Shown: one piece after another, positions 1-58,896 of the stretch | How positions within the stretch are numbered: position 1 is the stretch's first letter | Layout: every line of letters starts with the position of its first letter | DNA from: an uncultured Candidatus Bathyarchaeia archaeon | GTDB lineage: Archaea; Thermoproteota; Bathyarchaeia; Bathyarchaeales; Bathyarchaeaceae | DNA: 58,896 nucleotides | NCBI GenBank assembly: GCA_964618655.1 | Contig: CAZUFG010000001.1 | Coordinates: 1-58,896 of the forward strand | Direction: 5' to 3' | Program-made: the position numbers and the translations under genes | The notes under the pieces: generated by a model | What the model was told of the DNA's origin: nothing | Databases searched by the model: none | What the model saw: the letters and a program-made list of their open reading frames with translations, nothing else

Positions 1-3000
1 CACCCCTGTTTGCCTAAATGTGATTTGATATTTGGCTTGAACAGTGTAGTTACCTATCACGCTTCCTGAGCCTGTGATCGTTAGAGTTCCGTTTTGAAGA
101 GTCGACAACCCTGATGTGGAAATCCAAACGTATTGCTTGCTGGCGTTTACGACGAGTGGCGAAGAGAACGAGAAGGTATGATTAGAATCTTTGTCCCACC
201 AGAAGGAGGCTGAGAGTGCGCTAATATTGTATCCTGTCCCATCAATGGTTACGACTGTGCCTGTGAAATCTGGCTCAACTCCTGATTGAATGAAGGTGAT
301 TTTGTATTGTAGTTGATAATTGGCGGTTGCAGTCTTTGAACCATCCATAAACACGGTTGCTTGGTTACCCAAACCAGTCGGGATGGCACCTGTCCACGAT
401 CTAAAGTCATACATGGATTGACCAGCGACTTTATCGACGTTTTGAACAGCGTCCACGGTGGCTGTGTCTCCGCTATCATACCATCCTTCTCCAGAGACAG
501 CTGCTGGATTAAGGGTTAATACTTCAGCAGGGTGGGTGTTCACGGTTAGATAATATTGCGTCTTGTACTCGGCTGTGAAGTTCTTTGGCGAGTTCATGGT
601 TTCAGATGCTCTTGGATTGTTTGTGGAGGAGTCTTCGACCCATTCTACGAAGACGTACCGAGTGTCAGTCGCTCCCGAAACCGTGCTGTCAACACCAATG
701 GTTCCAGTCATGGTTCCTGAGTCGAACCATTTGGTGTAGGATGAAGCATCTGAAGCTGTGCCAACTTGCAACCCTCCAAGATAGACCTTCGTTGGATAGG
801 CTGAAGGAAGCCCGCTAGTCTTGATGGTTAAGAGGAATTGATGCGTCCACGAGGCTGTTTGAGTTATGGGGCTATTCATTGTAATATTGGCTGGGTTATC
901 CATGCCAGTGTAAGAAATTGTTCCAGTACCCGTCCATCCATTCCATACATAGCGTTCACCATTAATAGTGCTTGGAGATGTTGCATTGATCTCGACAATT
1001 GAGCCAGCCTCATACCAGTGTTCTCCAACAGATGGAGAGGTGGTTCCAAAGTTGGTAGCCATTGTTAATCGGTACTCATGCCTCCAAGCAGCCGTCTCAT
1101 TAATTGGGCTGTTCATGGTCACAGAGGCTGAATTGTCCATGCCAGTGTAAGAAATAGTTCCAGTCCCAGTCCACCCGAGCCAGACGTACCTCTCGCCATC
1201 AATCACTGATGGGGCCGTTGCTGAGATTGGTACTACTGAGTCTTCATCATACCAGTGCGAGCCCACAGACGGACTGGTTGTGCCGAAGTTCGTCGACATG
1301 GTCAATCTGTATTGAGTCTTCCATTGTGCTATCGCCGTCTTTGGTCCATTCATGGGGATTGGGTCACTTTGCGTATAGTTTGTCCCAGATGCGTCTCCAC
1401 TCCAATTGGTGAATACACGGCGTGTTCCATTCCCATTGTCGACCAAGTCTGTATTCAACGACGCGTAGGCCGTCGAACTGGCATTGTACCAGTCAGAGCC
1501 ACTGGTGACGCCGTAAGGTGAGGTTACATTCAAGTAGTACTGTGTCATCCATATAGCTATGGCTGTCTTGTTGCTATCCATGAGAATAGGGTTGCTTTGT
1601 GCATAGTTTGTTCCGGATGCGTCGCCGCTCCATTGGAGAAAAACTCTTCGAGTTCCATTTCCGTGGTCGACTATATTCGTGTTTAGAGTAGCGTAGGCTA
1701 TGCTGCCACTGGTGTACCATCCTTGGCCTCCCACGGTGCCGTAGGAGGAAGTAACAGTCAAATAATATTGTACCACCGCTGGGGGAGAGAATAAAACTGT
1801 TGAGTCTTTTTCGTGTGGGTTGTGAGTCACACGACCCTTGCCTGGAGGCGGAGGCGGAGACTCCGTGCTTCCGTAGGCATCGAAGTGCATCCTCACATCA
1901 GTAGCATTAGAGAATGTTACGGAAACTTGCGCATCTATGTAGCTCTTTGGATTTATGTTTCCAACAACGTAAGAATAATTAAACCATGTTGGATACACGT
2001 CTTTTTCCCATGATAAATCGAAGCCGTATGGTTGTGGTGTGCCGTATGTAAAGGAAGCCTTCGGTATTGTTGTGCTGTCAACCGTGAGGTTGCTAAGATA
2101 ATCATAAGAGGCATTGTTGAGGGCAATAATTAGATGTGTGTTATACGATACATAACTCGCATGTGTGTTATTTATCCTAACAGTGAAGGTTGCGGAGACA
2201 TCACTAACATTAAGAAGCCAACACTGACTTAACCAATCGTCTGGGTCGGGTCCAACATACGTGCCAGCAGGCAAAGAAACGCACAAAATAGAAGGATTCG
2301 TCACTGGCACAATCTGCGAAGTGGACCCTGTTGAACCTTCATTGTCCGTTACTGTCAAGGTTACCGTATAGTTTACTGTAGACAGAGCTGTTGTATAAAC
2401 ATGCACTATGACTGGACTGGTCACAGTTGTGATGTTTCCGTCTCCAAAATCCCAGGCATAACTGACAATACTGCCATCTGGATCATATGATGCTGAGGCG
2501 TCAAAGGTCACCAAGTCATAAATCAATGGATTGCTCGGGGAGAATGTGAAGGACGCTACGGGTGCTTGATTAGGATAGGTAAAAATTACATTCCCGATTT
2601 TAGTTTGATCGGCCAAAGGTAACGTACTATCATCAACCAGCAAACGAACCTGTTTTGAACTCTGCAGAGTTGTGACCTCAATGTAATATGCAACTTCTAA
2701 ATAGTCTGTCTGGTCAACAACTGTGTAAGCCGCCCAACCATATGTTCCTGTTAATGTTTGCCAGATATTGGTTAGGTTTATGGAAGGTGAGTTCGCAACA
2801 TTTGTTGCTAACGTTGTCCTTACTGTATTATCACTCTTCCTAATCAGTATGTCAAGATCACCGTGTGCTATAACTGATGATGCAGATGCACTTCTCATAG
2901 CTCTATATGTGACCGTCCACGTTGAGGCTGGAATTGAAACGATTCCAGTTAATGGATAGACCCATCTGCCCATCAACTTCCTGCCAGTTGATGCCGCTGA

Positions 3001-3180
3001 CGCGTACAATGTAGTTGCGGGGCCATCAGCAGACGACAATTTATGCAAGTAATAATTGACACCGCCTATTGTTGTTGTTTCTGCGTGGGCGAATAATGTA
3101 TTAGTTGAGGTGCTACTCTCAACCTGCCCTACAAAAACTGGGAGAAGTAGAGTTAATATAAAAAGAAGATAAACTATCAT
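1..3180 (-). CDS. Secreted surface protein, C-terminal end runs off the window start. It has a signal peptide, a PKD domain and at least 7 InlB-B-repeat-like ~80-aa repeats.
   Basis: Not in the ORF track because it is open at the window edge. My minus-strand translation from ATG 3180-3178 (MIVYLLFILTLLLPVFVGQVESSTSTN...) stays open for 1060 codons to position 1. The N-terminus is hydrophobic. A PKD-like segment (FDASASYDPDGSIVSYAWDFGDGN) lies at about 2330-2570. From about 1790 down to 1 there are repeats of the pattern QYxLTV..G.GWY..G....(R)(Y/V)F..W(S/T)G..NP..M...K..A.W. Confidence 0.8.
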   Translation of the reverse strand, partial: MIVYLLFILTLLLPVFVGQVESSTSTNTLFAHAETTTIGGVNYYLHKLSSADGPATTLYASAASTGRKLMGRWVYPLTGIVSIPASTWTVTYRAMRSASASSVIAHGDLDILIRKSDNTVRTTLATNVANSPSINLTNIWQTLTGTYGWAAYTVVDQTDYLEVAYYIEVTTLQSSKQVRLLVDDSTLPLADQTKIGNVIFTYPNQAPVASFTFSPSNPLIYDLVTFDASASYDPDGSIVSYAWDFGDGNITTVTSPVIVHVYTTALSTVNYTVTLTVTDNEGSTGSTSQIVPVTNPSILCVSLPAGTYVGPDPDDWLSQCWLLNVSDVSATFTVRINNTHASYVSYNTHLIIALNNASYDYLSNLTVDSTTIPKASFTYGTPQPYGFDLSWEKDVYPTWFNYSYVVGNINPKSYIDAQVSVTFSNATDVRMHFDAYGSTESPPPPPGKGRVTHNPHEKDSTVLFSPPAVVQYYLTVTSSYGTVGGQGWYTSGSIAYATLNTNIVDHGNGTRRVFLQWSGDASGTNYAQSNPILMDSNKTAIAIWMTQYYLNVTSPYGVTSGSDWYNASSTAYASLNTDLVDNGNGTRRVFTNWSGDASGTNYTQSDPIPMNGPKTAIAQWKTQYRLTMSTNFGTTSPSVGSHWYDEDSVVPISATAPSVIDGERYVWLGWTGTGTISYTGMDNSASVTMNSPINETAAWRHEYRLTMATNFGTTSPSVGEHWYEAGSIVEINATSPSTINGERYVWNGWTGTGTISYTGMDNPANITMNSPITQTASWTHQFLLTIKTSGLPSAYPTKVYLGGLQVGTASDASSYTKWFDSGTMTGTIGVDSTVSGATDTRYVFVEWVEDSSTNNPRASETMNSPKNFTAEYKTQYYLTVNTHPAEVLTLNPAAVSGEGWYDSGDTATVDAVQNVDKVAGQSMYDFRSWTGAIPTGLGNQATVFMDGSKTATANYQLQYKITFIQSGVEPDFTGTVVTIDGTGYNISALSASFWWDKDSNHTFSFSSPLVVNASKQYVWISTSGLSTLQNGTLTITGSGSVIGNYTVQAKYQITFRQTGV
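841..1314 (-). repeat. Two adjacent 237-bp coding repeat units (841-1077 and 1078-1314) inside the B-repeat region
   Basis: The encoded units are EYRLTMATNFGTTSPSVGEHWYEAGS...GERYVWNGWTGTGTISYTGMDNPANITMNSPITQTASWTH and QYRLTMSTNFGTTSPSVGSHWYDEDS...GERYVWLGWTGTGTISYTGMDNSASVTMNSPINETAAWRH. The DNA is visibly similar, for example ccatgccagtgtaagaaat(t/a)gttccagt occurs in both. Confidence 0.8.
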
Positions 3181-3245
3181 AGGTAAGCGTAGCTTCAACT
3201 CTTACTCCTTCTCCTTCAGCACTAATATTCTTGCACGTAATAAGC

Positions 3246-3272
3246 ATTTAAGGTTTCTGGAACTTACCTCTA
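3246..3272 (-). promoter_or_regulatory. Island promoter: TATA box (TTAAAT, 3246-3251) plus upstream palindromic box TAGAGGTAAGTTCCA (3258-3272)
   Basis: Read on the minus strand the order is box, 6 nt, TATA. It lies about 66 nt upstream of ATG 3180. The same layout occurs at 10 other island genes. Confidence 0.6.
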
Positions 3273-3461
3273 TCGGATGGCAAATTTATATTCGTAAATT
3301 GTATTAGAAGCAAGGTGTATACGATTTCCTGACTACCGCAGATTTTCATTCGTGACAAAACTATCGATATAAGTATTAACACTGAGAGAAAGCAGGAAAC
3401 TTGTCTTTCCAAACTTATTGGGAGGAGTTTAATAGAGAAGTAGGAGGTAGATGGGTATGGT

Positions 3462-3480
3462 AAAAGAGGGGGAGGGGAAG
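3462..3480 (-). terminator. Pyrimidine-rich/oligo-T terminator-like tract 3' of the 3486-4988 gene
   Basis: The minus strand reads CTTCCCCTCCCCCTCTTTT just after the stop. The same CCCCT..TTTT pattern follows several minus-strand genes in the island. Confidence 0.4.
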
Positions 3481-3485
3481 TTTCC

Positions 3486-4988
3486 CTATGGTTTTGCTAC
3501 TGATACTCTGCAATGAGTGAGACTTCTTCGTCTCTTAGTCCAAGCCATTTTTGAGAAAGCTACGCAAATCAAGGTTGCGGCTAAGAATAGCACTAGAACA
3601 ATAATTTCTGGCATTTCTGGGACTACCCATGTACCGATAATGTAGACTGTTGGGGTGCTGAAGTTTAAACTCAAAGACAAGATTACGTGTGTAGCGTTCT
3701 CCTCAACTATCGGAGTTGTCGTTTGTCCGCAAATAATGACAAACCATTGCCCCGGTGAAGCGTAGAGTAGGTTCCTTGGAATGGTTATGTTGACAAAGCC
3801 ACTGCCTTCGCCTGTAACGTTGAACATTAGCAACCTGTTGGGTTGAACGAGTATCATCGGAACCGGAGTAATCGATCCGTTACTTACCGTTGTAACATAG
3901 AATGTTTGGTTCTCCCAAACGATCTCATGGACGAGCGTTTCGATGAGGAATTCGTAGTAGCCGCTCTCTACATAGTGTAGAAGCAAGTTAGTGTCAGGGT
4001 CAGCAAGTATCGTGTCAAACAGTTCTAGAGTACAGACGCTTGGCGGTCCTTTAGTAGCATTGAAGGTTATTGTGGCTAGTGTTCCGTTTCCCTCAGGGAA
4101 TGTTGTCCAATTGCCTTCACCCGAACCTTGAGGAATCAATAGGATGCCGAGCAAAATGTAGTCCTCATCGATGATCGGCCCAAAATAGAAGACTTCGCCG
4201 AACTGTTCCATGAAAGTGCCATTTAACACTTCCACAACCTCTAGGAAGTTTGTGTCGTAGCGTAACTTGAACTCTAAGCCGACAAGCTTCATACTAGTGA
4301 CTACGTCGTAAATGGTAATGTTGATGTTGAAGACTTCGCCTGAGCGTGTTGGCGCATATGTTTCAGGTTCCACTTTCATTAGTGCCGGAGGTAATGGAGG
4401 TACAATATATGAGTAGCTGCCATCTTCCACACTTGTCGGAAGCGGACCCGCCTCTGGATCGCCAACTATAACATCATATAGGTCAAGGAGACAAGACGCG
4501 GGAGCCTCCTGCACAATTTTCAGGGTTATTCTTGCCAAGGTTCCATTACCAGATTTGGGAACATACCCTTTTTCTATGGCTCTGGTTATGTTGTAGTATG
4601 TAACAGCGTACTCTGCATAGCCGCCATATATCGACTTTGCGAGGACCCAGAGGTTTCCGGCGTCGCTGTCAGGCGTCATGAAATGGCCTGTTGGAAGGTC
4701 AATGCTTATACCTTCTAGAATGGTGCTGTTCCAACTAAGTTTGAATTCCACACCTCCAACGTTTGCTGCGTCTCTGATTTTCACGTCAACGGTAAATGTG
4801 TCATCTACTGCTGTTGTGTTAGAATAGAATATGCTTTCAGGAGGATCAACATAAACTGTTTGTTCTTGGGCACGCACTGGAAAGATGATTACTCCACTTG
4901 CGACACTTAATAGTAATAAAGCAGTTAAGAAAAGCCACAGCAGTTTTCCCACTTTATTATTTGAAGATATGTTTTTCATTTTTATCAC
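3486..4988 (-). CDS. Membrane-anchored scaffoldin-like protein: signal sequence, two cohesin-like modules (class A then class B), a beta-rich module and a C-terminal PEF-CTERM-like anchor
   Basis: 500-aa ORF. Class A cohesin: VDVKIRDAANVGGVEFKLSWNSTILEGISIDLPTGHFMTPDSDAGNLWVL...KSGNGTLARITLKIV. Class B cohesin: KLVGLEFKLRYDTNFLEVVEVLNGTFMEQ...GNGTLATITFNA. The C-terminus is VVPEMPEIIVLVLFLAATLICVAF followed by KMAWTKRRR. There is no dockerin. Confidence 0.7.
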   Translation of the reverse strand: MIKMKNISSNNKVGKLLWLFLTALLLLSVASGVIIFPVRAQEQTVYVDPPESIFYSNTTAVDDTFTVDVKIRDAANVGGVEFKLSWNSTILEGISIDLPTGHFMTPDSDAGNLWVLAKSIYGGYAEYAVTYYNITRAIEKGYVPKSGNGTLARITLKIVQEAPASCLLDLYDVIVGDPEAGPLPTSVEDGSYSYIVPPLPPALMKVEPETYAPTRSGEVFNINITIYDVVTSMKLVGLEFKLRYDTNFLEVVEVLNGTFMEQFGEVFYFGPIIDEDYILLGILLIPQGSGEGNWTTFPEGNGTLATITFNATKGPPSVCTLELFDTILADPDTNLLLHYVESGYYEFLIETLVHEIVWENQTFYVTTVSNGSITPVPMILVQPNRLLMFNVTGEGSGFVNITIPRNLLYASPGQWFVIICGQTTTPIVEENATHVILSLSLNFSTPTVYIIGTWVVPEMPEIIVLVLFLAATLICVAFSKMAWTKRRRSLTHCRVSVAKP

Positions 4989-5010
4989 GTTGGCTTAGTT
5001 ACGACAATTA

Positions 5011-5030
5011 CATATAAGAAATTTTCTCTA
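5011..5030 (-). promoter_or_regulatory. Variant island promoter: box TAGAGAAAATTTCTT (5016-5030) overlapping the TATA box (CTTATATG, 5011-5018)
   Basis: It has the same TAGA(A/G) half-site, but here the distal half of the box is replaced by the TATA box itself. It lies 23-30 nt upstream of ATG 4988. Confidence 0.35.
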
Positions 5031-5135
5031 ATAGAATTCGGATTCTGGGTAATCTTTTTTAAAAAACACTTTTGAAATGAAAGTGAGGAAAGAGGAAGGG
5101 GTTAAGATTTGTTGAATTTGCCTTCTTTTCAGAGT

Positions 5136-5786
5136 TTAACGTTTAGTGTTTCTTGGCAAAGTCTTCTTTGTTATGATGATAGCGACGAGTGTTGCAATCA
5201 TAAATACTGGCAATAGTAAGATTGCCGGAAACTCTGGTAATACTGTGACTTCACCATCAATTGCAACGTTGGGAAGAGGTTCTCCATCAATGTCGCCAAT
5301 TATGACATCATAAAGGTGTAGAGTTGTCTTACCCCATGTCTTGCTGACAAACGTGATTGTTGCTAAGATTCCATTACCAGATTTAGGCGCATAGCCTAAT
5401 TCAACAGCTCTGGTCGTGTTCATGAATGTGACACCATACGATGCGGTCCCTGCGTCATTGTCTACATTCAGCCAGAGAACCCAGAGGTTCCCGGTATCGC
5501 CGTCAGGCGTCATGAAATGGCCTGTTGGAAGCACCATCTCTGTAGCATTAAGAATTGTAGAGTTCCATCCGAGTACAAATTGTACGCCCTCAACACTGGC
5601 AGCGTATGCAATAGTTACATTCACTTTAAAGGTTGTGCCAATTTCTGCTTCTGGCACTACCTTTGAGGCTGGGTCTACTGTCACCGTCATTTGTTGCGCT
5701 CTCACAAGATTAATAGTGACGCTGACTACAAATAGAATGGCCAACATCATTAATAATGCTGTTTTTCCTTTCTTCAAATCATTCAC
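5136..5786 (-). CDS. Membrane-anchored single-cohesin protein with a PEF-CTERM-like sorting signal
   Basis: 216-aa ORF. Signal sequence: TALLMMLAILFVVSVTINLVRAQ. Class A cohesin: FKVNVTIAYAASVEGVQFVLGWNSTILNATEMVLPTGHFMTPDGDTGNLWVL...KSGNGILATITFV. The C-terminus is VLPEF-PAILLLPVFMIATLVAIIIT-KKTLPRNTKR, that is a PEF motif, a TM helix and a basic tail. Confidence 0.7.
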   Translation of the reverse strand: MNDLKKGKTALLMMLAILFVVSVTINLVRAQQMTVTVDPASKVVPEAEIGTTFKVNVTIAYAASVEGVQFVLGWNSTILNATEMVLPTGHFMTPDGDTGNLWVLWLNVDNDAGTASYGVTFMNTTRAVELGYAPKSGNGILATITFVSKTWGKTTLHLYDVIIGDIDGEPLPNVAIDGEVTVLPEFPAILLLPVFMIATLVAIIITKKTLPRNTKR

Positions 5787-5829
5787 CTAACATTGTATAG
5801 AGTTGACTACATTTTCTGATGGTATAGGT

Positions 5830-5844
5830 TTTTAAACTTTTCTA
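5830..5844 (-). promoter_or_regulatory. Variant island promoter: half-box TAGAA followed by TATA (TAGAAAAGTTTAAAA)
   Basis: It has the same layout as the 5011-5030 variant. It lies about 45-58 nt upstream of start 5786. Confidence 0.3.
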
Positions 5845-5932
5845 GAGTTTCAGATTTTTAAAAGGCAGAAGTGCAGCAGGTAAAGCCCAGACGATTACTT
5901 TAGGTTTTTCAGGGGCATAATTTCGTTTAGTT

Positions 5933-5952
5933 AAAAAAGAAAAGAGAGTGGG
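5933..5952 (-). terminator. Pyrimidine/oligo-T tract 3' of the 5953-7860 gene
   Basis: The minus strand reads CCCACTCTCTTTTCTTTTTT immediately after stop codon TGA (5953-5955). Confidence 0.4.
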
Positions 5953-7860
5953 TCAGCATGATTTTCCAAATCTGCCTGCGAGTATGATCATGTCTAGAAT
6001 GTTCACGGTGCCGTCCCTATTCAGGTCAGCCCATGGATTCCATCTTGGATGCCCTTCAGATGTGCCGAATGCGTCCGCGGCTATGATACAGTCCAGTATA
6101 TTAACCTTCCCGTCGCCGTTTATGTCGCCCAAGATTCTAATTTTCACTTGGCCGTCAGTGAAGATATTATCTGTCAAGTCGGTCTCGTACGGAACTTGAT
6201 CGGCTTCTGCACTTATATTGTAGTAGTGGCATGGCTGCACGCCCTTGGTAATCCATGTTATAGTAACGTTTGTCTCGTTGCCTGGAGCCAAATCATTGAC
6301 AGTAACTTCTCCAATTGCATTTCCGTCATATTTGGCAGTGACGTTGAATGTTTCTGATAGGTTTCCTTCGTTTCTGACCGTTATGGTGATGTTAACTGGC
6401 CATCCCTCGTATGTCATGTTTTGAGCTGGAACCACATTGACTACAGCCACGTCTCTTATGAGTGTCATGAAGAAGCCATCTCCCACTTCGTGAGGCATCG
6501 GATTTCCAGACGAGTCGGTAAGGCTAGTACTGTTCAAGTCCAGAACTGTCCATCCAATGGAGTCAACTTGGAATAGAATATTGACTAATGGCAATGGAGT
6601 AAATGTTGTGATTGGACTTGCTGGAGGATCTAACGTAACGTTAACCCACACGTAACCAACCTTGTCGTCAACAATGAATTTGCCACTTGGACGAATTCCA
6701 CTTAGGTCTGGGCAGATGATGGCACCCCAGCAGGTTAGGACACGCGTATCATAAGTTAGGTTAAATATGTAGTTGTATAGGCTATCAACGTCATCGACCA
6801 TTATTGTAATGTTGAAAGTTGCAGGCGGCAACATTGTTGGATCGATGATTTCTGGCGGTTCCACGTAGAGTTTCGCCATCATAATGTTGTTAAAGGAGCC
6901 GTTAGAAGTTGTGTGGGGAAGAGGCTCATCCAATTGATCGGTAAGTTCGGTTTCAGAGAGAGTTAGGGCGCTTGCTCCTAAGCCTTCAACATGGAATGTT
7001 ACAATCGCTAAAGTTCCGTTACCGCTTATAGGCGGTTCTGGTGAAGATAGAGAGGCTGAGAACGTTAAGTAGCCAGCTGTATTGTTTATTTCCTTGAGCG
7101 GCGTGACTGTGGGCGGGAAGAAGTCTCCTAATACGACGTCTGTGGCGTTTAATATGCTGGGATCAAAGCTTAGTTTAAATTGGAAACTGTAAACGTCAGT
7201 TGCATTGGCGATTGTTATGTTAACATCAAAGTTGTTGCACGGAACCAGAGCGGGGTCGAAAATTTTTGGTGGATTCACATAGATTTTAGCGGTTGGTGGC
7301 GGTGGTGAATTCTTAAAGTATCCATCGATGGCGTCGTGAGGTAACGGATTAGCCTCGATGTCTCCAATTATGCTATCTGTTAAGTCTATGATGCTGGAGC
7401 CTATGTCCTTCACTTTTAACGTGATCTTTGCTAGGGTTCCGTTGCCAGATTTGGGCGCATACCCCTTTTCTATGGCCCTCGTCAGGTTCTTGTATGTAAC
7501 AGCGTACTCTGCATAGCCGCCATATATCGACAGTGCGAGGACCCAGAGGTTTCCGGTGTCGCTGTCAGGCGTCATGAAATGGCCTGTTGGAAGCTCAATG
7601 CTTACACCTTCCAAAATGGCGCTGTCCCACTGAACCTTGAATTGTGGACCTCCAACGTTTGCTGCGTCTCTGATTTTCACGTCGACGGTAAAGTTTTGTT
7701 CCGGAAGCAGAGTTGGATCAACTATGCTTGGCGGGTCTATATAGATTTTCATTGCAGCCGGATCAGCGGAAACCGTGTTTAGTGGGAACTGAATCATGCT
7801 GAGTAGGAATAGAATCAAAACTACAGATAACATACTCTCGATTTTTTTCGTCATTGCCAC
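5953..7860 (-). CDS. Adaptor scaffoldin-like protein: signal peptide, three cohesin-like modules, a CARDB-like module and a class C dockerin
   Basis: 635-aa ORF. Cohesin 1 is class A (AANVGGPQFKVQWDSAILEGVSIELPTGHFMTPDSDTGNLWVL). After a PPPP linker come cohesin 2 (ATDVYSFQFKLSFDPSILNATDVVLGDFF...GNGTLAIVTFHV) and cohesin 3 (VDSLYNYIFNLTYDTRVLTC). The CARDB-like segment is RDVAVVNVVP...VNITITVRNEGNLSETFNVTAKYDG...TDLTDN. Confidence 0.75.
   Translation of the reverse strand: MAMTKKIESMLSVVLILFLLSMIQFPLNTVSADPAAMKIYIDPPSIVDPTLLPEQNFTVDVKIRDAANVGGPQFKVQWDSAILEGVSIELPTGHFMTPDSDTGNLWVLALSIYGGYAEYAVTYKNLTRAIEKGYAPKSGNGTLAKITLKVKDIGSSIIDLTDSIIGDIEANPLPHDAIDGYFKNSPPPPTAKIYVNPPKIFDPALVPCNNFDVNITIANATDVYSFQFKLSFDPSILNATDVVLGDFFPPTVTPLKEINNTAGYLTFSASLSSPEPPISGNGTLAIVTFHVEGLGASALTLSETELTDQLDEPLPHTTSNGSFNNIMMAKLYVEPPEIIDPTMLPPATFNITIMVDDVDSLYNYIFNLTYDTRVLTCWGAIICPDLSGIRPSGKFIVDDKVGYVWVNVTLDPPASPITTFTPLPLVNILFQVDSIGWTVLDLNSTSLTDSSGNPMPHEVGDGFFMTLIRDVAVVNVVPAQNMTYEGWPVNITITVRNEGNLSETFNVTAKYDGNAIGEVTVNDLAPGNETNVTITWITKGVQPCHYYNISAEADQVPYETDLTDNIFTDGQVKIRILGDINGDGKVNILDCIIAADAFGTSEGHPRWNPWADLNRDGTVNILDMIILAGRFGKSC
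5956..6135 (-). other. Dockerin module, class C
   Basis: ILGDINGDGKVNILDCIIAADAFGTSEGHPRWNPWADLNRDGTVNILDMIILAGRFGKSC. It has a duplicated DxNxDGxxNxxD calcium loop plus helix. Confidence 0.9.
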
Positions 7861-7907
7861 CTTCTCCTCTCTTCCTTGCTGATAAATACAATGTGAGGGT
7901 TTGGGGA

Positions 7908-7934
7908 TTATAAGGCTTCTGGAACTAACTTCTA
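7908..7934 (-). promoter_or_regulatory. Island promoter: TATA (TTATAA, 7908-7913) plus box TAGAAGTTAGTTCCA (7920-7934)
   Basis: The gap between box and TATA is 6 nt. The TATA box lies 48 nt upstream of ATG 7860. The SD-like sequence GGAGAAGGTGG precedes the ATG. Confidence 0.6.
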
Positions 7935-7975
7935 AGCCTTTTTTATGACCACGAGGCTATGTTCCCTATTTTTAG

Positions 7976-8722
7976 CTAAGTTTCGCTTTTTCCGAAGTTT
8001 TCAGCAAGTTTTATGGCGTCAAGAATGTTGACGACACTATCCTTATTGAGGTCTGCTCTGGAGTCCCAGTTCGGATCGCCTGGCTTTGAACCGAAGGCTT
8101 TCGCTAATATGATGGCATCAAGAATATTTACGGTGCCGTCTCCATTGATGTCGCCTAGCAGTGGTGGTGAATTCTTAAAGTATCCATCGATGGCGTCGTG
8201 AGGTAACGGATTACCCCCGGGGTCTCCAATTATGCTATCTATTAAGTCTATGATGTTGGAGCCTGTGCCCTTCACTTTTAACGTGATCTTTGCTAAGGTT
8301 CCGTTGCCAGATTTTGGTGCGTAGCCCTTTTCTATTGCTTTGGTCATGTTGTAGTATGTAACGGCGTAGTTTGCATAGCTGGCGTATATCGCCTTCGTGA
8401 TTATCCAGAGGTTTCCGGCGTCGCTGTCAGGAGTCATGAAATGGCCTGTTGGAAGCTCAATGCTTACACCTTCCAAAATGGCGTTGTTCCAACTAAGCCT
8501 GAATTCCACACCTCCAACGTTAGCTGCATCTCTGATTTTCACGTCGATGGTAAAGTTTTTTTCCGGAAGCAGAGTTGGATCAATTATGCTTGGCGGGTCT
8601 ATGTAGATTTTCATTGCAGCCGGATCAGCGGAAACCATGTTGGGTAGGAACGGGATCATGCTGACTAGCAATAAAATCAAAACTACATAGGACATGCTCA
8701 TGATTTTTTTCGTCATTGCCAC
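7976..8722 (-). CDS. Minimal cohesin-dockerin protein: signal peptide, class A cohesin and class A dockerin
   Basis: 248-aa ORF. Its N-terminal 190 aa are near-identical to those of the 5953-7860 product (MAMTKKI.SM...DPAAMKIYIDPPSI.DPTLLPE.NFT.DVKIRDAANVGG...). The dockerin follows directly after NSPPLL. Confidence 0.8.
   Translation of the reverse strand: MAMTKKIMSMSYVVLILLLVSMIPFLPNMVSADPAAMKIYIDPPSIIDPTLLPEKNFTIDVKIRDAANVGGVEFRLSWNNAILEGVSIELPTGHFMTPDSDAGNLWIITKAIYASYANYAVTYYNMTKAIEKGYAPKSGNGTLAKITLKVKGTGSNIIDLIDSIIGDPGGNPLPHDAIDGYFKNSPPLLGDINGDGTVNILDAIILAKAFGSKPGDPNWDSRADLNKDSVVNILDAIKLAENFGKSET
7979..8161 (-). other. Dockerin module, class A
   Basis: LLGDINGDGTVNILDAIILAKAFGSKPGDPNWDSRADLNKDSVVNILDAIKLAENFGKSET. 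Confidence 0.9.
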
Positions 8723-8768
8723 CTTCTCCTCTCTTCCTTGCCCGTAAATATATTAGGGGGTTTGAGGA

Positions 8769-8796
8769 TTAATAAAGCTTCTAGAAGTAAGTTCTA
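8769..8796 (-). promoter_or_regulatory. Island promoter: TATA-like TTTATTAA (8769-8776) plus box TAGAACTTACTTCTA (8782-8796)
   Basis: The box is a perfect TAGAA-N5-TTCTA inverted repeat. It lies within the duplicated intergenic unit, 47 nt upstream of ATG 8722. Confidence 0.55.
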
Positions 8797-8838
8797 AGCC
8801 TTTTTTTACTGACTACTAGGCTATGTTCTTCTTTTTGG

Positions 8839-9687
8839 CTAAGTTTCTCTTTTTCCGAAGTTTGCAGCAAGTTTTATGGCGTCAAGAATGTTGACGGCGT
8901 TATCTTTGTTGAGGTCTGCTCTCGGGTCCCAGTTTGGAGATCCCTGCTTTGAACCGAAGGCTTTCGCTAATATGATGGCATCAAGAATATTTACGGTGCC
9001 GTCTCCATTGATGTCGCCTAGCACTGGTGTAGTCGTTGAGACTCTTATGGTATAGGTTTTGTTGCTCTGCAGTCCGAGGCTGTCGGTGACGGTTAGGGTC
9101 ACGGTGTAGTTTGCTTCTGTAGTGTAAACATGTAGTATGGTTGCATTACTTACAGTTGTGATGTTGCCGTCGCCGAAATCCCACTTATAACTTACAATTG
9201 GAAGAATGTGCGTCCCGTTCCAGCCGGGTGATGACCTAGAAGCATTAAAGATAACGGTTTCATTTGGATAGGGTCTGGATGGGTACCATACGAAGTCAGC
9301 TGTGGGTCCCGTGGGCGGTATGACATCTATTGGTTTAGATTTGGTGCACCATAACCCTTCACTGTCTGTTATGTTTAGGGTAACGGTGTATGTTCCCGTT
9401 TTTGTGTAGATGTGAGTTGCTATGGGTTGCGTTTCGTTGATTTTGGCCGTGTCGTCGCCGAAGTCCCATTCGTAACTAATGATAGTCCCTCCGTCAGGTG
9501 TTGAGGATGAAGCGTTAAAGGTTACTGTTGTGTTGACGTAGGGCTGGAGTGGCGAATAGGTGAAGGAGGCTTGTGGTGTGGATTCAGCATAAACTAGGAC
9601 TTTATCATTGAGAAGTCTTGTTGCAGTTGCTGTGCATCCAAATACGAATAATGCTGTAAGAATAATGCATCTCATTTTCATTTGCAT
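8839..9687 (-). CDS. Secreted protein with two PKD domains and a class A dockerin
   Basis: 282-aa ORF. Signal peptide: MRCIILTALFVFGCTATA. PKD signatures: FNASSSTPDGGTIISYEWDFGDD...YTVTLNITDSEG and FNASRSSPG...VSYKWDFGDGN...YTVTLTVTDSLG. Confidence 0.8.
   Translation of the reverse strand: MQMKMRCIILTALFVFGCTATATRLLNDKVLVYAESTPQASFTYSPLQPYVNTTVTFNASSSTPDGGTIISYEWDFGDDTAKINETQPIATHIYTKTGTYTVTLNITDSEGLWCTKSKPIDVIPPTGPTADFVWYPSRPYPNETVIFNASRSSPGWNGTHILPIVSYKWDFGDGNITTVSNATILHVYTTEANYTVTLTVTDSLGLQSNKTYTIRVSTTTPVLGDINGDGTVNILDAIILAKAFGSKQGSPNWDPRADLNKDNAVNILDAIKLAANFGKRET
8842..9024 (-). other. Dockerin module, class A
   Basis: VLGDINGDGTVNILDAIILAKAFGSKQGSPNWDPRADLNKDNAVNILDAIKLAANFGKRET. Confidence 0.9.
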
Positions 9688-9734
9688 GTGGGTTCTTCCT
9701 TCACCAGCTTTAACACTTTATTCAAGCGTGGATC

Positions 9735-9766
9735 TTTTATTTTAAGCATTGTGACGCTCATTTCCA
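9735..9766 (-). promoter_or_regulatory. Probable island promoter with a degenerate box TGGAAATGAGCGTCA (9752-9766) and an A/T-rich TATA region (9735-9746)
   Basis: The spacing of 5 nt from box to TATA is the same as at the other promoters, but the half-sites are weaker. Confidence 0.35.
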
Positions 9767-9792
9767 TTATTTTTAAATGCTAACAGATGTTT

Positions 9793-11070
9793 TCAACCAG
9801 TCTTTTTTCCAAAGTTTGCTGCAAGTATTATGGCGTCGAGGACGTTGACGACGTTATCTTTGTTGAGGTCTGCTCTCGGGTCCCAGTTCGGATCGCCTGG
9901 CTTTGAACCGAAGGCTTTCGCCAGTAAGATGGCGTCGAGGACGTTGATGATGCCGTCGCCGTTAATGTCGCCTAGAAGAAAAATTGTGAATGTTGTGCTA
10001 TTGGTAGCTACTGGTCGGTTTAAATATCGGGAAGTTGAGTATGCTGTATACTGGCCTGATGGTGCACGATAACCCTCGGTGCTTGGTAGTTTAAACAATA
10101 GGCTGTAGGTTCCCTCTGTAGACGTAAAGTAAACTATTTTGCTTGTAGATGTTGTCGTGGTCGATGCACCTCCACCTCCGACAGAAATCGTGAAGGTCGC
10201 AGATTTCTCCGGGCAGTATGGTGTTCCCCCATTCTTCGGCAGTTTGTCAAAGAGGCTGGCGTACACCGTTGCGTTACCGAGGGTGGCCAAATCTGGAATG
10301 AGTACCTCCGTAGACGCCCAGCTAGTTGAACCTGGTGAAACCTCCATTACGACTAGAATAGTGGCGAAGAAGGGAACAGTTTTCACGTCATATATATTGA
10401 TTGTAGCCATCACAGTTCTCGAATCATTGTCATTGTTTTTGAATGTTACTTTAAAATACGCTAGTTTTCCCCTTTCGAAGACGTATTTGGGATTCAGATA
10501 TGAATCGCATGGCAGCACCTCCAGAATCTCTACCAACGGGTTGCTGGGAGGCGTAGCACCTGTGGGCAGGGTTCTGAGGATGAATTCTTCATTCAATGGA
10601 TTGTTTGTCTGCAAACCTACTAGGCCATCTGGGACGGGTGACTGGCCTAATGTTAAGTTTCCAGAAACTCGGACGCTTTGTCCTGGGTTGTAGATGGTTT
10701 TATCTGCTGTCACAGTAACTTTAAGTAGTCCGAGAATGTTTATCGGTTTTGTTGTGGTACACCATAACCCTTCATTGTCTGTTACATTGAGTGTAACAAT
10801 GTATGTTCCGGACAGCGTGAAACTATGTGTTGTTATTGGATCCGTTTCTACAATTTCAGGTGTGCCGTCGCTGAAATTCCATTTATACGAGATGATGTAT
10901 CCGTCGGGATCGTAGCTTTCTGAGGCATTGAATGTGACCGTCGTGCTTTGAAAGGGTTCAAGTGGTGAGTAAGTAAAGTAGGCCTCAGGAGGTTGTATCG
11001 AAAAGCATGTTTGGGCTCCTGCCAAGAACAGTAAGGAAATTAAAAATGTAAAAATTACTTTCTTAAGCAT
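9793..11070 (-). CDS. Secreted protein: PKD domain, two beta-sandwich-like modules of unknown family, a G/T-rich linker and a class A dockerin
   Basis: 425-aa ORF. Signal peptide: FTFLISLLFLAGAQTCFS. PKD signature: FNASESYDPDGYIISYKWNFSDG...YIVTLNVTDNEG. Linker: GGGGASTTTTSTS. Confidence 0.75.
   Translation of the reverse strand: MLKKVIFTFLISLLFLAGAQTCFSIQPPEAYFTYSPLEPFQSTTVTFNASESYDPDGYIISYKWNFSDGTPEIVETDPITTHSFTLSGTYIVTLNVTDNEGLWCTTTKPINILGLLKVTVTADKTIYNPGQSVRVSGNLTLGQSPVPDGLVGLQTNNPLNEEFILRTLPTGATPPSNPLVEILEVLPCDSYLNPKYVFERGKLAYFKVTFKNNDNDSRTVMATINIYDVKTVPFFATILVVMEVSPGSTSWASTEVLIPDLATLGNATVYASLFDKLPKNGGTPYCPEKSATFTISVGGGGASTTTTSTSKIVYFTSTEGTYSLLFKLPSTEGYRAPSGQYTAYSTSRYLNRPVATNSTTFTIFLLGDINGDGIINVLDAILLAKAFGSKPGDPNWDPRADLNKDNVVNVLDAIILAANFGKKTG
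9796..9978 (-). other. Dockerin module, class A
   Basis: LLGDINGDGIINVLDAILLAKAFGSKPGDPNWDPRADLNKDNVVNVLDAIILAANFGKKTG. Confidence 0.9.
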
Positions 11071-11113
11071 GCTTATCTATCTTCCTTCTCTTGTAGATTG
11101 AGAGAGACTTACA

Positions 11114-11141
11114 TTACTAAAGCTTTTGGAACTAATTTCTA
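11114..11141 (-). promoter_or_regulatory. Island promoter: TATA-like TTTAGTAA (11114-11121) plus box TAGAAATTAGTTCCA (11127-11141)
   Basis: The gap is 5 nt. The TATA box lies 44 nt upstream of ATG 11070. Confidence 0.55.
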
Positions 11142-11198
11142 TTTGTTGGGAATCGGTCATCAGGTAATTCAAAACATTCTCTGCCGCTTAAATAGGGC

Positions 11199-11219
11199 AT
11201 AAAAAAAAGGGAAAAGGGG
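11199..11219 (-). terminator. C-rich tract plus T8 terminator-like element 3' of the 11235-13124 gene
   Basis: The minus strand reads CCCCTTTTCCCTTTTTTTTAT, starting 16 nt after the stop. Confidence 0.5.
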
Positions 11220-11234
11220 TTGATGGATTCCCTA

Positions 11235-13124
11235 CTACGCCCATGCAGCTAATATGGAGACTGTTGGTGGTTCTCCGGTAGATGTGTCTACGTATTCTGG
11301 GGTCCATGCGGCTCCGCAGAACCACGGTAGTTCGCTTAGGGCGTTGACGTGTATGGTTGCGGTGCCTGCACGTACGTGCTTATGCACATGTACTTTTACA
11401 CTGACCGTGTAGTTCGCGTAGTGACACCATTCTGCTCCGCCCACTTCTGTGCGGATGATCTTCATGCCGAATGGATATTGTAGTTCGTCCTTGAGCACTA
11501 TTGTGATGACTACTGGGTAGGTTAGTATTGCCTTGCTCTTGAAATTAACTGTGATGTTTATGTATTCGCAGTGTTTGTATTCCGCTTTGTCTGTGGTTAC
11601 GCTCACCCATCTTACGACCCAGTCGTAGTGGAACCAGAGCCAGTCTTTCACTGTTTGGGATGCTATGTCTACGCTAGCGACGACTGTGAAGACTCCGCAT
11701 AGTGCCCATCTATATTCTGGCCACGGTATTCTGAAGTCGACGAAGGCTGTACCGTTCTCGTCTGTCTCGGCTGATAGTATGATGACGAGTTCTCCTTGTG
11801 GGTCGCGTACCTCAAAGGTAACAACTTTCTGTTGTTCTGGCCATTCATTGTATGAAACGTTTGCCCATAGCCATATCTTCTTTTGTGGATACACCAAGTC
11901 AGCGGTCTCGTTTAGGCCTTGTCCACCGTACGGGTCTGGGTATGGTGTTGGTGGGTAGTCTACGTATCCGTCTGATCCCATGTATACGTCGATCATGCGT
12001 CCCAGCACTTTGGCCTTTATCTCATACCAGGCGTCACGTGCTGGAGTTGTGACAGGGATCGATTCACCTGTCTCGTCGCCGGCCATGTTGAAGGCATCGT
12101 CAAGGTCTAACCAGTCGCCTAAAACTACTGGGAACATGCCTTGCAGTATAGCCTTGAACTTGATCGTGGCTATTACCCCTTCGCCAGATGGGAATGGCGG
12201 ATACCATGTGGGCGGGAAGGTGGTGCTGTTTGGAAGAATCATTCCTCCGACCATCACGTAATCGTCTTCCACAATCTTTATGTAGAATACGCCTTCGTTT
12301 GGTGGTCCCGCGTAGGCTTCTAGGAATGTTCCGTTCTTCACTTCAAGGACTTCTAGTAGGGTTGTATTGTAGTGTAGCTTGAATTGGAAGCCGACAAGAT
12401 GCCAAGCTGCATCCACATCTTGGAGCTTTATGTCGATTTCGAATTCCTCGTTTAGAAGCTTGGCAACATACTTTGTTGGGTCTATCTGTCTCGTGTCCAC
12501 TTTGAAGTGTACCGGACCTGGTGGACCCCACTCATTCTTGTAGTAGCCATCATCTAGAGTTTGGGGCATTTTCACGCCGTCTGAGTCACCAAAAATGGTT
12601 TCCTCGGGTACAAAGGTTATGTTCGTGTCTACAAAGCCTTTCCATGGGGCTGGAGCGACGACCTCGAACAGGACTCTGAGGACGGTTCCACTTTCGTTTT
12701 TGGGCAAGTAGCCTTTTTCTTTTGCTCTGGTTAGGTTATAGACTGTGACAGCTACGGAGGCGTAGTCGTCACCAGCAGTTGGGGGTCCGATGAGGTTGAT
12801 GTTTCCTTCTTCGCCAGCCGGCGGCGCAAACCAGTAGCCTGCTGGAAGTGATGCGCTCTTTCCTTTTATGACCGAAGAGTTCCAAGTTATCTTGAGTTGG
12901 TAACCGCAGCATCCGTCGGTTGCGTTTCCTACGTCTTTTACTTTCACGTCAAGGTAGAATGTGGTGGTTGGAGCCCCGTTTACTAGAACTTTTGGATCAG
13001 GATCTATATACAGTGTTCCGCCTGAGGGTACATATGCGTGCGCTGGTGGAAGTACTGCTCCCATGCTTGCTAAGAGCATTGCCACTAGAACCATGATAGA
13101 TGCTTTTGTCTCTGTTCTATTCAT
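11235..13124 (-). CDS. Secreted scaffoldin-like protein: class A-like cohesin, class B cohesin and a C-terminal ~260-aa beta-rich region. No dockerin or anchor was recognised.
   Basis: 629-aa ORF. Signal peptide: ASIMVLVAMLLASMGAVLPPAHA. Cohesin 1: FYLDVKVKDVGNATDGCCGYQLKITWNSSVIKGKSASLPAGYWF...ESGTVLRVLFEVV. Cohesin 2: WHLVGFQFKLHYNTTLLEVLEVKNGTFLEA...GEGVIATIKFKA. Confidence 0.65.
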   Translation of the reverse strand: MNRTETKASIMVLVAMLLASMGAVLPPAHAYVPSGGTLYIDPDPKVLVNGAPTTTFYLDVKVKDVGNATDGCCGYQLKITWNSSVIKGKSASLPAGYWFAPPAGEEGNINLIGPPTAGDDYASVAVTVYNLTRAKEKGYLPKNESGTVLRVLFEVVAPAPWKGFVDTNITFVPEETIFGDSDGVKMPQTLDDGYYKNEWGPPGPVHFKVDTRQIDPTKYVAKLLNEEFEIDIKLQDVDAAWHLVGFQFKLHYNTTLLEVLEVKNGTFLEAYAGPPNEGVFYIKIVEDDYVMVGGMILPNSTTFPPTWYPPFPSGEGVIATIKFKAILQGMFPVVLGDWLDLDDAFNMAGDETGESIPVTTPARDAWYEIKAKVLGRMIDVYMGSDGYVDYPPTPYPDPYGGQGLNETADLVYPQKKIWLWANVSYNEWPEQQKVVTFEVRDPQGELVIILSAETDENGTAFVDFRIPWPEYRWALCGVFTVVASVDIASQTVKDWLWFHYDWVVRWVSVTTDKAEYKHCEYINITVNFKSKAILTYPVVITIVLKDELQYPFGMKIIRTEVGGAEWCHYANYTVSVKVHVHKHVRAGTATIHVNALSELPWFCGAAWTPEYVDTSTGEPPTVSILAAWA

Positions 13125-13171
13125 ACTTCTCCCTTCTCTTTCAGCAAGTAAACAGTATTCGTTTATTCTGA

Positions 13172-13198
13172 ATTTAAGTGTTCCGGAATTATCTTCTA
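13172..13198 (-). promoter_or_regulatory. Island promoter: TATA (TTAAAT, 13172-13177) plus box TAGAAGATAATTCCG (13184-13198)
   Basis: The gap is 6 nt. The TATA box lies 48 nt upstream of ATG 13124. Confidence 0.55.
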
Positions 13199-13304
13199 TA
13201 TCACAATATCTCAGATGAGGTTGTTGGAAAGAGCTAAGGGAGTAATGTTAGCTTTCATGAGATATATGCGTGAAATTAAAACTTCGCGCTACTTGAGGTT
13301 TCTA

Positions 13305-13338
13305 CAAACAAAAGGGGGGGGTGGACGCTATTGCGTCC
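13305..13338 (-). terminator. Hairpin (GGACGC-TATT-GCGTCC, 13323-13338) followed on the minus strand by a C8 run and TTTTGTTTG, 3' of the solute-binding protein gene
   Basis: A perfect 6-bp stem with a 4-nt loop is read directly from the sequence. A G8 homopolymer lies at 13314-13321 on the plus strand. The element starts 16 nt after the stop at 13354-13356. Confidence 0.5.
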
Positions 13339-13353
13339 TTGGAGTTTGGCGTT

Positions 13354-16236
13354 CTACTTCCAGCCGAATTTGCCTGCTAGTTTGATGGCGTCTAGGATGT
13401 TGACTGTGTTGTCGCTGTTTATGTCGGCTCTTGCGTTCCAGAGTCTGGTTCCTATCTTGGCTCCGAAGTTTGCTGCAAGCGCGATGGCGTCTAGGATGTT
13501 GACTTGGATGTCTAGGTTCAGGTCTTCAGGTAGGGTTACCCAGAAGTGGAAGGTGACGTTTATCCATTGACATACCCATGGGTTGGGTACTAGTTCATAG
13601 TGTGCTGGTGTGCCGCCAAGGAATTCGCTCAGAGTCCACGTGTATTCCCATATTTCTGGTGGACCCTTTACGTGGACGGCTACTTTTATGTCGTAGGTGC
13701 CTTTTGGCCATGATGGCATTGAGTAGTATGGATACGGCAGATCGTACAAGTCTATATGTTCTTTGTCTGCGTAGGCGACTTCGATTAGTGGAGGATCACA
13801 GACTGGAAAACCAACATACGGAGGCACTGGGTTGATTGTTTCTACGTGGTACCATCCGTCTTTCGTCGGTTCCTCGAAGCAATGCAATAAGAGTTTGTCG
13901 CATGGGTCAAGTTTTCCGTTGCAGTTGTCTTCCCAGTCCAAAACTAGGTAATGCACTGACGCGTTCGGGCAGCCACCGATCTGTTCAAATTCGGTGGTTA
14001 CTGGATCTGACATGTTGAGGTAAGTGATGTTGTGTAGGTACGCGTTTGTGCCTGGCAGGTGAATGTTTTCCGGATAGCCTGGTAGGAGGTGTTCTCCTGA
14101 CGCGTTGCTGAAGTAGACGTATTTGTCTATCCAGAGTATGCTTCCGTGGCATTGGTTCATGAACATGTTCTGGATCTGTAGGGTGAACTTGAGGTCAGCA
14201 GCCGCCGTGCCTGGTAGGAATACTTGTAGACCCTTGTATTTCTCTGGCGCATCTATTTGAGGGTCAACGTCCATTGGGCATGAGTGGAAGAACAGCGGGT
14301 TCCTCACGAGCGTCGCATGGTCAGCTGACGCGTAGTCAACGAGCTTGTAGGACCCTGTGCCTATGTAGTTGGGGTCTGGTCCCGGTATAGTGCGTGTTAT
14401 TAAGTCGGCGTCGCCTTTTTCAAGGATGTCCTTCCATATGTGCCTTGGTATGATCGGGACGGCTATTCCAACCCACATTTTCGCCCAGGTGGATCTGTAG
14501 TTGTACAGTATGACAGCGGTGCACGGGTCAACCTTGTAGACGCTCTTGGCTGTTGGGTACACGTAGGAGCTGAACCAAGGCTCTGGTAAGCCGCGTTTCG
14601 CCAGCGTGTATGAAACGTCCATGAACGAGAACACCACGTCGTCAGCTGTTAGATCATAACCGTCTGACCACTTGATTCCAGGTCTTAGCGTGACCTTGAC
14701 TCCTGTTTTAATCTTACCATCTGCGGGGTCAGTCCATTCGAACATGTCTACTTTCTTCGCCAGCCACGGTATGAAATCAGCTTGTGTGTTGGGGTCACGC
14801 ATCAGCAAAGTGTCGTAGATATTGCCTAGAATTTCCATGTCCCAGTACCAGCTTGCGTATATGATGTTTAGTTGTTCCACGTCTGAGACTTTCCATCCGT
14901 AGTACAGGGTCATGTTTTGGCCGTCGCCTATCTCGTAGCCGGCTGGGTGAGCGTTAAGTTTCGTCCAGTAGCTGTTCTCTCCGAAGCCAAGCTCGTTAAC
15001 TATGCCCTTCCACATGAGGCCTCTATACTTGTTTTGTCCGTCATCTGGCGCGGTCATTACGCCGCCGTTGCCTCCAGTGTAGGCCCTAGAAATGGCTTTT
15101 GGAGATGCTGTTGACATGCAAGGTATGGCGCCGACGGCGGTTGGTGCTGCCCACTCTTCTTGGGCCCGCAAGCAAGCGTCTCTCATTTCTGCCGTCGTTT
15201 TGTTCCCTGGAAACTTGATTATCTCTGCGTATGGTTGGTATGCCGTGATGTTGTAGTGGCCGTAGTTATTGGGTCTACCTGGGTGCCAGTACCCTGCAAT
15301 ATGGTATAGGTCGTATAGGTAGTCTGGTTCTGGACCCATGAAGATCCAGCCGCCAGTGTACATGTCGTAGTTCTTCTCGATCATAACCTTTGCACTGCAT
15401 GTGGCTCTGTCGACCAGGTGGAGGTCGACATCAATCTTTATTGGACCTGCCCCTAATATTACACTCAGCCTAGCTGCCATGTCGTTTCGCCACGCATGAT
15501 CAGACCTTCCATAGATTACTAATTTGAACTCTTCGCCGGCATCATATTTCCCATTTTTCGGATAAGTGGTGCCGTCTGCCTTAGGCTTGCCGTCCCAATA
15601 CCTCCAAGCATACTCGCTCGCATTGTATATGAAGCCGTCATCTGTCAGTATTTCGGCTGCCATTGTCACGTTAAACGGATGCGTTAAAGACTCTAACGCC
15701 CCGCCAGGCCTTATGTCAGGATGTACCCAATAAGCCATGTAAGGCAGGATCAGGGTGTACATCGGAATTGAAAGCCCTTCGGTGACGTTAGCTACGATAT
15801 CCGCTCGGTTCACACAGTGGGCTAATGCATGTCTGAAACTCGCCTCGCTGGTAGCGCTGGGAAACGCTGGGTTCGGACTGTCATCCATCAGCTTTGGATA
15901 CGGGTTGTTGTTAATATCCCAAAGGTAGTAGCCTCTTTCGCTACCCGGCGGTGGAAATGGAATAATTTTGAGAGTCGCGTTATTTGTGCCCCACCTGTCT
16001 ATGAAGTACCGGAGTAAACTCCAGTCTACTATGTCAAACTGGCCCTTCTCCATAGCTGTGAAACAAAGAACGTCAGTGGCATACATCCTAATGATAAGCC
16101 GATCCACTCTCGGTCCAAACCTCTCAAACTTGAGGTCTTCATTGCATTCAGGGTAAACCCATGCAAATGACGGTGCCGAGCTCAAAAGCAGCAAAGCTAT
16201 ACTAAGAAGTCCAACAAACGCTATCTTCGTATTCAT
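13354..16236 (-). CDS. ABC transporter solute-binding protein, family 5 (OppA/DppA-type peptide binding), with a C-terminal extra domain and a dockerin
   Basis: 960-aa ORF. The signal peptide MNTKIAFVGLLSIALLLLSSAPSFA has no lipobox. Family-5 hallmarks include LRPGIKWSDGYDLTADDVVFSF, and the size is typical. It is divergently adjacent to the OppB/C/D/F-type genes. The C-terminal 57 aa form a dockerin. Confidence 0.8.
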   Translation of the reverse strand: MNTKIAFVGLLSIALLLLSSAPSFAWVYPECNEDLKFERFGPRVDRLIIRMYATDVLCFTAMEKGQFDIVDWSLLRYFIDRWGTNNATLKIIPFPPPGSERGYYLWDINNNPYPKLMDDSPNPAFPSATSEASFRHALAHCVNRADIVANVTEGLSIPMYTLILPYMAYWVHPDIRPGGALESLTHPFNVTMAAEILTDDGFIYNASEYAWRYWDGKPKADGTTYPKNGKYDAGEEFKLVIYGRSDHAWRNDMAARLSVILGAGPIKIDVDLHLVDRATCSAKVMIEKNYDMYTGGWIFMGPEPDYLYDLYHIAGYWHPGRPNNYGHYNITAYQPYAEIIKFPGNKTTAEMRDACLRAQEEWAAPTAVGAIPCMSTASPKAISRAYTGGNGGVMTAPDDGQNKYRGLMWKGIVNELGFGENSYWTKLNAHPAGYEIGDGQNMTLYYGWKVSDVEQLNIIYASWYWDMEILGNIYDTLLMRDPNTQADFIPWLAKKVDMFEWTDPADGKIKTGVKVTLRPGIKWSDGYDLTADDVVFSFMDVSYTLAKRGLPEPWFSSYVYPTAKSVYKVDPCTAVILYNYRSTWAKMWVGIAVPIIPRHIWKDILEKGDADLITRTIPGPDPNYIGTGSYKLVDYASADHATLVRNPLFFHSCPMDVDPQIDAPEKYKGLQVFLPGTAAADLKFTLQIQNMFMNQCHGSILWIDKYVYFSNASGEHLLPGYPENIHLPGTNAYLHNITYLNMSDPVTTEFEQIGGCPNASVHYLVLDWEDNCNGKLDPCDKLLLHCFEEPTKDGWYHVETINPVPPYVGFPVCDPPLIEVAYADKEHIDLYDLPYPYYSMPSWPKGTYDIKVAVHVKGPPEIWEYTWTLSEFLGGTPAHYELVPNPWVCQWINVTFHFWVTLPEDLNLDIQVNILDAIALAANFGAKIGTRLWNARADINSDNTVNILDAIKLAGKFGWK
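13357..13527 (-). other. Dockerin module, divergent class A
   Basis: EDLNLDIQVNILDAIALAANFGAKIGTRLWNARADINSDNTVNILDAIKLAGKFGWK. The first loop keeps positions D1, N3, D5, N9 and D12. The second loop is canonical. Confidence 0.8.
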
Positions 16237-16288
16237 TTTTTCTTCTCTCTCCTTTCTCTAACGGCACTTATATGTCAGCACAGAGAGG

Positions 16289-16316
16289 TTTAAAAGTCTT
16301 ATGGAAAAATGTTACA
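16289..16316 (-). promoter_or_regulatory. Divergent promoter region between the SBP and permease genes: TATA-like TTTTAAA (16289-16296) plus box TGTAACATTTTTCCA (16302-16316)
   Basis: The box closely resembles the 38382-38396 box (shared ATTTTTCCATAA). It sits inside the larger inverted repeat CTTATG...CATAAG (16298-16320). Further TATA-like elements lie at 16268-16275 and 16337-16344. Confidence 0.45.
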
Positions 16317-16352
16317 TAAGAAAAAACCGGGTCAAAACTTAAATACCAAATT

Positions 16353-17438
16353 GTGAACAGTAAAATTCGAGGCTTCGAAATGGGCTTAAGGGCATACATA
16401 GCGAGGAGAATAGTATATTCGGTTGTCCTCATATTCTTCGTAATCACTCTCAACTTCATTATATTCATGTTATTACCAGGAGATCCCACAGAACTCTTCG
16501 TAAACCCCCGAGCGGTATGGGGTGCAGAGCAACGTCAACGTCAAGAGCAACTACTCAGAGACCTATGGGGCATTGGAGACCCTATTCATGTACGATACGC
16601 AAAATACGTGGTTAACATGTTTACTTGGCAGTTCGGGGAATCGATGACAGTTGCGCAGGGCGTTCCTGTTAGTACCAAGATACAAGAGTACTTGCCAAAT
16701 ACGATACTTTTAATGGGCGGATCAGTAATTTTAGCAATAGTAATAGGAGTTTTTCTAGGCGTTTTGGCGGCTTATAAAAGAGGAGGATTATTTGACACCG
16801 CAAACGTAACCATTTCCATGGCCTTCAACTCACTGCCCGTATTCTGGATGGGCATGATGTTCATCCTAATATTCTTCACCACACTAGGGTGGCTGCCAAT
16901 TGGTCACGTCACGCCAGGCGGTTGGATCACAAACCCACCCAAACCACTGGCGATATCGGGTTCCCTCCCGAACACAGTTTTCTCAGTCAACCTAGGAGAA
17001 ACCCTAAGGTATTTCAGTGGACGCATAACACATTTGATCCTACCCATGGCAACCCTCACCCTCTTTCAGTATGGAGCCTTTCTCCTTCTAACCAGAGCGA
17101 CTATGTTGGAAGCCCTTACAGAAGACTACATAGTCACTGCGCGGGCAAAGGGAGTCGCTGAAAGAAATGTCTTGTATAAACATGCACTAAAGAATGCTTC
17201 CCTGCCCTTGATAACTAGCGCAGCCATAAGTCTAGGGTTCATGTTTTCAGGGGCAATAATCACCGAAACAGTCTACACATGGGCAGGACTCGGAACACTT
17301 ATTTACAAGTCAATATCTTTTTTAGACTACAATATCCTACAAGCCCTCTTCTACGTTATAGGACTGTGTGTCATCATAGCAAATTTCATAGCAGATATCC
17401 TCTATGGAATAATTGACCCCAGAATCAAGTACGGGTGA
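16353..17438 (+). CDS. Peptide ABC transporter permease (OppB/DppB-type)
   Basis: 361-aa ORF with multiple TM segments. N-terminus: YIARRIVYSVVLIFFVITLNFIIFMLLPGDP. C-terminus: IADILYGIIDPRIKYG. Both are typical of the family. The track start is GTG 16353; ATG 16380 (MGLRAY...) is the more likely start. Confidence 0.85.
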   Translation: MNSKIRGFEMGLRAYIARRIVYSVVLIFFVITLNFIIFMLLPGDPTELFVNPRAVWGAEQRQRQEQLLRDLWGIGDPIHVRYAKYVVNMFTWQFGESMTVAQGVPVSTKIQEYLPNTILLMGGSVILAIVIGVFLGVLAAYKRGGLFDTANVTISMAFNSLPVFWMGMMFILIFFTTLGWLPIGHVTPGGWITNPPKPLAISGSLPNTVFSVNLGETLRYFSGRITHLILPMATLTLFQYGAFLLLTRATMLEALTEDYIVTARAKGVAERNVLYKHALKNASLPLITSAAISLGFMFSGAIITETVYTWAGLGTLIYKSISFLDYNILQALFYVIGLCVIIANFIADILYGIIDPRIKYG

Positions 17439-19108
17439 CAAAAATGTCAGCTTCCAAAGAGAAAGCCAAATTTGCAGCTATAAGACTCAAACGGTTCCTT
17501 AATATCTTCCTACGCAACACCAAGGGAATAGCCGGATTAGCCATTCTTATCATATTCCTAGTGATGGCCGCAGGTGCCCCCTTCCTAACACCCTACGATC
17601 CCATCTTATCAGAAGGCCTAGCTGGAGGTACCGCGGCACCAACTTGGCTTAGATACTTCCCACCTGCACTAGGCGGACAACCTGATTTAAGCGAGAACAT
17701 GTGGGTTGTGAACGACCCTGGCTTCAAAAATCCTCCAGCAATTAATTCTAGCATGATCGGTGAATGGGGCTACACAAAGTCGCCAAACATTACTATTCAA
17801 TTCGACCCAAACGAAGGAGCAAGCACGCCGGGATGCCTAGATATAGCGTTTGAACGAAACGAAGTTGGAAAACTTTACGGAGATCATTCAATCTACATCT
17901 ACAAAGATTACGACTTCCCTTACTCAGGTATGCCAAAAAAATTCCAGGGGCGAATAGCATTCTTCGTGAACGGCACGGGATATCTTAGGACGCAAAGATT
18001 GTGGAACGAAACCGGATCAAATTGGTACTATGCAAATATTACCCTCTTCTATGTCCCCGTTAGGATAAACGTGATTTTTGAGCAGGTAGACACTGGACAA
18101 AAATGGACGATATGGCCAGTTCCACAAATATTTTACGTGCCAGGATTCATGGATAATCCGGAGACAGTCTCTATCGAGGTTGATGGAACGGTTTATAGGT
18201 ATATCGGATACTGGTGGATCGTGAGTAGCGATCTAGACAGCTTTAACGCTCCAATCTGTCAAGGGTTGTTTAGGGGCGTAAATCCAGCCCAGGCAATGTT
18301 TACTAAAAAACCGGGTAAATATAGATACGGCGTAGAGATAACCTTTCAAGACGAAAAGGACAAAAACAAACCAGTTTACTCAACAATCTACATCGACGAC
18401 ATAGACTTCAAAATTCTAGGCACAAGCTGGGGACTCATGGGAACAGACACCTACGGACGAGACCTATTCACACAACTCCTATATGGAACAAGCATATCTC
18501 TCTACGTCGGCGTACTCTCAGCAGTACTCGCCATAGTGATAGGATTAATTGTAGGTCTTGTGGCAGGCTATCTCGGTGGAATAGTAGATGAAGTCCTGAT
18601 GAGATTCAACGACATGCTCCTCGTACTGCCAGGATTGCCACTTCTAATAGTATTGGTGGCAGTTCTAGGCACAAAAATTGAGAACCTCATTATATTACTA
18701 GGCTTACTTGGATGGAATGGCTTCGCCAGAGTCGTAAGATCACAGGTCCTCTCCATAAAAGAAAGACCCTTCATCGAAGCTGCCAAAGCCGTTGGAGCGG
18801 GAAAAGGATACATCATAATAAGACATATAGTGCCAAACGTGATGAGCTTGACATACGTTTCACTGGCAACTACAGTACCAGGCAACGTCATGGCAGAAGC
18901 AGCTCTAAGTTTTCTTGGCTTCTATGACCCCTACAGAATGTCCTGGGGAAGAATGCTCTATGACGTTCAGTTTAGAGCCGGAGCAATCCAAAATTGGTGG
19001 TGGGTGGTTCCACCAGGACTTTGTATAGCATTGCTCGCCATCTCTTTCGTCCTACTTGGATACGCCCTCGATGAGGTACTCAATCCAAAACTTAGAATGA
19101 GACGATGA
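17435..19108 (+). CDS. Peptide ABC transporter permease (OppC/DppC-type) with a ~270-aa extracytoplasmic insertion after TM1
   Basis: 557-aa ORF. The conserved core starts at LMGTDTYGRDLFTQLLYG. Residues ~60-330 between TM1 and the core have no counterpart in ordinary ~300-aa OppC proteins. The start overlaps the OppB stop (GTGA). An alternative start is ATG 17444. Confidence 0.8.
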   Translation: MTKMSASKEKAKFAAIRLKRFLNIFLRNTKGIAGLAILIIFLVMAAGAPFLTPYDPILSEGLAGGTAAPTWLRYFPPALGGQPDLSENMWVVNDPGFKNPPAINSSMIGEWGYTKSPNITIQFDPNEGASTPGCLDIAFERNEVGKLYGDHSIYIYKDYDFPYSGMPKKFQGRIAFFVNGTGYLRTQRLWNETGSNWYYANITLFYVPVRINVIFEQVDTGQKWTIWPVPQIFYVPGFMDNPETVSIEVDGTVYRYIGYWWIVSSDLDSFNAPICQGLFRGVNPAQAMFTKKPGKYRYGVEITFQDEKDKNKPVYSTIYIDDIDFKILGTSWGLMGTDTYGRDLFTQLLYGTSISLYVGVLSAVLAIVIGLIVGLVAGYLGGIVDEVLMRFNDMLLVLPGLPLLIVLVAVLGTKIENLIILLGLLGWNGFARVVRSQVLSIKERPFIEAAKAVGAGKGYIIIRHIVPNVMSLTYVSLATTVPGNVMAEAALSFLGFYDPYRMSWGRMLYDVQFRAGAIQNWWWVVPPGLCIALLAISFVLLGYALDEVLNPKLRMRR

Positions 19109-19127
19109 TCTCTACGCACTAATCTAT

Positions 19128-19541
19128 TCAACGTACATGTTCAGACGAATCAACGATATTGGAAACAGTCTCATCTACATAAGCCCAAAATTCTCTCTCT
19201 AATTTTTCGTAGGCTTCTCTTGACTTCAAATCTCGAAGAACAAAAACGCCTGCCCCCATGAGTGTTGCGATAGGAGCCAACAATCTGAATGCAAGCGAAG
19301 GCTGGGCAGACGCAAATTCCACTACAAATTCATCCGGATTCCCAAAAATTTTTACACGTATACTTTCACGCTTACCGTTAGAACGAATCAATACTCCTAA
19401 AACATTGTAGCCATCCGCCAATTTCTCTTTTAAGGTTTTAAAACCCTTATTTAAAAAGAAACGTTCAACTTGATCACTTAATAAATCGAGATTTATGTTC
19501 TTCCCCGTCCACTTTGTTTGCATTTGGGACCCCCATTTCAT
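19128..19541 (-). CDS. Hypothetical protein on the opposite strand, between the permease and ATPase genes
   Basis: 137-aa ORF with no motif I recognise. It has one hydrophobic segment (LAFRLLAPIATLMGAGVFVL). Confidence 0.4.
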   Translation of the reverse strand: MKWGSQMQTKWTGKNINLDLLSDQVERFFLNKGFKTLKEKLADGYNVLGVLIRSNGKRESIRVKIFGNPDEFVVEFASAQPSLAFRLLAPIATLMGAGVFVLRDLKSREAYEKLEREFWAYVDETVSNIVDSSEHVR

Positions 19542-19678
19542 GAAAAGATAATTGAAGTATCAAAAAAATATTACGGTGAACAAACTCACAAAAACTTATA
19601 TCTATCACTCCCTATCTCACAATAATAAAATCTGCAGGCTGTGTAAATGACTCAAAACGATGTAGGAAGATCCATCAA

Positions 19679-20644
19679 ATGACCCTCCTAGACGTTCAAA
19701 ATTTAAGAACCTACTTCACTATACTTAGAGGAGCCGTCAAAGCTGTAGACGGAGTTTCTTTCCAAGTAGAGACAGGAGAAGCAGTAGGACTGGCAGGAGA
19801 ATCTGGATGTGGCAAAACTACTTGCGCGCTATCAATTCTTAGAATCTTGCCATGGAACGGCAAAATAATGGAAGGAAAGATACTCTTCGAGGGCGAAGAC
19901 CTTGTTAAACTTGACGACAGTGAAATAAGAGAAAGAATCAGGTGGAAAGGAATTTCGATAGTGTTTCAAGGAGCCATGAACGCAATGAACCCTGTTTACA
20001 AAGTTGGAGACCAAATAGTCGAATCTATCACACTCCATGAGCCGGATGTTGATAAAAGAGAGGCACTAGAAAGAACAGAAAAACTATTGGAGATGGTGGG
20101 AGTTGATCCTACTAGAGCAAACAACTATCCCCACGAGTTCAGTGGAGGAATGAAACAACGCGCCATGATAGCCATGGCTTTATCATGCAGCCCAAAACTT
20201 CTAATCGCAGATGAACCCGGCACAGCTCTCGACGTAATAGTAGCAGCACAAGTATTAAAACTTCTAAAAGAGTTAAAACGCAGACTAAACTTGGGAATGA
20301 TACTAATAACCCATGACCTATCGATCATAGCTGAAACATGCGAGAGAGCCGCTATCATGTACGCTGGAAAAATTGCAGAGTATGGAGACGTCGTAACAAT
20401 TTTTAAAGAACCATTACATCCATATACGCAACGCCTTATAGGGGCTTTCCCAAGCATCAAAGCTGCTAGGATCCGTATGGTCTCCATTCCAGGAGCCCCA
20501 CCAGATCTATTAAACCCGCCGAGTGGATGTAGATTTCATGAAAGGTGTCTATATGCCATGGATATATGCAGAAAAGAAGATCCCGCATTTCTGGACGTAG
20601 GAAAAGGGCATTATGTATCGTGTCATTTAGTTCAAAAGAAATAA
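19679..20644 (+). CDS. Peptide ABC transporter ATPase (OppD/DppD-type)
   Basis: Walker A GESGCGKTT, signature FSGGMKQRAMIA, Walker B LLIADEPGTALD and H-loop ITHDL. The C-terminal oligopeptide-type extension carries four Cys (PPSGCRFHERCLYAMDICRK...VSCHL). Confidence 0.9.
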   Translation: MTLLDVQNLRTYFTILRGAVKAVDGVSFQVETGEAVGLAGESGCGKTTCALSILRILPWNGKIMEGKILFEGEDLVKLDDSEIRERIRWKGISIVFQGAMNAMNPVYKVGDQIVESITLHEPDVDKREALERTEKLLEMVGVDPTRANNYPHEFSGGMKQRAMIAMALSCSPKLLIADEPGTALDVIVAAQVLKLLKELKRRLNLGMILITHDLSIIAETCERAAIMYAGKIAEYGDVVTIFKEPLHPYTQRLIGAFPSIKAARIRMVSIPGAPPDLLNPPSGCRFHERCLYAMDICRKEDPAFLDVGKGHYVSCHLVQKK

Positions 20645-20658
20645 GGAGAGAAGTTTTC

Positions 20659-21642
20659 ATGAAAGAAACTATAATAAAAGTTGAAGATTTAAAAAAGTGG
20701 TTTCCCGTAAGATTAGGGTTTTTTGAAACCATCTTTTCAAGAAAACAATTGTTCGTAAGAGCCGTAGACCAAATCAGCTTCGACATAAAAAAAGGAGAAA
20801 TATTTGGTCTAGCAGGCGAAAGCGGCAGTGGAAAAACAACTACTGGAAGACTGTTACTTAGGTTAATCGAACCTACAAGTGGAACGATATACCTCCATGA
20901 TAAAGACATTACAAAAATTCCTGAAAAACAGTTTAAACGAATACGCAGCAAAATTCAGATAATATTCCAAGACCCGTACGAATCCCTAAACCCACGAATG
21001 ACTATCAGTGATATAGTATCAGAACCCTTGAGGGTTCAAGGATATCGCGGCGATGTAGAAAGTAGAGTAAGCAAAGTCCTCGAAGATGTGGAATTAATTC
21101 CTCCAGAAGAATTTCTTCTCAGATATCCACACGAGCTCAGCGGGGGGCAAAGGCAACGAGTCGCTGTAGCTAGAGCACTCATACTTGACCCTGAATTCAT
21201 AGTTGCAGACGAACCAGTATCTATGCTTGACGCTTCGATTAGAGCAGAGGTCTTAAACCTAATGATAGATCTAAGGGAAAAATATGACGTATCAATTTTG
21301 TATATAACTCACGATTTAGCTTTAGCCAGACACACATGCGACCGACTAGCAGTAATGTACCTAGGTAAGATAATGGAGAGAGGAGATGTAGAAGACATCG
21401 TGCAAGAACCCCTACATCCCTATACGAAAGCCTTAATGGTTGCAGTTCCGGTGCCCGATCCAACGTCAGCACGCATCGAGGTGGTAATAAAAGGAGAAAT
21501 TCCCAGCCCCATTAATCCGCCTTCCGGATGCAGATTCCACACACGTTGCCCACAATACATTGGAGATATATGCCGCACTAAGGAGCCCGCATTGATCGAA
21601 GTTGGAAAACGCCGATCTGTAGCGTGCCACTTATACTCCTGA
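20659..21642 (+). CDS. Peptide ABC transporter ATPase (OppF/DppF-type)
   Basis: Walker A GESGSGKTT, signature LSGGQRQRVAVA, Walker B FIVADEPVSMLD. C-terminus: PPSGCRFHTRCPQYIGDICR...VACHL. I place the start at ATG 20659 (MKETIIKVEDL), preceded by AGGAGAG, rather than at the track start 20545, which overlaps OppD. Confidence 0.9.
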   Translation: MKETIIKVEDLKKWFPVRLGFFETIFSRKQLFVRAVDQISFDIKKGEIFGLAGESGSGKTTTGRLLLRLIEPTSGTIYLHDKDITKIPEKQFKRIRSKIQIIFQDPYESLNPRMTISDIVSEPLRVQGYRGDVESRVSKVLEDVELIPPEEFLLRYPHELSGGQRQRVAVARALILDPEFIVADEPVSMLDASIRAEVLNLMIDLREKYDVSILYITHDLALARHTCDRLAVMYLGKIMERGDVEDIVQEPLHPYTKALMVAVPVPDPTSARIEVVIKGEIPSPINPPSGCRFHTRCPQYIGDICRTKEPALIEVGKRRSVACHLYS

Positions 21643-21680
21643 TACGTTGCAAAATCCTTATAAAGTGGACAAAAGAACTT

Positions 21681-22418
21681 ATGGAGAAAACTGGAGCCAT
21701 GTATATGAAAATTGAAAAGTGGACTCCTACAATCGTACTTATGTTGATCGCTCTTATCTTCACGATTTTAAGCGTCTACTTGCCTTGGTGGAGCATTAGG
21801 ATGTCTCCGGAGTCAGAGATGGCCATGAACGGAACCGCTAGGGCGGATTATGGACTTCTACAAGTTGTGACCGCAAGCAGAACCATAAGAAACGACACGC
21901 AACTAACATCCATGCCTATTGCCAATCTAACAAAAAGCCAAGAAGACTTGAATGCAATCGCCTCAGTGTTTAATTCCACATTCGCACTTATGGTAGCTGG
22001 TTTAGTGCTGTCACTTGTCTCACTAGTATTGGTGATAATTTCAATTCGAGGAAAGCCGATGCAACGATTTGCCACTCTGGTAACATCACTTGCAGCACTT
22101 CTACTTTTTATAACACCTCTCTACATTTCAGGTATGTTACCAACGGTCGCCACCAAACTTACTTCTGTAATCCCTTCAACATTGGTTCCTGATAACCCTC
22201 CCTCTTGGTTAAATCAAACCCTTTTGGTTAAACCAAAAGACATCACCGGTTTTTGGGGATCTACAAAAATACCAAGTTCATCAGAGTTCCCAGCATGGGC
22301 GCGCGATGGAAACTTTTGGATGTGGGGTCCAGCAAGTGGATGGTTTCTGGTCTTCACCGCTTCACTGTTTCTTTTTATAGCTGCCGCATTGATTAGTAAA
22401 ATTTTCGTTAAGGAGTAA
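21681..22418 (+). CDS. Multi-pass membrane protein of unknown function
   Basis: ORF track 21624-22418. I prefer an internal ATG (21681, 21699 or 21705) that clears the OppF stop. There are four or more hydrophobic helices. Confidence 0.5.
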   Translation: MEKTGAMYMKIEKWTPTIVLMLIALIFTILSVYLPWWSIRMSPESEMAMNGTARADYGLLQVVTASRTIRNDTQLTSMPIANLTKSQEDLNAIASVFNSTFALMVAGLVLSLVSLVLVIISIRGKPMQRFATLVTSLAALLLFITPLYISGMLPTVATKLTSVIPSTLVPDNPPSWLNQTLLVKPKDITGFWGSTKIPSSSEFPAWARDGNFWMWGPASGWFLVFTASLFLFIAAALISKIFVKE

Positions 22419-22471
22419 AGCCTTAAATATCGTCAAATTTCATAGCATACAAAACTCATGAGGAATGAGGG

Positions 22472-23656
22472 ATGAAGGAAGAAAAGCCGACTAAAGCCTT
22501 TCTCTTATCTTGTCTAGGCGCCGTCCTAATTTTAATTAATGAATTAATTATTGCACTGAATGGGGCGCCTGTGATTGTTTCTTCAGGTTCAATCGCTCCT
22601 GAACAGGTTCTGTCAAGCGAAGCCCCTCTTTGGTGGCGAATATCATTTGGGTTTCGAGGATTCGTTGAAGGAGCATTAATAATTTTATGGCTTATATTCG
22701 CTGCGATCGTTTTGTTTAGTGCTTTAATGTTCTACATAAGACCGATAAAGCGGAAAACTCTTGGAACACTAATAATAGTATTCTCTATCCTAAGCATTCC
22801 TGCCGGCGGTGGATTCATTATAGGCCTAATTCTAGCGATTTTTGGAGGTGGAATGATGTACGAATGGCCTAAACCCGCCAGACAAACCTTCCTTGGCAAA
22901 TTTGTCAGAGTTGCCAGACTGGATTCAAAAGTTTATAGTTCACTCATTGAGGAACTCAAAGCTCTAAAACAAGCGGCGTTCACTATAATTCTCGTTAACA
23001 TCCTAAGCGGGTTAGGAATAGGGTGGTACTCCTTTAACGCTGGAAAAATATTGGACGCTACAACTCCCATCAGCACATCCATGAGAATTACACTATTTGG
23101 CGACATACTCTGGGATCAGCAAATACTCGTACTCCCAATAACATTTGTTGGCATCGCAGTGATTAAATGGATCATTCTTTCAGGAATAATGTATATCATT
23201 GGCGTGAAGATTATTGGCTCTAAAAGTGAATTCGAAAAAATAGGCCGGGTGATCGCCTTCGCCTACGTGCCCATTTCGCTGCAATTTTTTATGCCATTCA
23301 TGTTTACAAGTAAGCCTAATCTAGCGGGTTGGCCTCTTGTCCTATTTTCGGTAACGAATCTTTGGATGATTCTGGCACTGGTGATAGGCCTCAAACAGTG
23401 TTTAGATGTTTCTCTAGGCAAGTCTCTCGGAGCCGTATTCATAGGAGGGTCTATCTACTGGCTGACAAACCAGCTTGTTTTTGTAAAAGCGTTTGGAACG
23501 CCAAGCGGCACATCATCATCGGCGTTACCGATCTTCCCTGTTCCTCAGCTACCAGGCGCCATTCAATTTTCAATAGAGCCGCCGGAGCTAGTATTCATGT
23601 TCATATCTGTCATAATCATTTTTGCAGTCTTGCTTGGAGTATTTACGAAACACTAG
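22472..23656 (+). CDS. Multi-pass membrane protein of unknown function (the C-terminal half is weakly Yip1-like)
   Basis: 394-aa ORF with at least 8 hydrophobic segments. The family assignment is not secure. Confidence 0.5.
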   Translation: MKEEKPTKAFLLSCLGAVLILINELIIALNGAPVIVSSGSIAPEQVLSSEAPLWWRISFGFRGFVEGALIILWLIFAAIVLFSALMFYIRPIKRKTLGTLIIVFSILSIPAGGGFIIGLILAIFGGGMMYEWPKPARQTFLGKFVRVARLDSKVYSSLIEELKALKQAAFTIILVNILSGLGIGWYSFNAGKILDATTPISTSMRITLFGDILWDQQILVLPITFVGIAVIKWIILSGIMYIIGVKIIGSKSEFEKIGRVIAFAYVPISLQFFMPFMFTSKPNLAGWPLVLFSVTNLWMILALVIGLKQCLDVSLGKSLGAVFIGGSIYWLTNQLVFVKAFGTPSGTSSSALPIFPVPQLPGAIQFSIEPPELVFMFISVIIIFAVLLGVFTKH

Positions 23657-23678
23657 CCTAAGATAACCGTCAGGTTAG

Positions 23679-23915
23679 TTAGCCCTGTTCTCTCTTCTGT
23701 TTCTCCTCTTTACGCTTGTGGACAACCCAGTCTCTATAGCCCGCGGCGACTCCCCAACCAACGATTAGCAGGATTGTGGCTACGAGTTTTAGTTCGGGTG
23801 GGAAATACGTAATCATCCATATCACCACCAACGGCATGACCAGTATCAAGATTAAAGCAAGTATTATATACCATAGCCACTTTTCCTTGAGGATCGAGGC
23901 CAACTTCTTTCCCAA
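23679..23915 (-). CDS. Small two-TM membrane protein
   Basis: 78-aa ORF with two hydrophobic helices and a basic C-terminal tail (HKRKEEKQKREQG). Confidence 0.4.
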   Translation of the reverse strand: MGKKLASILKEKWLWYIILALILILVMPLVVIWMITYFPPELKLVATILLIVGWGVAAGYRDWVVHKRKEEKQKREQG

Positions 23916-24534
23916 TCAATTACTCCAAAAATCAGTATAAAATTCTTTTGGATGTTATTTCTGTCTGCATACTACTGTCATCTTTATACATCTAGTTATT
24001 TTTATTACGAAAACAGCGATAAAGGAGACACAAAACTATTGCACAAACGTTGAAATATAACCGCGATACTCAGTCTTCAATAACCATTGACTTAGTCGCA
24101 GAATGGAGAACAATTTAAATGATTCAAGTTTAAAAATCCCTGAGAATGAGACCGAAGAATCACCTCTCCAAAATTCATAGAAAAGAAACCGTCTCATCAT
24201 CTCATCTATCGGACATAGCAGTGACAAGCGGAATCATTGGTTAGATCAACATTTAGCTTTTAGGTGTAAGCAAAGGATAGTTGCCCTGTTATTGAGATTA
24301 AGGATTTACTATTTTCGATTTCAGGATTTTTAATCATGCATGTAGAAGGGGCATACAGTTAACATTGCTACCATTAATATTGGAGCATAATCAGCAAGAG
24401 GGTTGTGAAAGCCTTTTTTTATTAGACCCAATGTGAACCGCCAGCTTTTGGTACATGTGTACAGAAAACCTGAATGCGTGTTTTTAGTTTCTAAAGGTTT
24501 ATAGGAAACGCCAGTTTTATTCATATGAAGAAAA

Positions 24535-25185
24535 ATGAAGAAGTGGGTATTTGCCTTCGGACTGATTCTCATACTTGTAGGGATTATTATGGTGTCCCGC
24601 TATAACATAAACAACAAGAGAATCGTTCCAACTCAGGTTAAAGTTAAAGGTGTTAACGATCAACCAAGCGTCTCGAGCGAGTTTATAGCGGGAGATACAA
24701 TATTTCTGGAGATCAGAGTAGGCCGTGATTGGCCGTTCGGGTATTTTGAAGATCCCGGCATTTTATACGTATTTATTGACTTCGTTGACCCAAGGGGTAA
24801 CGTAACAAAATTCGATATGGAATACGGGCTGACTGAGACAGAGGGGAATATATATGAGTGGTTTCTTAATGTCACGCAAAACGAAGGTGGTTTGCTCGTG
24901 CCAACTCCATTTCTTGAAGAGAGAGTGATAGGTGGAGTTGTTCTATTTAACGGCACATACACCGCAACCGTAAAGGTAGAGGATATTTGGCCCCCAAGAG
25001 AAGACCCGCCAAGTTCTCTCACACTTTATAAAACTGAAATAAAAATAATAACGGAGTATCCTTACATTGCTCTTCTTCCCATAGGAGTTAGTCTAATAGT
25101 GGTCGGAGGAGCTGTATCACTGTTTGGGCTGAAGAGCGGAAAGAGTAAAAAGCTAGTTAAGAAAAGGGTTCATGTGTTATCTTAG
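24535..25185 (+). CDS. Bitopic membrane protein with an extracytoplasmic beta-rich domain
   Basis: 216-aa ORF. N-terminal TM: WVFAFGLILILVGIIMV. C-terminal TM plus basic tail: IALLPIGVSLIVVGGAVSLFGL then KSGKSKKLVKKR. A TATA-like GGTTTATAGG lies about 30 nt upstream. Confidence 0.5.
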   Translation: MKKWVFAFGLILILVGIIMVSRYNINNKRIVPTQVKVKGVNDQPSVSSEFIAGDTIFLEIRVGRDWPFGYFEDPGILYVFIDFVDPRGNVTKFDMEYGLTETEGNIYEWFLNVTQNEGGLLVPTPFLEERVIGGVVLFNGTYTATVKVEDIWPPREDPPSSLTLYKTEIKIITEYPYIALLPIGVSLIVVGGAVSLFGLKSGKSKKLVKKRVHVLS

Positions 25186-25339
25186 AAAAGCGCAGAAGCT
25201 TTACTTCCGGCGTAGAAAATACTCAAGATATTTAACCTAATAAATTTTTTAAGCTCTGTCTAATTTTATGTTAAGAAATCGGGACAACACTTATTCTCAA
25301 ACTATTGTCGGTATTTGATTGACTTTTACTCCTCTCTAT

Positions 25340-25358
25340 AAAAAGGGGAAAGGAGGGG
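25340..25358 (-). terminator. Pyrimidine/oligo-T tract 3' of the S8 protease gene
   Basis: The minus strand reads CCCCTCCTTTCCCCTTTTT immediately after stop codon TAG (25359-25361). Confidence 0.45.
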
Positions 25359-28300
25359 CTAGTACTTATTTCCGAAGTTGTTTGCGATTAGGATGAAGTC
25401 AAGAATGTTTATTTTGTTGTCTCTGTTGATATCGGCTAGTGAATTCCATTTTGGATGGCTTGGGTAAGAGCCGAAAGCAGATGAGGCTAAAATACAGTCT
25501 AATATGTTAACGGTTTTGTCATTGTTCACATCGCCTACCATTTTGAGTTTAACATAACCATCAATGAAGACATTATTATCTTGATCAGTTTCTCCAGGAA
25601 CAACGCTGGCTTCAGCCCACATTGTGTAATTGACGTAAAGTTGCAGACCTGTAGTGTTCCAACAGAATGTTAAAGTCATCTCTTCGCCAGTATGTAGATC
25701 AAAAACGGTTTTTGTTTCTATAGGTGTGCTCTCGTAGTAGGCGGTGACGGTGAAGGTTTCAGTTGAGTTCCCGACGTTTTTAGCCGTAACATTGATAGAA
25801 ATCATCCAGCCTGCGTAAGCTTCTGTTACGGATGGAACAACGCTAATTACCGCCACATCACGCATTAACGGAATAGTCATTGCAACCTCCGCTAAACCGT
25901 CAAGGGAACTGTGGGAAATGATCTCCCCCTCTGGATCCGCGAGTATCGTTTCACAGAGGTCTAATATGGAGTTACCTAATTCTCTAGCTTTGAATTGGAC
26001 TGTCACCAATATCCCGCTTCCAGTTTTCCCCGTTTCATTGCCTACATAATTGAACAACGAGAATGCAAAGTGTATACAACCATGTGTAGCATTGTATGCG
26101 TTGTTAGTCTCATTTATCCACACGTATATGTTGCGCGGATCAATTTCAGGCGTCAGAAAGTGTCCTGCTGGAAGCGTAACGCCACGTCCTTCTAAGATGT
26201 CGTTTTTATAAAACAGCTTGAACTCATATCCATAGAGATCTGAGACATCAGTGACTGTTATGTTTATCGTGAAGACTTCATCACGTATTACTATGCTTTG
26301 TATAGGGTCTATAGAAATGTATGTTCCTGTTACGGTGAACACCTGAACACTCATCATCACAACATTGTTTTTTGTGATAGCCTCGTCGTGAACTGGAGGT
26401 GCGTAAGCTGTCACGTTATATATGCCTTCAACTGTTGGGGTCCATAGATAGTTTAGCACATAGGAGGAATTGACTAACAATTCGGGAATCATTGCAGAGG
26501 CAACAATGCTACCATTAATTAGTAGATACAATTCTAAACCGGTTTCGTTACTTAGCCCATCGTTATAAACCGTTGCTTTAAGAATTGTCGGGGTGTTAGG
26601 CTTAAGACGTGGAGGCGCCCTCAATGAAACCACGAGCTCGTGTTCGTATCGAACGGGAGGAGGACGATATAGGATAACCCATTCGATCATATTTGTTAGA
26701 AGCTTCTCGGCTCCTATTCTGTCTTCATAGTAAAGGTGCCAGTCTGGGTCTTGTTGGGTTATTACGATCCGTCCACTGCCATATGTGGTTGCTAGCGTAA
26801 TCGGCGCTGAGATTTCTATACCCCATGCCAATGCCTTCCAAACATGGTGGACAAAGAATCCGTGGTAGGACATGCCCCAATTGCTAAGTTGAGCGTCGGT
26901 CAAACTGAACATAACAGGGTGGGTCGGGTCGAGAATCTGAACATTGTTTCCAGCAAATCCGTACGAGTTAACCCATAACGGGAGCCAATCCCACCTATTG
27001 CTCTCATAGAACTCCGAGAGGGCAACAATTCCGTTGCCAGCAGCCACCCAATCTGCTATCTCTGATGCACGGGCAAGCAACGCATCAACCACAGCGTCTC
27101 CTGGGCTCCATCCAACGAACAAAACGTTATACTGATACAGGTCAACTGTGGCAAATTCAGCTGGCGTGACTAAAGTATAGTTGTATCCCAACATGTCGAG
27201 GGCACCAGTATCCTCAGGCCAAGGCGTATCGACCACTAAGAGTCTTGGCGGATAGCGAACATGCACCATCTCGCTTACAACATTATTTGCTGTGTAGGTT
27301 TCGTTAAGTACCGAAGGTGCATATGCTGTAACATTGTATGTTCCCCCTATTGTTGGAGTCCACAGACAACTGAATGTAAAAGACTGCCCAGTTAACAAAT
27401 CTGGAACTATCACAGAGTTAAGGACGGTGCTATTAATCATCAACTGCAACTCCACGTTGGTTTCGTTGTTTAGTCCTTGGTTGTGAACAGTCGCATTAAG
27501 CATAACTGAAGTATCAGGCTCCAAGAATGCTGGAGCCTCTAGAGTCAAAGCAAGGTCATGCTGATATCGAATGTATGGTGTAGCCCATTCGATCATGTTT
27601 TTTAAAAGCTTCCCGGCTCCAAGTACATCGTTGTAGTAAAAGTGAAAGTCTGGGTCTTGATCAGTTATCACAATTCGTCCACTGCCGTACGTTGCCGCCA
27701 ACGTGATGGAGTAGCCAGCTTCTATTCCCTGAGCCAACGCCGTCCAATCTGCATGATAGCTGTAGAAGTAGCCATGATATGAGAACGACCAATAGCTAAG
27801 TTCAGCGTCGGTCAGATTGAACAGCACAGGGTGGGTTGGATCGAGAATGTGAACATTGTCTCCAGTATATCCGTACGAGTTAACCCATAACGGGAGCCAT
27901 GCCCACCTATTGCTCTCGTAGAACTCTGACAGGGCAACAATTCCGTTGCCAGCAGCCACCCAACCTGCGATTTCCGATGCGCGGGCAACCAACGCATTGA
28001 CTACATCATCTCCTGGCGTCCAACCAACGAATAGGATGTTAAACCTGTAAAGGTCGACTGTAGCGAATTCAGTTGGTGAGACTAATGTGTATTCGTATCC
28101 TAATCTATCAAGAACACCTGTGTCCTCAGGCACCGGAGTATCGATAACTAAGAGTTTTGGTGCACATCGGACACGCACCATCTGGGTTGCCACATTATTC
28201 TCCATGACCTCTTCACCAGGCACTGGAGGTGCATAGGCTGTCACGTTGTATGTTCCTTCAACAGTTGGGACCCAAAGATAGCTTAGCCTATAAGACTCTC

Positions 28301-31300
28301 CTACGAGTAGTTCGGGAATGACGACGAAATTAACAATAGTGCCATTAATCATTAATTGTAGCTCAACACTAGTCTCATTGTTCAATCCAAAGTTGCGGAC
28401 AGTTGCGTTCAGCAGCACCGAATTAATGGGCTCAAGAGAGGCTGGAGCCTTTAAAGTTACGGCGACATCATGTTCATATTTTTTGGGCATGTAGAGTAAA
28501 CTGTTTTCTAGTATTAGGCTGAGGCGGCGCTTGTAGGCCCATTCAAGCGTTTGGGACGAAGCGACTATGAAGCCTGACCCGTATCCAAATTCTAAGTATG
28601 CTGGCATTCTTGTGGAATCTTCAATTATTATGATATGAGCATCTGCGGGATAGACACTGAAGTATCCATGTACTGCATAATTCCAATTGTCAAGTTCCGC
28701 TTCGGTGATCATGTTAGGCGTGGTCAACACGGGATGCGTTGGATCCACAACAGTAACATATTGCCCATAGTAACTGGCCCACTGCAACCCTCCAGGGAGC
28801 GGACCCACCCATCGTCCACCATGCCAGCCTCCGTCTGCCGCATGAATCTCCAATATGCCACCATTATTCACGTAATCCTCAAACCACCATCGATAAGTAT
28901 CCATGCCATCGTAGAAGGCCTGATCCTGGTCCGAAGCGATGACTACTTTTGTAAAAGTGCTTAAATTAACTCTGCCAAAATCGCTTGAACTAAACACAAC
29001 ATAGGGAACGCCGTAACGGTCAAGAGCTTCCTCATTTGATGGATAGTCCCACGGGTTCCAATTCTGAAACAAAGCCACAATAAGAGTAGAAACAATGACT
29101 TTTACTGATTTGACGTTGTTTGTTATGTCATCTTCGCCATACACCGGAAAAGCATAAGCTGTTATGTTGTATATTCCTTCAATAGTTGGAGTCCAAAGAT
29201 GGCCAAGGGTGTAAGAATCTCCAGCCCATAGCTCTCGAATCGTGGTTGAGTCAACGATAGCATCGTTAATTAATAATTGGAGTTCTACATTGGTTTCGTT
29301 ACTCAATCCCATATTTGAAACGGTCGCGTTCAATAACGCAGATTGGCCTGGTTTAAGCGCTTCCGGCGCTTCCAAAGACACGCCTAGTTCATGTTGAGGC
29401 TTTTGGTAACGTGACCATGTTATGGCGTTGTATAGTAGTTGCAGGTGATGGTGATAGTAGGCTGGTATAACTTCTAGCCATGGAGAAATGTACACTAAGC
29501 CTCTGTACGTGACTATTGCGCTTTCTTGATAGTGCCCAAGTGCAAGATATTTGCCCTCCACCAATTCGTTTGAATCCCATCGCCCGTCGAAAGGAAGTGC
29601 AGTTCCGACTTGTGGAAAAACCAGCGGGTTTGGAACATTAGCGAAGATAGGATGCGTTGTGTTCACTAGATGCAAAAGATCCGTTTGCGTTGCACTCCAC
29701 GTTGCGGTTTCGTTCATCCCAAACAGTGGTGCAAGCTTGTTGTTGTTTGGAACCCAGTAATAAAGCGTTCCCGCCGTGGCTATTAGACCGTGCCCCTCAA
29801 GAACATATCGTTTGATTGCTTCGATTTCAGAGTCTATGAACTGCCACCCCATCCCAGGATCGTAGGCACACGAAATAATCAAAACATCTGCTTCTGTCGA
29901 GGCAATATCCTCGTAGGTGATAACCTCTTTGTTTAAAGTCGTATAATCAATGTAGACCATGGTGTCGCCAAACATATGCCATTCATTGTTCAGCACTTGC
30001 CAATTAGTGATTATGTTGCCTTGAATGTTGCCTGCAGAATGCAACACAACAGCCTTCAACGGAAATCCAACATAGACATATTTCCAGACTACATTGTTTT
30101 CCACACTTGTTTCGCCGGGCACTGGCACCACGTAAAGCGTAACGTTGTATAATCCTTCAACTGTTGGATTCCATGTGAGACTAACTGATGTCGAGTTCCC
30201 ACTGGCAAGGGAGCCTATCAACGTAGAGTCTACCACGGTGTCGTTTGCTAGCAGTTGCACTGATACATCGGTTTCGTCATTATCTCCGAAATTAAGTATA
30301 GTAGCGTTTACGATTGCTAAAGCACCAGGTTCCACATAGGGCGGGGTTCTCCATTCATAAGCTATCATTTCATGGGCTGCCGGAGTCTGCTCCACAGCCT
30401 TTCTCGCGTTTATTCTTCCATATCCATAGTATACGTCGAAACCAGGGTCGCCCAAGTCATTAGCGGTGTATCGTAGCCACAGCCTCACCCAATCTCGTGT
30501 CTTGTTTGGATAGCGGCTCCATACAAGGGCAGCCACGCCCGAAACATGCGGAGTAGCCATGGAAGTGCCACTCCAAGACTCATAACCCCAAGGAACCGTT
30601 GAATGTATGGAGACTCCAGGTGCGGCTAGTTCAATCCATTCACCCCAGTTTGAAAATGAAGCTTTGCTGTCATACTGATCTGTCGCAGCCACAGCGATGA
30701 CTTCGTCGTAGCCTGCTGGATACAGCTTCATGTTTGTATTGTCATTTCCTGCAGCTGCGATCACCAGCACTCCGGCGTCATAAGCATACCTAACGGCCTC
30801 ATGTACTAGTTCGCTGTCGCTATACCCTCCTAAGCTCATGCTAATTATGTCAGCTCCGCTGTCCGTCGCGTTTATGATGCCATTTGCAATCCAGTCCCAG
30901 TATCCCCCGCCAGCGTTGTTTAAAACTTTTTCAGCCATAATCCGAACTTGCGCCAGCCCAGCAATGCCTATGCCATTATTTAAAACAGCTGAAATTATGC
31001 CTGCGCAGTGAGTGCCGTGGCCGTGATCATCCCAAGGGTCAGCATCCATATTCACCCAATCGTAGCCCAGGGCGACATAGTTTGCTGCAAGGTCAGGGTG
31101 GGTGTAGTCGATGCCTGTGTCGACAACAGCTACAAGAACTGAGGGGTCGCCTACCGTTGTGTTCCATGCCCAATCCGCCTCTATCTTCTGCGGCCCCCAT
31201 TGCAGGTTCCAATATGGGTCGTTTGGAACAAATTGAGCTTGAACCTTCATGTCGGGCTCTACGTAGCTTGCTAACCCTACAGTGTGTACCTCTTCTACAA

Positions 31301-31754
31301 AAGCCGTCACCGACGCTAATAAAAGCTCGACAACCGCCGCCCTAACTTGGCCTCCAATTGAAACAGTGTTAACAATTTCAGCTTGGTGTTTAGCCGCTAT
31401 TTTCTCTAGTTCAAGGAAGCTGGTAGGTTCCTCGCTGTCGACTCCAACTATTAGTCTAGTCTTATTGCCGTCTATGTAGGCGAATTTGCTCCATTCGCTT
31501 GTGCTGTTGAAGTCCCATTTATCCCCGCTATCGCGCGAAGTCTGACTGGGGCTTTCTAAAGTCTCCTCTTGACTGGCATCTGGTTTACTTTCAAAAACAT
31601 TTCGCTGGTTTTTATCAAAACTTTCCGGAAAATCCTTACCGAGAATACCGTTTTCATCGTTTTCTGCCAATGATGGCTTTGCGGTAAATGCTATGCTTAA
31701 CGTGCTCATGAGAATTAATGTCAACATTAGAAGACTGATTATTCTCTTTTTCAT
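25359..31754 (-). CDS. Giant secreted S8 subtilisin-family protease. Domain order: I9-like propeptide, S8 domain, four (CARDB + ~200-aa alpha/beta module) units, a further CARDB, a cohesin, a CARDB and a class C dockerin.
   Basis: 2131-aa ORF with a signal peptide. The catalytic triad lies in VAVVDTGIDYTHPDL (Asp212, about nt 31119-31121), HGHGTHCAGII and SGTSMATPHVSG. The S8 domain spans about 30375-31232. CARDB-like units read LNATV.N.G.NNET.VELQL..N...V......L..G.S......W.PT.EG.YN.T.Y. Cohesin: FTINITVTDVSDLYGYEFKLFYKNDILEGRGVTLPAGHFL...GSGILVTVQFKA (about 25900-26340). Confidence 0.85.
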   Translation of the reverse strand: MKKRIISLLMLTLILMSTLSIAFTAKPSLAENDENGILGKDFPESFDKNQRNVFESKPDASQEETLESPSQTSRDSGDKWDFNSTSEWSKFAYIDGNKTRLIVGVDSEEPTSFLELEKIAAKHQAEIVNTVSIGGQVRAAVVELLLASVTAFVEEVHTVGLASYVEPDMKVQAQFVPNDPYWNLQWGPQKIEADWAWNTTVGDPSVLVAVVDTGIDYTHPDLAANYVALGYDWVNMDADPWDDHGHGTHCAGIISAVLNNGIGIAGLAQVRIMAEKVLNNAGGGYWDWIANGIINATDSGADIISMSLGGYSDSELVHEAVRYAYDAGVLVIAAAGNDNTNMKLYPAGYDEVIAVAATDQYDSKASFSNWGEWIELAAPGVSIHSTVPWGYESWSGTSMATPHVSGVAALVWSRYPNKTRDWVRLWLRYTANDLGDPGFDVYYGYGRINARKAVEQTPAAHEMIAYEWRTPPYVEPGALAIVNATILNFGDNDETDVSVQLLANDTVVDSTLIGSLASGNSTSVSLTWNPTVEGLYNVTLYVVPVPGETSVENNVVWKYVYVGFPLKAVVLHSAGNIQGNIITNWQVLNNEWHMFGDTMVYIDYTTLNKEVITYEDIASTEADVLIISCAYDPGMGWQFIDSEIEAIKRYVLEGHGLIATAGTLYYWVPNNNKLAPLFGMNETATWSATQTDLLHLVNTTHPIFANVPNPLVFPQVGTALPFDGRWDSNELVEGKYLALGHYQESAIVTYRGLVYISPWLEVIPAYYHHHLQLLYNAITWSRYQKPQHELGVSLEAPEALKPGQSALLNATVSNMGLSNETNVELQLLINDAIVDSTTIRELWAGDSYTLGHLWTPTIEGIYNITAYAFPVYGEDDITNNVKSVKVIVSTLIVALFQNWNPWDYPSNEEALDRYGVPYVVFSSSDFGRVNLSTFTKVVIASDQDQAFYDGMDTYRWWFEDYVNNGGILEIHAADGGWHGGRWVGPLPGGLQWASYYGQYVTVVDPTHPVLTTPNMITEAELDNWNYAVHGYFSVYPADAHIIIIEDSTRMPAYLEFGYGSGFIVASSQTLEWAYKRRLSLILENSLLYMPKKYEHDVAVTLKAPASLEPINSVLLNATVRNFGLNNETSVELQLMINGTIVNFVVIPELLVGESYRLSYLWVPTVEGTYNVTAYAPPVPGEEVMENNVATQMVRVRCAPKLLVIDTPVPEDTGVLDRLGYEYTLVSPTEFATVDLYRFNILFVGWTPGDDVVNALVARASEIAGWVAAGNGIVALSEFYESNRWAWLPLWVNSYGYTGDNVHILDPTHPVLFNLTDAELSYWSFSYHGYFYSYHADWTALAQGIEAGYSITLAATYGSGRIVITDQDPDFHFYYNDVLGAGKLLKNMIEWATPYIRYQHDLALTLEAPAFLEPDTSVMLNATVHNQGLNNETNVELQLMINSTVLNSVIVPDLLTGQSFTFSCLWTPTIGGTYNVTAYAPSVLNETYTANNVVSEMVHVRYPPRLLVVDTPWPEDTGALDMLGYNYTLVTPAEFATVDLYQYNVLFVGWSPGDAVVDALLARASEIADWVAAGNGIVALSEFYESNRWDWLPLWVNSYGFAGNNVQILDPTHPVMFSLTDAQLSNWGMSYHGFFVHHVWKALAWGIEISAPITLATTYGSGRIVITQQDPDWHLYYEDRIGAEKLLTNMIEWVILYRPPPVRYEHELVVSLRAPPRLKPNTPTILKATVYNDGLSNETGLELYLLINGSIVASAMIPELLVNSSYVLNYLWTPTVEGIYNVTAYAPPVHDEAITKNNVVMMSVQVFTVTGTYISIDPIQSIVIRDEVFTINITVTDVSDLYGYEFKLFYKNDILEGRGVTLPAGHFLTPEIDPRNIYVWINETNNAYNATHGCIHFAFSLFNYVGNETGKTGSGILVTVQFKARELGNSILDLCETILADPEGEIISHSSLDGLAEVAMTIPLMRDVAVISVVPSVTEAYAGWMISINVTAKNVGNSTETFTVTAYYESTPIETKTVFDLHTGEEMTLTFCWNTTGLQLYVNYTMWAEASVVPGETDQDNNVFIDGYVKLKMVGDVNNDKTVNILDCILASSAFGSYPSHPKWNSLADINRDNKINILDFILIANNFGNKY
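25362..25535 (-). other. Dockerin module, class C
   Basis: GDVNNDKTVNILDCILASSAFGSYPSHPKWNSLADINRDNKINILDFILIANNFGNKY. Confidence 0.9.
26643..28472 (-). repeat. Two tandem ~915-bp coding repeats inside the protease gene (26643-27560 and 27561-28472). More divergent copies lie at 28473-29393 and 29394-30374.
   Basis: The encoded ~305-aa units, HDLALTLEAPAFLEPDTSVMLNATVHNQGLNNETNVELQLMINST... and HDVAVTLKAPASLEPINSVLLNATVRNFGLNNETSVELQLMINGT..., are collinear. Long stretches are identical, for example AAGNGIVALSEFYESNRW.WLPLWVNSYG. Near-identical DNA runs occur at about 27025-27085 and 27930-27990. Confidence 0.85.
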
Positions 31755-31805
31755 TTTCCTTTCTCCTCTTAATCTTGGGCACAGAAGTTTATGTTATCAT
31801 TAACC

Positions 31806-31831
31806 CTTAAATTTTTTGTGACTTTCTTCTA
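31806..31831 (-). promoter_or_regulatory. Island promoter of the protease gene: TATA-like AATTTAAG (31806-31813) plus box TAGAAGAAAGTCACA (31817-31831)
   Basis: The layout is the same as at the other island promoters. The TATA box lies about 52 nt upstream of ATG 31754. SD-like sequence: GAGGAGAAAGGAAA. Confidence 0.5.
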
Positions 31832-31902
31832 TAACGTAAGTTAGTATAGTTGCGCTAAGCAGCTCTCATTTCCTTTGCGTGGACGCAACAACTTTTCAAC
31901 AT

Positions 31903-31920
31903 AATAAAGAAAGGGGGGAG
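31903..31920 (-). terminator. C-rich/T-rich tract 3' of the beta-helix/cohesin/dockerin gene fragment
   Basis: The minus strand reads CTCCCCCCTTTCTTTATT, about 25 nt after stop codon TAA (31945-31947). Confidence 0.35.
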
Positions 31921-31944
31921 TTGAGGTTGTTTCTGATGTTTTAT

Positions 31945-34569
31945 TTAAGGATCTGGCCTTACTTCTCCGAAGTGATTGGCTATCAGTATACAATCGAGGA
32001 TGTTTACGACTTTATCGTGGTTTATGTCTGCCAGTGGGTTCCAGCGTGGATGACTTGGGCGGGTTCCAAAAGCGCCAGCTAAAATAATACAATCTAGTAT
32101 GTTGGTTCTTCCATCGAAGTTCAAATCGCCCATTGAGGTTGGTACTATGTCGTAATATCCATGTTCCACGTCGTGTGAGATTGTGTTTGATTCGGTGTCG
32201 CCGAGTATGGTGTCAAACAATGTCAGGTTGCATGAGAGTATTGGATTTTCTAAGCCCATGAGTTGATATTTAACCCTGAATGTTATCGTTGCTAGGGTCC
32301 CGTTCCCGCTTGGGAATGTTGTCCAGTTGCCTATTCCTGTGCCTTGAGGAATTAGCAGGATTCCTAGTTGAACGTAGTCTTCTTCTATGATTGGGCCATA
32401 ATAGAGGGTTTCGCCGGCTTGTTCCATGAAGGTGCCGTTGGATACTTCAACGATCTCCAGAAGGGTTGTGTTATAGCGGAGCTTAAACTCTACACCAACA
32501 AGTTTCCATGCCCAACTTAGACCATTGATGGTTATGTTGATGTCGAAGGTTTCGCCTAGTTGCTTGGCGTGGTAGGTTGGAGGCTCCACTTTTAGTAGTG
32601 GGCTGGGTAGCGGCTTTGGATAATCCAGCCATGGGTCATACAGAACATAATCGCTGACATCGTCGCCTAAACCGTAATGCGGGCCATAGGGTTGTCCCAT
32701 GTAAAGCCAGCTTGTCTCATGATACGGTCCAGTTGCGTCGCCCCACCAATTGTAGCGGGCGTCAAAGGTTACATTGTTGCCAGCGTAGTCGGGGTCTTGG
32801 ATAACGCCGTATTCTCTGTTGTTGTAGATGTTGTTGTAGTTGGCGTATGAGTACGAGTTTGCGACTACTTCAATTCCGTAGTAGTTGTTATAAATGTCGT
32901 TGCAGCTCATAACAACCGTAGAAGATGGCAGATCATAGAAAGCTACCCATCCGTCAATTACTATGCCAGCAGAAGACCAAGATGGTGATGGATGCGTATT
33001 GTCGCAGTTGTATATGTCATTTCCAAGAATTTCAACATCGCATGGTTCGTTCCAAGGCTCTATTTCAATTCCATAGTTAACGTAGTCTTGATCGCTGTAG
33101 ACTTGACCTTCTATAATACAGCTGTATACTCCACCGCTACAACCGTCATAGAAGAACACTCCTATTCGCCCAAAGTTTTTGACTGTGCATTTCCCTGACG
33201 CTTACATCTGAGCCATCCCAAATTCCAATAGCGCTACCAACCATGTCGCCAATGGTATTTGGAGATATTATGCAACCTCTGATTGTTCCTATCGACTCTT
33301 CGTATATAACTCCATAATTTTTACCGGGGCCTAATCCCTGTCCTTCGATATCCAAGTGCCACAAGGTTACGACAGCATTCTCGACAAAAATCACTGCTTC
33401 TCTGGTTCCATAGTTAGTGGTGAATGAACCGCTCCCTTGGACTATAGGAAGGCTTGCGCCAATTATGGATATATTCTTGTTTATGTATAATGCTTCGTTG
33501 TATGTGCCTTCATGCACCATTACTGTGTCGCCTGGGCTTGCTTCGTCTATAGCCTCTTGAATAGTTCCAGTTGGGTTTACATGATAAGTTCTTGGAGTAG
33601 TTTCAAAGGTTGCGCCGAGCCATGGACTGTAATCAACATAGTCGCTGATGGCGTCTCCTGTGCCGCCTGGATTAGATGAATGCGTTGGACCGCTTGCGTC
33701 ACCCCACCAGTTAAAGCGAGCATCGAATATCTGACTTGAATCCCAGTTTCTGACACCTTCAGTGTTGCCATAGAGATTGTTGTAGTGTGCCGTGTTTCCA
33801 GGTCCGGGTTCATCTCCAGACCCAGTGTAGTATGGGGAGCCAGGCCCCAAGAGGTGGATTCCGTAGTAGTTGTCGTGGATTTGGTTGTATTCGATAACAT
33901 TGTAGGCGCATTCTGCTGCCCATTCTAGTTCTATGCCCTGAGAGCAGTCGTAAACTTCGTTACCGCGGACAGTGCTATAGCTGCTCGGACCTATACCAAT
34001 GTCATTGTCGTATACCTCGTTGTACTCAATTATGACCCCGTCTTTTGCTGCATACCCCATTATGCCGCAACTCAACCATGTTGTTCCCGAATATTTATTG
34101 TTGGAGACTGTGTTGTAGCTAACAGTGCCTCCAGTCTCGAAAGCGAGGACTATGCCGTTTGGAACCTGATCCGGCCCGATTGTACCTGGGCCGACGATGG
34201 TATTGTCGTGTATGTCAACGGTCAGCTGAGCTCCTCGCGCTGTGATGCCGTTCTTGTTATAATAGCTGATGCGAGAATTCTCAACCTCTACCGAAACTGA
34301 GGTGCTGACGGCGTCCAGCCACATCCCATAGGTGCGAGTGGCAATTGGTACGCTGTTCATGTTAACGACCGTCACATCGTCTATGGTGCCAGCGGTCTCG
34401 CCATATGAGATGCCTACAACATAGTTTGCTCCTCCAGGGAGCCCATCTACGTTAACTCCATCCACTTTAAGATCTTCCACTGTGACACCCGCGGTTCCCA
34501 CGTTCTCGACGCTTATGATGCTTGCGAGCTCTTGGCCATTCCAGAAAGCTCCTGCCTGAGTCCCAAGAG
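31945..34569 (-). pseudogene. 3' fragment of a split parallel beta-helix (NosD/CASH-like) - cohesin (class B) - dockerin (class C) gene, also carrying a 1-nt frameshift
   Basis: Track ORFs 33146-34501 and 31945-33159 are consecutive pieces of one protein. The frame of the upstream piece stays open beyond the assigned GTG up to 34609, with no ATG, signal peptide or promoter. Beta-helix rungs and two (A/D)R(F/Y)NWWGDA(S/T)GP motifs are present. Cohesin: WKLVGVEFKLRYNTTLLEIVEVSNGTFMEQ...GNGTLATITFRV. The frames switch at the T3C3 run 33190-33195. Deleting one nt there gives ...GIWDGSDVSVRECTVKNFGRIGVFFYDG.... Confidence 0.7.
31948..32130 (-). other. Dockerin module, class C
   Basis: GDLNFDGRTNILDCIILAGAFGTRPSHPRWNPLADINHDKVVNILDCILIANHFGEVRPDP. 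Confidence 0.9.
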
Positions 34570-34575
34570 TATAAA

Positions 34576-34838
34576 ATGAGAAAGCAGCTCTTGCCGAGCG
34601 GCGCGTTGCTTATTGATAATCGAGTCGCTTGGGCGAGAACCTACCTTGGCAAGGCTGGGCTTATTGAAGGCACCAAGAGAGGTTTCTTCTCTTCACTGCT
34701 CAGGTTGAACGCATCTGAAACGTGCTCGATGGTCTCGCGCAAGGAATGCTCTTTTTCATCCCCAAGAAACCTCAGGAAAGGAAGCATCATATGCTCGTGG
34801 CTGGGAACGGTCATAGTTGAAAATATGTCACAGTGCAC
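34576..34838. pseudogene. Two convergent remnants of an Mrr-type restriction endonuclease N-terminal (Mrr_N winged-helix) domain. The catalytic domain is absent.
   Basis: Minus strand 34814 down to about 34694 encodes MTVPSHEHMMLPFLRFLGDEKEHSLRETIEHVSDAFNLSSEE (compare E. coli Mrr MTVPTYDKFIEPVLRYLA...). Plus strand 34576 to 34689 encodes MRKQLLPSGALLIDNRVAWARTYLGKAGLIEGTKRGFF (compare E. coli ..SGQLVYKNRAGWAHDRLKRAGL...). These are the first and second halves of one domain, encoded on opposite strands and meeting at about 34690. Confidence 0.65.
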
Positions 34839-34950
34839 TTAAATGACTTTACAGTTTTCTGGCATTCGAACAATGTATAGAGACGCTCCGTTGCCACTTA
34901 TTGGAAGTCTAGGTCTTCTTCTGCTGTCCATGTTTCTTCACAGTCCGTGC

Positions 34951-35070
34951 ACAAGCCTACAGCATCCACAAAACACAAGTCACAAACCAATCCAGCCACA
35001 CTCCACACACTCACACAACCGATCAACAACTCTACCACAAACAGCACACTCACCCATCAGCAAACACCTA
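34951..35070. repeat. Strand-asymmetric low-complexity tract, C/A-rich on the plus strand and G/T-rich on the minus strand
   Basis: By my count these 120 nt contain 7 G and 12 T (101 A+C). An example stretch is cacaaaccaatccagccacactccacacactcacacaacc. It lies 3' of the 35143-35664 gene, after an oligo-T run (35096-35107 on the plus strand as a-runs). Confidence 0.7.
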
Positions 35071-35142
35071 AGACTAGGCTCTCCTCAGCGTGCCTAAAAT
35101 AAAAAAACATGATGTTGATGTGTATCGCTCGCGCAATGGCAA

Positions 35143-35664
35143 CTAAGCACCTTGTGGAGACGCTATGTATCCCACGAAATCTGCAAATATGCCGTTTGTC
35201 CCTGGATCAGCGTCCCTATACCAGTCCGTTCCCGTCATTTCAAGCTTCAACAGCAAACCCTCATAAGCAGCCGTACCATGGCCTTCAAGTTTACCCTGGA
35301 ATTGGATGTAGTTTGTGTCCTTCACCGTGAACATTCCTTCAAACGTGCCCTCAGCCCCAGAGATCGTGAACGAGCCAAAACCAACTCCTTCCCCGGTTTT
35401 CAAGCTGAAAACAGCATATAACACGATCTCTAACACTCCGGTCAAACGTGGATCCGAGCTTGCGATAGGCCCTGATGCTTCCGCACCCACTTGGCGCACC
35501 ATTCCACTCTTGAGAACATATATGTCACCTGGCCAAGTTGCAGTCATACTCATAGTTCCCGTGACCTCAGTTCGTACTGCAGGTGCAACTACAATTCCAG
35601 GCGCTGTGATCGATAGCGCTAGCAAAGCTACGATAACCATCAAAACTCTCCTCAAATCTCTCAC
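35143..35664 (-). CDS. Small secreted protein of unknown function
   Basis: 173-aa ORF. Signal peptide: MRDLRRVLMVIVALLALSITAPG. It has an island-type promoter upstream. The GTG start is overlapped by the SD-like GGGGAGGTG. Confidence 0.55.
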   Translation of the reverse strand: MRDLRRVLMVIVALLALSITAPGIVVAPAVRTEVTGTMSMTATWPGDIYVLKSGMVRQVGAEASGPIASSDPRLTGVLEIVLYAVFSLKTGEGVGFGSFTISGAEGTFEGMFTVKDTNYIQFQGKLEGHGTAAYEGLLLKLEMTGTDWYRDADPGTNGIFADFVGYIASPQGA

Positions 35665-35722
35665 CTCCCCTCTCTACTTCTCATAAACAGATAGAACCCG
35701 TGCAAAACCATGCTCTTTTTGC

Positions 35723-35750
35723 TTTAAAACACTTGTGAAACTATCTTCTA
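35723..35750 (-). promoter_or_regulatory. Island promoter: TATA-like GTTTTAAA (35723-35730) plus box TAGAAGATAGTTTCA (35736-35750)
   Basis: The gap is 5 nt. The TATA box lies about 59 nt upstream of start 35664. Confidence 0.5.
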
Positions 35751-35948
35751 GTGGCACGCACTAATACCCGGATAATTTGTGTGTTTGCGTGTGTAGCGCG
35801 CCCAAGATTACACTTTAATTGGGCTTTGACAACCTCAAAGTTCAACAAATCAAGAAGTAGGACCCGCGCGCTGCCTCTTGCCGATCACGGATGTGGCCTA
35901 AAAAAGAGGGGAGTTATGGAGATGTTGCCACTAAAACTTGGTCACTCA

Positions 35949-36878
35949 TCAGACTGCAGGGTTGAATATGTGCGGTGGAACACCATCATATGCGCGATTC
36001 TCGCCAAGATTTCTGGAGATGACGTTGTAGTTTACCAATTCTGGGGGATAGCAGAAAACGAAATCATAACTGCTTCTTCTGAGATCGTTGAAACCAATCA
36101 TGTTGCCTAACATATACGTCTGCGGAGGTAGCGTTTGATTCCATGCAGCCATTGCTATGGCGAATGTCCACCCAATCCAACCTGTCATCACAATTCTGTT
36201 GTGAACAACTTTGTTACCCGTCACCTGCCCTCCCCACGATGACAGGGCGATGCCAGCATTGATGTCGATGCTGACAGGGAAGTCCGCGGTTATTTTGTTG
36301 AAGGCAACAAGATTATCATTGGCTGGAAGATTGAGTATCCAAGATGAGACGATCCAGATTCCTAATCCTCCAGTAGTAAGATTCGTCAGTCCATTTATGT
36401 CATTATATCTTATGACCCATCTGTTGCCACACACGCATGTAACTCCCTGGAAAGGCGCATTCATAATGTTGTGCTCAACAGTCACTTCGTCAACAACTCT
36501 ACCAAAGACTGGCAGGTCCACAAAAAACGTAAATCCGCTTATGGTTGCCCCACTCGAGGTCCATGCCTCAAGAAAGAACCCTATGTTGATTGTGGAATCC
36601 AAACCGTAGGGCGGCCCATCCACGATGACTGCTCCGCCTTCTCCCATGATTTCGACAGACTTGTTCACTATTGCCCCGTAATATTCGCCAGGTCCAACAA
36701 TGATTTTGTCTCCTGGCAGTGCGGAGTTAATAGCCTCTTGAATGGTTGGATAATTATCTGGAACTTTGATTATCTTTGGTTCGGCACCTACTGACACTGT
36801 AGCTATGGTTACGGTCAGCAGAAACACGGTCATTATTGTTGCCAATGCACGTGATGCATTTCTTGTTTCTATTCTCAT
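35949..36878 (-). CDS. Secreted parallel beta-helix (NosD/CASH-like) protein
   Basis: Track ORF 35949-36902 starts at TTG. I prefer ATG 36878 (MRIETRNASRALATIMTVFLLTVTIATVSVGA), which has GAGGA 8 nt upstream. The N-cap motif YPTIQEAINSALPGDKIIVGPGEYYGAIVNKSVEIMG is typical of the family. Confidence 0.7.
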   Translation of the reverse strand: MRIETRNASRALATIMTVFLLTVTIATVSVGAEPKIIKVPDNYPTIQEAINSALPGDKIIVGPGEYYGAIVNKSVEIMGEGGAVIVDGPPYGLDSTINIGFFLEAWTSSGATISGFTFFVDLPVFGRVVDEVTVEHNIMNAPFQGVTCVCGNRWVIRYNDINGLTNLTTGGLGIWIVSSWILNLPANDNLVAFNKITADFPVSIDINAGIALSSWGGQVTGNKVVHNRIVMTGWIGWTFAIAMAAWNQTLPPQTYMLGNMIGFNDLRRSSYDFVFCYPPELVNYNVISRNLGENRAYDGVPPHIFNPAV

Positions 36879-36924
36879 TTTTAAATCCTCTTGAACATTC
36901 AAACAACTATTACGTATGCAGTAG

Positions 36925-36951
36925 TTATATGCCTACTGAAACTATTTTCTA
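36925..36951 (-). promoter_or_regulatory. Island promoter: TATA (ATATAA, 36925-36930) plus box TAGAAAATAGTTTCA (36937-36951)
   Basis: The gap is 6 nt. The TATA box lies 47 nt upstream of ATG 36878. Confidence 0.55.
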
Positions 36952-37008
36952 TAATCTTCCTCCACATCTAAAAGCGCGCGCTAGCTCACGTTACTGAAAG
37001 CGCACACT

Positions 37009-37413
37009 TCACTTCTTTCTGAGCTCGTTGTTTCTGCATGTGTAGCAGCGTAGGCCCTGAATCCAAGCTTGAGAAAGGCGACAGTAAACTTTGCCGTCGC
37101 TTGTAGCTCCGGCTAGGTGAAGCCAACACAACACCCGCATCGGACTAGCAGCAGCAGAATCCAAGTACGTAGCAATCTTCAACTGCGGATTACCCTCACC
37201 ATGACGCCGATTATACTCCTTCACAGCATTCATCAACACTTTACTAAAGCCTCTAGAACCAGCTTCACGCCTAGCGATTTCCCTAAACTGCACAAAATCC
37301 GCCACATCACAAGGCTCAACAGAAAAACTGGAAACAAAAGCCTTCGTCAAACTGGATGCTGATGCGAAAACGCTATGAAGCAAATGGAACAACAAGCGCC
37401 ATACTACAAACAA
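37009..37413 (-). CDS. Small hypothetical protein, possibly ribbon-helix-helix-like at the N-terminus with a Cys-rich C-terminus. The start is uncertain.
   Basis: The 134-aa track ORF has a TTG start and no internal ATG near the N-terminus. SSFSVE-DVADFVQFREIARRE-GFSKVLMNAVKEYNRRH fits a strand-helix-helix pattern. The C-terminus has four Cys (VLCW...VYCRLSQAWIQGLRCYTCRNN). A shorter TTG start (..TKAFVSSFSV) is plausible. Confidence 0.4.
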   Translation of the reverse strand: MFVVWRLLFHLLHSVFASASSLTKAFVSSFSVEPCDVADFVQFREIARREAGSRGFSKVLMNAVKEYNRRHGEGNPQLKIATYLDSAAASPMRVLCWLHLAGATSDGKVYCRLSQAWIQGLRCYTCRNNELRKK

Positions 37414-37541
37414 ACACTTTCAGAGAACATCCATACGAAATAAGCACTATTTTGATAGACCTTCCAGACGCTTCCATAAACATTCTTGTCAAAGGTAACA
37501 ACAAAATAGCTCAATGGCTCTGGAAGCTCATAACAGATGAC

Positions 37542-38321
37542 TTAAAGAGAGGTCAATTTGTCGGTTCCAGAAGGCTGGATGATGGTGGTGTTGCCGGTGC
37601 CTTGGAGCGTTAGGCTCGTATTGATGACTACCTGTTCGTCATAAGTTCCCTCGTAGGCGTATATTGTTTGTCCTGGGGTTGCAGCGTTTACGGCTGCTTG
37701 AATTGTGTCGAAGAAGCTGGCTGGGTCAAGTTCTGCCGTGTTCCAAATGGTTAAGTCAATCTTTACTGGCCAATCACCAACAGAGATTATGACATCGCCT
37801 GGAGTATAGCTTTGGCTAAGATCCCAATCTTCAAAGACGATTACTTCAATATCTGTTGGTCCAATGCCAGCAGGGCGGTTAACGATTGTCTTGATATAGG
37901 TAGTGCTTGAGAAGCCAGGTAGTAAGTAATAGTTGGGAGCACCAACAATCAACTCCAATTGATAGCCTGGATAAAGCGTCGGACACACGACAGGTCCAGC
38001 CGGCCACCAAGTAATGCCATCAAGTGACCACAGAAACGTTAAGTCTGCAGGAATAATTCCCGGACCGACATTTTCTCTGTAGAAAACTCCGGTAAGCCAT
38101 GGTGCTGGTGGGCTTCCACCAACGTTCGTTACAGTTCCCTTTACTGTGACTTTTGAGCCTGCAGTAGCGCCTAGTGTCGCATAAATTTGATTTGCAGCGT
38201 CGTTTACTATTAGGCTTGGCCCAGTTACGCTAGCTTCAACAGGTTTTACGTTTAGTATGAGTGGCATCGTGCTTAAGAGAAGCATTAGAAGCATTGATAT
38301 CGATACTAACTGCTTTTTCAT
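37542..38321 (-). pseudogene. 5' fragment of the split beta-helix/cohesin/dockerin gene: signal peptide, ~190-aa beta-rich domain and the first beta-helix cap, then a premature stop at the insertion boundary
   Basis: 259-aa ORF. Signal peptide: MKKQLVSISMLLMLLLSTMPLILNVKPVEA. It ends ...FFDTIQAAVNAATPGQTIYAYEGTYDEQVVINTSLTLQGTGNTTIIQPSGTDKLTSL*, that is directly after the N-cap motif that opens multi-rung beta-helices in its paralogues. Confidence 0.6.
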
Positions 38322-38370
38322 TTCTCCTTTCTCCTCATATGAGGGTGAACATAATTGTTTTCTAGTGAGA

Positions 38371-38396
38371 TATTAATTTTATGGAAAAATTTTCTA
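38371..38396 (-). promoter_or_regulatory. Island promoter: TATA-like AAATTAATA (38371-38378) plus box TAGAAAATTTTTCCA (38382-38396)
   Basis: The TATA box lies about 50 nt upstream of ATG 38321. SD-like sequence: GAGGAGAAAGGAGAA. Confidence 0.5.
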
Positions 38397-38839
38397 TAAC
38401 CAATTGTTCTAATTTTTTTTATCATTTAATACATAAAACGTGGTCAATGACGTTGCCTAATGGATTGTATCTTATCATTCGATAAATAAAATGAAGTCAT
38501 TTACAAAAAATGTTCCAAAAACTCGCACATAGAATTACATTATTAGTAAAATGACAAAGCTTTATAAATGGAAATCATACACACAGTTAAGCGGGGAAAG
38601 AGGTAGCCATAAAACCAATTGCGCCTGCGCAATAACAGTAAAACCCTTTCTCTTCTCTCCCTTCTCTTTCCCCCACCCTTCATAATCTATGGAAAAGAAT
38701 GTTCTTGTTTTTGGCGAAAATTCCAGCTGTTAAGGTTTTGAATAAACTTTTTCATACCTGTTTAATTATGTCTACTGATTGAAATTTGGCGTGGTAAGTT
38801 TTCATTAAGCTTAATCTAATACTTTGCTGTTAGTTTCAA

Positions 38840-38854
38840 AGAAACTATTTTCTG
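38840..38854. promoter_or_regulatory. Orphan copy of the island palindromic box (minus strand CAGAAAATAGTTTCT), about 50 nt upstream of the TATA box of the wHTH-TM-cohesin gene
   Basis: Its centre matches the 36937-36951 box (AGAAAATAGTTTC). No TATA box sits at the usual offset on the minus strand. This position would suit autoregulation of the divergent plus-strand gene. Confidence 0.35.
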
Positions 38855-38903
38855 AAAGGGCATTTTACACGATTTTTCTCCAACAGTTTTTTTTACACCA
38901 ACG

Positions 38904-38911
38904 TTTATAAA
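38904..38911 (+). promoter_or_regulatory. TATA box (TTTATAAA) of the wHTH-TM-cohesin gene
   Basis: It lies 36-43 nt upstream of ATG 38947. The SD-like GGGGAG lies at 38935-38940. Confidence 0.55.
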
Positions 38912-38946
38912 CACGCGAATTCCCAGCTTTATCAGGGGAGAACTGA

Positions 38947-39783
38947 ATGCCTCAAGTAAGATGTCCACATTGTGGAACAACTATGAATTTGGAGAATCGC
39001 AGAGAAACGGATTTCAGCCTTATTCTAGGGGCGTTACATAGCAGAGAGAGAAGTTTTTCGGAACTGCTTAGAATAACTGGATTGCCTAGAAAAACTCTTT
39101 ACCTCAGACTAAAGGAACTATGCAAGACAGATGCCATTATCAAAAATAAACTATACTACTTGAATGAGGCAAACCCCCATAAAGAATGGGAGAAAAAAAT
39201 AATGCCCGGAAATTCAAGACTACTTAATAACAAAAAAGCAATAGTGCTACTCTTACTCCTATGCATAGGTCTACCAGTAACTACAAACGTTATTGCCACG
39301 TTCTTCCAAAGTCCACCTCCGACGCCCTCTGAACCAGAACCTTTAGGCTACCTCACCGCAATTGTAACAGCAAATAATGTTTCAAATGTTTATGGCTGGC
39401 AAGTGGGTTTACGTTTCAACTCCACAAACCTCAAAGTTATAGACGTTAGACCTGGAGGCTTCCTTACAGAAACAGAACAAAACACCGACGTTGCTCAAAA
39501 TGAGACGTCAGGTTATGAAATTACAAAGAAGACTCTATTCTGCTATAACACGATCGACAGCGACATATTACTTATTGGTCAGACTTTGTTGGGAGAGGAC
39601 ACTTCTGAGACAAATCATAGTGGTCCTTTGGTGATCATAAAATTTGGATACTACTATGCGTATCAAGAACCTGAGCTCATCTTGAATGAAAACCTTGGAT
39701 ATTACAATACAATGCTTCTAAGAGCGGATTGCTCAGAAATCCCACTAAATGAAAACACAATAACCATACGTTGCTTGCCTTAA
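38947..39783 (+). CDS. Membrane-tethered putative transcription regulator: CPHC knuckle, winged HTH (cytoplasmic), a single TM helix, a Pro-rich linker and an extracellular cohesin-like domain
   Basis: 278-aa ORF. N-terminus: MPQVRCPHCG. The wHTH-like segment is RSFSELLRITGLPRKTLYLRLKELCKTDAIIKNKLYYL (about 39004-39172). A basic stretch NNKK precedes the TM helix AIVLLLLLCIGLPVTTNVIATFF (39238-39306). The linker is QSPPPTPSEPEP. The cohesin-like domain reads LGYLTAIVTANNVSNVYGWQVGLRFNSTNLKVIDVRPGGFL...GPLVIIKFGY (39343-39780) and has the same core pattern as the island cohesins. Confidence 0.65.
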   Translation: MPQVRCPHCGTTMNLENRRETDFSLILGALHSRERSFSELLRITGLPRKTLYLRLKELCKTDAIIKNKLYYLNEANPHKEWEKKIMPGNSRLLNNKKAIVLLLLLCIGLPVTTNVIATFFQSPPPTPSEPEPLGYLTAIVTANNVSNVYGWQVGLRFNSTNLKVIDVRPGGFLTETEQNTDVAQNETSGYEITKKTLFCYNTIDSDILLIGQTLLGEDTSETNHSGPLVIIKFGYYYAYQEPELILNENLGYYNTMLLRADCSEIPLNENTITIRCLP

Positions 39784-39846
39784 TTTTCTCCTTTTTTCTA
39801 TTAGTTTAAGATTGTCACACGCTGGAATAATAAAGGAGGAGTTCCA

Positions 39847-41607
39847 CTATTCCGCGATTTTTTTAAGTTGATTTTCATACATTTCAACGATTTCTTTTAC
39901 TGTCGTTGCATCTTCAGCCGCTTTGTCAAGCCTATAGTTGCCTGTAAATCTCGGAAATCTGATAGCCAGCCCGCTTCCTTTACGAATGGCATCAATGGCG
40001 CATGTGTGAATCGGGCTTAATGTTATTTCAGCTCCTAAAATTTCAATTACCACAACGGGTTCAAACCAGACATCCGCCTTAAGTGTGGACTGAACTCTCG
40101 GATGTCGATGAGGTATTCGATGTTTTTCCATCATTTTGGGCAGTTTCGCCAAGTCTTCGTCTGTGAAGCCTGTGCCGCATTTTGTGACTGTTTTGAAGAC
40201 ATCTTCATCTGGGTCGTAGGCGGCTAAAAGTAACGCTCCATATGTTCCCCCTCGTTTTCCCCTTCCATGAAAGGCTCCAACTACCACGAGGTCAACGGTG
40301 TCGGTCATCTCGCTTTTGTAGTCGCGCTTATACTTTATCCAGAGCCATCCTCTCGCTCCGGCTTGGTAAATTGCATCCTCGTTTATTGATTTGCAGACTA
40401 GTCCCTCGCATCCGTTTTCAACGGCTTTTTCGAAAAACCGTTCCAACTCCTCTGGGTTGTCTGTGATTATGTACTCCGCCGTTCTAACACGGTCACTTGG
40501 TTCAATAATCTTCTCAAGATATTTGTGCCTAACAGGATAGGGCTTCAAGGTTAAGTCTTTCCCATCCACGTAAAGAGTGTCAAACATGAAAAGCGAGACA
40601 GGATACTCTTCTATGGCCTTTTTAATGCCGTACTTTCGTCTCCGATGCATCAGTTCTTGAAAGGGTCGCATCTCGCCCGTGTCCGCATCAATGGCGACGC
40701 ATTCTGCCTCCAGAATGGCGTCTTTAGCTCTTACATATTTTGCGAACAATTCGCTACCGTCTGGATATTGATCACTGATATCTTCGAGTCGCCGAGAGAA
40801 GAGAGTAACAGTGTCTCCTTTCTTGTGAGCTTGTATCCTTTCGCCGTCATATTTGAACTCGGCAATGCACTTGCCTCCAAGCTTTTCAAGAATCTCTTGA
40901 GGTGAGCCTAGTCGCTCTGCCAGCATGGGTCGGATGGGCTCTCCGAGCGAAACCTCAAACTTTTTAATGCCTTCGGTTCCTTTCTCAGCCACAGTTTTGG
41001 CTACTCTGCCTAAATCAGAAGAAATGTTATACGCTCGCTCAATGTCTTCTCTGGCTTCTTTTCCGCCGCCATATGCGATGGCTAAGGCGTCGAGAACTGT
41101 CATGTCCGCAATCCCTAATCGCAGTTCTCCTGTGACTGTTCGGAGGAGGTATTTTGCCTCTTTAGGGGTGGCGCTGGTTAACAGCCCAGCTAGAAGGTTG
41201 ATTTTCTGGTCCATGGAGCCTGGACCCGTTGCCTTCGCCATTTTGTCTAGAGTTTCGTATACTTTTTGTACGGTTAGGGGCTCCTGAAAAAGCACAACTT
41301 GGGCTCTCTTTCCCAAGAATTTTTGAGCGGTCTCGCCTAGGTCTCCGCTTTTCTTCATATCTTCCTCGATTTCTTTTTCACTGTGGCCTGTTGCCTTAGC
41401 AACTGCTCGGATGGCTAGCTTCTCAGCAACTCCAATCTCGATTCCAACAAAGTCTGGGTAGAGTTTCCCTTGCGTTAGGTAAACAACTTTATCTATTAGG
41501 TCTTTTGGAGTCTGTTTAAGAAACTCGACTAGATAATCGGTCATTTCCAATCGCTTTGTTGTAGCTTCAATTTTTTCGTAGGCGTCTGCAATACGCGCGT
41601 ACCGCAA
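39847..41607 (-). CDS. lig: ATP-dependent DNA ligase (archaeal/eukaryotic Lig1 family)
   Basis: 586-aa ORF. The adenylation motif is AEFKYDGERIQAH (active-site Lys at about 40853-40855). Further family motifs are EGLVCK, WLWIKYKRDY and LRFPRF. The track start is TTG. Confidence 0.92.
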   Translation of the reverse strand: MRYARIADAYEKIEATTKRLEMTDYLVEFLKQTPKDLIDKVVYLTQGKLYPDFVGIEIGVAEKLAIRAVAKATGHSEKEIEEDMKKSGDLGETAQKFLGKRAQVVLFQEPLTVQKVYETLDKMAKATGPGSMDQKINLLAGLLTSATPKEAKYLLRTVTGELRLGIADMTVLDALAIAYGGGKEAREDIERAYNISSDLGRVAKTVAEKGTEGIKKFEVSLGEPIRPMLAERLGSPQEILEKLGGKCIAEFKYDGERIQAHKKGDTVTLFSRRLEDISDQYPDGSELFAKYVRAKDAILEAECVAIDADTGEMRPFQELMHRRRKYGIKKAIEEYPVSLFMFDTLYVDGKDLTLKPYPVRHKYLEKIIEPSDRVRTAEYIITDNPEELERFFEKAVENGCEGLVCKSINEDAIYQAGARGWLWIKYKRDYKSEMTDTVDLVVVGAFHGRGKRGGTYGALLLAAYDPDEDVFKTVTKCGTGFTDEDLAKLPKMMEKHRIPHRHPRVQSTLKADVWFEPVVVIEILGAEITLSPIHTCAIDAIRKGSGLAIRFPRFTGNYRLDKAAEDATTVKEIVEMYENQLKKIAE

Positions 41608-41660
41608 CGTGCCATAACCCGAGTTAAATAAAGTGATGGGCAGATATTAAAGTTGAATGC

Positions 41661-41969
41661 TTAGTCTTTGGCTAACAGTATTAATCCACAAATGATATTT
41701 ATTACGCCGAGAAAGCCAAGAATGCCAAAGAATAATGGTTCAGACCCCAAAAAAGGAAATTGAGTTCTAGTTAGAATAACGTAGGCGGAGAAGAAGAGGA
41801 AGAAGAAACCAACTGTCGCCATCAAGTAACTTAAAAATCGTCCCAGTCTTGTAGAAATCTTAGAGACCGTATAACTTTCCGCCCCAGTCGTGTCCTTAAG
41901 AAGTTCTTCCCTACGTTTTAGCAAGTAGGGGTCAACCAGAATCTCTTTTTTCTGTTTCTTCTTGGGCAT
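41661..41969 (-). CDS. Small membrane protein (two C-terminal TM helices)
   Basis: 102-aa ORF. The C-terminal half resembles the two small proteins at 43489-43933. Confidence 0.45.
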   Translation of the reverse strand: MPKKKQKKEILVDPYLLKRREELLKDTTGAESYTVSKISTRLGRFLSYLMATVGFFFLFFSAYVILTRTQFPFLGSEPLFFGILGFLGVINIICGLILLAKD

Positions 41970-42028
41970 CTACCACACAGAAGTAGACTGTAACATGAGC
42001 GGTTTTAAAAGTTTACCTCTCGGAGAAG

Positions 42029-43486
42029 TTAGTCGCGTGGTTTGGCGGTGACGTTTAAGACTCCTGCTATGATGGAGACTATGCCGACAATGATCAAAAT
42101 GTAGAAAAGGATGGAACCCGTTCCAATTAAATATGCTAACAAGGGTGTGAGACCCCCCATGCCAAGGCTCATTCCCCCAAGTGCGATGCGGATGCGATAG
42201 TGCCCTATCATTTTGACGTAGTAAGCCAACAAAGCCAAGACGATTAATTCTGCCCCTAACACCAACACGCCTACATCTATGAATACTAGAAGCATAAGCG
42301 AGGTGACTATCCCAGCAATAGGCGTGAAAGGATACAATGGAACTTTAAACGGCCTCTCCAAATGAGGCTTTTCCCTACGCAGTTTCATTAAAGAAAGATT
42401 AACAAAGCAAAATCCTATGATAAAACCGAAGTCAGAGGCGTAGCCGACGAAGTTTATGACCCCTGTAGCAGCGAGCGCGGCCGTAAAAATTGAACCAACA
42501 ATGACAGCCAAATGAGGAGTGCCGAAGCGCCCATGAACCTTTGACAGGACCTTTGGGAAGTATCCGTCTCTACTTAACGCATAAGTAACTCTTGACTGAG
42601 CCATAATTGACGTATTCAAAGTAGACAATGCAGCGATGGTTCCAGCGATCATAACCAATATTGCTCCAGCCGTGCCTAGTGTCTGCTCAGCTACAAACGT
42701 CAATGGCGAGGGCTTATCGCCTAAGACGCTTGGAGAGACAGCGCTAACAGTAACGTATGCGATAAGCGTGTAGAAGATGATTAAAAACACTGCTGACAAC
42801 ATTATGGCTCTCGGAATGGTTTTGCCAGGATTCTTAACTTCAGCCTGTGCTACGGCTATGGCTTCGGCTCCCAAGTAAACGACAAAAATGTATGCTGTTG
42901 CTTCAACTAGTCCACGCAAATCTGGAACAGATAGTTGAAATCCGCCTGTTTGTGGAATGTTTAAGGAAACGCTTCCAATGTATATTATTAACATCGCTAT
43001 CAAGACGACCATCATCGCGACTTCAACTGTTCCCGCTTCTTTCACGCCTCGAATGTTAATCACCGTAAAGATGATGATCGTCAAAATGGCAATTAGGGGT
43101 ATGTTGATTGCTGGTAAAAAGTATGAAACCATGTAAGCAAAGCCCACGGCTGACAGTGCCGCGAAAAACATGTTGCTGATCCATTCAAACCACCCGGTGA
43201 GGAACGAAACGAATCCTCCGTAAGCTATTTTGGCAAAGGTGTATTCGCCTCCAGCGCTCGGGATGGCGGCACCCAATTCTGCGTAGCTGCACATCGTGAA
43301 CAGGTTTATTATTCCGCATAGCGGAAGCGCTATTACGATTGCGGTGCCAGCCAGAGCCGCTGCATGACCGAGCATGACGAAAACGCCTGCAGATATGGCT
43401 CCACCTATTCCTAACATTGTTGCATGTAAAAGCCCTAGTTCCCTCCTCAAGCCCGATTTATCCAAAATCTGCCTCTCCACCGACAT
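42029..43486 (-). CDS. APC-superfamily amino acid permease
   Basis: 485-aa ORF with about 12 or more TM segments. The N-terminal motif LRRELGLLHATMLGIGGAISAGVFV and the segment GAEAIAVAQAEVKNPGKTIPRAI are typical of APC transporters. Confidence 0.85.
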   Translation of the reverse strand: MSVERQILDKSGLRRELGLLHATMLGIGGAISAGVFVMLGHAAALAGTAIVIALPLCGIINLFTMCSYAELGAAIPSAGGEYTFAKIAYGGFVSFLTGWFEWISNMFFAALSAVGFAYMVSYFLPAINIPLIAILTIIIFTVINIRGVKEAGTVEVAMMVVLIAMLIIYIGSVSLNIPQTGGFQLSVPDLRGLVEATAYIFVVYLGAEAIAVAQAEVKNPGKTIPRAIMLSAVFLIIFYTLIAYVTVSAVSPSVLGDKPSPLTFVAEQTLGTAGAILVMIAGTIAALSTLNTSIMAQSRVTYALSRDGYFPKVLSKVHGRFGTPHLAVIVGSIFTAALAATGVINFVGYASDFGFIIGFCFVNLSLMKLRREKPHLERPFKVPLYPFTPIAGIVTSLMLLVFIDVGVLVLGAELIVLALLAYYVKMIGHYRIRIALGGMSLGMGGLTPLLAYLIGTGSILFYILIIVGIVSIIAGVLNVTAKPRD

Positions 43487-43488
43487 CG

Positions 43489-43704
43489 TTAGTCATAGAT
43501 GAGAAACATTCCGCTTATGATGGAAAGAAAACCGAAGATGACGAGAACTAATATGTATATGGGTAGGCTCTTTGCGGAAAAGCCCAGTGCGGTTTGCATG
43601 CCAAAGAGGTTAGAGTGAAGCCCATAGGCAAAAATAATGGTTATGGCTCCTATACTGCTTTGAACGACGCCAACTATTCTCGATATGATTCTCCTGGTGC
43701 TCAT
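43489..43704 (-). CDS. Small two-TM membrane protein
   Basis: 71-aa ORF, a paralogue-like neighbour of 43712-43933. Confidence 0.4.
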   Translation of the reverse strand: MSTRRIISRIVGVVQSSIGAITIIFAYGLHSNLFGMQTALGFSAKSLPIYILVLVIFGFLSIISGMFLIYD

Positions 43705-43711
43705 AAATAAA

Positions 43712-43933
43712 TCATCCTCGAACGAGGAGAATCGCCGAGACCACGTCTAGCACGCCTATAATCAATAACACCAGCATAAGTATGGCGGTAGACTGTGTAT
43801 CCACGAATGCGCTTACGTCGATAATTTTGAAGAGAGCCAAGGCGAATATGCCTAACAGAATCATCCCAACCATGATGAGAAAACCGCCTATGGCTGCCGC
43901 AATTCTACTAAGCCTTGGCTGATTTGAAAACAA
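43712..43933 (-). CDS. Small two-TM membrane protein
   Basis: 73-aa ORF with a basic N-terminus followed by two hydrophobic helices. Confidence 0.4.
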   Translation of the reverse strand: MFSNQPRLSRIAAAIGGFLIMVGMILLGIFALALFKIIDVSAFVDTQSTAILMLVLLIIGVLDVVSAILLVRG

Positions 43934-43951
43934 CTAGCCTCCCAGCCATAC

Positions 43952-44725
43952 CTAGCTAAGACTCATTTTGTCTAATTCAGTCAGCAGGTCTGCGAGTCGT
44001 TCAATGGCGATTTTCCAAGCCTTTTCGCCCTTCTCCTTCGAAGCCTTTGTTGGATCTCCTATCACACCTGTTTCGCTGATTTCCTTGGTTCTGAAGCCCC
44101 AGTAAACTTTTGGACCCGTTTCTTTTAACCCGATCTTCGTATATTTTGACTTAGGAAGCCTAATCGTGGGTTTTTTAATTCTCTCCTTTACTACAAGTTC
44201 TTCACGGTTTGCGAGGGTTGTGGATGTCTCAAACTCCCCAGCGTGAGCGTCATGCGGTGTTTCAACGAATTTTTCGATAAAGTCGGGTATGAGGCTTACA
44301 GTGTCAACCACTACGAAGGCGCCAGTGTCAGCCTTAATTCGCTGGGCTACTGCCTCCAAGGCTGGCGAATTCCCGCCATGTCCATTCTCGAAAACAATCT
44401 TTCTGAAACCATGCTTTATGAGGCTTACAGCAACCTCATAGGCAACTTGCTCCAACGTGTGAGGACTTAACGTTACCGTTCCAGGAAAGTCCATGTGATG
44501 AGAAGAAACACCAAAGCAGATTGGTGGCGCAACTAGGGAGCATTCAGCCTTCTCCGCCGCCTTCAGAGACAGCCACAAAGCATCGTAGGCATCTGTGTCC
44601 AAGGGCAAGTGTAGCCCATGCTGTTCGCAACTTCCAACAGGAATCACAACAACGTCATGGTTTACCAAAAATTCTTTAACGTCAGGCCATGTGAGTTCGC
44701 CCAAATAAAATCGACGTTTGTTCAC
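43952..44725 (-). CDS. Creatininase-family amidohydrolase (creatinine amidohydrolase / ArfB-like)
   Basis: 257-aa ORF. The family motifs are VIPVGSCEQHGLHLPLDTD and the ..HGGN.. segment. It overlaps the upstream nitroreductase gene by 4 nt. Confidence 0.8.
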   Translation of the reverse strand: MNKRRFYLGELTWPDVKEFLVNHDVVVIPVGSCEQHGLHLPLDTDAYDALWLSLKAAEKAECSLVAPPICFGVSSHHMDFPGTVTLSPHTLEQVAYEVAVSLIKHGFRKIVFENGHGGNSPALEAVAQRIKADTGAFVVVDTVSLIPDFIEKFVETPHDAHAGEFETSTTLANREELVVKERIKKPTIRLPKSKYTKIGLKETGPKVYWGFRTKEISETGVIGDPTKASKEKGEKAWKIAIERLADLLTELDKMSLS

Positions 44726-45258
44726 ACAGTTTTCCTCCCATAAGTCTCGTGATGGACGATTTCGCGTATTGACTTTTTCGGTGGAGCGCTTGGCTTTTCA
44801 GCTGGGTGTCCGACTGGAATTATGGCGACTGGTCTCACACCCAATGGGATTTTAAATGCCTGTCTGGCCTCTTCCTCGTGGAAGGCTCCGATCCAGCAAG
44901 TTCCAAGTCCCAGAGCGTAGGCAGCAAGCAACATGTTTTGGATGGCTGCGGCTGTGTCTTGTAGACAGTATAGAGTTAGGCCTCGGCTACCGTACCCCAT
45001 GCTTGACTGTCTCTCATCTGCACAAACAACGATCACGACTGGAGCCTCTTCAATGAATGTTTGGTCTAATGCGGCTATTACTAGCCCTCGCTTTATTTTT
45101 GCGTCTCTTACGATGATGAATCCCCATGGTTGGATGTTTCCAGCTGATGGAGCCCACCTTGCGGCATCTATGAGTCTTTTGACTTCTTCTTCAGACACTC
45201 CCTCACTTGTGAATGCTCTAACACTTCTTCTGTTTCTGATGGCTTCAAACACATCCAA
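44722..45258 (-). CDS. Nitroreductase-family protein
   Basis: 178-aa ORF. Motifs: IRNRRSVRAF, APSAGNIQPW and GLGTCWIG. Confidence 0.85.
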   Translation of the reverse strand: MDVFEAIRNRRSVRAFTSEGVSEEEVKRLIDAARWAPSAGNIQPWGFIIVRDAKIKRGLVIAALDQTFIEEAPVVIVVCADERQSSMGYGSRGLTLYCLQDTAAAIQNMLLAAYALGLGTCWIGAFHEEEARQAFKIPLGVRPVAIIPVGHPAEKPSAPPKKSIREIVHHETYGRKTV

Positions 45259-45274
45259 GGCTCTATACCCGCCC

Positions 45275-45940
45275 TTAGGCTATTCTGACCGCTGTCTCGA
45301 TGGTTATTCCATGTTCAGCTAGGCTGAAGGGAGTCAGCCTTATCGCGTACACAGCCTTACGCATTTTCTTTATTCGCATTCGCCTGTCGATGCCTCCACC
45401 AACTTCTTGCGCGATAAACTCTATCACGCCGTCAGCCAAGTATTGCAGGGTCATTTCTGTTTGAGGACCGTGCATCCCCTGTGTAAGAAGCAAGAAGTGG
45501 ATTCCACCATATTTTCGTGTGCTGTCTAGCAACAACTCAATCAGTTTAAGAACTGACTGGTAATCCTGAACCAGAAGAAGTGACGACAAAGAGTCGAATA
45601 GTATCCAACGGTCTTCCCTGATCCTTAACGGTATTTCTTTTTCTAGAGTTTGAGAAGCCGCTGGGCTGCGAACATCCACGAAGACCCAGCGATTATCCTC
45701 TTCTAAAGATGAGATGTTCCAGCCAAAAGTTTGAAAATCTTCTCTTATGATGTCTGGTGACCTAAACGATGTGAAGTAGGCAACCTTTTCACCTTTCACC
45801 GCATGCTGGTAAAGGAGTTGTTGAGCAAAAGTGTCATATTCCGAGCCTGGCTCACCCAGCATTAATATGACGCTCTTGTCTGGAAGCCCACCTCCCAGCA
45901 TTTCATCGAACCCTTCTATCCAAGTTTTAACTAACTTCAT
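45275..45940 (-). CDS. KaiC/RecA-superfamily ATPase-like protein with a degenerate Walker A motif
   Basis: Track ORF 45275-46012. I prefer ATG 45940 (MKLVKTWIEGFDEMLGGGLPDKSVILMLGEPGSEYDTFAQQ). The family context is clear (GFDEMLGGGLP...GEPG..). GK(T/S) is replaced by EYD. Confidence 0.65.
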   Translation of the reverse strand: MKLVKTWIEGFDEMLGGGLPDKSVILMLGEPGSEYDTFAQQLLYQHAVKGEKVAYFTSFRSPDIIREDFQTFGWNISSLEEDNRWVFVDVRSPAASQTLEKEIPLRIREDRWILFDSLSSLLLVQDYQSVLKLIELLLDSTRKYGGIHFLLLTQGMHGPQTEMTLQYLADGVIEFIAQEVGGGIDRRMRIKKMRKAVYAIRLTPFSLAEHGITIETAVRIA

Positions 45941-46074
45941 ACCTTTCGACCTCGCCGAGGTCTCACGTGCCAAACAGATAATAGATTCTATTGATTCATA
46001 TGCTTTTAGCAAACACTAACCATGTGAATCTTGACTCCTCAGTAAAAGAGCCTTTAAGCACACAACTAGAATAA

Positions 46075-46866
46075 TTGTGCCTTGCCAGAGGAGGTTTAAT
46101 CATTTCCACACCCGAAAGAGTCCCAGCAACCCAACTCCTATACTATGAGGACCCGTACCTGAAAGAGTTTGACGCAAAAGTCTTGAAAATTATTAAACTC
46201 GACGACTATCACGGATTGATCTTAAACCGCACCGCCTTCTATCCGACAGGCGGAGGACAACCTCCAGACGCGGGAGTCGTTCAAGGAAAGCGGGGAGAAA
46301 TACAAGTTACAGATGTTCAGATGACAGACGCGACTGTGATACATGTTGCCGACAAAGCCGTAGAAGAAGTTTGGAAAGGAGAGACCGTGAAAGGCATAAT
46401 CGATTGGGACCGCCGAGACGCTCTGATGCGAAACCACACGACAGCCCATTTGATGGCTGAAGCCTTACGTAGGGTTATCGGTCACCCAGTTGAGATTGTT
46501 GGATCAGCCATAGACATAGACAAAGCCAGACTAGACCTCGCATATGAAGGAGGGTCGTTATTGCCATTATTTCCAGAAATTGAAAAAGCTGCAAACGCCA
46601 TTGTCAAAGAAAACAGGACAGTGGAAGCAAAAATGATGCCACGGAAAGAGGCTGAAAAATACGTGAGGAAGTTTCATGAAAGCCTGAAGACTTTACCGCC
46701 CAAAGTTGAGAACGTTCGCATTATTGAGATTAAGGATTTACATGCGTGCGCTTGCGGAGGAACCCACGTGAAGAATACTGGAGAAATCGGCACTGTTAAG
46801 CTTTTGAAGAGGGGTTCTAAGGGCAGAGGCGTCGAACGAATCGAGTTTGTGGCAAAAAAGTCTTAA
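46075..46866 (+). CDS. alaX: Alanyl-tRNA editing protein AlaX (AlaX-M type)
   Basis: The motifs are LLYYEDPYLKEFDAKV, FYPTGGGQPPD, the zinc motif HTTAHL and CACGGTHV. The start is uncertain. The track uses TTG 46075. A strong SD (AGGAGGT, 46087-46093) suggests initiation a few codons later at a non-ATG codon. Confidence 0.8.
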   Translation: MCLARGGLIISTPERVPATQLLYYEDPYLKEFDAKVLKIIKLDDYHGLILNRTAFYPTGGGQPPDAGVVQGKRGEIQVTDVQMTDATVIHVADKAVEEVWKGETVKGIIDWDRRDALMRNHTTAHLMAEALRRVIGHPVEIVGSAIDIDKARLDLAYEGGSLLPLFPEIEKAANAIVKENRTVEAKMMPRKEAEKYVRKFHESLKTLPPKVENVRIIEIKDLHACACGGTHVKNTGEIGTVKLLKRGSKGRGVERIEFVAKKS

Positions 46867-47043
46867 GTCAGAGCCTAATTGAATTCAGTTTGGATGATGA
46901 ATAAGAGAGCTAATCAGAGCCTTAAAGCGGTGATAGAAACTCTCGACGGGCGATCTGACACCTTTCCATTCTTTTTTAACACAGCCGTCACGACAAGATT
47001 TAAAGGGAAAAATGCCTCACGTCAAAAGGGCTGGAGGAATAAC

Positions 47044-48063
47044 ATGCCCTGTAGTGTGGTGGTTTGCGGATTTTTTGGAGACACGGGCAAGGGAAAAATC
47101 ATCGCTTACCTTTCACTAAAAGACAAAATTTCGATAGTCGCAAGGGCTGGAGTTGGACCCAACGCGGGTCACACCGTGGTTCATGAGGGAAAAGAATACA
47201 GGATGCGAATGTTGCCCAGCGCTTTCATCTATGACAAATGTCGCTTGCTAATAGGTCCGGGGGTTCTGGTTAATCCAGAGATTCTTCTTGAAGAAATACG
47301 ATTGACTGACTCGCAAAACAGAGTTGGCGTCGACAACCAGTGCGCAATTATCGAATCAAGACACATCGAAGCCGACAAGAAGGGCTATCTAGCTGAAAAG
47401 ATAGGGACAACTGGGACAGGAACGGGTCCATGCAACGCTGAAAGGGCGTTAAGAGCGGTTAAGGTTGCACGTGATATGCCTCAACTTAAAGAACTTTTAA
47501 CGGATGTTCCGCTAGAGGTGAACACGGCGCTTGATAGGGGAAGGAACGTTTTGATCGAAGGAACCCAGGGAACGTATCTTTCTCTTTATCACGGAACCTA
47601 CCCGTTCTGCACTTCAAAAGACGTAACAGCCTCGGCCGCGTGCTCCGACGTTGGGGTTGGACCCACAAAAGTTGACGAGGTCATCCTCGTGTTTAAGGCG
47701 TACACTACCCGAGTTGGGGAAGGCCCACTTCCAGGCGAACTGTCGTGGGAGGAAGCGGAGAAAAGGGGATGGGCTGAAATTAGCACCGTAACCAGAAGGA
47801 GAAGACGGGCAGCACCATTCAACATCGAATTGGCAAAGAGGGCAGTGATGCTGAATGGAGCCACGCAAGCAGCAATAACAAAAATCGACGTGCTGTTTCC
47901 AGAATGTAAAGGAGTTAAATCTTATGATGAACTCTCAAAAAAGGCGAAGACCTTCATTGAAAATGTTGAAAAAGAAATTCGAGTGCCCGTAACGCTGATT
48001 GGGACAGGCGCCGACACTTGGGAAATCGTGGACAGAAGACCCATAAAATCCAAACAAAAATGA
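47044..48063 (+). CDS. purA: Adenylosuccinate synthetase, short archaeal form
   Basis: P-loop GFFGDTGKGK, and motifs GPNAGHT, GTTGTGTGP and TTRVGEGP. I place the start at ATG 47044 (MPCSVVVCG.., 339 aa) rather than at the track start 46879. Confidence 0.9.
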   Translation: MPCSVVVCGFFGDTGKGKIIAYLSLKDKISIVARAGVGPNAGHTVVHEGKEYRMRMLPSAFIYDKCRLLIGPGVLVNPEILLEEIRLTDSQNRVGVDNQCAIIESRHIEADKKGYLAEKIGTTGTGTGPCNAERALRAVKVARDMPQLKELLTDVPLEVNTALDRGRNVLIEGTQGTYLSLYHGTYPFCTSKDVTASAACSDVGVGPTKVDEVILVFKAYTTRVGEGPLPGELSWEEAEKRGWAEISTVTRRRRRAAPFNIELAKRAVMLNGATQAAITKIDVLFPECKGVKSYDELSKKAKTFIENVEKEIRVPVTLIGTGADTWEIVDRRPIKSKQK

Positions 48064-48107
48064 AAACAAAACCCTAAAAAACAAGGAGAGTTCGGGGAAA
48101 AACTAGT

Positions 48108-49736
48108 TTGACTAGGTCTCTTATGAAGTTTTTTGATTCGCTCTCTTCTAAACCTATCATTCGATACTTAGTCTATTCATCTTCTGTCGTTTTCTTTTTT
48201 GCATTAATTTTGGTTCCACCAATCTTGGGAATCCTCCTTAAATGGAATTTGATGGGGCAAGTCTTTCAAGATTCTAGTTTGATGTCGAGGGCAATGAACG
48301 CTATCTATGCCTCTTTTGGAATAGCCATCTTCGTTTCAGTTATCGATCTGGTCGCTGGTTTGCCCATGGCATGGTTTATTGTAAGAGGCAAATCCAGATG
48401 GCTAAACGTCATCGACACGCTTGCCGATGTACCCTTCATAGTCCCAACCGTTACGCTTGGTTATTCCCTGCTCCTTTTTTGGAACGGCCCAGAAGGCATC
48501 TCTTCCCTTTTTGGATACGGTATCGTTTCGCAAGGTTGGCTTCTCGTGATTTTGCTTCATTTCACGTTTTCTTATCCTGCGGTAGTGAGGGTGATGGTTG
48601 GAGCACTCCTCGACTACGAGCAAACATATGAGCATGCAGCGAGAACTCTAGGCGCCCCAGCACTAACCGCAGACAGAACAGTTACACTTCCCATTCTAAA
48701 ACCAAGTCTAATAGCCTCTTTTATACTGGCATTTGCAAGGTCAATTTCTGAAACTGGAGCAACCATGATGGTTGCGGGAGTCTTTTTTGAAAACGGCCCA
48801 ATCTTCATCAAAAACGCTAAGGACATGGGAAAGGAGGGCCCACTAGTTTTTGTCAGCCTTATTTTGATACTAATTTCATGTATGATTTTTGCACTCGTCC
48901 GCATACTTGGTCCAAGATTCAAACTGCCGGTCAAGAAGATTTGGCCAAGTGTCGAACGCAAATTGAGTGGCCATGGTGTTGCGACTTTGCGAAGCAGCGT
49001 AACGCTATTGATTTTTTTGTTTTTTATTCTCATTCCTTCACTTTTCGTGGCTCTTCCAGCCGTGTATGCTCTCTCGGGTAACATGATAGGTCAGGCTTTG
49101 ACAGGGACTGGAGTCTGGCAAGGATATTGGCAAAGTCTCCTTCTATCCTATCTTGTCGGGGCTCTGGTCACCGTCATAAACGTAATAGTTGGTTTGCCCA
49201 TGGCAGTTCTTATTGCAAGAAAACGGATGGGAACGCTTCCAGCAACCATCTTAGACGTATTGGTTAATGTTCCTCTAGTGGTTCCATCCATCGCCCTCGG
49301 CGCCTCTTTAGGAATATTCTGGAAAAACTTTACGTTTATTCCAGAAATTGCGCTGATAATTTTCGCTCATATTTCAATCACGTACCCATACTTTGTAAGG
49401 TCTATGGCTGCAGCCATAGAAAGAATAAGCGTAGACTTAGAAGATGCTTCAAGGATACTTGGAGCTCGGCCGTTTACTGTCTTTAAGACTATCATCTTGC
49501 CTTTAACGAAATACTCTCTCTTCGCTGGCGCCGTCATGGTGTTTACGAGAAGTGTTGATGAAACTGGCGCCACCTTAGCAGTTGTGACTAACTTGAAAAC
49601 GGCTCCAGTCCTGTTGGTAGACTGGGTTAGGAATAAGGTGCCTCAAATCGCCCTCGGATGCGGATTCTTAATTTTGTTATCCTTCATAATACTGCTCGCT
49701 TTGAGACTTACAATAAGAGGGAGAGAACGATATTAG
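48108..49736 (+). CDS. ABC importer permease with two fused MetI-like membrane domains
   Basis: 542-aa ORF with about 12 TM segments. There are two EAA-type loops, ARSISETGATMMVAG and TRSVDETGATLAVV, which resemble the GEFGAT loop of molybdate/tungstate/sulfate-type permeases. The substrate is not resolved. An alternative start is ATG 48123. Confidence 0.75.
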   Translation: MTRSLMKFFDSLSSKPIIRYLVYSSSVVFFFALILVPPILGILLKWNLMGQVFQDSSLMSRAMNAIYASFGIAIFVSVIDLVAGLPMAWFIVRGKSRWLNVIDTLADVPFIVPTVTLGYSLLLFWNGPEGISSLFGYGIVSQGWLLVILLHFTFSYPAVVRVMVGALLDYEQTYEHAARTLGAPALTADRTVTLPILKPSLIASFILAFARSISETGATMMVAGVFFENGPIFIKNAKDMGKEGPLVFVSLILILISCMIFALVRILGPRFKLPVKKIWPSVERKLSGHGVATLRSSVTLLIFLFFILIPSLFVALPAVYALSGNMIGQALTGTGVWQGYWQSLLLSYLVGALVTVINVIVGLPMAVLIARKRMGTLPATILDVLVNVPLVVPSIALGASLGIFWKNFTFIPEIALIIFAHISITYPYFVRSMAAAIERISVDLEDASRILGARPFTVFKTIILPLTKYSLFAGAVMVFTRSVDETGATLAVVTNLKTAPVLLVDWVRNKVPQIALGCGFLILLSFIILLALRLTIRGRERY

Positions 49737-49801
49737 CATGTTAAATATATTAATTGAACTTGTATCCCTCTACCTATACGAAGCGTTTGGAGGCAACATC
49801 G

Positions 49802-50911
49802 ATGCCTGAAGTTAAGGTCATTAATGTCACAAAGAAGTTTGGCGAAGGAAAAATTATTGCAGTAGACAATGTGAGCCTCCAAATTCAGGACAAAGAATAT
49901 TTTTCTCTTCTCGGTCCAAGCGGTTGTGGAAAGACAACTCTGCTCAGGCTAATTGCTGGCTTAATCGAGCCAGACGAAGGAGAAATCTACATCGAAGGAA
50001 AACTTGTAAACAATGTTCCTCCTGAGGATAGGGGCATCGGATTTGTTTTCCAAACGTATGCATTGTTTCCTCACATGGACGTTTGGGACAACGTAACGTA
50101 TGGGCCACGAGTAAAGGCTTGGGATGAAGGAAAAAGCGAAAGAGTTGGACGAGAGATGTTGGAAATGGTTAGGCTCTACGAGCGTGCAGATGCCATCCCC
50201 AGTGAGTTGAGTGGTGGAATGATGCAAAGAGTCGCCTTAGCCAGAGCATTGGCCGCTGGCGCCAAACTACTCCTACTAGACGAACCTCTAGGCGCCCTAG
50301 ACGCCAAAATCAGACTTGAACTAAGACACGAACTAAGAAAACTTGTGAAAGACCTCGAACTAACCGCGATGCACGTTACCCATGACCAAGCAGAAGCCAT
50401 GGTAATCTCTGACAGAATAGCGGTGATGAGGAAGGGAAAAATTTTGCAGGTTGGCACGCCACAAGAGTTGTATATGCACCCCGAGCATGTTTTTGTAGCC
50501 AATTTTATTGGCGAGTCAAATTTTCTTGAAGGCCACATTGTAAAAGTGGACGCGAAAGAAACAGTTATTGAGTTGCGTGGCGGCCTAGCCGTACACGCTT
50601 TAGACAAAACGAAGAAAGAAGGCGAACGAGTCGTCTTGGCGATTAGGCCTGAAACGTTTGAAATCGAGAAGGGACGAAAAAAGAAATTTAACGCGTTGTT
50701 TGGTCAGATTGAAAGGCTTAGATTCGAGGGCACAAACATCCGGTATGAGGTTAGACTTGAAAATGAAGACAGTGTGGTTGTTATTCGTCCGGCGTTAGTT
50801 GGCGAATGGTTTAACGCGGACGAGAAGGTTACGGTTAGTTTTCCCCAAGACAAGAGTTACGTTTTCACTTATCCAGCCAGAGGGTTAAGGGAGGAACTCG
50901 CTCTTGAGTGA
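49802..50911 (+). CDS. ABC importer ATPase with a C-terminal regulatory (TOBE-like) domain
   Basis: Walker A GPSGCGKTT, signature LSGGMMQRVALA, Walker B LLLDEPLGALD and H-loop VTHDQ. I place the start at ATG 49802 (MPEVKVINV), preceded by GGAGGC. Confidence 0.9.
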   Translation: MPEVKVINVTKKFGEGKIIAVDNVSLQIQDKEYFSLLGPSGCGKTTLLRLIAGLIEPDEGEIYIEGKLVNNVPPEDRGIGFVFQTYALFPHMDVWDNVTYGPRVKAWDEGKSERVGREMLEMVRLYERADAIPSELSGGMMQRVALARALAAGAKLLLLDEPLGALDAKIRLELRHELRKLVKDLELTAMHVTHDQAEAMVISDRIAVMRKGKILQVGTPQELYMHPEHVFVANFIGESNFLEGHIVKVDAKETVIELRGGLAVHALDKTKKEGERVVLAIRPETFEIEKGRKKKFNALFGQIERLRFEGTNIRYEVRLENEDSVVVIRPALVGEWFNADEKVTVSFPQDKSYVFTYPARGLREELALE

Positions 50912-51563
50912 GTTGTTAAAATGGTTTGAGAAGAGAAGAGAGGAAAAAGCCCTAACCATGACGCAGCACCACTTGGCAACAATTGTCAGCATCGTAGAAG
51001 ACCTAGAGCGGGCAGTCAAAGCAGCGGCAAACAACGAGGAGAAGGAAATGAAACAATGCATAGACCGCGTAACCAAAGCCGAAAAAGAAGCAGACAAGCT
51101 GAGAAGAGAAATAATGGACGAGCTAGCTCGCGGAGAACTACCGCCCGCCGACAGAGAAGACCTCATGCATCTTGTGAAACGAGTTGACATGGTGGCGGAC
51201 TGGAGCCGAGAATCTACGCGTACGCTTAACGTCATGCCCATAAGGGAGGTGCCTGAAAACCTGAAAAAAGCGGGCGTAGACATGGTTGGAGGCCTCAAAG
51301 AATGCGCTTCTGCCCTCCGAAAATGTGTCAGCCGACTAGTGGACAAGCCTGAAGAAGCCTTGAAGGCGGCAGACGAGGTTGAGAGATTGGAGGAAAGAGT
51401 TGATGACCTTCACGAGAACGCTCGGCGACTGCTCGGCAGAGAATCTGCCATAAAGGCTGGGGTTGCGGTCTTAGTGAACGAACTCTTTGAAGCCATTGAG
51501 ATGGCGTCTGACTGGTGCGAAGACGCCTGCGACCAAGTGAGAATAATCATAGTCCGAAGATAG
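50904..51563 (+). CDS. DUF47 / PhoU-like helical protein
   Basis: 219-aa ORF, all-helical and charged, with a two-repeat layout. The segments ..EKEADKLRREIMDEL..G.LPP.DREDL..L..R.D.VAD and ..VERLEERVDDLHENARRLL fit the DUF47 pattern (TIGR00153 type). The TTG start overlaps the ATPase stop by 8 nt. Confidence 0.6.
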   Translation: MSELLKWFEKRREEKALTMTQHHLATIVSIVEDLERAVKAAANNEEKEMKQCIDRVTKAEKEADKLRREIMDELARGELPPADREDLMHLVKRVDMVADWSRESTRTLNVMPIREVPENLKKAGVDMVGGLKECASALRKCVSRLVDKPEEALKAADEVERLEERVDDLHENARRLLGRESAIKAGVAVLVNELFEAIEMASDWCEDACDQVRIIIVRR

Positions 51564-51587
51564 TCTGGGCATGGGGAGGTGAAAAAC

Positions 51588-51881
51588 ATGGCAACGATCA
51601 CGGTGGAGATATCTGAATTCCGCGGTAAGGATGGCGATGAAATGGTGAAAGAGTTAGCTGAGTTGCTGGAAAGCAAGGCAAACGCAAAAGTGAACGTCTC
51701 TAGCGGGGAGATTATTCTGAACTATGAAGAAAAGAAGAAGCCAGCTTCAAAGGCTTATGTTCGAGTGCTTCTCAGAAAATTTTTGCATAAAGCCGAACTG
51801 AAGGACAGGTTCCGTGTAATCGCTGGTAAAGAGAACGCCCTTATAATAAAAGAAAGGAAGCCAAGAGAGGAAGAAGAATAG
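51588..51881 (+). CDS. Small basic/acidic-tailed protein resembling eukaryotic ribosomal protein eL22
   Basis: ATG 51588 lies 7 nt after a perfect SD (GGAGGTGA, 51574-51581). The C-terminal half SKAYVRVLLRKFLHKAELKDRFRVIAGKENALIIKERKPREEEE aligns by eye with human RPL22 [37 protein letters not shown]..EEEE. Confidence 0.5.
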   Translation: MATITVEISEFRGKDGDEMVKELAELLESKANAKVNVSSGEIILNYEEKKKPASKAYVRVLLRKFLHKAELKDRFRVIAGKENALIIKERKPREEEE

Positions 51882-51927
51882 GTCTTACTGGGCGTCCCTC
51901 CAAAAACTGCAAACGTCTACCTCACAT

Positions 51928-52308
51928 CTACTTCTTCTTTTCGAGAGATTCCTGAACCTTTAAAAGATGATTTCTGGCCGTCCACGTTTTCTTGTATGCC
52001 TCGTGAAACTTGTTAGCCTCGATGCTGCTTCTTGCTTCTTTGAGTAGGTTTTTAGCGGAGGAAAGAGTGGGCTCGATTTCAACTTCCTTTGAGTGGGAAG
52101 ACATCTTCCATGAAGAGGTTTCGATCTCGCCTTGATGCTGGATAGATAAGAGAAACAGTGCGTATTCTAATTCAGCGACGGCTCTCCAAACAAAACCAGC
52201 CACTTGTTTCTCGTCATTTTTCTCATACGCCTCAATAGAACTCTTGAGACTGCCCATCGCAGAAATGATGGCTGTAGATATTTTTTCTTGCGTCATCTTT
52301 TTCCCCAA
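51928..52308 (-). CDS. Hypothetical helical protein
   Basis: 126-aa ORF, predicted helical, with no motif I recognise. Confidence 0.4.
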   Translation of the reverse strand: MGKKMTQEKISTAIISAMGSLKSSIEAYEKNDEKQVAGFVWRAVAELEYALFLLSIQHQGEIETSSWKMSSHSKEVEIEPTLSSAKNLLKEARSSIEANKFHEAYKKTWTARNHLLKVQESLEKKK

Positions 52309-52459
52309 GTAGTCTCAGAAGTTTTAAGTGGTGTATGTTTTAAACTTTTAGTTCAAGGGTTCTGTTGCGTAGGTGAGATTCGTGTTGCAAATTAAAGTTT
52401 GAAGATTTTCTGTTGTTGCAAACTGAGAGTTTTCGCTTGCTACAGCAGTTGCTAAAGAA

Positions 52460-52786
52460 CTACCAAAGTTTTTCTATTTTTTCAATGAGCGCTTTGTTCT
52501 TTGAGATTTTCTTTTCGTAGTCAGTTTGAAGTGAAGAATACTTTGAAATTTGATTGCGGAAATATGAATTACTATTTTTAAGAAGGGCAATCAATGCTTT
52601 CCTCAGAGCGTCTCTGTCTTCTTCGTAAGCTCTCTTGAGAACCTTAGACAATCCATATGATAGCCCTATTGTATGTCGACCAGTTAGGTCATAAAACAAG
52701 TTATCTAATTCTGTTCTCGGTAAGATTAATGGGCTATAGTCTGCTGTAGAATATGTTTCTATGATGGTCTCGATAATCGGTTCCAT
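52460..52786 (-). CDS. Hypothetical protein downstream of rad50
   Basis: 108-aa ORF with no motif I recognise. Confidence 0.4.
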   Translation of the reverse strand: MEPIIETIIETYSTADYSPLILPRTELDNLFYDLTGRHTIGLSYGLSKVLKRAYEEDRDALRKALIALLKNSNSYFRNQISKYSSLQTDYEKKISKNKALIEKIEKLW

Positions 52787-52877
52787 AACATTACAAAATG
52801 TTAGTATCTATTTCAAGTTTTCTTTATGAGACTTAACCACTTATTTTCTCCGAGACCAAGGTCTAATCCCGACAGGC

Positions 52878-54977
52878 TTACCTTTCAACAGTAGCCTTAC
52901 TCACGCCCGCCTCTTTCTCAACCCGTATGACATGCTCCGCCTTTTCCGCAAACGCCTCACTGTGGGTAACGGCGATTATCTGCTCAATAGCCTTCAAGCG
53001 AGAAATGGATTCGGCTAAGCGGTCAACTGAGCCGTCTTCCCTCCCCAAACTTTCGGTCGGCTCATCTAAGAGAAGCATAAAAAGTCCATGTCCAGTTCGG
53101 GACTGCATAATTAATTGGCCCAAGCCTATACGGTAGGCAAAGGCTAAGAGTGTTCGTTCCCCCCCTGAAAGGTTTATGACCTCTCTTTCGTAGCCTTCCT
53201 CGCTTCGAATGAGCGGCGAATAAGTCTCATCGATCTTGACGATTAGTATTGGGCCTGCCGCCCCAACGAGTCCGTCCAAGACTTGCTGAACCACACGTTC
53301 GAGGTAGGTAACGAACTCACTTCGCAGTTTAGGCTGGATGCTTCTGTAGGCGTTGCGTATGTCATCAACAACGTCCAATAACTTTTCAATCTTCTCCATT
53401 CGCTCAACTTTTTGCTGCGCATGGTCTAAGCGTTCTTTGAGGTCGTCCATCCTCAACGTTATATCTCTTTTTCGTCTTTCCGTCTCCACTAACCTAGATT
53501 TTAGAGTCGAATACTGTTCAAGGGCTGTGTCGCGAATTTTTCGAACAGATTCAAGCTCAGTAACATCAAACTTGCCTATTTCTAAACGTGTAGCGTTCAG
53601 TTGGTCCCGAACCTTTTTTTCTTGTCGTTGCTTATCGTCAAACTCTTCTGAAGTTTCGCTTAACCTAGTCTGTTCATTGGCAATTTGATCCTTTAGGTCC
53701 TCCATTCTAGGTGCAAGCAGTTGCAAGTTAGAGACGGCGAAGTTAACAACCCCACGCAACTTCTCCAACTCCTTAAGGTTATTTTGGAGTTCAGCCAGCC
53801 TTTTTTCATGTTCGGCGTTTTCTTCGTGAAGATGCTCAGTAAGACTCTTTTTGTAGTCTCCGGTTAATGGTTGGAGGCATAGTGGGCACTTGTTTTCGGC
53901 TGTGAGGCTAGAGATGCGTTTTTGAGAGGCTAAAATCTCCTTTTTGGTAGCTTCCTGATCGCCTCCGATGCTGGTCATTTGTTCTTCCAAAGAAACGAGA
54001 AATTGTTTCAGCTCTTCGAATGTTTGATTTGGGATTAGTCCAGTTTCTTGAAGCTTGTCTCGACATGCCTTTTCTTGGGTTTCTAGTGATTTTAAACGTT
54101 CCATTAGACTCTTAACTAAAACGTTCTTTCGTTCGGTTTCCTCTGCCAGTTTTGCGCAGGAATCTTCCAAGTTGACGAGGTTCGCCTGAAGTTGAGCCTC
54201 TTTTCTCCGCAACTCTTCAGTTTGTTTTCTCAGTTCCTCGAGGCTCTGAAGCCTAGAGGATGCCTCGTTTAAATTGGCCTCTGCTTGGATGATCTTTTTC
54301 CCCAAGTTTTCAAGTTCATTTTCGACCAGCGAAAATTCTTCAACTGCCTTATTATAGTCGCTTTGAAGCTTGTCCATCCCGACTACGTCTGAGTCACGTT
54401 CGTAAACGCCCTTCTCTGTTTTATAATCCCTTTGAAAATCAGCTAAATTGCCCCATGCAACCTCATAGTCTGAAAGCCCGAACAACTGATCCAGTTTTTT
54501 CTGGCGTTCTCGAGGAGTTACATCCAACAACTCTTTCAGATGTTCTTGCCGCACCCAAACAATTTCGCGGAAAAGATCTTTATCGAGACCAGTTATTGTC
54601 TTCAATTGCTCGGCAACTGCCTCGCTCTTTACGCTGGCAATCAGCTTTTCGCCTTCAAAAAGTTTAAGCTGTTCCGTGTCTTGGCTTATGCCCTTTCCCC
54701 GCTTTCGGAGAGCTCGCCAAATCGTGTAGGTTTTCGTGCCGAAGGTAAACTGAACGCCCACTTTACCGATATCGGTTCCTTCTCGTAGGAGATACTCATA
54801 GCTTCTTCCAATCGGGTCTCCGAATAGTGCGAAGTCTATGGCGTAGAGGACGCTTGACTTTCCGCATCCCATGCCTCCTACGAGGCAGTTGAAGCCTCCG
54901 GCGAAAGGAACGGTTGTTTTGACATGGGACCGGATGTTTTCCAGTTCAACGGTTTTAACTCTCATGAGAGAAAACAC
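52878..54977 (-). CDS. rad50: DNA double-strand break repair ATPase Rad50
   Basis: 699-aa ORF. Walker A GGMGCGKSS. Long coiled-coil arms flank the zinc hook ENKCPLCLQP (about 53877-53888). Signature LSGGERTLLAFAYRIG, Walker B LLLDEPTESL and H-loop VTHSE. It overlaps mre11 by 23 nt. Confidence 0.9.
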   Translation of the reverse strand: MFSLMRVKTVELENIRSHVKTTVPFAGGFNCLVGGMGCGKSSVLYAIDFALFGDPIGRSYEYLLREGTDIGKVGVQFTFGTKTYTIWRALRKRGKGISQDTEQLKLFEGEKLIASVKSEAVAEQLKTITGLDKDLFREIVWVRQEHLKELLDVTPRERQKKLDQLFGLSDYEVAWGNLADFQRDYKTEKGVYERDSDVVGMDKLQSDYNKAVEEFSLVENELENLGKKIIQAEANLNEASSRLQSLEELRKQTEELRRKEAQLQANLVNLEDSCAKLAEETERKNVLVKSLMERLKSLETQEKACRDKLQETGLIPNQTFEELKQFLVSLEEQMTSIGGDQEATKKEILASQKRISSLTAENKCPLCLQPLTGDYKKSLTEHLHEENAEHEKRLAELQNNLKELEKLRGVVNFAVSNLQLLAPRMEDLKDQIANEQTRLSETSEEFDDKQRQEKKVRDQLNATRLEIGKFDVTELESVRKIRDTALEQYSTLKSRLVETERRKRDITLRMDDLKERLDHAQQKVERMEKIEKLLDVVDDIRNAYRSIQPKLRSEFVTYLERVVQQVLDGLVGAAGPILIVKIDETYSPLIRSEEGYEREVINLSGGERTLLAFAYRIGLGQLIMQSRTGHGLFMLLLDEPTESLGREDGSVDRLAESISRLKAIEQIIAVTHSEAFAEKAEHVIRVEKEAGVSKATVER

Positions 54978-56166
54978 CCTCCAGTGTCTGCTTTACTTTG
55001 GCTTCATGCTTCATTGTCAACGGTTCGATGAGGTTAACAGCAAGCCTCGCAATTTTTTCAGCCTCTTCACGACTGTAACGTTCACAAAAAATCTCGAAAA
55101 AATATTCGAAAGCTTTCGTTTTGAGGTCTTTGAGTTCACCCTCAAAAATGGAACGAATCAATTCTTCGGGAACCTCTGTTTCCCTCAGCCAGAGAAGAGG
55201 ATGCACAAGAAGCGCCTTTTCCGCAGCAGTCCTAATCTTGGTTAGGTCCACCTCGCCACGTCCAGTTTCGGCTGGCAACACCCCCTTCAGTATCGGAACA
55301 ATAACCGCGCCCTCTTCATCCGCCTTCTTCACCATCTCAACAGCCATTTCCGTGATTTTGGCGGGAGTAGACCCACTAAAATCTTGGTCTAAAACAATGA
55401 AGTGACGTGGAGTTTCAAGCTTGATACGATGAAGCTCAGCAACTCCCTTCCGGTCCACTTCTACGTGGAAAAAGCCTTTGTGAACAAGGGCGTCCTCGTA
55501 GTTTACTGTCTCGGTGCAGCCACTATAGACGAGAAGCCCATTCTTGAAAGAATCTTTATATGGCATATGAACATGACCGCCTGCATAATAATTGAACCCG
55601 TCTGGGAGCATTTCAGGCTGAGCTTCTGCTTCCATCTGTGGAGGCTTCACACGAGGAATGTCTAATGCCATATGGAAGACAAAGATATTAAATAGGGAAG
55701 GATCAGGTGTTGGCTTGTTCTGCTCTAGAAAAACAGGCAAGTCTTCCTCAGTTCTTCCACGGGTTCGGAAGTTTGGAACCCCATAAACATAGCAGCCCTC
55801 CTTTCGCCAAGAGGCACCTTCGTGACGGGGTAGATAACGAATCAAGCCAGCGCTGTCCAACGGATTCAGGATTGTACCCGTAATCACGTTCGGGGCAGAG
55901 TCGTGGGAACCGTCAACCGTTAGTACGGGTATTCCAGCGTCTCTCAGCCTCCTAAAGTGAGTTACGGCATTTTCAAGCGTGACGTTTGAGGGGCGAGCGT
56001 GCTGAAACAAATCCCCTGCGATTATCATAAAATCTGGTTTCAACTCAATGGTTTTATCTACTACTTCTCCGAATGCGGTGTTGAAGTCTTCACGTCTAGC
56101 ATCTAAGTTATACTGGACATATCCCAGATGCAGGTCAGCCACGTGGACGAAACTGAAGGGTTTCAT
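54955..56166 (-). CDS. mre11: DNA double-strand break repair nuclease Mre11
   Basis: 403-aa ORF with the calcineurin-like phosphoesterase motifs FVHVADLHLG, IIAGDLF, VDGSHD, FHM and GGHVH. Confidence 0.9.
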   Translation of the reverse strand: MKPFSFVHVADLHLGYVQYNLDARREDFNTAFGEVVDKTIELKPDFMIIAGDLFQHARPSNVTLENAVTHFRRLRDAGIPVLTVDGSHDSAPNVITGTILNPLDSAGLIRYLPRHEGASWRKEGCYVYGVPNFRTRGRTEEDLPVFLEQNKPTPDPSLFNIFVFHMALDIPRVKPPQMEAEAQPEMLPDGFNYYAGGHVHMPYKDSFKNGLLVYSGCTETVNYEDALVHKGFFHVEVDRKGVAELHRIKLETPRHFIVLDQDFSGSTPAKITEMAVEMVKKADEEGAVIVPILKGVLPAETGRGEVDLTKIRTAAEKALLVHPLLWLRETEVPEELIRSIFEGELKDLKTKAFEYFFEIFCERYSREEAEKIARLAVNLIEPLTMKHEAKVKQTLEGVFSHES

Positions 56167-56399
56167 CGTTTTCCTCCATTTTCCCCTTTTATTTACACTA
56201 GTTAACTTTTCAATTTTTATTGGGTTTGGTTGCTTTTTAAGGGTGGGTATTCGAAAATAGCTTTTCCGCTTCCATCATTGTAAACGATTTTGAATTCTGA
56301 TACTGAATTGAAAATTTAAATGAAAAGTATTTTATGCAACCTTAATAGAAATTACTTATAGAAATGAATTAGAGCGGGTTGGATTTGGTTAAGGAAACG

Positions 56400-56867
56400 A
56401 TGTTTAGGCTGTTGTTCGAGTTGACGAAGAACTCGAAGAGAAGTGATAGAGAGATTTCAAAAACTCTCCATCTTTCACAGCCAACCATCACCAGGATGAG
56501 AAAACAACTTGAAAAAATGGGATACATCCAAGAATACACCATCATACCTGACTTGGCAAAAATCGACCTAGAAATCATAGCCTTCACATTCCTGAATGTT
56601 CACAGAGAACACGAAACATACGCTCCGTGCCTCAAATGGGTGGAAGAAAACCCACACGTTTTGCTGGCGGCTGGTGGTGATGGACTGAATAGAAACTGTG
56701 TGATGATGTCCGTGCACAAGAACTACACGCAATTCTCTGAGTTTATGTCAGAGTTTAGAACGAAGTGGGGCGCCCACGTATCCGACATCGGAAGCTTCTT
56801 AATCAGCGCGAAAGGCACATTGCCAAAACGCTTTTCCTTCAAGTCCTTAGGCAACATAAAACGCTAA
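56400..56867 (+). CDS. Lrp/AsnC-like winged-helix transcription regulator
   Basis: HTH segment: RSDREISKTLHLSQPTITRMRKQLEKMGYIQEY. I place the start at ATG 56400 (the track uses TTG 56379). A TATA-like ACTTATAGA lies at 56354-56362. Confidence 0.6.
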   Translation: MFRLLFELTKNSKRSDREISKTLHLSQPTITRMRKQLEKMGYIQEYTIIPDLAKIDLEIIAFTFLNVHREHETYAPCLKWVEENPHVLLAAGGDGLNRNCVMMSVHKNYTQFSEFMSEFRTKWGAHVSDIGSFLISAKGTLPKRFSFKSLGNIKR

Positions 56868-56980
56868 CTCAGAAAACACACGAGTAGCAGTAGAAGCCCC
56901 ATGGCTCAGCCTTTCTTCCATTTGCCTTATGGAAAATCATTTTAGATTAACTAGCGTCTTAAGTGTGAGGCGGCTTAGGC

Positions 56981-57433
56981 TTGAAGCGACAATATCCTAC
57001 GCAACCCATCGTAGGCGTCGGGGCAGTCATTCTCCATGAAGGCAGGATGATTCTCGTCAGGAGAGGAGTAGAACCTGGAAAAGACCAATGGAGCATCCCA
57101 GGCGGAGCCGTAGAACTCGGAGAAAAAATTCGAGACGCAGTCCTTCGAGAGGCAAAGGAAGAGAGCGGATTAGACATAGAAATAATTGTGGATAGGCCGA
57201 TGGATGCGGTAGACAGCATCTTCAAAGACAAAAACCAACATTTAGAATATCATTATGTGCTAATGCAGTTTCTGGCTCGACCAAAGAGTGGAACCCTAAA
57301 ACATGGGGGTGACGTCTTAGACGCCAAGTGGGTTCCGCTTGAAGAAGTGGAAAAATATGATTTGACTACGAGTTTCCGTGCATTTTTCAAAAAACACAAG
57401 AACGAATTAAAAGATTTTAGTCGCCATGTGTGA
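56981..57433 (+). CDS. NUDIX hydrolase
   Basis: Nudix box GGAVELGEKIRDAVLREAKEESGL. The start is TTG. The 3' end overlaps the convergent herA gene by 17 nt. Confidence 0.85.
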   Translation: MKRQYPTQPIVGVGAVILHEGRMILVRRGVEPGKDQWSIPGGAVELGEKIRDAVLREAKEESGLDIEIIVDRPMDAVDSIFKDKNQHLEYHYVLMQFLARPKSGTLKHGGDVLDAKWVPLEEVEKYDLTTSFRAFFKKHKNELKDFSRHV

Positions 57434-58871
57434 AGAAGAGCCTCGTTTTTCCCATCGTCTGAACGTTGAGGGCCTTAACCTTAACAACCATGGGATAGTC
57501 CTTCACCGCCTTTCCGAGAATGAGACAATGATGCGGCGGAAGGTCTCTCGCGATTAGTTTCACGGATTCTGCGTCCACTTTGGCTGCGCGGGACACTGCT
57601 TCAAGGTCATGCTCGTTTGTGAAGTTGAAGAGGAAGATGTTGTCGGCTTGGCGGTAAATGTTTTCCCGTATCGTGTCAGGCTGGTTCGTCACGAAGGTGG
57701 TGAAAACCCCGAAGTGCCTCATTCTTGTCACGATGTCGTCCCAGTAGGTTTCACGAAGGTAGAGATGAGCCTCCTCCGCAAATAGAAATACAGCCTTCAC
57801 CTTGCGTTGGGTTAAGAGCTCCACGAGTTTTCCAAGAGTATACTCCACAACGACTTGTCTGTCAATGGACGACGTGTCTTGAAGGTTTATGACCAACGCC
57901 CCGCCGCTACGGATTGTTTGAAAAATTTCTTCCAGACTCGTTGCCTCTTCGGGGTTGTCAGTAAAAAACCCAGAATTTAATAGGCTGTAGTAACGAGAAA
58001 AAAGCGCGTCCCGAACATGTTGATTGCACTTCCAGTTTCGGATGGCTTCGCCCAGCCCACGCATGGTGAGGACGCCTCGCTCGTTCAGGAACCTCCATAT
58101 CTGTCGAAACTCTCGGGCAGAGGTTCCGGGCAGATTGAGTGCGTGAAAAAGAATGTTCAACATCACGCGTAGGTCCATCTGGGCAAGCGTCACTTTGAAG
58201 TTGGCGCCCGGACTGAGCATGTGAACCTTGTCGTAGTATTCGTTTTTCTCTCCGTTTGAGGCTAAGCCTAGGCTTGTGTATTCGCCGTTGAGGTCTAGAA
58301 CCACGACTGGCGCGCCGTAGTCGACGAGCCCCAAAACGAGAAGTTTAGAAAGATGAGACTTTCCAGTTTCTTTCTTTCCAGTTACGATGTTGAGCTTTCC
58401 GTCCAATGCCCGAGCGTCCATAGTTAGTATAGATGCCTCCTTGGTTTCGCCTAGTTCGATTGGAAGGTCTCGGCTGGTCTTTGTGAGAGCCAATAGGGAG
58501 GCTACTGGAAGCTTTTTTATGTTAGACTGAGAACGGGACGGAAGCCAAGAACTGTTCACGCTAAGCCCTCCGTCTTGGATGGTTCCTCGAATCTTGCAGA
58601 TCAGCAACTGTGCGTCCTGGATGTAGGTTATGTGCGAGGCTATTTCTAGAGGGTCGAAGTCCTCGCCGCAGACATGCTGCTCGTCCCCTGAGTCTCGAAG
58701 CAACTCTTCCAAGATACCTGGGATGTTGGCGAATTGAACGTCAACAACCTGCGCGATCAAGCCCTTGCCCACTTTCGGGTCTTCGATGAGCAGATAATCT
58801 CCCTTCTCTGGGTCCTCGTTTGGAAAGCTTAAGATTTGAACGGTGTTGCCCTCTTTTCTGTACAGCCGCAT
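57417..58871 (-). CDS. herA: HerA-type (DUF87) hexameric ATPase/helicase
   Basis: 484-aa ORF. It has an N-terminal barrel-like segment (GDYLLIEDPKVGKGLIAQVVDVQF), Walker A TGKKETGKSHL, Walker B-like FLFAEEAHLYL and FVTNQPDTI. Confidence 0.7.
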   Translation of the reverse strand: MRLYRKEGNTVQILSFPNEDPEKGDYLLIEDPKVGKGLIAQVVDVQFANIPGILEELLRDSGDEQHVCGEDFDPLEIASHITYIQDAQLLICKIRGTIQDGGLSVNSSWLPSRSQSNIKKLPVASLLALTKTSRDLPIELGETKEASILTMDARALDGKLNIVTGKKETGKSHLSKLLVLGLVDYGAPVVVLDLNGEYTSLGLASNGEKNEYYDKVHMLSPGANFKVTLAQMDLRVMLNILFHALNLPGTSAREFRQIWRFLNERGVLTMRGLGEAIRNWKCNQHVRDALFSRYYSLLNSGFFTDNPEEATSLEEIFQTIRSGGALVINLQDTSSIDRQVVVEYTLGKLVELLTQRKVKAVFLFAEEAHLYLRETYWDDIVTRMRHFGVFTTFVTNQPDTIRENIYRQADNIFLFNFTNEHDLEAVSRAAKVDAESVKLIARDLPPHHCLILGKAVKDYPMVVKVKALNVQTMGKTRLFFTHGD

Positions 58872-58896
58872 AGGATTATTCCTCTGGTCCTTTGCC

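Follow-up and report, generated by a model that had tools for sequence, protein, structure and literature searches.

In archaeal promoters, a regulator site upstream of the BRE and the TATA box goes with activation and a site downstream with repression. Upstream activator sites have been described for Ptr2 of Methanocaldococcus jannaschii, TFB-RF1 of Pyrococcus furiosus, Tar (TK0271) of Thermococcus kodakarensis and, at gluconeogenic promoters, TrmBL1/Tgr. Literature on sites of this kind includes PMC6737238, PMC4158304 and PMC4706686. NrpR operators, placed at the start site or after it, are repressing. The cellulosome genes of Clostridium thermocellum are controlled by SigI/RsgI, a bacterial sigma/anti-sigma mechanism. 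At the level of sequence, the NrpR operator of methanogens is GGAA-N6-TTCC (PMC2723118), the consensus of Escherichia coli Lrp is yAGhAwATTwTdCTr (PMC5554404), and the Ss-LrpB box TTGCAAAATTTGCAA has a 15-bp format (PMC1802622). Our literature search found no described regulon in Bathyarchaeia.

Here we analyse a promoter box in a stretch of 58,896 nt from a Bathyarchaeia metagenome contig (the window). Like the archaeal upstream activator sites, it is a semi-palindrome that adjoins the upstream side of the BRE with constant spacing and is shared by a functionally coherent gene set. It differs from them in sequence, in clade and in its targets, the extracellular cohesin/dockerin machinery.

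Results and Discussion

The box is found upstream of the TATA box at most secreted cohesin/dockerin genes of this archaeon (Table 1). Its 15 bases, TAGAA-N5-TTCCA, form an imperfect palindrome with the arms TAGAA and TGGAA, and the TAGAA arm is TATA-distal without exception. In degenerate form the box is T(A/G)GAA-N5-TTC(C/T)A. There is one box per promoter. All 14 of the 15-mers quoted in the preliminary description were found at their minus-strand coordinates. The box ends 5 or 6 nt before the TATA box in 11/11 promoter instances of the window, and the distance from TATA to start codon is 51-65 nt in the 10 cases where a start was assigned (all but 3258). The spacing is fixed as first described, with ranges narrower than the 3-6 nt and 44-66 nt given then.

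With the first T of TATA as reference point, the box spans about -21 to -7. It directly adjoins the A-rich BRE, which fills the spacer, and overlaps neither the TATA box nor the start site, as is expected of a UAS. Information amounts to 1.1-1.2 bit per box position, reaches up to ~1.9 bit in the arms and falls to ~0.1 bit in the flanks; it is restricted to both arms, a BRE-like AA and the TATA box. Generic promoters (n=267) carry only an A-rich BRE at -5 to -3, with no box and no signal at -21 to -7. We rejected the box as a BRE itself, a 6-7 bp element directly upstream of TATA, because the box lies farther out.

Table 1. Boxes and related promoter elements in the window
Element	Interval	Strand	Sequence	Spacer	TATA	Gene or remark
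Box	3246-3272 (box 3258-3272)	-	TAGAGGTAAGTTCCA	6 nt	TTAAAT (3246-3251)	Large secreted protein, extending past the window's left edge
Box	7908-7934	-	TAGAAGTTAGTTCCA	6 nt	TTATAA	Cohesin-CARDB-dockerin gene 5953-7860
Box, perfect arms	8771-8796	-	TAGAACTTACTTCTA	5 nt	TTTATT	Cohesin-dockerin gene 7976-8722
Weak candidate	9740-9766	-	TGGAAATGAGCGTCA	6 nt	TTAAAA	PKD-dockerin gene 8839-9687
Box	11116-11141	-	TAGAAATTAGTTCCA	5 nt	TTTAGT	PKD-dockerin gene 9793-11070
Box	13172-13198	-	TAGAAGATAATTCCG	6 nt	TTAAAT	Cohesin gene 11235-13124
Variant box	16290-16316	-	TGTAACATTTTTCCA	6 nt	TTTTAA	SBP_bac_5-dockerin gene 13354-16236
Box	31806-31831	-	TAGAAGAAAGTCACA	5 nt	TTTAAG	S8 subtilase-CARDB-dockerin gene 25359-31754 (2131 aa)
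Box	35724-35750	-	TAGAAGATAGTTTCA	6 nt	TTTTAA	173-aa signal-peptide protein, 35143-35664
Box	36925-36951	-	TAGAAAATAGTTTCA	6 nt	ATATAA	309/317-aa signal-peptide protein, 35949-36902
Box	38371-38396	-	TAGAAAATTTTTCCA	5 nt	TTAATA	259-aa signal-peptide protein, 37542-38321
Perfect palindrome, not a box	38832-38846	+	AGTTTC-AAA-GAAACT			Distal putative operator, wHTH-TM-cohesin gene
Proximal element	38886-38911 (element 38886-38898)	+	GTTTTTTTTACAC	5 nt	TTTATAAA (38904-38911)	wHTH-TM-cohesin gene 38947-39783
Box-like site, 14.9 bits	56346-56373	+	TAGAAATTACTTATA	begins ~25 nt downstream of TATA	TTTAAAT (56315-56321)	Overlaps second TAGAAAT repeat; possible operator, Lrp-like wHTH gene 56379/56400-56867

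Some individual sites need comment. The 8782 promoter is a duplicate of the 7920 promoter, near-identical in promoter and 5' coding sequence, as was noted at first. Homologues of the cohesin gene 11235-13124 in L028 and L031, two of the related loci, have TAGAAGATAATTCCA, 6 nt and TTAAAT. The 16302 instance, first listed as weak, is a conserved variant, TGTAA-N5-TTCCA; in L093 and L094 the same variant (TGTAAnnnnnTTCCA, taaaac, TTTTAAA) precedes the SBP_bac_5 counterparts. In L025, a signal-peptide gene is preceded by TGTAACTTTTTTCTA. The candidate at 9752 has the right geometry and a poor sequence. Two sites (5016 and 5830) in which the TATA box was thought to replace a half-site score below 8 bits, and this arrangement is seen in no homologue promoter; they are not retained.

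Within the window, TAGAAN5TTCCA with at most one mismatch has 16 matches versus 5.4±2.6 in shuffles, and 0/100 shuffles reach 16. At up to two mismatches there is no enrichment (81 versus 70); therefore the arms matter. An unbiased 4mer-gap-4mer count over 6.2 kb of intergenic DNA ranks AACT-N4-TCTA first and TAGA-N7-TCCA second. Both of these box dyads outrank the ribosome-binding-site dyads, and GGAA-N6-TCTA stands a few places lower, among the latter. With degenerate arms, intergenic DNA gives 9 matches at N5 and 0-1 at each of N2-N4 and N6-N9, while the scan in coding DNA is flat (3-9 matches). PWM matches also occur inside coding DNA, for example a 21-bit match within the L093 ligase gene. 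The sequence alone is insufficient for calling a site.

The comparison with other species used 80 ligase-linked loci of other Bathyarchaeia (1.28 Mb in total), scanned with a PWM built from the window only. At a threshold of at least 12 bits, 16 composites of box and TATA box were found, against an average of 2.7 and at most 8 with column-permuted PWMs. Two of the 15 highest-scoring composites run off contig ends; 12 of the 13 others precede ORFs starting with a signal peptide, and 7 of these 12 ORFs have cohesin/dockerin homology. In a gene-centred test, composites lie upstream of 9/29 cohesin/dockerin island homologues versus 8/1091 other genes (Fisher p=3e-11). Several further homologue promoters have visibly degenerate boxes. 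As only 9/29 pass the PWM and TATA threshold, the regulon is partial or the PWM is too narrow. A dyad search without any PWM recovers TAGA-N6-TTCC in 8/31 homologue versus 1/715 background promoters (p=3e-15, 32812 dyads tested). It also yields TTCC-N6-CTTA (6 versus 0), a dyad that reflects the constant spacing between box and TATA. The 5-6 nt spacing is kept in nearly all 28 other-species sites, and in the distant lineages L091, L094, L096 and L097 boxes are likewise found upstream of cohesin/dockerin/CARDB genes.

In many other Bathyarchaeia, too, the composite of box, spacer and TATA box marks promoters of signal-peptide genes, those for cohesin/dockerin proteins among them. As expected of a UAS, it defines a coherent promoter set and is missing from generic promoters. 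The other species strengthen the original claim of a shared box at a fixed distance from TATA, in activator-type position, before a co-regulated island set. Recent horizontal copying of one island is disfavoured by the 73-84% ligase identity and the differing gene content. It is extremely unlikely that the box has no dedicated function and that the likeness comes from promoter duplication among paralogues or from chance in A/T-rich upstream DNA. Many island genes are indeed paralogous, and 7920 and 8782 are duplicates; however, the flanks carry far less information than the arms, unrelated protein families are among the box-bearing genes, only the N5 spacing is enriched, the motif is recovered in other species without a PWM, and neither shuffles nor permuted PWMs reach the observed counts.

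A transcription factor that co-regulates the extracellular protein machinery very probably docks at the box. We favour, with a probability of about 0.6, one dimeric winged-helix (wHTH) factor that would bind the box, activate the secreted-protein regulon and repress p159-type promoters. The location just upstream of BRE/TATA stands as first described, and activation is what we infer from this position only: a single dimer site abutting BRE/TATA is most likely an activator's. At -21 to -7 the factor would most likely contact TFB/TBP and stimulate formation of the pre-initiation complex. The co-activated regulon would consist of signal-peptide proteins: cohesin scaffolds, the dockerin-tagged S8 protease and oligopeptide-binding protein, PKD proteins and several secreted proteins lacking a named function. 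Where the palindrome lies downstream of TATA, as at p159 of relatives, the same factor would repress.

A dimer footprint at -21 to -7 could also occlude the BRE. The box might be the operator of a repressor: its BRE-abutting dimer would block TFB/TBP access and silence the secreted-protein genes unless an inducer, such as peptides or amino acids, released the dimer. This is fairly unlikely in our view. In the p159 promoters of relatives the same palindrome overlaps the predicted start site, a classical place for repression, a box-like site is likewise placed in the promoter of the window's Lrp-like gene, and a footprint of the Ss-LrpB type, ~5 nt beyond the 15-bp box (PMC1802622), would hence reach the BRE. 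Yet a repressor needs no fixed helical register upstream of the BRE, which is what the 5-6 nt spacing maintains in the window and in nearly all other-species sites, and the invariant TAGAA-distal orientation fits protein-protein contact better than occlusion.

The activating factor that we favour would be of the Lrp/AsnC type, plausibly making extracellular proteolysis and the uptake of peptides respond to amino-acid status. The box has the format of Lrp/AsnC operators (13-15 bp imperfect palindromes with conserved arms and an A/T-rich centre), with 15 bp in a 5-5-5 layout. Arms of the form TAGAA...TTCTA fit the yAGhA...TdCTr of E. coli Lrp exactly, and the island TTCCA has one mismatch to TdCTr. 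Lrp/AsnC operators occur in the control region of the regulator's own gene or of a divergent target. In relatives, the control region between an AsnC-type gene and its divergent neighbour holds perfect palindromes: TAGAAnnnnnTTCTA lies 8-10 nt downstream of the p159 TATA box in 6/15 related loci (Lrp160-p159 intergenic region), p159 being divergent from a bona fide AsnC-type gene; L007 carries both this p159-type operator and an island-type box. Unlike classical cooperative Lrp arrays, the box is single: the 100 nt upstream of 37 boxes contain no second site in phase. No AsnC-type gene adjoins a box in the window, where the only box-like site of this kind is at the divergent Lrp-like gene. The Lrp-like protein (56400-56867) had been proposed as box binder. 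Outside the window, the box-like site at its start site recurs only in a 90%-identical relative and is missing at its 39-57% identical homologues. For the ORF 37009-37413, likewise proposed as binder, no Pfam family matched, and the gene caller of the metagenome predicted an overlapping + strand gene, 37362-37613, in its stead.

The NrpR operator resembles the box in its inverted GAA/TTC arms, and some other-species copies read TGGAA-N5-TTCCA. Nitrogen-related targets (protease, peptide uptake) would make biological sense. We nevertheless rejected an NrpR operator on spacing, as intergenic DNA has 9 matches at N5 versus 1 at N6. Unlike NrpR operators, the box is also upstream of the BRE.

The wHTH-TM-cohesin protein (38947-39783) was the third binder proposed at first. 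Its structure model predicts a wHTH, a single TM helix and a cohesin-like domain of type II. Were this membrane-anchored protein the box-binding factor, transcription of the regulon would be tied to cohesin-dockerin occupancy outside the cell. Homologues (33-60% identity) lie within cohesin/dockerin/Opp islands in 6/6 further contexts, 5/6 of which have boxes (L098 has none), and the N-terminal wHTH is the best-conserved part. However, the gene has distinct conserved elements instead of a box, natural candidates for recognition by its own product. The 'orphan box' reported at 38840-38854 turned out to be half of a different palindrome, AGTTTC-N3-GAAACT, which is perfectly conserved and specific to this gene. 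A proximal element in a box-like position relative to TATA, with another sequence, is kept in 7 lineages. Furthermore, no homologue was found in the 80 ligase-linked loci, many of which carry boxes, and a search of 5.8 billion proteins found only ~24 full-length members of the family. Direct binding of the box by this protein is very unlikely.

The island resembles the SigI/RsgI system in its dedicated promoter signature for cohesin/dockerin-system genes and in encoding, within that gene set, a transmembrane regulator whose extracellular domain would be the sensor. It differs in that its promoters are of the archaeal TBP/TFB type and have a factor site upstream, and the wHTH-cohesin protein has a separate putative operator of its own. 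The box regulon and the membrane-anchored protein could form one circuit that senses docking and adjusts transcription of the extracellular machinery, a reading we regard as clearly unlikely. The type II cohesin-like domain would sense surface docking of dockerin-bearing partners, and the cytoplasmic wHTH would act either directly and via its AGTTTC-N3-GAAACT operator or through the box-binding factor. If true, this would be an archaeal counterpart of clostridial RsgI/SigI cellulosome sensing, achieved by a one-component transmembrane transcription factor.

Promoter boxes in the window

The left part of the window (~1-39.8 kb) is an island whose secreted products carry cohesin, dockerin, PKD, CARDB and beta-helix domains. 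Pfam scans also place in it an Opp ABC transporter and two dockerin-bearing proteins, a 2131-aa S8 subtilase and an SBP_bac_5 oligopeptide-binding protein. To its right lie housekeeping genes, among them ATP-dependent DNA ligase, adenylosuccinate synthetase and Rad50/Mre11. Two metagenomes contain contigs identical to that of the window. In one part of the island, a 57-aa Mrr_N ORF (34641-34814, minus strand) matches only the first half of its domain, and the beta-helix gene downstream of it (33146-34501, minus strand) shows neither a signal peptide nor a box nor any recognisable promoter. Together the two suggest decay or rearrangement there.

Every 15-mer quoted in the preliminary description of the box, the imperfect palindrome TAGAA-N5-TTCCA, is present where it was placed. 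The fixed distance to the TATA box holds and is tighter than the 3-6 nt proposed: 5 or 6 nt separate the box from a downstream TATA-like hexamer at all 11 promoter sites. From TATA box to start codon we measured 51-65 nt at the 10 sites with an assigned start, within the 44-66 nt given before. All box-driven ORFs of the window start with a signal peptide. With at most one mismatch, TAGAAN5TTCCA occurs 16 times in the window versus 5.4±2.6 times in dinucleotide shuffles, an enrichment that is gone once two mismatches are allowed. An unbiased count of all 4mer-gap-4mer dyads in 6.2 kb of intergenic DNA, which made no use of the proposed motif, ranks the box dyads AACT-N4-TCTA and TAGA-N7-TCCA first and second; GGAA-N6-TCTA, also a box dyad, ranks lower, amid ribosome-binding-site dyads. 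The spacing is specific too. Degenerate arms give 9 intergenic matches at N5 and 0-1 at each other spacing from N2 to N9, and matches in coding DNA are flat across spacings.

The promoters at 7920 and 8782 are indeed duplicates, as had been stated, and the near-identical tandem duplication spans promoter, leader and 5' coding region of both cohesin-dockerin genes (7861-7975 versus 8723-8838; first codons of 5953-7860 and 7976-8722). The TATA-overlapping variants assigned to 5016 and 5830 find no support, scoring below 8 bits, and their arrangement is seen in no homologue promoter. A further match with perfect arms, TAGAATATGTTTCTA at 52747-52761, was discarded; it falls within the coding region for a 108-aa product (52460-52786) and is probably due to chance. 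Box-driven genes here and in related loci have unusually long purine-rich ribosome-binding sites of the GGAGAAAGGAGAA type (e.g. 31755-31775 and 38322-38340).

Conservation in other species

We built a weight matrix from the nine sites of the window and ran it against 1.28 Mb, comprising loci of 80 other species-representative genomes chosen by their ligase (73-84% identity; nearly all titled Bathyarchaeota or Bathyarchaeia). This ligase similarity places the source of the window among uncultured Bathyarchaeia. A composite was counted where a TATA box follows the box at +3 to +8. At 12 bits or more there are 16 composites; twenty column-permuted matrices average 2.7 and reach 8 at most. At 14 bits or more the figures are 10 versus 1.2. 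Two of the 15 best-scoring composites extend off their contigs; by heuristic gene and signal-peptide calls, 12 of the 13 others lie 45-110 nt upstream of a signal-peptide ORF, and 7 of these 12 ORFs have cohesin/dockerin homology. Counted by gene, 9 of 29 island-protein homologues have a composite, as do 8 of the 1091 remaining genes (Fisher p=3e-11); several of these eight also encode secreted products. The composite is missing from a further 135 ORFs of the related loci that bear a crude signal-peptide signature, so the box is not a general secretome signal.

A dyad comparison independent of the matrix (31 homologue promoters versus 715 background promoters; 32812 dyads) recovers both the box motif and its TATA-box distance. 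TAGA-N6-TTCC is present in 8 homologue promoters versus 1 background promoter (p=3e-15) and TTCC-N6-CTTA in 6 versus 0. GGAG/AGGA/GGAA dyads are also strongly enriched in the homologue promoters. Further boxes were found on contigs reached via a different protein (L091, L094, L096, L097). The site at 16302, previously taken as weak, is in fact a conserved variant. In loci L093 and L094 it reads TGTAAnnnnnTTCCA, taaaac, TTTTAAA upstream of the corresponding SBP_bac_5 genes, and a similar variant, TGTAACTTTTTTCTA, precedes a signal-peptide gene in L025.

The matrix misses degenerate boxes and also matches coding DNA, as with a 21-bit match inside the L093 DNA ligase gene (11816-11830, minus strand). 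Strong matches of up to 21 bits recur at one conserved ligase-coding position in many species (~10758 in L049, L012, L019, L024, L027, L054 and L071), which reflects coding conservation. Thus the 15-mer is not diagnostic by itself, but only as part of a composite with a TATA box.

Architecture of the promoter element

When 28 sites from other species and 9 non-redundant ones from the window are aligned on the box, only TAGAA, TTCCA, the TATA box and an AA at +2/+3 are informative, and the flanks and downstream leader hold 0.1-0.2 bit per position. TAGAA is always the distal arm. The box is single, with no phased second site within 100 nt. A set of 267 generic promoters is A-rich at -5 to -3 relative to the TATA box, so the AA of the alignment is the ordinary BRE, and shows no conservation at -21 to -7. 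The box adjoins this BRE as an additional element and is not itself the BRE.

Known archaeal activators such as Tar/TK0271, the TrmB family and TrmBL1 use a site in fixed register next to the BRE, and position relative to BRE and TATA box sets the sign of regulation. The activator proposed for the box agrees with this placement, its sign being read from position only. One dimer would bind the 15-bp imperfect palindrome in a fixed register beside the BRE and would contact TFB/TBP for activation. By analogy we favour this mode, because a single-dimer palindrome in fixed register by the BRE is the known activator layout.

The wHTH-TM-cohesin gene and its own probable operator

The wHTH-TM-cohesin protein (38947-39783, plus strand) had been proposed as a binder of the box. 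Its model (AF2, mean pLDDT 77) shows three parts, a CPxCG and wHTH domain, a single TM helix and a beta-sandwich like that of type II cohesins (Foldseek match at E=7e-6). The protein may thus be a one-component regulator tethered to the membrane, its cohesin lying outside the cell. The family is small and bathyarchaeotal, its ~24 full-length members all being from Bathyarchaeota or unnamed metagenome proteins, and its members lie in cohesin/dockerin/Opp islands in all 6 further contexts examined.

The supposed orphan box upstream of this gene (38840-38854) turned out to be half of a separate palindrome, AGTTTC-N3-GAAACT. The exact palindrome occurs once upstream of the gene in the contig copies of the window and in L091, L093 and L094, with no other copy in the 95 loci searched; one-mismatch copies precede the L096 and L097 homologues, and L098 lacks it. 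A second, proximal element, (A)GTTTyTTTTACAC, is conserved in seven lineages, where 5 nt separate its end from the TATA box; like the palindrome, it is specific to this promoter. The palindrome is probably the gene's own (auto)regulatory operator. Given this different promoter architecture, the protein most likely recognises this sequence rather than the box; having a conserved palindrome at its own promoter that differs from the box, it is not the leading candidate for binding the box. An AGTTyC half-site common to box and palindrome was dropped, as box positions 9-10 are not conserved in other species.

Coordinates of palindromes, promoter elements and small gene families
Feature	Locus	Position	Strand	Remark
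AGTTTC-N3-GAAACT	window	38832-38846		
AGTTTC-N3-GAAACT	L091	9954-9968		
AGTTTC-N3-GAAACT	L093	9890-9904		
AGTTTC-N3-GAAACT	L094	9925-9939		
(A)GTTTyTTTTACAC	window	38886-38911		span includes the TATA box, 5 nt after the element
Overlapping TAGAAAT-containing box-like sites TAGAAATTACTTATA, TAGAAATGAATTAGA	window	56346-56373	+	start ~25 nt downstream of TATA TTTAAAT (56315-56321) of the Lrp-like gene
p159 palindrome TAGAAnnnnnTTCTA	L005	4718-4732		
p159 palindrome	L009	3098-3112		
p159 palindrome	L011	12852-12866		
p159 palindrome	L042	5556-5570		
p159 palindrome	L003, L007			equivalents
Small families near Opp operons/islands	L019	15427-16072		
Small families	L023	17895-18584		
Small families	L025	18366-19860		
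Small families	L030	12899-15215		
Small families	L043	19110-19511		
Small families	L069	12553-12969		
Small families	L076	12970-13368		

Candidate binding factors

In 15 related loci an AsnC-type regulator gene takes the place next to the ligase, and it is divergent from a gene we call p159. Relatives without an island at the ligase show the order ligase, DUF5752 gene, AsnC-type regulator, and the divergent partner encodes an uncharacterised protein of 150-160 aa. In 6 of the 15 loci the p159 TATA box is followed after 8-10 nt by a perfect TAGAAnnnnnTTCTA, which there occupies a position of repression. Repeated AAAATGTAGA motifs are found in the same intergenic region of relatives. Locus L007 combines the p159-type palindrome with a box of the island type that precedes a dockerin gene. 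The E. coli Lrp operator consensus is yAGhAwATTwTdCTr (PMC5554404) and the Ss-LrpB box has 15 bp (PMC1802622); the box matches these Lrp-family operators in format and arms. The classical Lrp nucleoprotein complex uses arrays of sites, and the box has none, which counts against a complex of that kind. From the p159 palindromes, the dual sites of L007 and the Lrp-like format and arms, we infer that an Lrp/AsnC-type factor is the best candidate binder. Amino-acid status would then plausibly control extracellular protease, scaffolds and peptide uptake.

The window's own Lrp-like gene (56379/56400-56867) has a box-like site of 14.9 bits. Both overlapping sites persist in L084, a 90%-identical relative in which the sequence just downstream diverges, and are absent in more distant homologues. 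Autoregulation via the box was rejected, as the start-site match is kept only in that relative and absent in L068 and L085-L090. The product of 37009-37413, another proposed binder, has no Pfam family match, and the metagenome gene caller gave an overlapping plus-strand gene (37362-37613) in its place. The Mrr_N ORF was also dismissed as a regulator; it looks like a truncated gene remnant. A neighbourhood search found no regulator gene common to box-bearing islands, only recurrent small function-unassigned proteins near Opp operons. Near Opp operons and islands of relatives these form two families, of ~135 aa (starting M..W.GRNVDL.LL) and ~83 aa (CP.HGLERF), with no Pfam match above threshold.

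Novelty and biological meaning

The NrpR operator, GGAA-N6-TTCC (PMC2723118), resembles the box in its arms, but its spacing and position differ from those of the box, and the spacing test excludes an NrpR-type N6. The literature searched contains no prior description of the motif or of cohesin/dockerin gene regulation in Bathyarchaeia, nor any described cis-regulatory element or regulon for this class. Computationally the box is well supported as a putative new site for an archaeal factor, with its regulon, of the standard upstream-of-BRE type.

Bathyarchaeia rank with the most abundant uncultured archaea of anoxic sediments and are thought to feed partly on detrital protein. In the window the predicted co-regulated set consists of protease, peptide-binding protein and scaffolds. 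The box offers a sequence handle by which genes under common control with the cohesin/dockerin surface machinery can be listed for any Bathyarchaeia MAG, and a short defined DNA probe to fish out or test the regulator in vitro without culture. Because related genomes carry the same palindrome on either side of TATA boxes, it also allows a test of the archaeal rule that the place of a factor relative to BRE and TATA box sets the sign of regulation.

Follow-up and report, generated by a model that had tools for sequence, protein, structure and literature searches.

Cohesins, dockerins, and scaffold proteins of the locus

We analyzed a 58,896-nucleotide stretch of DNA (the window) from a Bathyarchaeia archaeon, given as an uncultured sediment organism, which encodes cohesins and dockerins, the plug-and-socket modules familiar from bacterial cellulosomes. 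In agreement with the original prediction, 12 cohesins were identified in 8 genes, 11 of them clear and the 12th confirmed through a structure model, along with 7 canonical dockerins in 7 genes. The Pfam family PF00963 exceeded its gathering threshold in ORFs 3486-4988, 5953-7860, 7976-8722, 11235-13124, and 31945-33159. An HMM made from the window's own cohesin modules and searched against the six-frame translation recovered 11 strong modules (E 1e-37 to 1e-65), located in the genes starting at 3486 (2 modules), 5136 (1), 5953 (3), 7976 (1), 11235 (2), 25359 (1), and 31945 (1). The 12th module, in ORF 38947-39783, was weak in sequence (19.1 bits in Pfam vs. a cut-off of 24.1; E 1e-6 with our HMM). 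It is nevertheless a cohesin as modeled, because 10 of its 26 homologues had a precomputed PF00963 match and all 29 top Foldseek matches of its AlphaFold model (pLDDT 78.8) were solved cohesins. The dockerins, in ORFs 5953, 7976, 8839, 9793, 13354, 25359, and 31945, all scored above the Pfam cut-off, each with both calcium loops (D-x-N-x-D...D) intact, and no further copies were found in any frame of the window.

The original prediction had proposed a profile check of the cohesin folds, and 5 cohesin genes and all 7 dockerins exceeded curated cut-offs. A chance or annotation artifact, in which the module matches are spurious or the assembly is chimeric, could draw on the 3 of 12 cohesins that Pfam missed or underscored and on the lack of any phmmer match between the window cohesins and solved cohesins. 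Against these profile scores, however, that explanation is effectively refuted, as it also is by the strong paralogy of the modules (E down to 1e-65), the structural confirmation of the weakest one, the same island having been assembled independently from JGI and ENA samples (with an identical S8 protein on 3 contigs), and the synteny kept in other species.

Two cohesin proteins had been predicted to carry C-terminal membrane anchors, and both were found to combine a signal peptide with a C-terminal transmembrane helix (hydrophobicity analysis) and a basic tail. The first (3486..4988, minus strand) is a membrane-anchored scaffold with cohesin A (4413-4859), cohesin B (3954-4382), a VPEMP motif, and an RRRR tail, and the second (5136..5786, minus strand) is a PEF-CTERM-like protein with a single cohesin A (5250-5690; E 1e-56 by the window's own HMM) and an LPEF motif. 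The arrangement of [VI]xPE[FLIM], transmembrane helix, and K/R tail was kept in 18 cohesin-only proteins. The PEF-like tails of the window scored below curated cut-offs, including that of TIGR03024 (PEF-CTERM), which the orthologue of 5136 at locus L009 passes (26.5 bits vs. a cut-off of 23). No archaeosortase gene was found within the window.

Three further scaffold genes lie on the minus strand. The adaptor scaffoldin (5953..7860) has a signal peptide, cohesins A, C1, and C2, CARDB, and a dockerin (5956-6147), with orthologues of 640 to 660 aa at many loci, and a small adaptor (7976..8722) has a signal peptide, 1 cohesin A, and 1 dockerin. A secreted 2-cohesin protein (11235..13124) has divergent A' and B' modules and a C-terminal sequence of ~230 aa without an assigned domain; no dockerin, transmembrane helix, or visible anchor was found in it. 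Its orthologues were identified at L009, L013, L014, L015, L016, and at least 8 metagenome loci, and among the loci with downstream sequence its gene usually comes directly after that of the binding protein described below. The 12th cohesin belongs to a candidate transmembrane regulator (38947..39783, plus strand) with a CPxCG motif and winged helix-turn-helix (aa 15-72), a transmembrane helix (96-119), and an extracellular cohesin (39346-39777), whose homologues adjoin dockerin or cohesin genes at L008, L014, and L102.

Binding protein, importer, and conserved gene order

The OppBCDF importer lies in the middle of the island, as predicted, on the plus strand at 16353-21642 (OppB, 16353-17438; OppC, 17435-19108; OppD, 19679-20644; OppF, 20545-21642), with about 250 extra extracytoplasmic residues in OppC. 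A conserved small gene (19128-19541) on the strand opposite to the Opp genes was kept in 8 loci. Of 3 membrane proteins encoded in 21624..25185 (plus strand), the polytopic, Yip1/DUF6114-like 22472-23656 accompanied the Opp genes in 9 loci, with lower conservation of 21624-22418 and 24535-25185.

Next to the importer, a circularly permuted substrate-binding protein of 960 aa (13354..16236, minus strand) belongs to the Opp/Dpp/Nik family (cluster C; SBP_bac_5) by Pfam, AF2 (pLDDT 83.6), and Foldseek. It consists of a signal peptide, an alpha/beta body (aa 25-660), a beta-sandwich spacer of ~220 aa (683-900), and a dockerin (13357-13548); neither a lipobox nor a transmembrane anchor was found, leaving no anchor besides the dockerin. 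Of the 14 family members that were complete at genome loci, 13 had a C-terminal dockerin. Among 120 database homologues, at least 24 had a precomputed PF00404 match, a count that overlooks weak dockerins such as that of the 99%-identical P0001. By profile, the nearest solved relatives were the Thermotoga mannoside binders TM1223/TM1226 (1e-19) and a Vibrio chitooligosaccharide-binding protein (1e-17), with solved peptide binders slightly behind (1e-16 to 1e-10), and Foldseek gave equal scores to nickel, sugar, and peptide binders. The label "OppA-type" is thus no proof of peptide binding. Fusions of homologous binding proteins to Peptidase_C14 or Peptidase_M14 also occur.

All 16 genome loci recovered by the binding-protein profile belonged to Bathyarchaeia MAGs. 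The synteny search that the original prediction had suggested identified a core order of OppBCDF, dockerin-bearing binding protein, 2-cohesin protein, small dockerin protein, 3-cohesin adaptor, and anchor(s) in several Bathyarchaeia genomes (complete at L009 and L015, partial at L016, with variants at L013 and L014) and in about 8 metagenome contigs (L052, L053, L063, L070, L078, L089, L090, and L101). Because this order of importer, dockerin-bearing binding protein, and cohesin scaffold recurs in Bathyarchaeia, the association of island and importer is, judged by sequence, not accidental. In dockerin clustering, binding-protein dockerins formed clusters only or almost only of binding proteins, apart from a large cluster of cargo and adaptors in which the S8 dockerins group with those of adaptors. 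This pattern points to separate dockerin specificities for binding proteins and for cargo and adaptors.

Protease, beta-helix, and other cargo

The largest cargo is a secreted S8 subtilase of 2131 aa (25359..31754, minus strand) with a propeptide, a catalytic domain (30417-31142) with an intact D212/H246/S398 triad, and 6 CARDB domains interleaved with 3 repeats of ~220 aa without an assigned family, ahead of a cohesin (25896-26318), a CARDB, and a dockerin (25365-25553). S8 giants with this cohesin-before-dockerin tail were also found at L014, L092, L096, and L100, and a fifth, at L054, has a dockerin and a gene incomplete at its 3' end. At L014, from a second lineage, the S8 gene directly follows the binding-protein gene. 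Only 2 of roughly 12 loci showing the Opp cluster also had an S8 gene next to it, representing only these 2 lineages.

Two PKD cargo proteins, each with a signal peptide and a dockerin, are encoded on the minus strand, one with 2 PKD domains (8839..9687) and one with PKD and a weakly MG2-like beta-sandwich region (9793..11070), whose gene keeps a conserved place between those of the 2-cohesin protein and the adaptor. The island reaches left of 3486 to a giant secreted protein of >1067 aa (1..3201, minus strand) with a signal peptide, PKD (Pfam), divergent InlB-B-like repeats, and a C-terminus beyond the window. Within the conserved cluster this protein stands furthest to the left, and its L009 homologue (E 6e-262) comes after the anchors. 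These proteins invite the reading of a surface coat or adhesion matrix, in which cross-linked PKD, CARDB, beta-helix, and repeat proteins attach to particles or partner cells and the importer is uncoupled. Many carriers have PKD, CARDB, Ig-like, or beta-propeller modules only, several proteins with both cohesin and dockerin make polymerization possible, a giant repeat protein lies at the end of the cluster, and adhesion has been suggested for ANME dockerin/cohesin proteins (PMC5244752, PMC9012536). We nevertheless consider a coat quite improbable, since the dockerin of nearly all complete binding proteins (the only anchor on the window copy), the fixed position of the binding-protein gene between importer and cohesin genes at many loci, and the separate dockerin clusters are difficult to reconcile with an uncoupled importer.

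Between protease and regulator, a gene for a NosD-like beta-helix (2 units) with cohesin B and a dockerin (31945..34609, minus strand) is disrupted by a frameshift near 33150-33200 that leaves two parts, 33146-34501 and 31945-33159, and it lacks a signal peptide. The gene was split identically in the two other assemblies read at the DNA level (JGI and ENA) and is probably a pseudogene. On a third contig, the identical protease was present. A stretch on the same strand (34610..38321) is decayed or rearranged; in it, an Mrr_N fragment (about 34644-34838) is accompanied by genes for a small secreted protein (35143-35664) and a short protein with a beta-helix (35949-36902). A further gene there (37542-38321) is truncated, encoding a signal peptide and an Ig-like domain but no more than the initial ~75 aa of its beta-helix. 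The predicted cargo list thus holds for the S8 protease, the SBP_bac_5 protein, the 2 PKD proteins, and the 3-cohesin adaptor, but not for the beta-helix gene as an intact member.

Among non-scaffold proteins with this dockerin type, no identifiable domain was as frequent as the NosD-like beta-helix (17 of 64), which was also the most frequent extra neighbor of the cluster, at 9 of 92 ORFs. These counts favor glycan harvesting, in which the beta-helix (CASH/PbH1-type) binds or cleaves polysaccharides, the Opp system imports oligosaccharides, and the protease is accessory. The mannoside and chitooligosaccharide binders nearest to the binding protein by sequence and profile, with ligands confirmed by Foldseek descriptions, agree with it, as do weak profile matches of the beta-helix to alginate epimerases, polygalacturonase, and pectinesterases. 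Sugar import by Opp-class transporters is, moreover, established for Thermotoga and several archaea. However, NosD (E 5e-26) was far ahead of carbohydrate enzymes (1e-12 or weaker) for the beta-helix, the margin between sugar and peptide binders was small, and the C14/M14 fusions and S8 giants carrying the same scaffold modules point to peptides; a beta-helix domain within the L054 S8 protein fits a binding role for the module. No GH, PL, or CE catalytic family was found in the window by Pfam, and none was among the 25 commonest families of the dockerin-carrier and neighbor censuses, so that the predicted lack of glycoside hydrolases in the cargo was upheld. We regard glycan harvesting as rather unlikely. 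The locus, without a recognizable GH/PL catalytic domain, is a genuine cohesin-dockerin island of an archaeon and is not cellulosomal.

A proposed surface scaffold for the binding protein

Published precedents exist in ANME archaea, with dockerins on OppA/NikA proteins and with scaffoldin-like proteins that carry multiple cohesins (PMC9012536), and novelty for archaea therefore needs tempering. In the searched literature, the cluster is without description for Bathyarchaeia, and the conserved synteny of importer, binding-protein, and cohesin genes, the circularly permuted binding protein, the PEF-CTERM-like anchors of cohesin proteins, and the winged-helix protein that spans the membrane and bears its cohesin outside the cell are without precedent.

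The original reading of coupled proteolysis, peptide capture, and uptake is supported in part; it gains from the recurrent importer and scaffold order, the S8 giants, and the C14/M14 fusions, and loses from nearest solved relatives that bind oligosaccharides. Its same-locus protease agrees with the intact S8 triad and the L014 neighbor, and less well with the prevalence of NosD-like beta-helices and the S8 gene in 2 of about 12 loci. Peptide fermentation and OppA transporters have been described for Bathyarchaeota (PMC9534799).

We favor, with moderate confidence, a cell-surface cohesin-dockerin scaffold whose conserved core job is to retain the substrate-binding protein of an Opp-family importer at the surface. 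Adaptors with cohesins and a dockerin, together with the unanchored 2-cohesin protein, are encoded between the binding-protein and anchor genes in a lineage-conserved order. Counted against the model were the 2-cohesin protein usually following the binding-protein gene without a visible anchor, the oligosaccharide binders as best solved relatives by profile, the beta-helix proteins as most frequent cargo and neighbors with S8 beside Opp in 2 lineages only, and the PEF-like tails below cut-offs with no archaeosortase gene in the window.

In the proposed scaffold, the anchors, which may undergo archaeosortase processing, would hold adaptors through predicted cohesin-dockerin bonds, and the adaptors and 2-cohesin protein would hold the binding protein and further dockerin-bearing proteins. 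Assuming a suitable geometry, tethering would keep the binding protein near OppBC in a cell without a closed periplasm. Lineage-specific cargo would plug into the shared scaffold, in this genome the cohesin-bearing 2131-aa S8 protease, the 2 PKD proteins, and the broken NosD-like beta-helix protein, and the winged-helix protein (38947..39783) may signal scaffold or cargo status to transcription. The most likely substrate, and the least secure step, would be peptides freed by the tethered protease.

Cohesin and dockerin modules within a conserved gene order

We found the Pfam cohesin domain (PF00963) at or above its curated cut-off in 5 genes when the open reading frames (ORFs) were scanned, namely, 3486, 5953, 7976, 11235, and 31945 (genes are named by their start coordinate). 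An HMM built from the window's own cohesins and applied to the six-frame translation identified 11 strong cohesins (E 1e-37 to 1e-65), with 3 in 5953, 2 each in 3486 and 11235, and 1 each in 5136, 7976, 25359, and 31945. The modules of 5136, 25359, and 38947 were missed by Pfam or fell under its cut-off and were matched by the window-derived HMM at E 1e-56, 3e-45, and 1e-6, respectively. The last of these, in 38947-39783 (+), is the 12th cohesin and is weak in sequence (19.1 bits in Pfam), with a precomputed cohesin match in 10 of 26 database homologues of the protein. The cohesin fold was checked by model for this weakest module only; the top 29 Foldseek PDB matches of its AlphaFold (AF2) model (23-sequence alignment, pLDDT 78.8) were all solved cohesins, the best being 3ghp_A (E 5e-6), with TM-scores on the target of 0.5-0.6.

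Dockerins (PF00404) were identified in exactly 7 genes, all above the 22.9-bit cut-off, and a dockerin HMM found no 8th copy in any frame of the window. Both F-hand calcium loops (D-x-N-x-D...D) were intact in all 7, with D, N, D, and D invariant, and every dockerin protein of the window except the beta-helix one carried a signal peptide. A chance match of these modules was rejected, and the ORF listing and Pfam scans agreed nearly line for line with the cohesin and dockerin inventory of the original prediction, which had also correctly placed C-terminal membrane anchors on 2 cohesin proteins and an OppBCDF-type importer inside the island.

The segment 16353-21642 on the plus strand, opposite to the dockerin genes, contains the genes for OppB, OppC, OppD, and OppF, which encode 2 BPD_transp_1 permeases (1 with OppC_N) and 2 ATPases with an oligo_HPY C-terminal domain. 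OppC matched solved DppC/OppC structures at E 1e-42. The OppC gene (17435-19108, +) encodes 557 aa, compared with approximately 300 aa in solved homologues, and residues ~57-312 form an extracytoplasmic insert, without a Pfam or PDB match, between the first transmembrane (TM) helix and the permease core. Long OppC genes were also present in related loci, and either the scaffold or the binding protein might dock at this insert.

Used alone as the query in a genome scan, the binding-protein sequence (13354-16236, -) recovered no relative, and an alignment-based scan was needed. Scanning 1 genome per GTDB species with the resulting profile yielded 16 loci, all from Bathyarchaeia MAGs, which were then scanned with the window-derived HMMs. 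The binding-protein gene directly followed OppB-C-D-F in 9 loci. In loci with downstream sequence, the next gene usually encoded a secreted 2-cohesin protein of 620-670 aa, orthologous to 11235, followed by a small dockerin protein (9793 orthologue), an adaptor with 3 cohesins, CARDB, and a dockerin (orthologue of 5953-7860), a single-cohesin anchor of ~210-230 aa, and a 2-cohesin anchor of ~490-500 aa. This order was present in genome loci L009 and L015, partial in L016, and variant in L013 and L014, and the same order was found in at least 8 metagenome loci (L052, L053, L063, L070, L078, L089, L090, and L101). A polytopic Yip1/DUF6114-like protein (22472) sat beside the Opp genes in 9 loci and the small gene 19128 in 8. 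The cluster is a conserved feature of the lineage and not a one-off island.

The original prediction had begun the island at 3486. The gene at 1-3201 (-), which overruns the left end of the window, encodes a secreted PKD/InlB-B-like repeat protein of more than 1067 aa, and since its homologue (E 6e-262) comes after the anchors in L009, the island begins to the left of 3486 and includes this gene. The C-terminus of the 1-3201 protein lies beyond the window and could therefore carry a dockerin. Toward its right end, the window is ordinary housekeeping context with an archaeal signature, including an ATP-dependent DNA ligase (39847-41607), a KaiC-type ATPase, and a cluster of Rad50 (with zinc hook), a Mre11-like phosphoesterase, and a HerA-like (DUF87) protein at 52878-58871 (-). 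Scanning the window for tRNAs and Rfam families gave no hits.

In the 2 anchors, 3486-4988 and 5136-5786, a C-terminal hydrophobic helix precedes a basic tail. A comparison of all loci showed 18 cohesin-only proteins with a shared terminal signature of [VI]xPE[FLIM], a hydrophobic/TM helix, and a K/R cluster, which lies at 5169-5260 and 3549-3650 (-) in the window and in the anchor L009:17235-17918, with 17 other anchors sharing it. The C-terminus of the L009 anchor passed TIGR03024 (archaeal PEF-CTERM; 26.5 bits, cut-off 23). The 5136 tail scored 7.3 for PEF-CTERM, 14.7 for PEFG-CTERM, and 16.2 for Loki-CTERM, all under the NCBIfam cut-offs, and the 3486 tail matched no NCBIfam sorting domain; PEF-CTERM-type matches came from isolated C-terminal tails only, with nothing found on whole anchor proteins. 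SLH-domain or sortase (LPXTG) anchoring was absent, the anchors ending in PE[FM], a TM helix, and a basic tail. No archaeosortase was recognized among the membrane proteins of the window with NCBIfam or Pfam, and archaeosortase-type processing of the anchors is a reasonable lead, not a finding.

A dockerin-bearing binding protein

The binding protein was assigned by Pfam and Foldseek to cluster C (SBP_bac_5), with both family and fold supported. Its AlphaFold model (pLDDT 83.6, pTM 0.82) comprised an alpha/beta body (aa 25-660), a beta-sandwich spacer of ~220 aa without a Pfam domain, and a 2-helix dockerin (helices at 914-922 and 947-955). An archaeal binding protein must be retained at the cell surface. 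We found no lipobox and no transmembrane segment in this one, which leaves its dockerin as the one visible tether. A dockerin also terminated 13 of 14 complete binding proteins of the family in the genome loci.

When 159 dockerins, taken from every locus, were clustered by type of carrier, those of the binding proteins fell into clusters of 8, of 3, and of 3 plus 1 other, all or nearly all of whose members were binding proteins, and apart from a large cluster in which the dockerins of cargo and of adaptors were mixed. The dockerins of S8 proteases grouped with those of the 3-cohesin adaptors. Within the window, the dockerins formed 3 groups (7976/8839/9793, 5953/25359/31945, and 13354), the cohesins fell into classes A, B, and C plus a divergent pair in 11235, and the adaptor and anchor tiers consisted of the 3-cohesin adaptor, the 2-cohesin anchor, and the 1-cohesin anchor. 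These sequence classes would fit several orthogonal specificities, with the binding protein having a dedicated partner.

A single-sequence PDB search with the N-terminal half of the binding protein returned nothing, and it was the profile search that revealed a permutation. The N-terminal half matched the C-terminal half of canonical cluster-C proteins and vice versa, with profile positions 454-635 aligned to residues 28-186 of the solved chain, 125-225 to residues 253-350, and 327-377 to residues 444-494. From these alignments, the whole Bathyarchaeia family of ~850 aa appears to be circularly permuted relative to canonical OppA-type proteins.

The original prediction had taken the ligand to be peptide. 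The best solved relatives in the profile search were Thermotoga TM1223/TM1226 (1e-19; mannoside-bound structures), with Vibrio chitooligosaccharide binders second at 1e-17 and AppA and Lmo0135 (1e-16), Lactococcus OppA (1e-14), and Thermococcus OppA (3e-10) further down. Sugar-, nickel-, opine-, and peptide-ligand relatives had similar scores, and Foldseek E-values were equal for nickel, chitin-oligosaccharide, mannoside, and peptide binders. Relatives with different ligands score alike, and peptide is one of several candidate substrates. Homologous binding proteins fused to Peptidase_C14 and to Peptidase_M14 occur. All named homologues of the binding protein, like those of the 38947 protein, came from Candidatus Bathyarchaeota/Bathyarchaeia. 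In another genome of the same sample, a dockerin-bearing paralogue with 64% identity (L002:8044-14814) lay away from Opp genes, flanked by a glutamate dehydrogenase gene and a gene for a 588-aa NosD/pectinesterase-like beta-helix protein.

Proteases, beta-helix proteins, and other cargo

The S8 subtilase of 2131 aa (PF00082, 198 bits; 25359-31754, -) had D212, H246, N337, and S398 in canonical motifs and the D-H-S order of the triad. Its exact sequence was on record, with the identical protein on a third contig besides the 2 assemblies that were read; for the DNA ligase, the binding protein, and a shortened anchor, no identical entry was on record. A repeat of ~220 aa occurs 3 times in the protease (aa 904-1073, 1181-1400, and 1488-1706), alternating with CARDB domains, and neither this repeat nor the C-terminal part of the 2-cohesin protein had a Pfam domain. 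In the Bathyarchaeota MAG DGJ8_bin_44_34, L014:12551-18187 (+) encodes a 783-aa S8 domain and, in the same frame, a 1095-aa tail with 3 CARDB domains, PKD, a cohesin-like region, and a dockerin; the single stop codon before the tail could be recoded, could stem from an error in sequencing, or could mark a pseudogene.

Beta-helix proteins of the NosD type (PF05048) were represented in the window by 33146-34501, with 50 bits against a cut-off of 23.6. An iterative search drifted into CARDB domains and was redone with a trimmed seed. The family profile matched the solved NosD 7o0y best (E 5e-26) and alginate epimerases, polygalacturonase, and pectinesterases weakly. Nothing seen here suggests a partnership of the NosD-like genes with NosFY or N2O reductase. 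The dockerin-bearing beta-helix protein, which had been read as 1 gene, is disrupted; a frameshift splits the beta-helix/cohesin/dockerin gene into 33146-34501 and 31945-33159, and the upstream piece (33146-34501) has no signal peptide. The reading of an intact beta-helix cargo gene in the window genome was rejected. The same split was present in JGI 3300022551 and ENA ERZ781360, both of the other assemblies read, which makes it a property of the population and not a sequencing error. The ORF 37542-38321 encodes a signal peptide, an Ig-like domain, and the first ~75 beta-helix residues before a stop, and a fragment of an Mrr-type restriction enzyme (Mrr_N, ~34644-34838) lies between this ORF and the split gene. 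The region 31945-38321 (-) is a zone of gene decay, and its condition was identical in both of the other assemblies read. An intact NosD-like protein with a dockerin is encoded at L006:5134-6984.

Searching the database with a profile of the 7 dockerins returned only contig-end fragments of at most 107 aa, and the cargo census was made on metagenome contigs instead. Scanned with the dockerin profile, these contigs gave 80 loci with 136 dockerin-bearing ORFs, including 28 adaptors with cohesin and dockerin, 9 binding proteins of the 13354 family along with 4 more distant SBP_bac_5 proteins by Pfam, and 4 S8 giants. Among 64 other dockerin carriers, the Pfam census (members per family) recorded NosD (17), Beta_helix (15), CARDB (14), PKD (10), PQQ-type beta-propeller (5), MG2/Wzt_C (4), Zn_dep_PLPC (3), and 1 each of Penicillin amidase, Peptidase_M14, and Kelch, with no glycoside hydrolase (GH), polysaccharide lyase (PL), or carbohydrate-binding module (CBM) family among the top 25. 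Around the genomic loci, 92 other ORFs had the NosD-like beta-helix as their commonest domain (9) and no GH or peptidase family among the top 25. Bona fide polysaccharide enzymes did not dominate the cargo by these censuses, and Pfam identified no GH, PL, or CBM in any island protein, unassigned stretches included. Proteases are a minority of the cargo, and the NosD-like beta-helix is its commonest identifiable domain. One metagenome ORF, L054:8280-12236 (+), combined S8, a NosD-like beta-helix (aa ~547-1088), and a dockerin in 1 polypeptide, which suggests that the beta-helix may serve as an accessory (possibly binding) module of a protease.

A candidate regulator, known systems, and the proposed role

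The protein encoded at 38947-39783 (+) has 278 aa, with an N-terminal CPxCG motif and winged helix, 1 TM helix, and an extracellular cohesin fold. The 24 full-length proteins of its small family are 244-306 aa long, the organism names they carried were Bathyarchaeota only, and the N-terminus is strongly conserved. A classical zinc ribbon was rejected, as just 1 CxxC pair is conserved. Homologues were found in L008 (36% identity, E 3e-46), where a binding protein with a dockerin is encoded 0.8 kb upstream, between the S8 giant and cohesin genes in L014, and, in metagenome locus L102, divergent to a gene for a 964-aa PKD/CARDB/dockerin protein near NosD-like and S8 genes. Cellulosome producers have RsgI-type transmembrane anti-sigma sensors, single-pass proteins in which the extracellular module comes from the toolkit of the complex and the cytoplasmic part controls transcription. 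The logic of the 38947 protein is comparable and the 2 are not homologous; unlike RsgI, it has its own DNA-binding winged helix and would be a one-component regulator, and its putative sensor is a cohesin in place of a carbohydrate-binding module. It is attractive to infer that the protein may act as a one-component transmembrane regulator sensing dockerin-bearing proteins through its cohesin. Our literature search found no paper on the combination of winged helix, TM helix, and cohesin.

The Clostridium thermocellum cellulosome (CipA, OlpB, and SdbA) shares with the island the anchor/adaptor/cargo hierarchy of cohesin-dockerin pairs, a multi-cohesin scaffoldin, C-terminal duplicated F-hand dockerins on secreted proteins, and, apparently in both, several dockerin and cohesin sequence classes. 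The island differs in its archaeal host, in having a transporter binding protein among the cargo, and in lacking glycoside hydrolase cargo, a scaffoldin carbohydrate-binding module, and SLH or sortase anchoring. A classical cellulosome was rejected, there being no GH or CBM. Neither the tethering of ABC-transporter binding proteins nor that of proteases as main cargo is known from amylosomes or mucinolysomes. The Ruminococcus bromii amylosome (PMC4611034) and mucinolysomes (PMC12997984) likewise re-use cohesin-dockerin pairs beyond cellulose with substrate-matched cargo, but they are glycan-degrading enzyme complexes of bacteria (gut Firmicutes).

A close archaeal likeness is with ANME, which belong to Halobacterota and not to Bathyarchaeia. 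The cohesin-dockerin systems of ANME are also archaeal and non-cellulolytic (Chadwick et al. 2022, PMC9012536; Timmers et al. 2017, PMC5244752), and ANME-1 genomes contain as many as 80 cohesin and 149 dockerin domains (PMC5244752). According to the ANME section of PMC9012536, they include scaffoldin-like proteins with a dockerin and several (up to 5) cohesins, dockerins on OppA/NikA (Opp/Nik-type ABC transporter) and TroA binding proteins, and plentiful CARDB and other adhesion-type modules; their function was left open there and is inferred in both systems. Since that report describes them, dockerin-tethered archaeal binding proteins are a published idea. The anchors of the window have PEF-CTERM-like TM tails in place of S-layer-domain proteins, and that section mentions neither such tails nor 1 ordered, conserved cluster that includes the importer, a circularly permuted binding protein, an S8 protease with cohesin and dockerin, or a winged-helix/TM/cohesin protein. 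Knowledge of cohesin and dockerin modules in archaea dates from the studies of Archaeoglobus. For Archaeoglobus fulgidus, the section cites specific binding of archaeal, non-cellulosomal cohesin-dockerin pairs (Bayer 1999 and Haimovitz 2008, via PMC9012536), few modules and no multi-cohesin scaffoldin (Peer 2009, cited in PMC9012536), and, as far as it goes, describes no link to an importer. Our literature search found no paper linking Bathyarchaeia with cohesin or dockerin modules. What is new is Bathyarchaeia as the lineage, a fixed gene order that takes in the importer, the apparently permuted binding protein, the PEF-like anchors, the subtilase with both cohesin and dockerin, and the cohesin-bearing candidate regulator.

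We propose that the anchors would hold the adaptors, and that the adaptors and the 2-cohesin protein would hold the binding protein and variable cargo, with the long spacer giving the binding protein reach to OppBC. In the window genome, the tethered S8 would make peptides near the binding protein. This peptide step draws on the association of S8 in the window and L014, with similar S8 giants elsewhere, on the fusions of binding-protein homologues to Peptidase_C14 and Peptidase_M14, and on the published picture of Bathyarchaeota as fermenters of peptides that possess OppA transporters (PMC9534799); it is weakened by proteases being a minority of the cargo and by the mixed ligands of the binding protein's relatives. 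Of the original prediction, the real, conserved, non-cellulosomal island stands, but proteases are the lesser part of the cargo and peptide is a candidate substrate among others. The best-supported role is tethering the binding protein of the ABC importer and displaying variable cargo, and a specific coupling of proteolysis to the capture and uptake of peptides is plausible and unproven, with the chances for and against it about balanced. We consider it unlikely that cohesin-dockerin modules were re-purposed in Bathyarchaeia in two ways together, as a tether and platform for the binding protein and also for signalling, in which a single-pass winged-helix transcription factor would use its external cohesin to sense the presence or occupancy of dockerin-bearing proteins such as the binding protein and the protease and would adjust expression of the island. 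If true, this would be the first transcription regulator with a cohesin for its sensor, and the island would be a cellulosome-like machine for uptake rather than polysaccharide hydrolysis.

Bathyarchaeia rank among the most abundant archaea of anoxic sediments and are thought to use detrital protein and other polymers. How extracellular degradation starts and how its products are captured in this group has been stated as an open question (PMC9534799). The cluster offers a concrete, testable model of nutrient capture without a closed periplasm, to which some lineages add a giant subtilase. It extends cohesin-dockerin biology past glycan degradation and past ANME, indicates a possible cohesin-based transmembrane regulator, and provides small archaeal cohesin and dockerin modules of at least 3 sequence classes as candidate orthogonal protein connectors.

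Follow-up and report, generated by a model that had tools for sequence, protein, structure and literature searches.

Cellulosomes assembled in several tiers through adaptor scaffoldins are those of Acetivibrio cellulolyticus (ScaA/ScaB/ScaC), Pseudobacteroides cellulosolvens and Ruminococcus flavefaciens (ScaA/B/C/E). The archaeal island analysed here has in common with them the succession from an anchor cohesin protein to an adaptor with several cohesins and one dockerin, and on to dockerin-tagged cargo, together with the occurrence of several cohesin and dockerin types in a single genome. R. flavefaciens ScaE, an anchor with one cohesin and a sorting signal, is a parallel to the minimal anchor of the island, ORF 5136. 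The island differs from cellulosomes by its archaeal host, by a cargo in which neither glycoside hydrolase nor CBM was found, by anchoring through PEF-CTERM/TM tails rather than SLH domains or LPXTG, by a first adaptor cohesin of the anchor cohesin type, and by shallow dockerin classes with common helix faces, in contrast with the type I/II/III divergence of cellulosomes. Proteins carrying both modules, like the subtilase, the beta-helix protein and ORF 7976 of the island, also exist among the enzymes of the Ruminococcus bromii amylosome and the Clostridium perfringens toxin/glycosidase complexes, which are non-cellulosomal; these systems are bacterial, have carbohydrate-active cargo and lack the conserved three-cohesin adaptor of positionally fixed classes.

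In archaea, passages of Chadwick et al. 2022 (PMC9012536) and Timmers et al. 2017 (PMC5244752) describe, for ANME, scaffoldin-like proteins in which a single dockerin is combined with as many as 5 cohesins, as well as NikA/OppA-type binding proteins with a dockerin. The ANME systems and the island are both archaeal and non-cellulolytic, but ANME form a separate phylum-level lineage, and the ANME papers give domain architectures only, whereas classes, positional orthology, kept gene order and concerted evolution of anchor and first adaptor cohesin are worked out here. A cohesin and a dockerin of Archaeoglobus fulgidus bind specifically, as shown experimentally (Bayer 1999; Haimovitz 2008, cited in a passage of PMC9012536); according to Peer et al. 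2009, as quoted, this is a single pair, without the multi-cohesin scaffoldin and tiers of the island. No description of a comparable system in Bathyarchaeia was found in the literature searched.

A system of this kind is, in sum, already familiar from cellulosomes and ANME archaea. The window, i.e. the whole stretch of 58,896 nucleotides analysed, comes from an uncultured sediment archaeon, probably of the Bathyarchaeia, and we read it, with a probability of about 0.55, as coding for a non-cellulolytic tiered cohesin-dockerin surface assembly with differentiated sockets and role-linked plugs.

Cohesin and dockerin classes

A preliminary description had placed seven dockerins and twelve cohesins in the window. 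All seven dockerins exceed the Pfam Dockerin_1 (PF00404) cut-off (ORFs 5953, 7976, 8839, 9793, 13354, 25359 and 31945), and the coordinates agree with those of a genome scan, which gave matches at 5977-6132, 8006-8158, 8869-9021, 9817-9975, 13378-13527 and 25377-25535, and at 31966-32031 for ORF 31945, where just the last repeat scores. In every dockerin class, both repeats retain the calcium-binding positions D1, N3, D5, N9 and D12, and the nearest solved dockerin, that of P. cellulosolvens Cel48 (2y3n_B), aligns gap-free with E = 3.6e-14.

Pfam Cohesin (PF00963) is above its cut-off in ORFs 3486 (two modules), 5953, 7976, 11235 and 31945, and a profile built from the window modules recovered all twelve cohesins and four more on other contigs. 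With this own-genome profile the cohesins of the protease (25893-26318, E = 2e-61) and of ORF 5136 (E = 1.2e-36) are clear. The placement is weak for one module, the 'regulator' cohesin, a cohesin-like ectodomain of a membrane protein (38947-39780, plus strand): its Pfam Cohesin score of 19.9 bits is below the cut-off, the profile gave E = 2.5e-4 when the module itself was not yet included, and no Pfam family matched at E <= 0.001.

The tree recovered both proposed cohesin classes with the members foreseen. Class A (support 95/93) unites the first modules of ORFs 5953, 3486 and 11235, the cohesins of 7976 and 5136, and the second module of a protein on contig C106; core members are 49-80% identical and distant ones 32-41%. 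Class B (95/96; 32-63%) contains the second modules of 3486 and 11235 and the cohesin of 31945. The remaining modules are as divergent as expected, their identity to any other module being 14-37%.

Dockerin classes A and C were likewise recovered as groups, although the two-class scheme proved too narrow, since a class specific to the solute-binding protein (S) and a fourth class (L) exist as well. Class A consists of the dockerins of 7976, 8839 and 9793 and of C5_8807, 78-88% identical. The dockerin of the solute-binding protein, also assigned to class A at first, pairs instead with the first dockerin (C22_7745 d1) of a paralogue of that protein on contig C22 (92/88); constraining the tree to place it in class A lowers the log-likelihood by 13.3 units (AU p = 0.086), which makes this membership disfavoured but not rejected. 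Class C is a single clade (88/94; 49-63% identical) formed by the dockerins of 5953, 25359, 31945 and C40_4821. It had been described as restricted to proteins that also carry a cohesin, which holds for the three members in the window and fails genome-wide, as C40_4821 (contig C40) is a small NosD-type beta-helix protein without cohesin; in relatives, too, HPRWN-type dockerins are found on cohesin-less proteins. Class L (n = 7), characterised by an 8-residue insert and coded entirely on contigs other than the window, is discrete: its members reach 147-154 bits, while no other dockerin exceeds 60 bits. Identity between dockerin classes is 50-66%, which makes them shallow, compared with 14-37% between the deep cohesin classes.

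Anchors, adaptor and cargo

Two cohesin proteins on the minus strand have the features of anchors. ORF 3486 (3486-4988) comprises a signal peptide, a class A cohesin (~4410-4862), a class B cohesin (~3951-4349) and an unknown domain of ~130 aa, followed by a C-terminal tail that reads as 'PEMP', TM and basic residues. The minimal anchor 5136 (5136-5786) has a signal peptide, one class A cohesin (5244-5690) and a PEF-CTERM-type tail (VLPEFPAILLLPVFMIATLVAIIITKK...), which resembles about 10 other PEF...TM...K/R tails of the genome and is of the identical kind in the orthologue from G245. On contig C137 an archaeosortase-family gene matches TIGR04178 with 58.7 bits. Among subfamily models it comes nearest to thaumarchaeosortase and ArtC, falling far short of both cut-offs; ArtC is reported to recognise PEF-CTERM (PMC5244752).

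The adaptor scaffoldin 5953 (5953-7860, minus strand), supported by Pfam matches, homologue architecture and an AF2 model, carries cohesins m1 (class A, 7309-7752), m2 (6886-7290) and m3 (6463-6876), a CARDB domain (6157-6417) and a class C dockerin (5956-6132) ending in Cys. In a fold comparison of the model (pLDDT 89.4) with the PDB, the A. cellulolyticus ScaA cohesin dyad ranked first (3l8q, E = 4e-15). The Coh-Coh-Coh-Doc architecture is found in 108 of the 120 best homologues and, judged by sequence, 5953 represents a conserved adaptor family. In 45 orthologues m1, m2 and m3 cluster by position, with 3 label changes against a minimum of 2 and m3 as one clade (98); the three cohesins are ancient positional classes. 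In 6/8 genomes the anchor cohesin clusters with m1 from that genome (48-89% identity, compared with 30% for m1-m1 across genomes), and class A is an anchor/first-module type kept alike inside each genome.

The other island genes on the minus strand mostly code for dockerin-bearing proteins. In the minimal cohesin-dockerin protein 7976 (7976-8722), a joint of ~6 residues separates a class A cohesin (8171-8614) from a class A dockerin (7979-8161). Two cargo proteins follow: 8839 (8839-9687), with two PKD domains (Pfam PKD_4) and a class A dockerin (8842-9024), and 9793 (9793-11070), with PKD, an unknown domain of ~250 aa and a class A dockerin (9796-9978). ORF 11235 (11235-13124) is a secreted two-cohesin protein without anchor, made of a distant class A cohesin (12534-13016), a class B cohesin (12048-12488) and a conserved C-terminal domain of ~260 aa. 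Next to it lies an OppA/NikA-type solute-binding protein (13354-16236; SBP_bac_5) with a class S dockerin (13357-13533), transcribed divergently from the genes of an oppBCDF-type ABC importer with two permeases and two ATPases (16353-21642, plus strand; BPD_transp_1, OppC_N, ABC_tran, oligo_HPY).

Two further proteins combine cohesin and dockerin. The subtilase of 2131 aa (25359-31754, minus strand) is arranged as Peptidase_S8, six CARDB, the unclassed cohesin, one more CARDB and a class C dockerin (25362-25538). The beta-helix open frame (31948-33201, minus strand; 418 aa) combines beta-helix rungs with a cohesin of class B (32149-32595) and a dockerin of class C (31948-32133); the gene is frameshifted near 33150-33200 relative to the frame 33149-34609, so that the 404-aa product is a fragment, the 3' part of a beta-helix gene that is disrupted or has been mis-assembled. 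The cargo types are subtilase, Opp-type binding protein, PKD, beta-helix and beta-propeller proteins; neither a glycoside hydrolase nor a CBM turned up in the cargo proteins.

The gene order 11235-like, cargo, adaptor, anchor recurs across several families of the order (kept in G245, G187, G228, G097, G057, G071 and G198). Of 250 other genomes in the order, 41 have homologues of 11235 in the same island, and the gene adjoins that of the dockerin-bearing binding protein in G000, G245 and G205. By synteny and tblastn, 9793 orthologues adjoin the adaptor gene in G187, G228, G097, G057, G071, G217 and G245.

Class membership and binding specificity

That the cohesin and dockerin classes constitute a code for binding specificity is, on the sequence evidence, plausible but unproven. 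Dockerin signatures track the role of the carrier across genomes, with 'GHPRWN...C' in adaptors, 'EDLN...FGW' in binding proteins (common to those of G245 and G205) and 'DPNWDPRAD' in cargo. Across genomes, adaptor dockerins keep 71% identity in the linker; among 108 adaptors, the HxR/KW linker occurs in 58 and the C-terminal Cys in 88, and a cargo-like 'DPNW' linker is present in about 20% of adaptor orthologues.

The classes may instead record descent, through tandem duplication, shuffling of Coh-CARDB-Doc and CohB-Doc cassettes and gene conversion, most dockerins binding most cohesins in a loosely ordered promiscuous network; we hold this to be possible, though clearly less probable than a code. 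ORF 7976 looks like a recent chimera of 5953 m1, to which its cohesin DNA is 88% identical, and a cargo dockerin, and with 91% DNA identity between its dockerin and that of 8839, part of the tightness of dockerin class A reflects recent duplication. Subtilase and adaptor share a homologous CARDB-dockerin tail, CARDB-Doc is carried by the class L proteins too, and the CohB-DocC cassette of the beta-helix gene has a counterpart with 52% identity on an unrelated cargo protein of G175; descent from a common Coh-CARDB-Doc cassette could account for the association of class C with cohesins. Helix positions 10, 11, 14 and 17 (I, L, I, A), the canonical cohesin-contacting ones, do not vary between the four dockerin classes. 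Differences are confined to helix positions 13, 15, 18, 19 and 22 and to the inter-repeat linker, where the class signatures mainly lie. The helices are moreover homogenised per genome (62% for the same genome and another role, 38% for another genome and the same role), a pattern that promiscuity explains no worse than a code does. Descent with equivalent sockets would, however, hardly explain why m1, m2, m3 and class B remain distinct (14-37%) across many genomes with m1 alone matched to the anchors, and the role-linked linker signatures persist across families. To our knowledge, all multi-tier cellulosomes characterised so far have adaptor dockerins that differ in specificity from those of the enzymes, which also counts against this explanation.

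It is improbable, in our view, that only some modules pair and that the classes stand for different jobs, m2, m3 and perhaps class B binding S-layer, glycan or substrate, or being spacers. Mean pairwise identity in 75 orthologues is 32% for m1 and 47-50% for m2, m3 and CARDB, so that m2 and m3 evolve at the CARDB spacer rate, compared with 43% for the fast-changing dockerin helices of the genome. Partial Mantel correlations with dockerin-helix divergence, artefact-prone where region rates differ, are r = 0.39 for m1, 0.30 for m3, 0.085 for m2 (almost nil) and -0.02 for CARDB (none). The identities and the correlations also count in favour of differentiated sockets. The value for m2 suits such a division, as does the excess of deep cohesin classes over dockerin classes, whereas the co-variation of m3 argues for pairing. 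In addition, the strongest Pfam Cohesin match within 5953 (72.7 bits) falls on m2 and m3, which adopt canonical cohesin folds in the AF2 model, and the seven class L proteins and other dockerins still need sockets.

Proposed layering of the assembly

The tiered architecture of PEF-CTERM anchors, adaptor, cargo and kept gene order is well supported. The hierarchy suggested in the preliminary description is borne out by cohesin-only proteins with membrane or PEF-CTERM tails, an adaptor with three cohesins and a dockerin, dockerin-only cargo and the recurrent gene order.

In the coded assembly that we favour, 5136 and 3486 would form the first tier, held at the membrane via their PEF-CTERM/TM tails. 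The second would be the adaptor 5953, with its three different cohesins and one dockerin, and 7976 as a mini cohesin-dockerin connector. The third would be dockerin-tagged cargo, namely the two PKD proteins, the subtilase, the beta-helix proteins, the binding protein of the adjoining Opp importer and at least 9 further proteins coded elsewhere in the genome. The sockets would differ in function, class A co-evolving per genome with the fast-changing dockerin helices, while m2, m3 and class B, old and slow-evolving, most likely have different partners. Plugs would follow role: adaptor-type C, cargo-type A, binding-protein-type S and lineage-specific type L.

The adaptor class C dockerin would insert into the class A cohesins of the anchors and, because m1 shares the anchor cohesin type, adaptors could chain head to tail; if class A cohesins bind dockerin class C or A, 5953 or 7976 would be self-complementary, which counts against the scheme. 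The remaining cargo would go to m2, m3 and leftover sockets, and partners may be missing from a genome that is 75% complete. The dockerin of the solute-binding protein would bind the class B/11235-type cohesin coded beside it, keeping the binding protein near its transporter. As the sockets form old, well-separated classes and the plugs shallower ones, a coded, layered assembly at the surface of this archaeon is plausible.

Cohesin and dockerin modules and their fold

The open reading frames (ORFs), named here by their first coordinate, were found as in the preliminary description, all on the minus strand, and nine of them carry Pfam Cohesin and/or Dockerin_1 domains above the curated cut-offs (3486, 5953, 7976, 8839, 9793, 11235, 13354, 25359 and 31945). 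The Cohesin family (PF00963, cut-off 24.1 bits) matched the anchor 3486 with 55.7 bits, the three-cohesin adaptor 5953 with 72.7, the minimal cohesin-dockerin protein 7976 with 28.8, the two-cohesin secreted protein 11235 with 30.2 and the beta-helix protein 31945 with 35.3. The cohesins of the second anchor 5136 (E = 1e-36) and of the subtilase 25359 (E = 2e-61) were detected solely by a profile made from the window modules, and the module of 38947, the weak 'regulator' cohesin, scored under the Pfam Cohesin cut-off. All seven window dockerins matched Dockerin_1 (PF00404) at 23.0-42.2 bits, the Pfam cut-off being 22.9. The further Pfam domains of these ORFs are PKD, CARDB, SBP_bac_5, Peptidase_S8 and beta-helix/NosD. 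The window makes up contig C1 of the MAG G000 (1.33 Mb, 75% complete), in which a total of 20 dockerins and 16 cohesin modules was counted, 12 of the cohesins lying in the window, two on contig C106 and one each on C30 and C110.

A type I dockerin is a duplicated segment of about 22 residues, with an EF-hand-like calcium loop (D1, N/D3, D5, N/D9, D12) followed by a helix. The loop residues D1, N3, D5, N9 and D12 are kept in both repeats of all the dockerin classes described below (A, C, S and L), and the dockerin aligned to 2y3n_B with zero gaps. Searches of the PDB by phmmer with 7976 and 5953 matched dockerins and no cohesin, and the cohesin fold was therefore examined with an AlphaFold2 (AF2) model of 5953 and Foldseek. 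The model, calculated from 60 family members and bearing on the three cohesins of 5953 only, has a pLDDT of 89.4 and three all-beta modules, with dockerin-end helices at residues 588-597 and 621-629. Its top PDB match was 3l8q (E = 4e-15), the type II cohesin dyad of A. cellulolyticus ScaA, and 4fl4 and 3kcp also matched. The 5953 cohesins are thus modelled with the nine-stranded beta-sandwich (jelly-roll) fold of solved cohesins. The pTM of 0.57 of the single-chain model merely fits beads on a string, and a reading of cohesin-dockerin pairing from it was rejected, the prediction output giving no contacts.

Sequence classes and what they may encode

In a maximum-likelihood tree of the 16 cohesins, the two classes proposed earlier were recovered, class A (5953-m1, 7976, 3486-m1, 5136, 11235-m1 and the second module of C106; m1 to m3 being the modules in order) with a support of 95/93 and class B (3486-m2, 31945 and 11235-m2) with 95/96. 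Identity is 49-80% in the class A core, 32-63% within class B and 14-37% between the classes. Class A is the m1 type of the adaptor, and behaves unlike m2 and m3. A class A pattern search of the genome contigs gave 86 pattern matches, of which none was confirmed, and class A-type cohesins (E <= 0.001) were found in 38 of 61 related genomes. The relatives hold many cohesin-only proteins with C-terminal transmembrane (TM) tails and many proteins carrying both a cohesin and a dockerin.

The division of the dockerins into two classes, A and C, fits the window apart from the SBP dockerin described below, but genome-wide there are four groups, the largest of which lies outside it. Class A (7976, the PKD cargo proteins 8839 and 9793, and C5_8807) has 78-88% identity, and class C (5953, 25359, 31945 and, newly added, C40_4821) forms one clade (88/94) with 49-63% identity. 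The restriction of class C to cohesin-bearing proteins holds for 5953, 25359 and 31945 and fails for C40_4821, a NosD-type protein without a cohesin. The dockerin of the solute-binding protein (SBP) 13354, previously taken for a divergent class A, groups instead with the first dockerin of the SBP paralogue C22_7745 (92/88), as class S. With an alignment of 68 columns the AU tests are underpowered, so that the class A placement of the SBP dockerin is disfavoured and not rejected (p = 0.086), as a clade of the three window members of class C alone, absent from the best tree, is likewise not rejected (p = 0.11). The rule that a HPRWN-type dockerin predicts a cohesin on the same protein was discarded, since about 11 such dockerins are on cohesin-bearing proteins and about 7 are not, at most an enrichment; this count concerns the best class-C-like matches of 29 relatives, a sample picked with the class C profile, and was not used as support.

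Class L is lineage-specific and the largest dockerin class of the genome. Its seven proteins, on contigs C20, C38, C40, C54, C110, C146 and C22, share 71-85% identity, an 8-residue inter-repeat insert and conserved cysteines ('HFGHxNGNGHTPxTKEWxxC'), and its profile scores its own members at 147-154 bits and every other dockerin at 60 bits or less. Of 251 genomes of the order, 102 have dockerins, often at least 20 each; the class L profile found no member in the 250 other genomes, and co-occurrence could therefore not indicate its cohesin partner. The carriers of class L are a second SBP_bac_5 protein, a PQQ-type propeller protein, CARDB/PKD proteins and one cohesin-bearing protein. The SBP paralogue (G000:C22:7745-12445, a stop-to-stop frame of 1567 aa) has two different dockerins, class S internally, directly after the SBP part, and class L at the C-terminus, after a CARDB and propeller-like region; from this arrangement, it could bridge two cohesin types.

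Dockerin signatures are linked to the role of the carrier. In six syntenic cargo/adaptor gene pairs, the helices are 62% identical between different roles of the same genome and 38% between the same roles of different genomes, and the corresponding linker values are 46% and 57%, reaching 71% for the adaptor dockerins across genomes. Among 108 adaptor orthologues, an H-x-R/K-W linker occurs in 58 and a terminal cysteine in 88, and an 'EDLN...FGW' signature is common to the SBP dockerins of G000 (two) and of two other genomes of the order, G245 and G205. Between the classes of G000, the differences are at positions 13, 15, 18, 19 and 22 and in the linker; positions 10, 11, 14 and 17 are identical (I, L, I, A) in both repeats of all classes and, by analogy with type I complexes, would form the main contact face. 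As to whether adaptor and cargo dockerins differ in cohesin specificity, the role-linked signatures would speak indirectly for it and the shared contact-face residues against it. Because this putative contact face is common to all classes and the helices are homogenised within genomes, the main rival reading has to be kept alive, namely that the classes record only a history of duplication and cassette exchange while binding is promiscuous, which we regard as possible and not probable.

A conserved adaptor family and its anchors

The adaptor family and its gene order are conserved. Searches with 5953 gave 230 matches at E <= 1e-10; NCBI names homologues of the adaptor 'Candidatus Bathyarchaeia/Bathyarchaeota archaeon', and 108 of the best 120 have the same Coh-Coh-Coh-Doc architecture of about 630 aa. 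The adaptor cohesins are positionally orthologous: in 11 genomes they group by position rather than by genome (m3 clade 100/99, m2 97/90), and for 45 orthologues (135 modules) 3 changes of position label suffice, against a minimum of 2, with m3 a single clade at 98. Label shuffling gave a mean of 75 changes in a four-group test and of about 39 for one label. The cohesins outside classes A and B had been described as divergent; given this clustering by position, 5953-m2 and m3 are more than that, being old classes of their own.

No other part of the adaptor evolves as fast as the first module, which has a mean identity of 32% compared to 47-50% for m2, m3 and CARDB and which evolves in concert with the anchor cohesins. 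Cohesins of the neighbouring anchors were grouped with m1 from the same genome in 6 of 8 genomes, at 48-89% identity, compared to 30% between the m1 modules of different genomes. The partial Mantel correlation with dockerin-helix divergence is 0.39 for m1, 0.30 for m3, 0.085 for m2 (weak) and -0.02 for CARDB (no tie), values that are a weak hint only since unequal regional rates can produce spurious partial correlations.

The anchor 5136 ends in VLPEFPAILLLPVFMIATLVAIIITKK, a PEF motif followed by a TM segment and a basic cluster, and 3486 in a PEMP variant. Among the ORF tails of the whole genome, about 10 further proteins (~11 in all) have PEF-type tails of the pattern (I/V)PEF(P/Q/S), TM and K/R-rich ending, and anchors across genomes end in PEF/PEL/PEY, TM and basic tails. 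The tails are called by pattern only, an NCBIfam scan of the anchors having matched no PEF-CTERM or other informative model. The genome also encodes an exosortase/archaeosortase-family protein (G000:C137:484-1671), with 58.7 bits for TIGR04178 (cut-off 23) and 58.2 for PF09721; against the closest subfamily models it scores far under the cut-offs, 35 for ArtC (cut-off 100) and 48 for thaumarchaeosortase (cut-off 250). PEF-CTERM is reportedly recognised by ArtC (PMC5244752). We infer that the anchors are archaeosortase substrates.

Cargo genes, proposed assembly and known systems

Three tiers are present, separate anchors with a cohesin and a surface anchor and without a dockerin, adaptors with cohesins and a dockerin, and dockerin-only cargo proteins, and these architectures are kept with synteny in relatives, which supports the hierarchical assembly proposed earlier from the sequence.

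The SBP gene adjoins the 11235-type cohesin gene in G000, G245 and G205, and the 11235-type family occurs, inside the same island, in 41 of 250 other genomes. An Opp importer adjoins the dockerin-SBP gene. In its OppC-type permease (window 17435-19108, 557 aa), OppC_N covers residues 19-56 and the permease domain does not begin until residue 370, about 310 residues being inserted between TM1 and the remainder. If this insertion is extracytoplasmic, as its place after TM1 suggests, the tethered binding protein might use it as a platform for docking.

The signal peptide and cohesin DNA of 7976 (7976-8722) is 88% identical to the 5' part of 5953 (compared over 7301-7600) and its dockerin DNA 91% identical to that of 8839 (compared over 8832-9029), so that 7976 looks like a recent chimera of the adaptor 5' end and a cargo dockerin. 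The beta-helix/cohesin/dockerin gene (window 31948-38372, minus strand) is broken: frame 33149-34609 ends in GIWDGSDVSVREMHSQKLWANRSVLL and a stop, and the other frame, 31948-33201, resumes from SGKCTVKNFGRIGVFFYDG. This switch near 33150-33200 implies an indel, either of one base or of some other length that is not a multiple of three. A separate piece of the gene (37545-38372, minus strand) has a signal peptide. Immediately downstream of the anchors, a secreted protein with PKD repeats (1-3198, minus strand; more than 1066 aa) extends past the contig start, and its C-terminus, where a dockerin might lie, falls beyond the contig.

In the relative G175, a stop-to-stop frame of 750 aa (L079, G175:C51:6022-8271) has three repeats of a domain of about 160 aa and, at its C-terminus, a class B cohesin and dockerin cassette like that of 31945 (52% identity). 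It was rejected as an orthologue of the beta-helix protein, the common part being this CohB-DocC cassette only, and the presence of the same cassette on both shows that it moves between cargo proteins. As a whole, the island has its closest copy in G245 (L077/L097, G245:C9:1-7479), where the order of the window, SBP-dockerin, 11235-like protein, cargo, adaptor and PEF-CTERM anchor, is kept and the 'NILD' helix type is shared. The two genomes are assigned to different families, G245 to f9 and G000 to f1, which means either a horizontal transfer of the island or a wrong placement of one of the genomes.

We infer that the adaptor docks on the anchors through its class C dockerin, which could also let it chain through m1, that the SBP docks on a class B/11235-type cohesin, and that m2 and m3 take distinct cargo. 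A bolder and less likely reading, with a probability of roughly 0.3, is that Bathyarchaeia of this order share a conserved extracellular peptide-harvesting machine, comparable to a cellulosome but degrading protein, with an anchored cohesin, a three-socket adaptor and a positional code. In it, a lipid- or TM-anchored cohesin would hold the adaptor, whose sockets would have become fixed as distinct types before the families split. With its first socket kept identical to that of the anchor, the adaptor could polymerise head to tail, forming chains bound to the cell. Its two remaining sockets would place defined partners (such as the giant subtilase and PKD or beta-helix proteins) beside the Opp importer, whose binding protein would itself be docked by a dedicated SBP-type dockerin.

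A cellulosome is a polysaccharide-degrading cohesin-dockerin complex, with dockerin-borne glycoside hydrolases (GH) and a carbohydrate-binding module (CBM) on the scaffoldin. Pfam scans of the window cohesin/dockerin proteins and of nine elsewhere, those of C22, C30, C54 and C189 excepted, found no GH or CBM family, and a true cellulosome was therefore rejected; the same scans found S8, SBP_bac_5, PKD, CARDB, NosD/beta-helix and a PQQ-type propeller. The logic is that of multi-tier cellulosomes, to which the fold and sequence matches 3l8q and 2y3n_B also point. The systems described for ANME are likewise archaeal and non-cellulolytic, and include scaffoldin-like proteins with several cohesins as well as OppA/NikA proteins that bear a dockerin (PMC9012536). 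In the literature searched, no account of a cohesin-dockerin system in Bathyarchaeia was found.

Three features are unusual for the cohesin-dockerin field: the three sockets of the adaptor belong to ancient positional classes, the anchor and first-module cohesins evolve in concert, and the dockerins combine genome-specific helices with role-specific linkers. They amount to a natural experiment on what encodes specificity, and protein engineering might draw orthogonal pairs from them. Bathyarchaeia rank with the most abundant archaea of anoxic sediments, and a life on detrital protein has long been proposed for them; no isolate is known to be easy to work with. A conserved surface-anchored scaffold, if real, would unite a large subtilase and an oligopeptide-binding protein beside the matching importer, and would give the detrital-protein proposal a concrete, testable mechanism.
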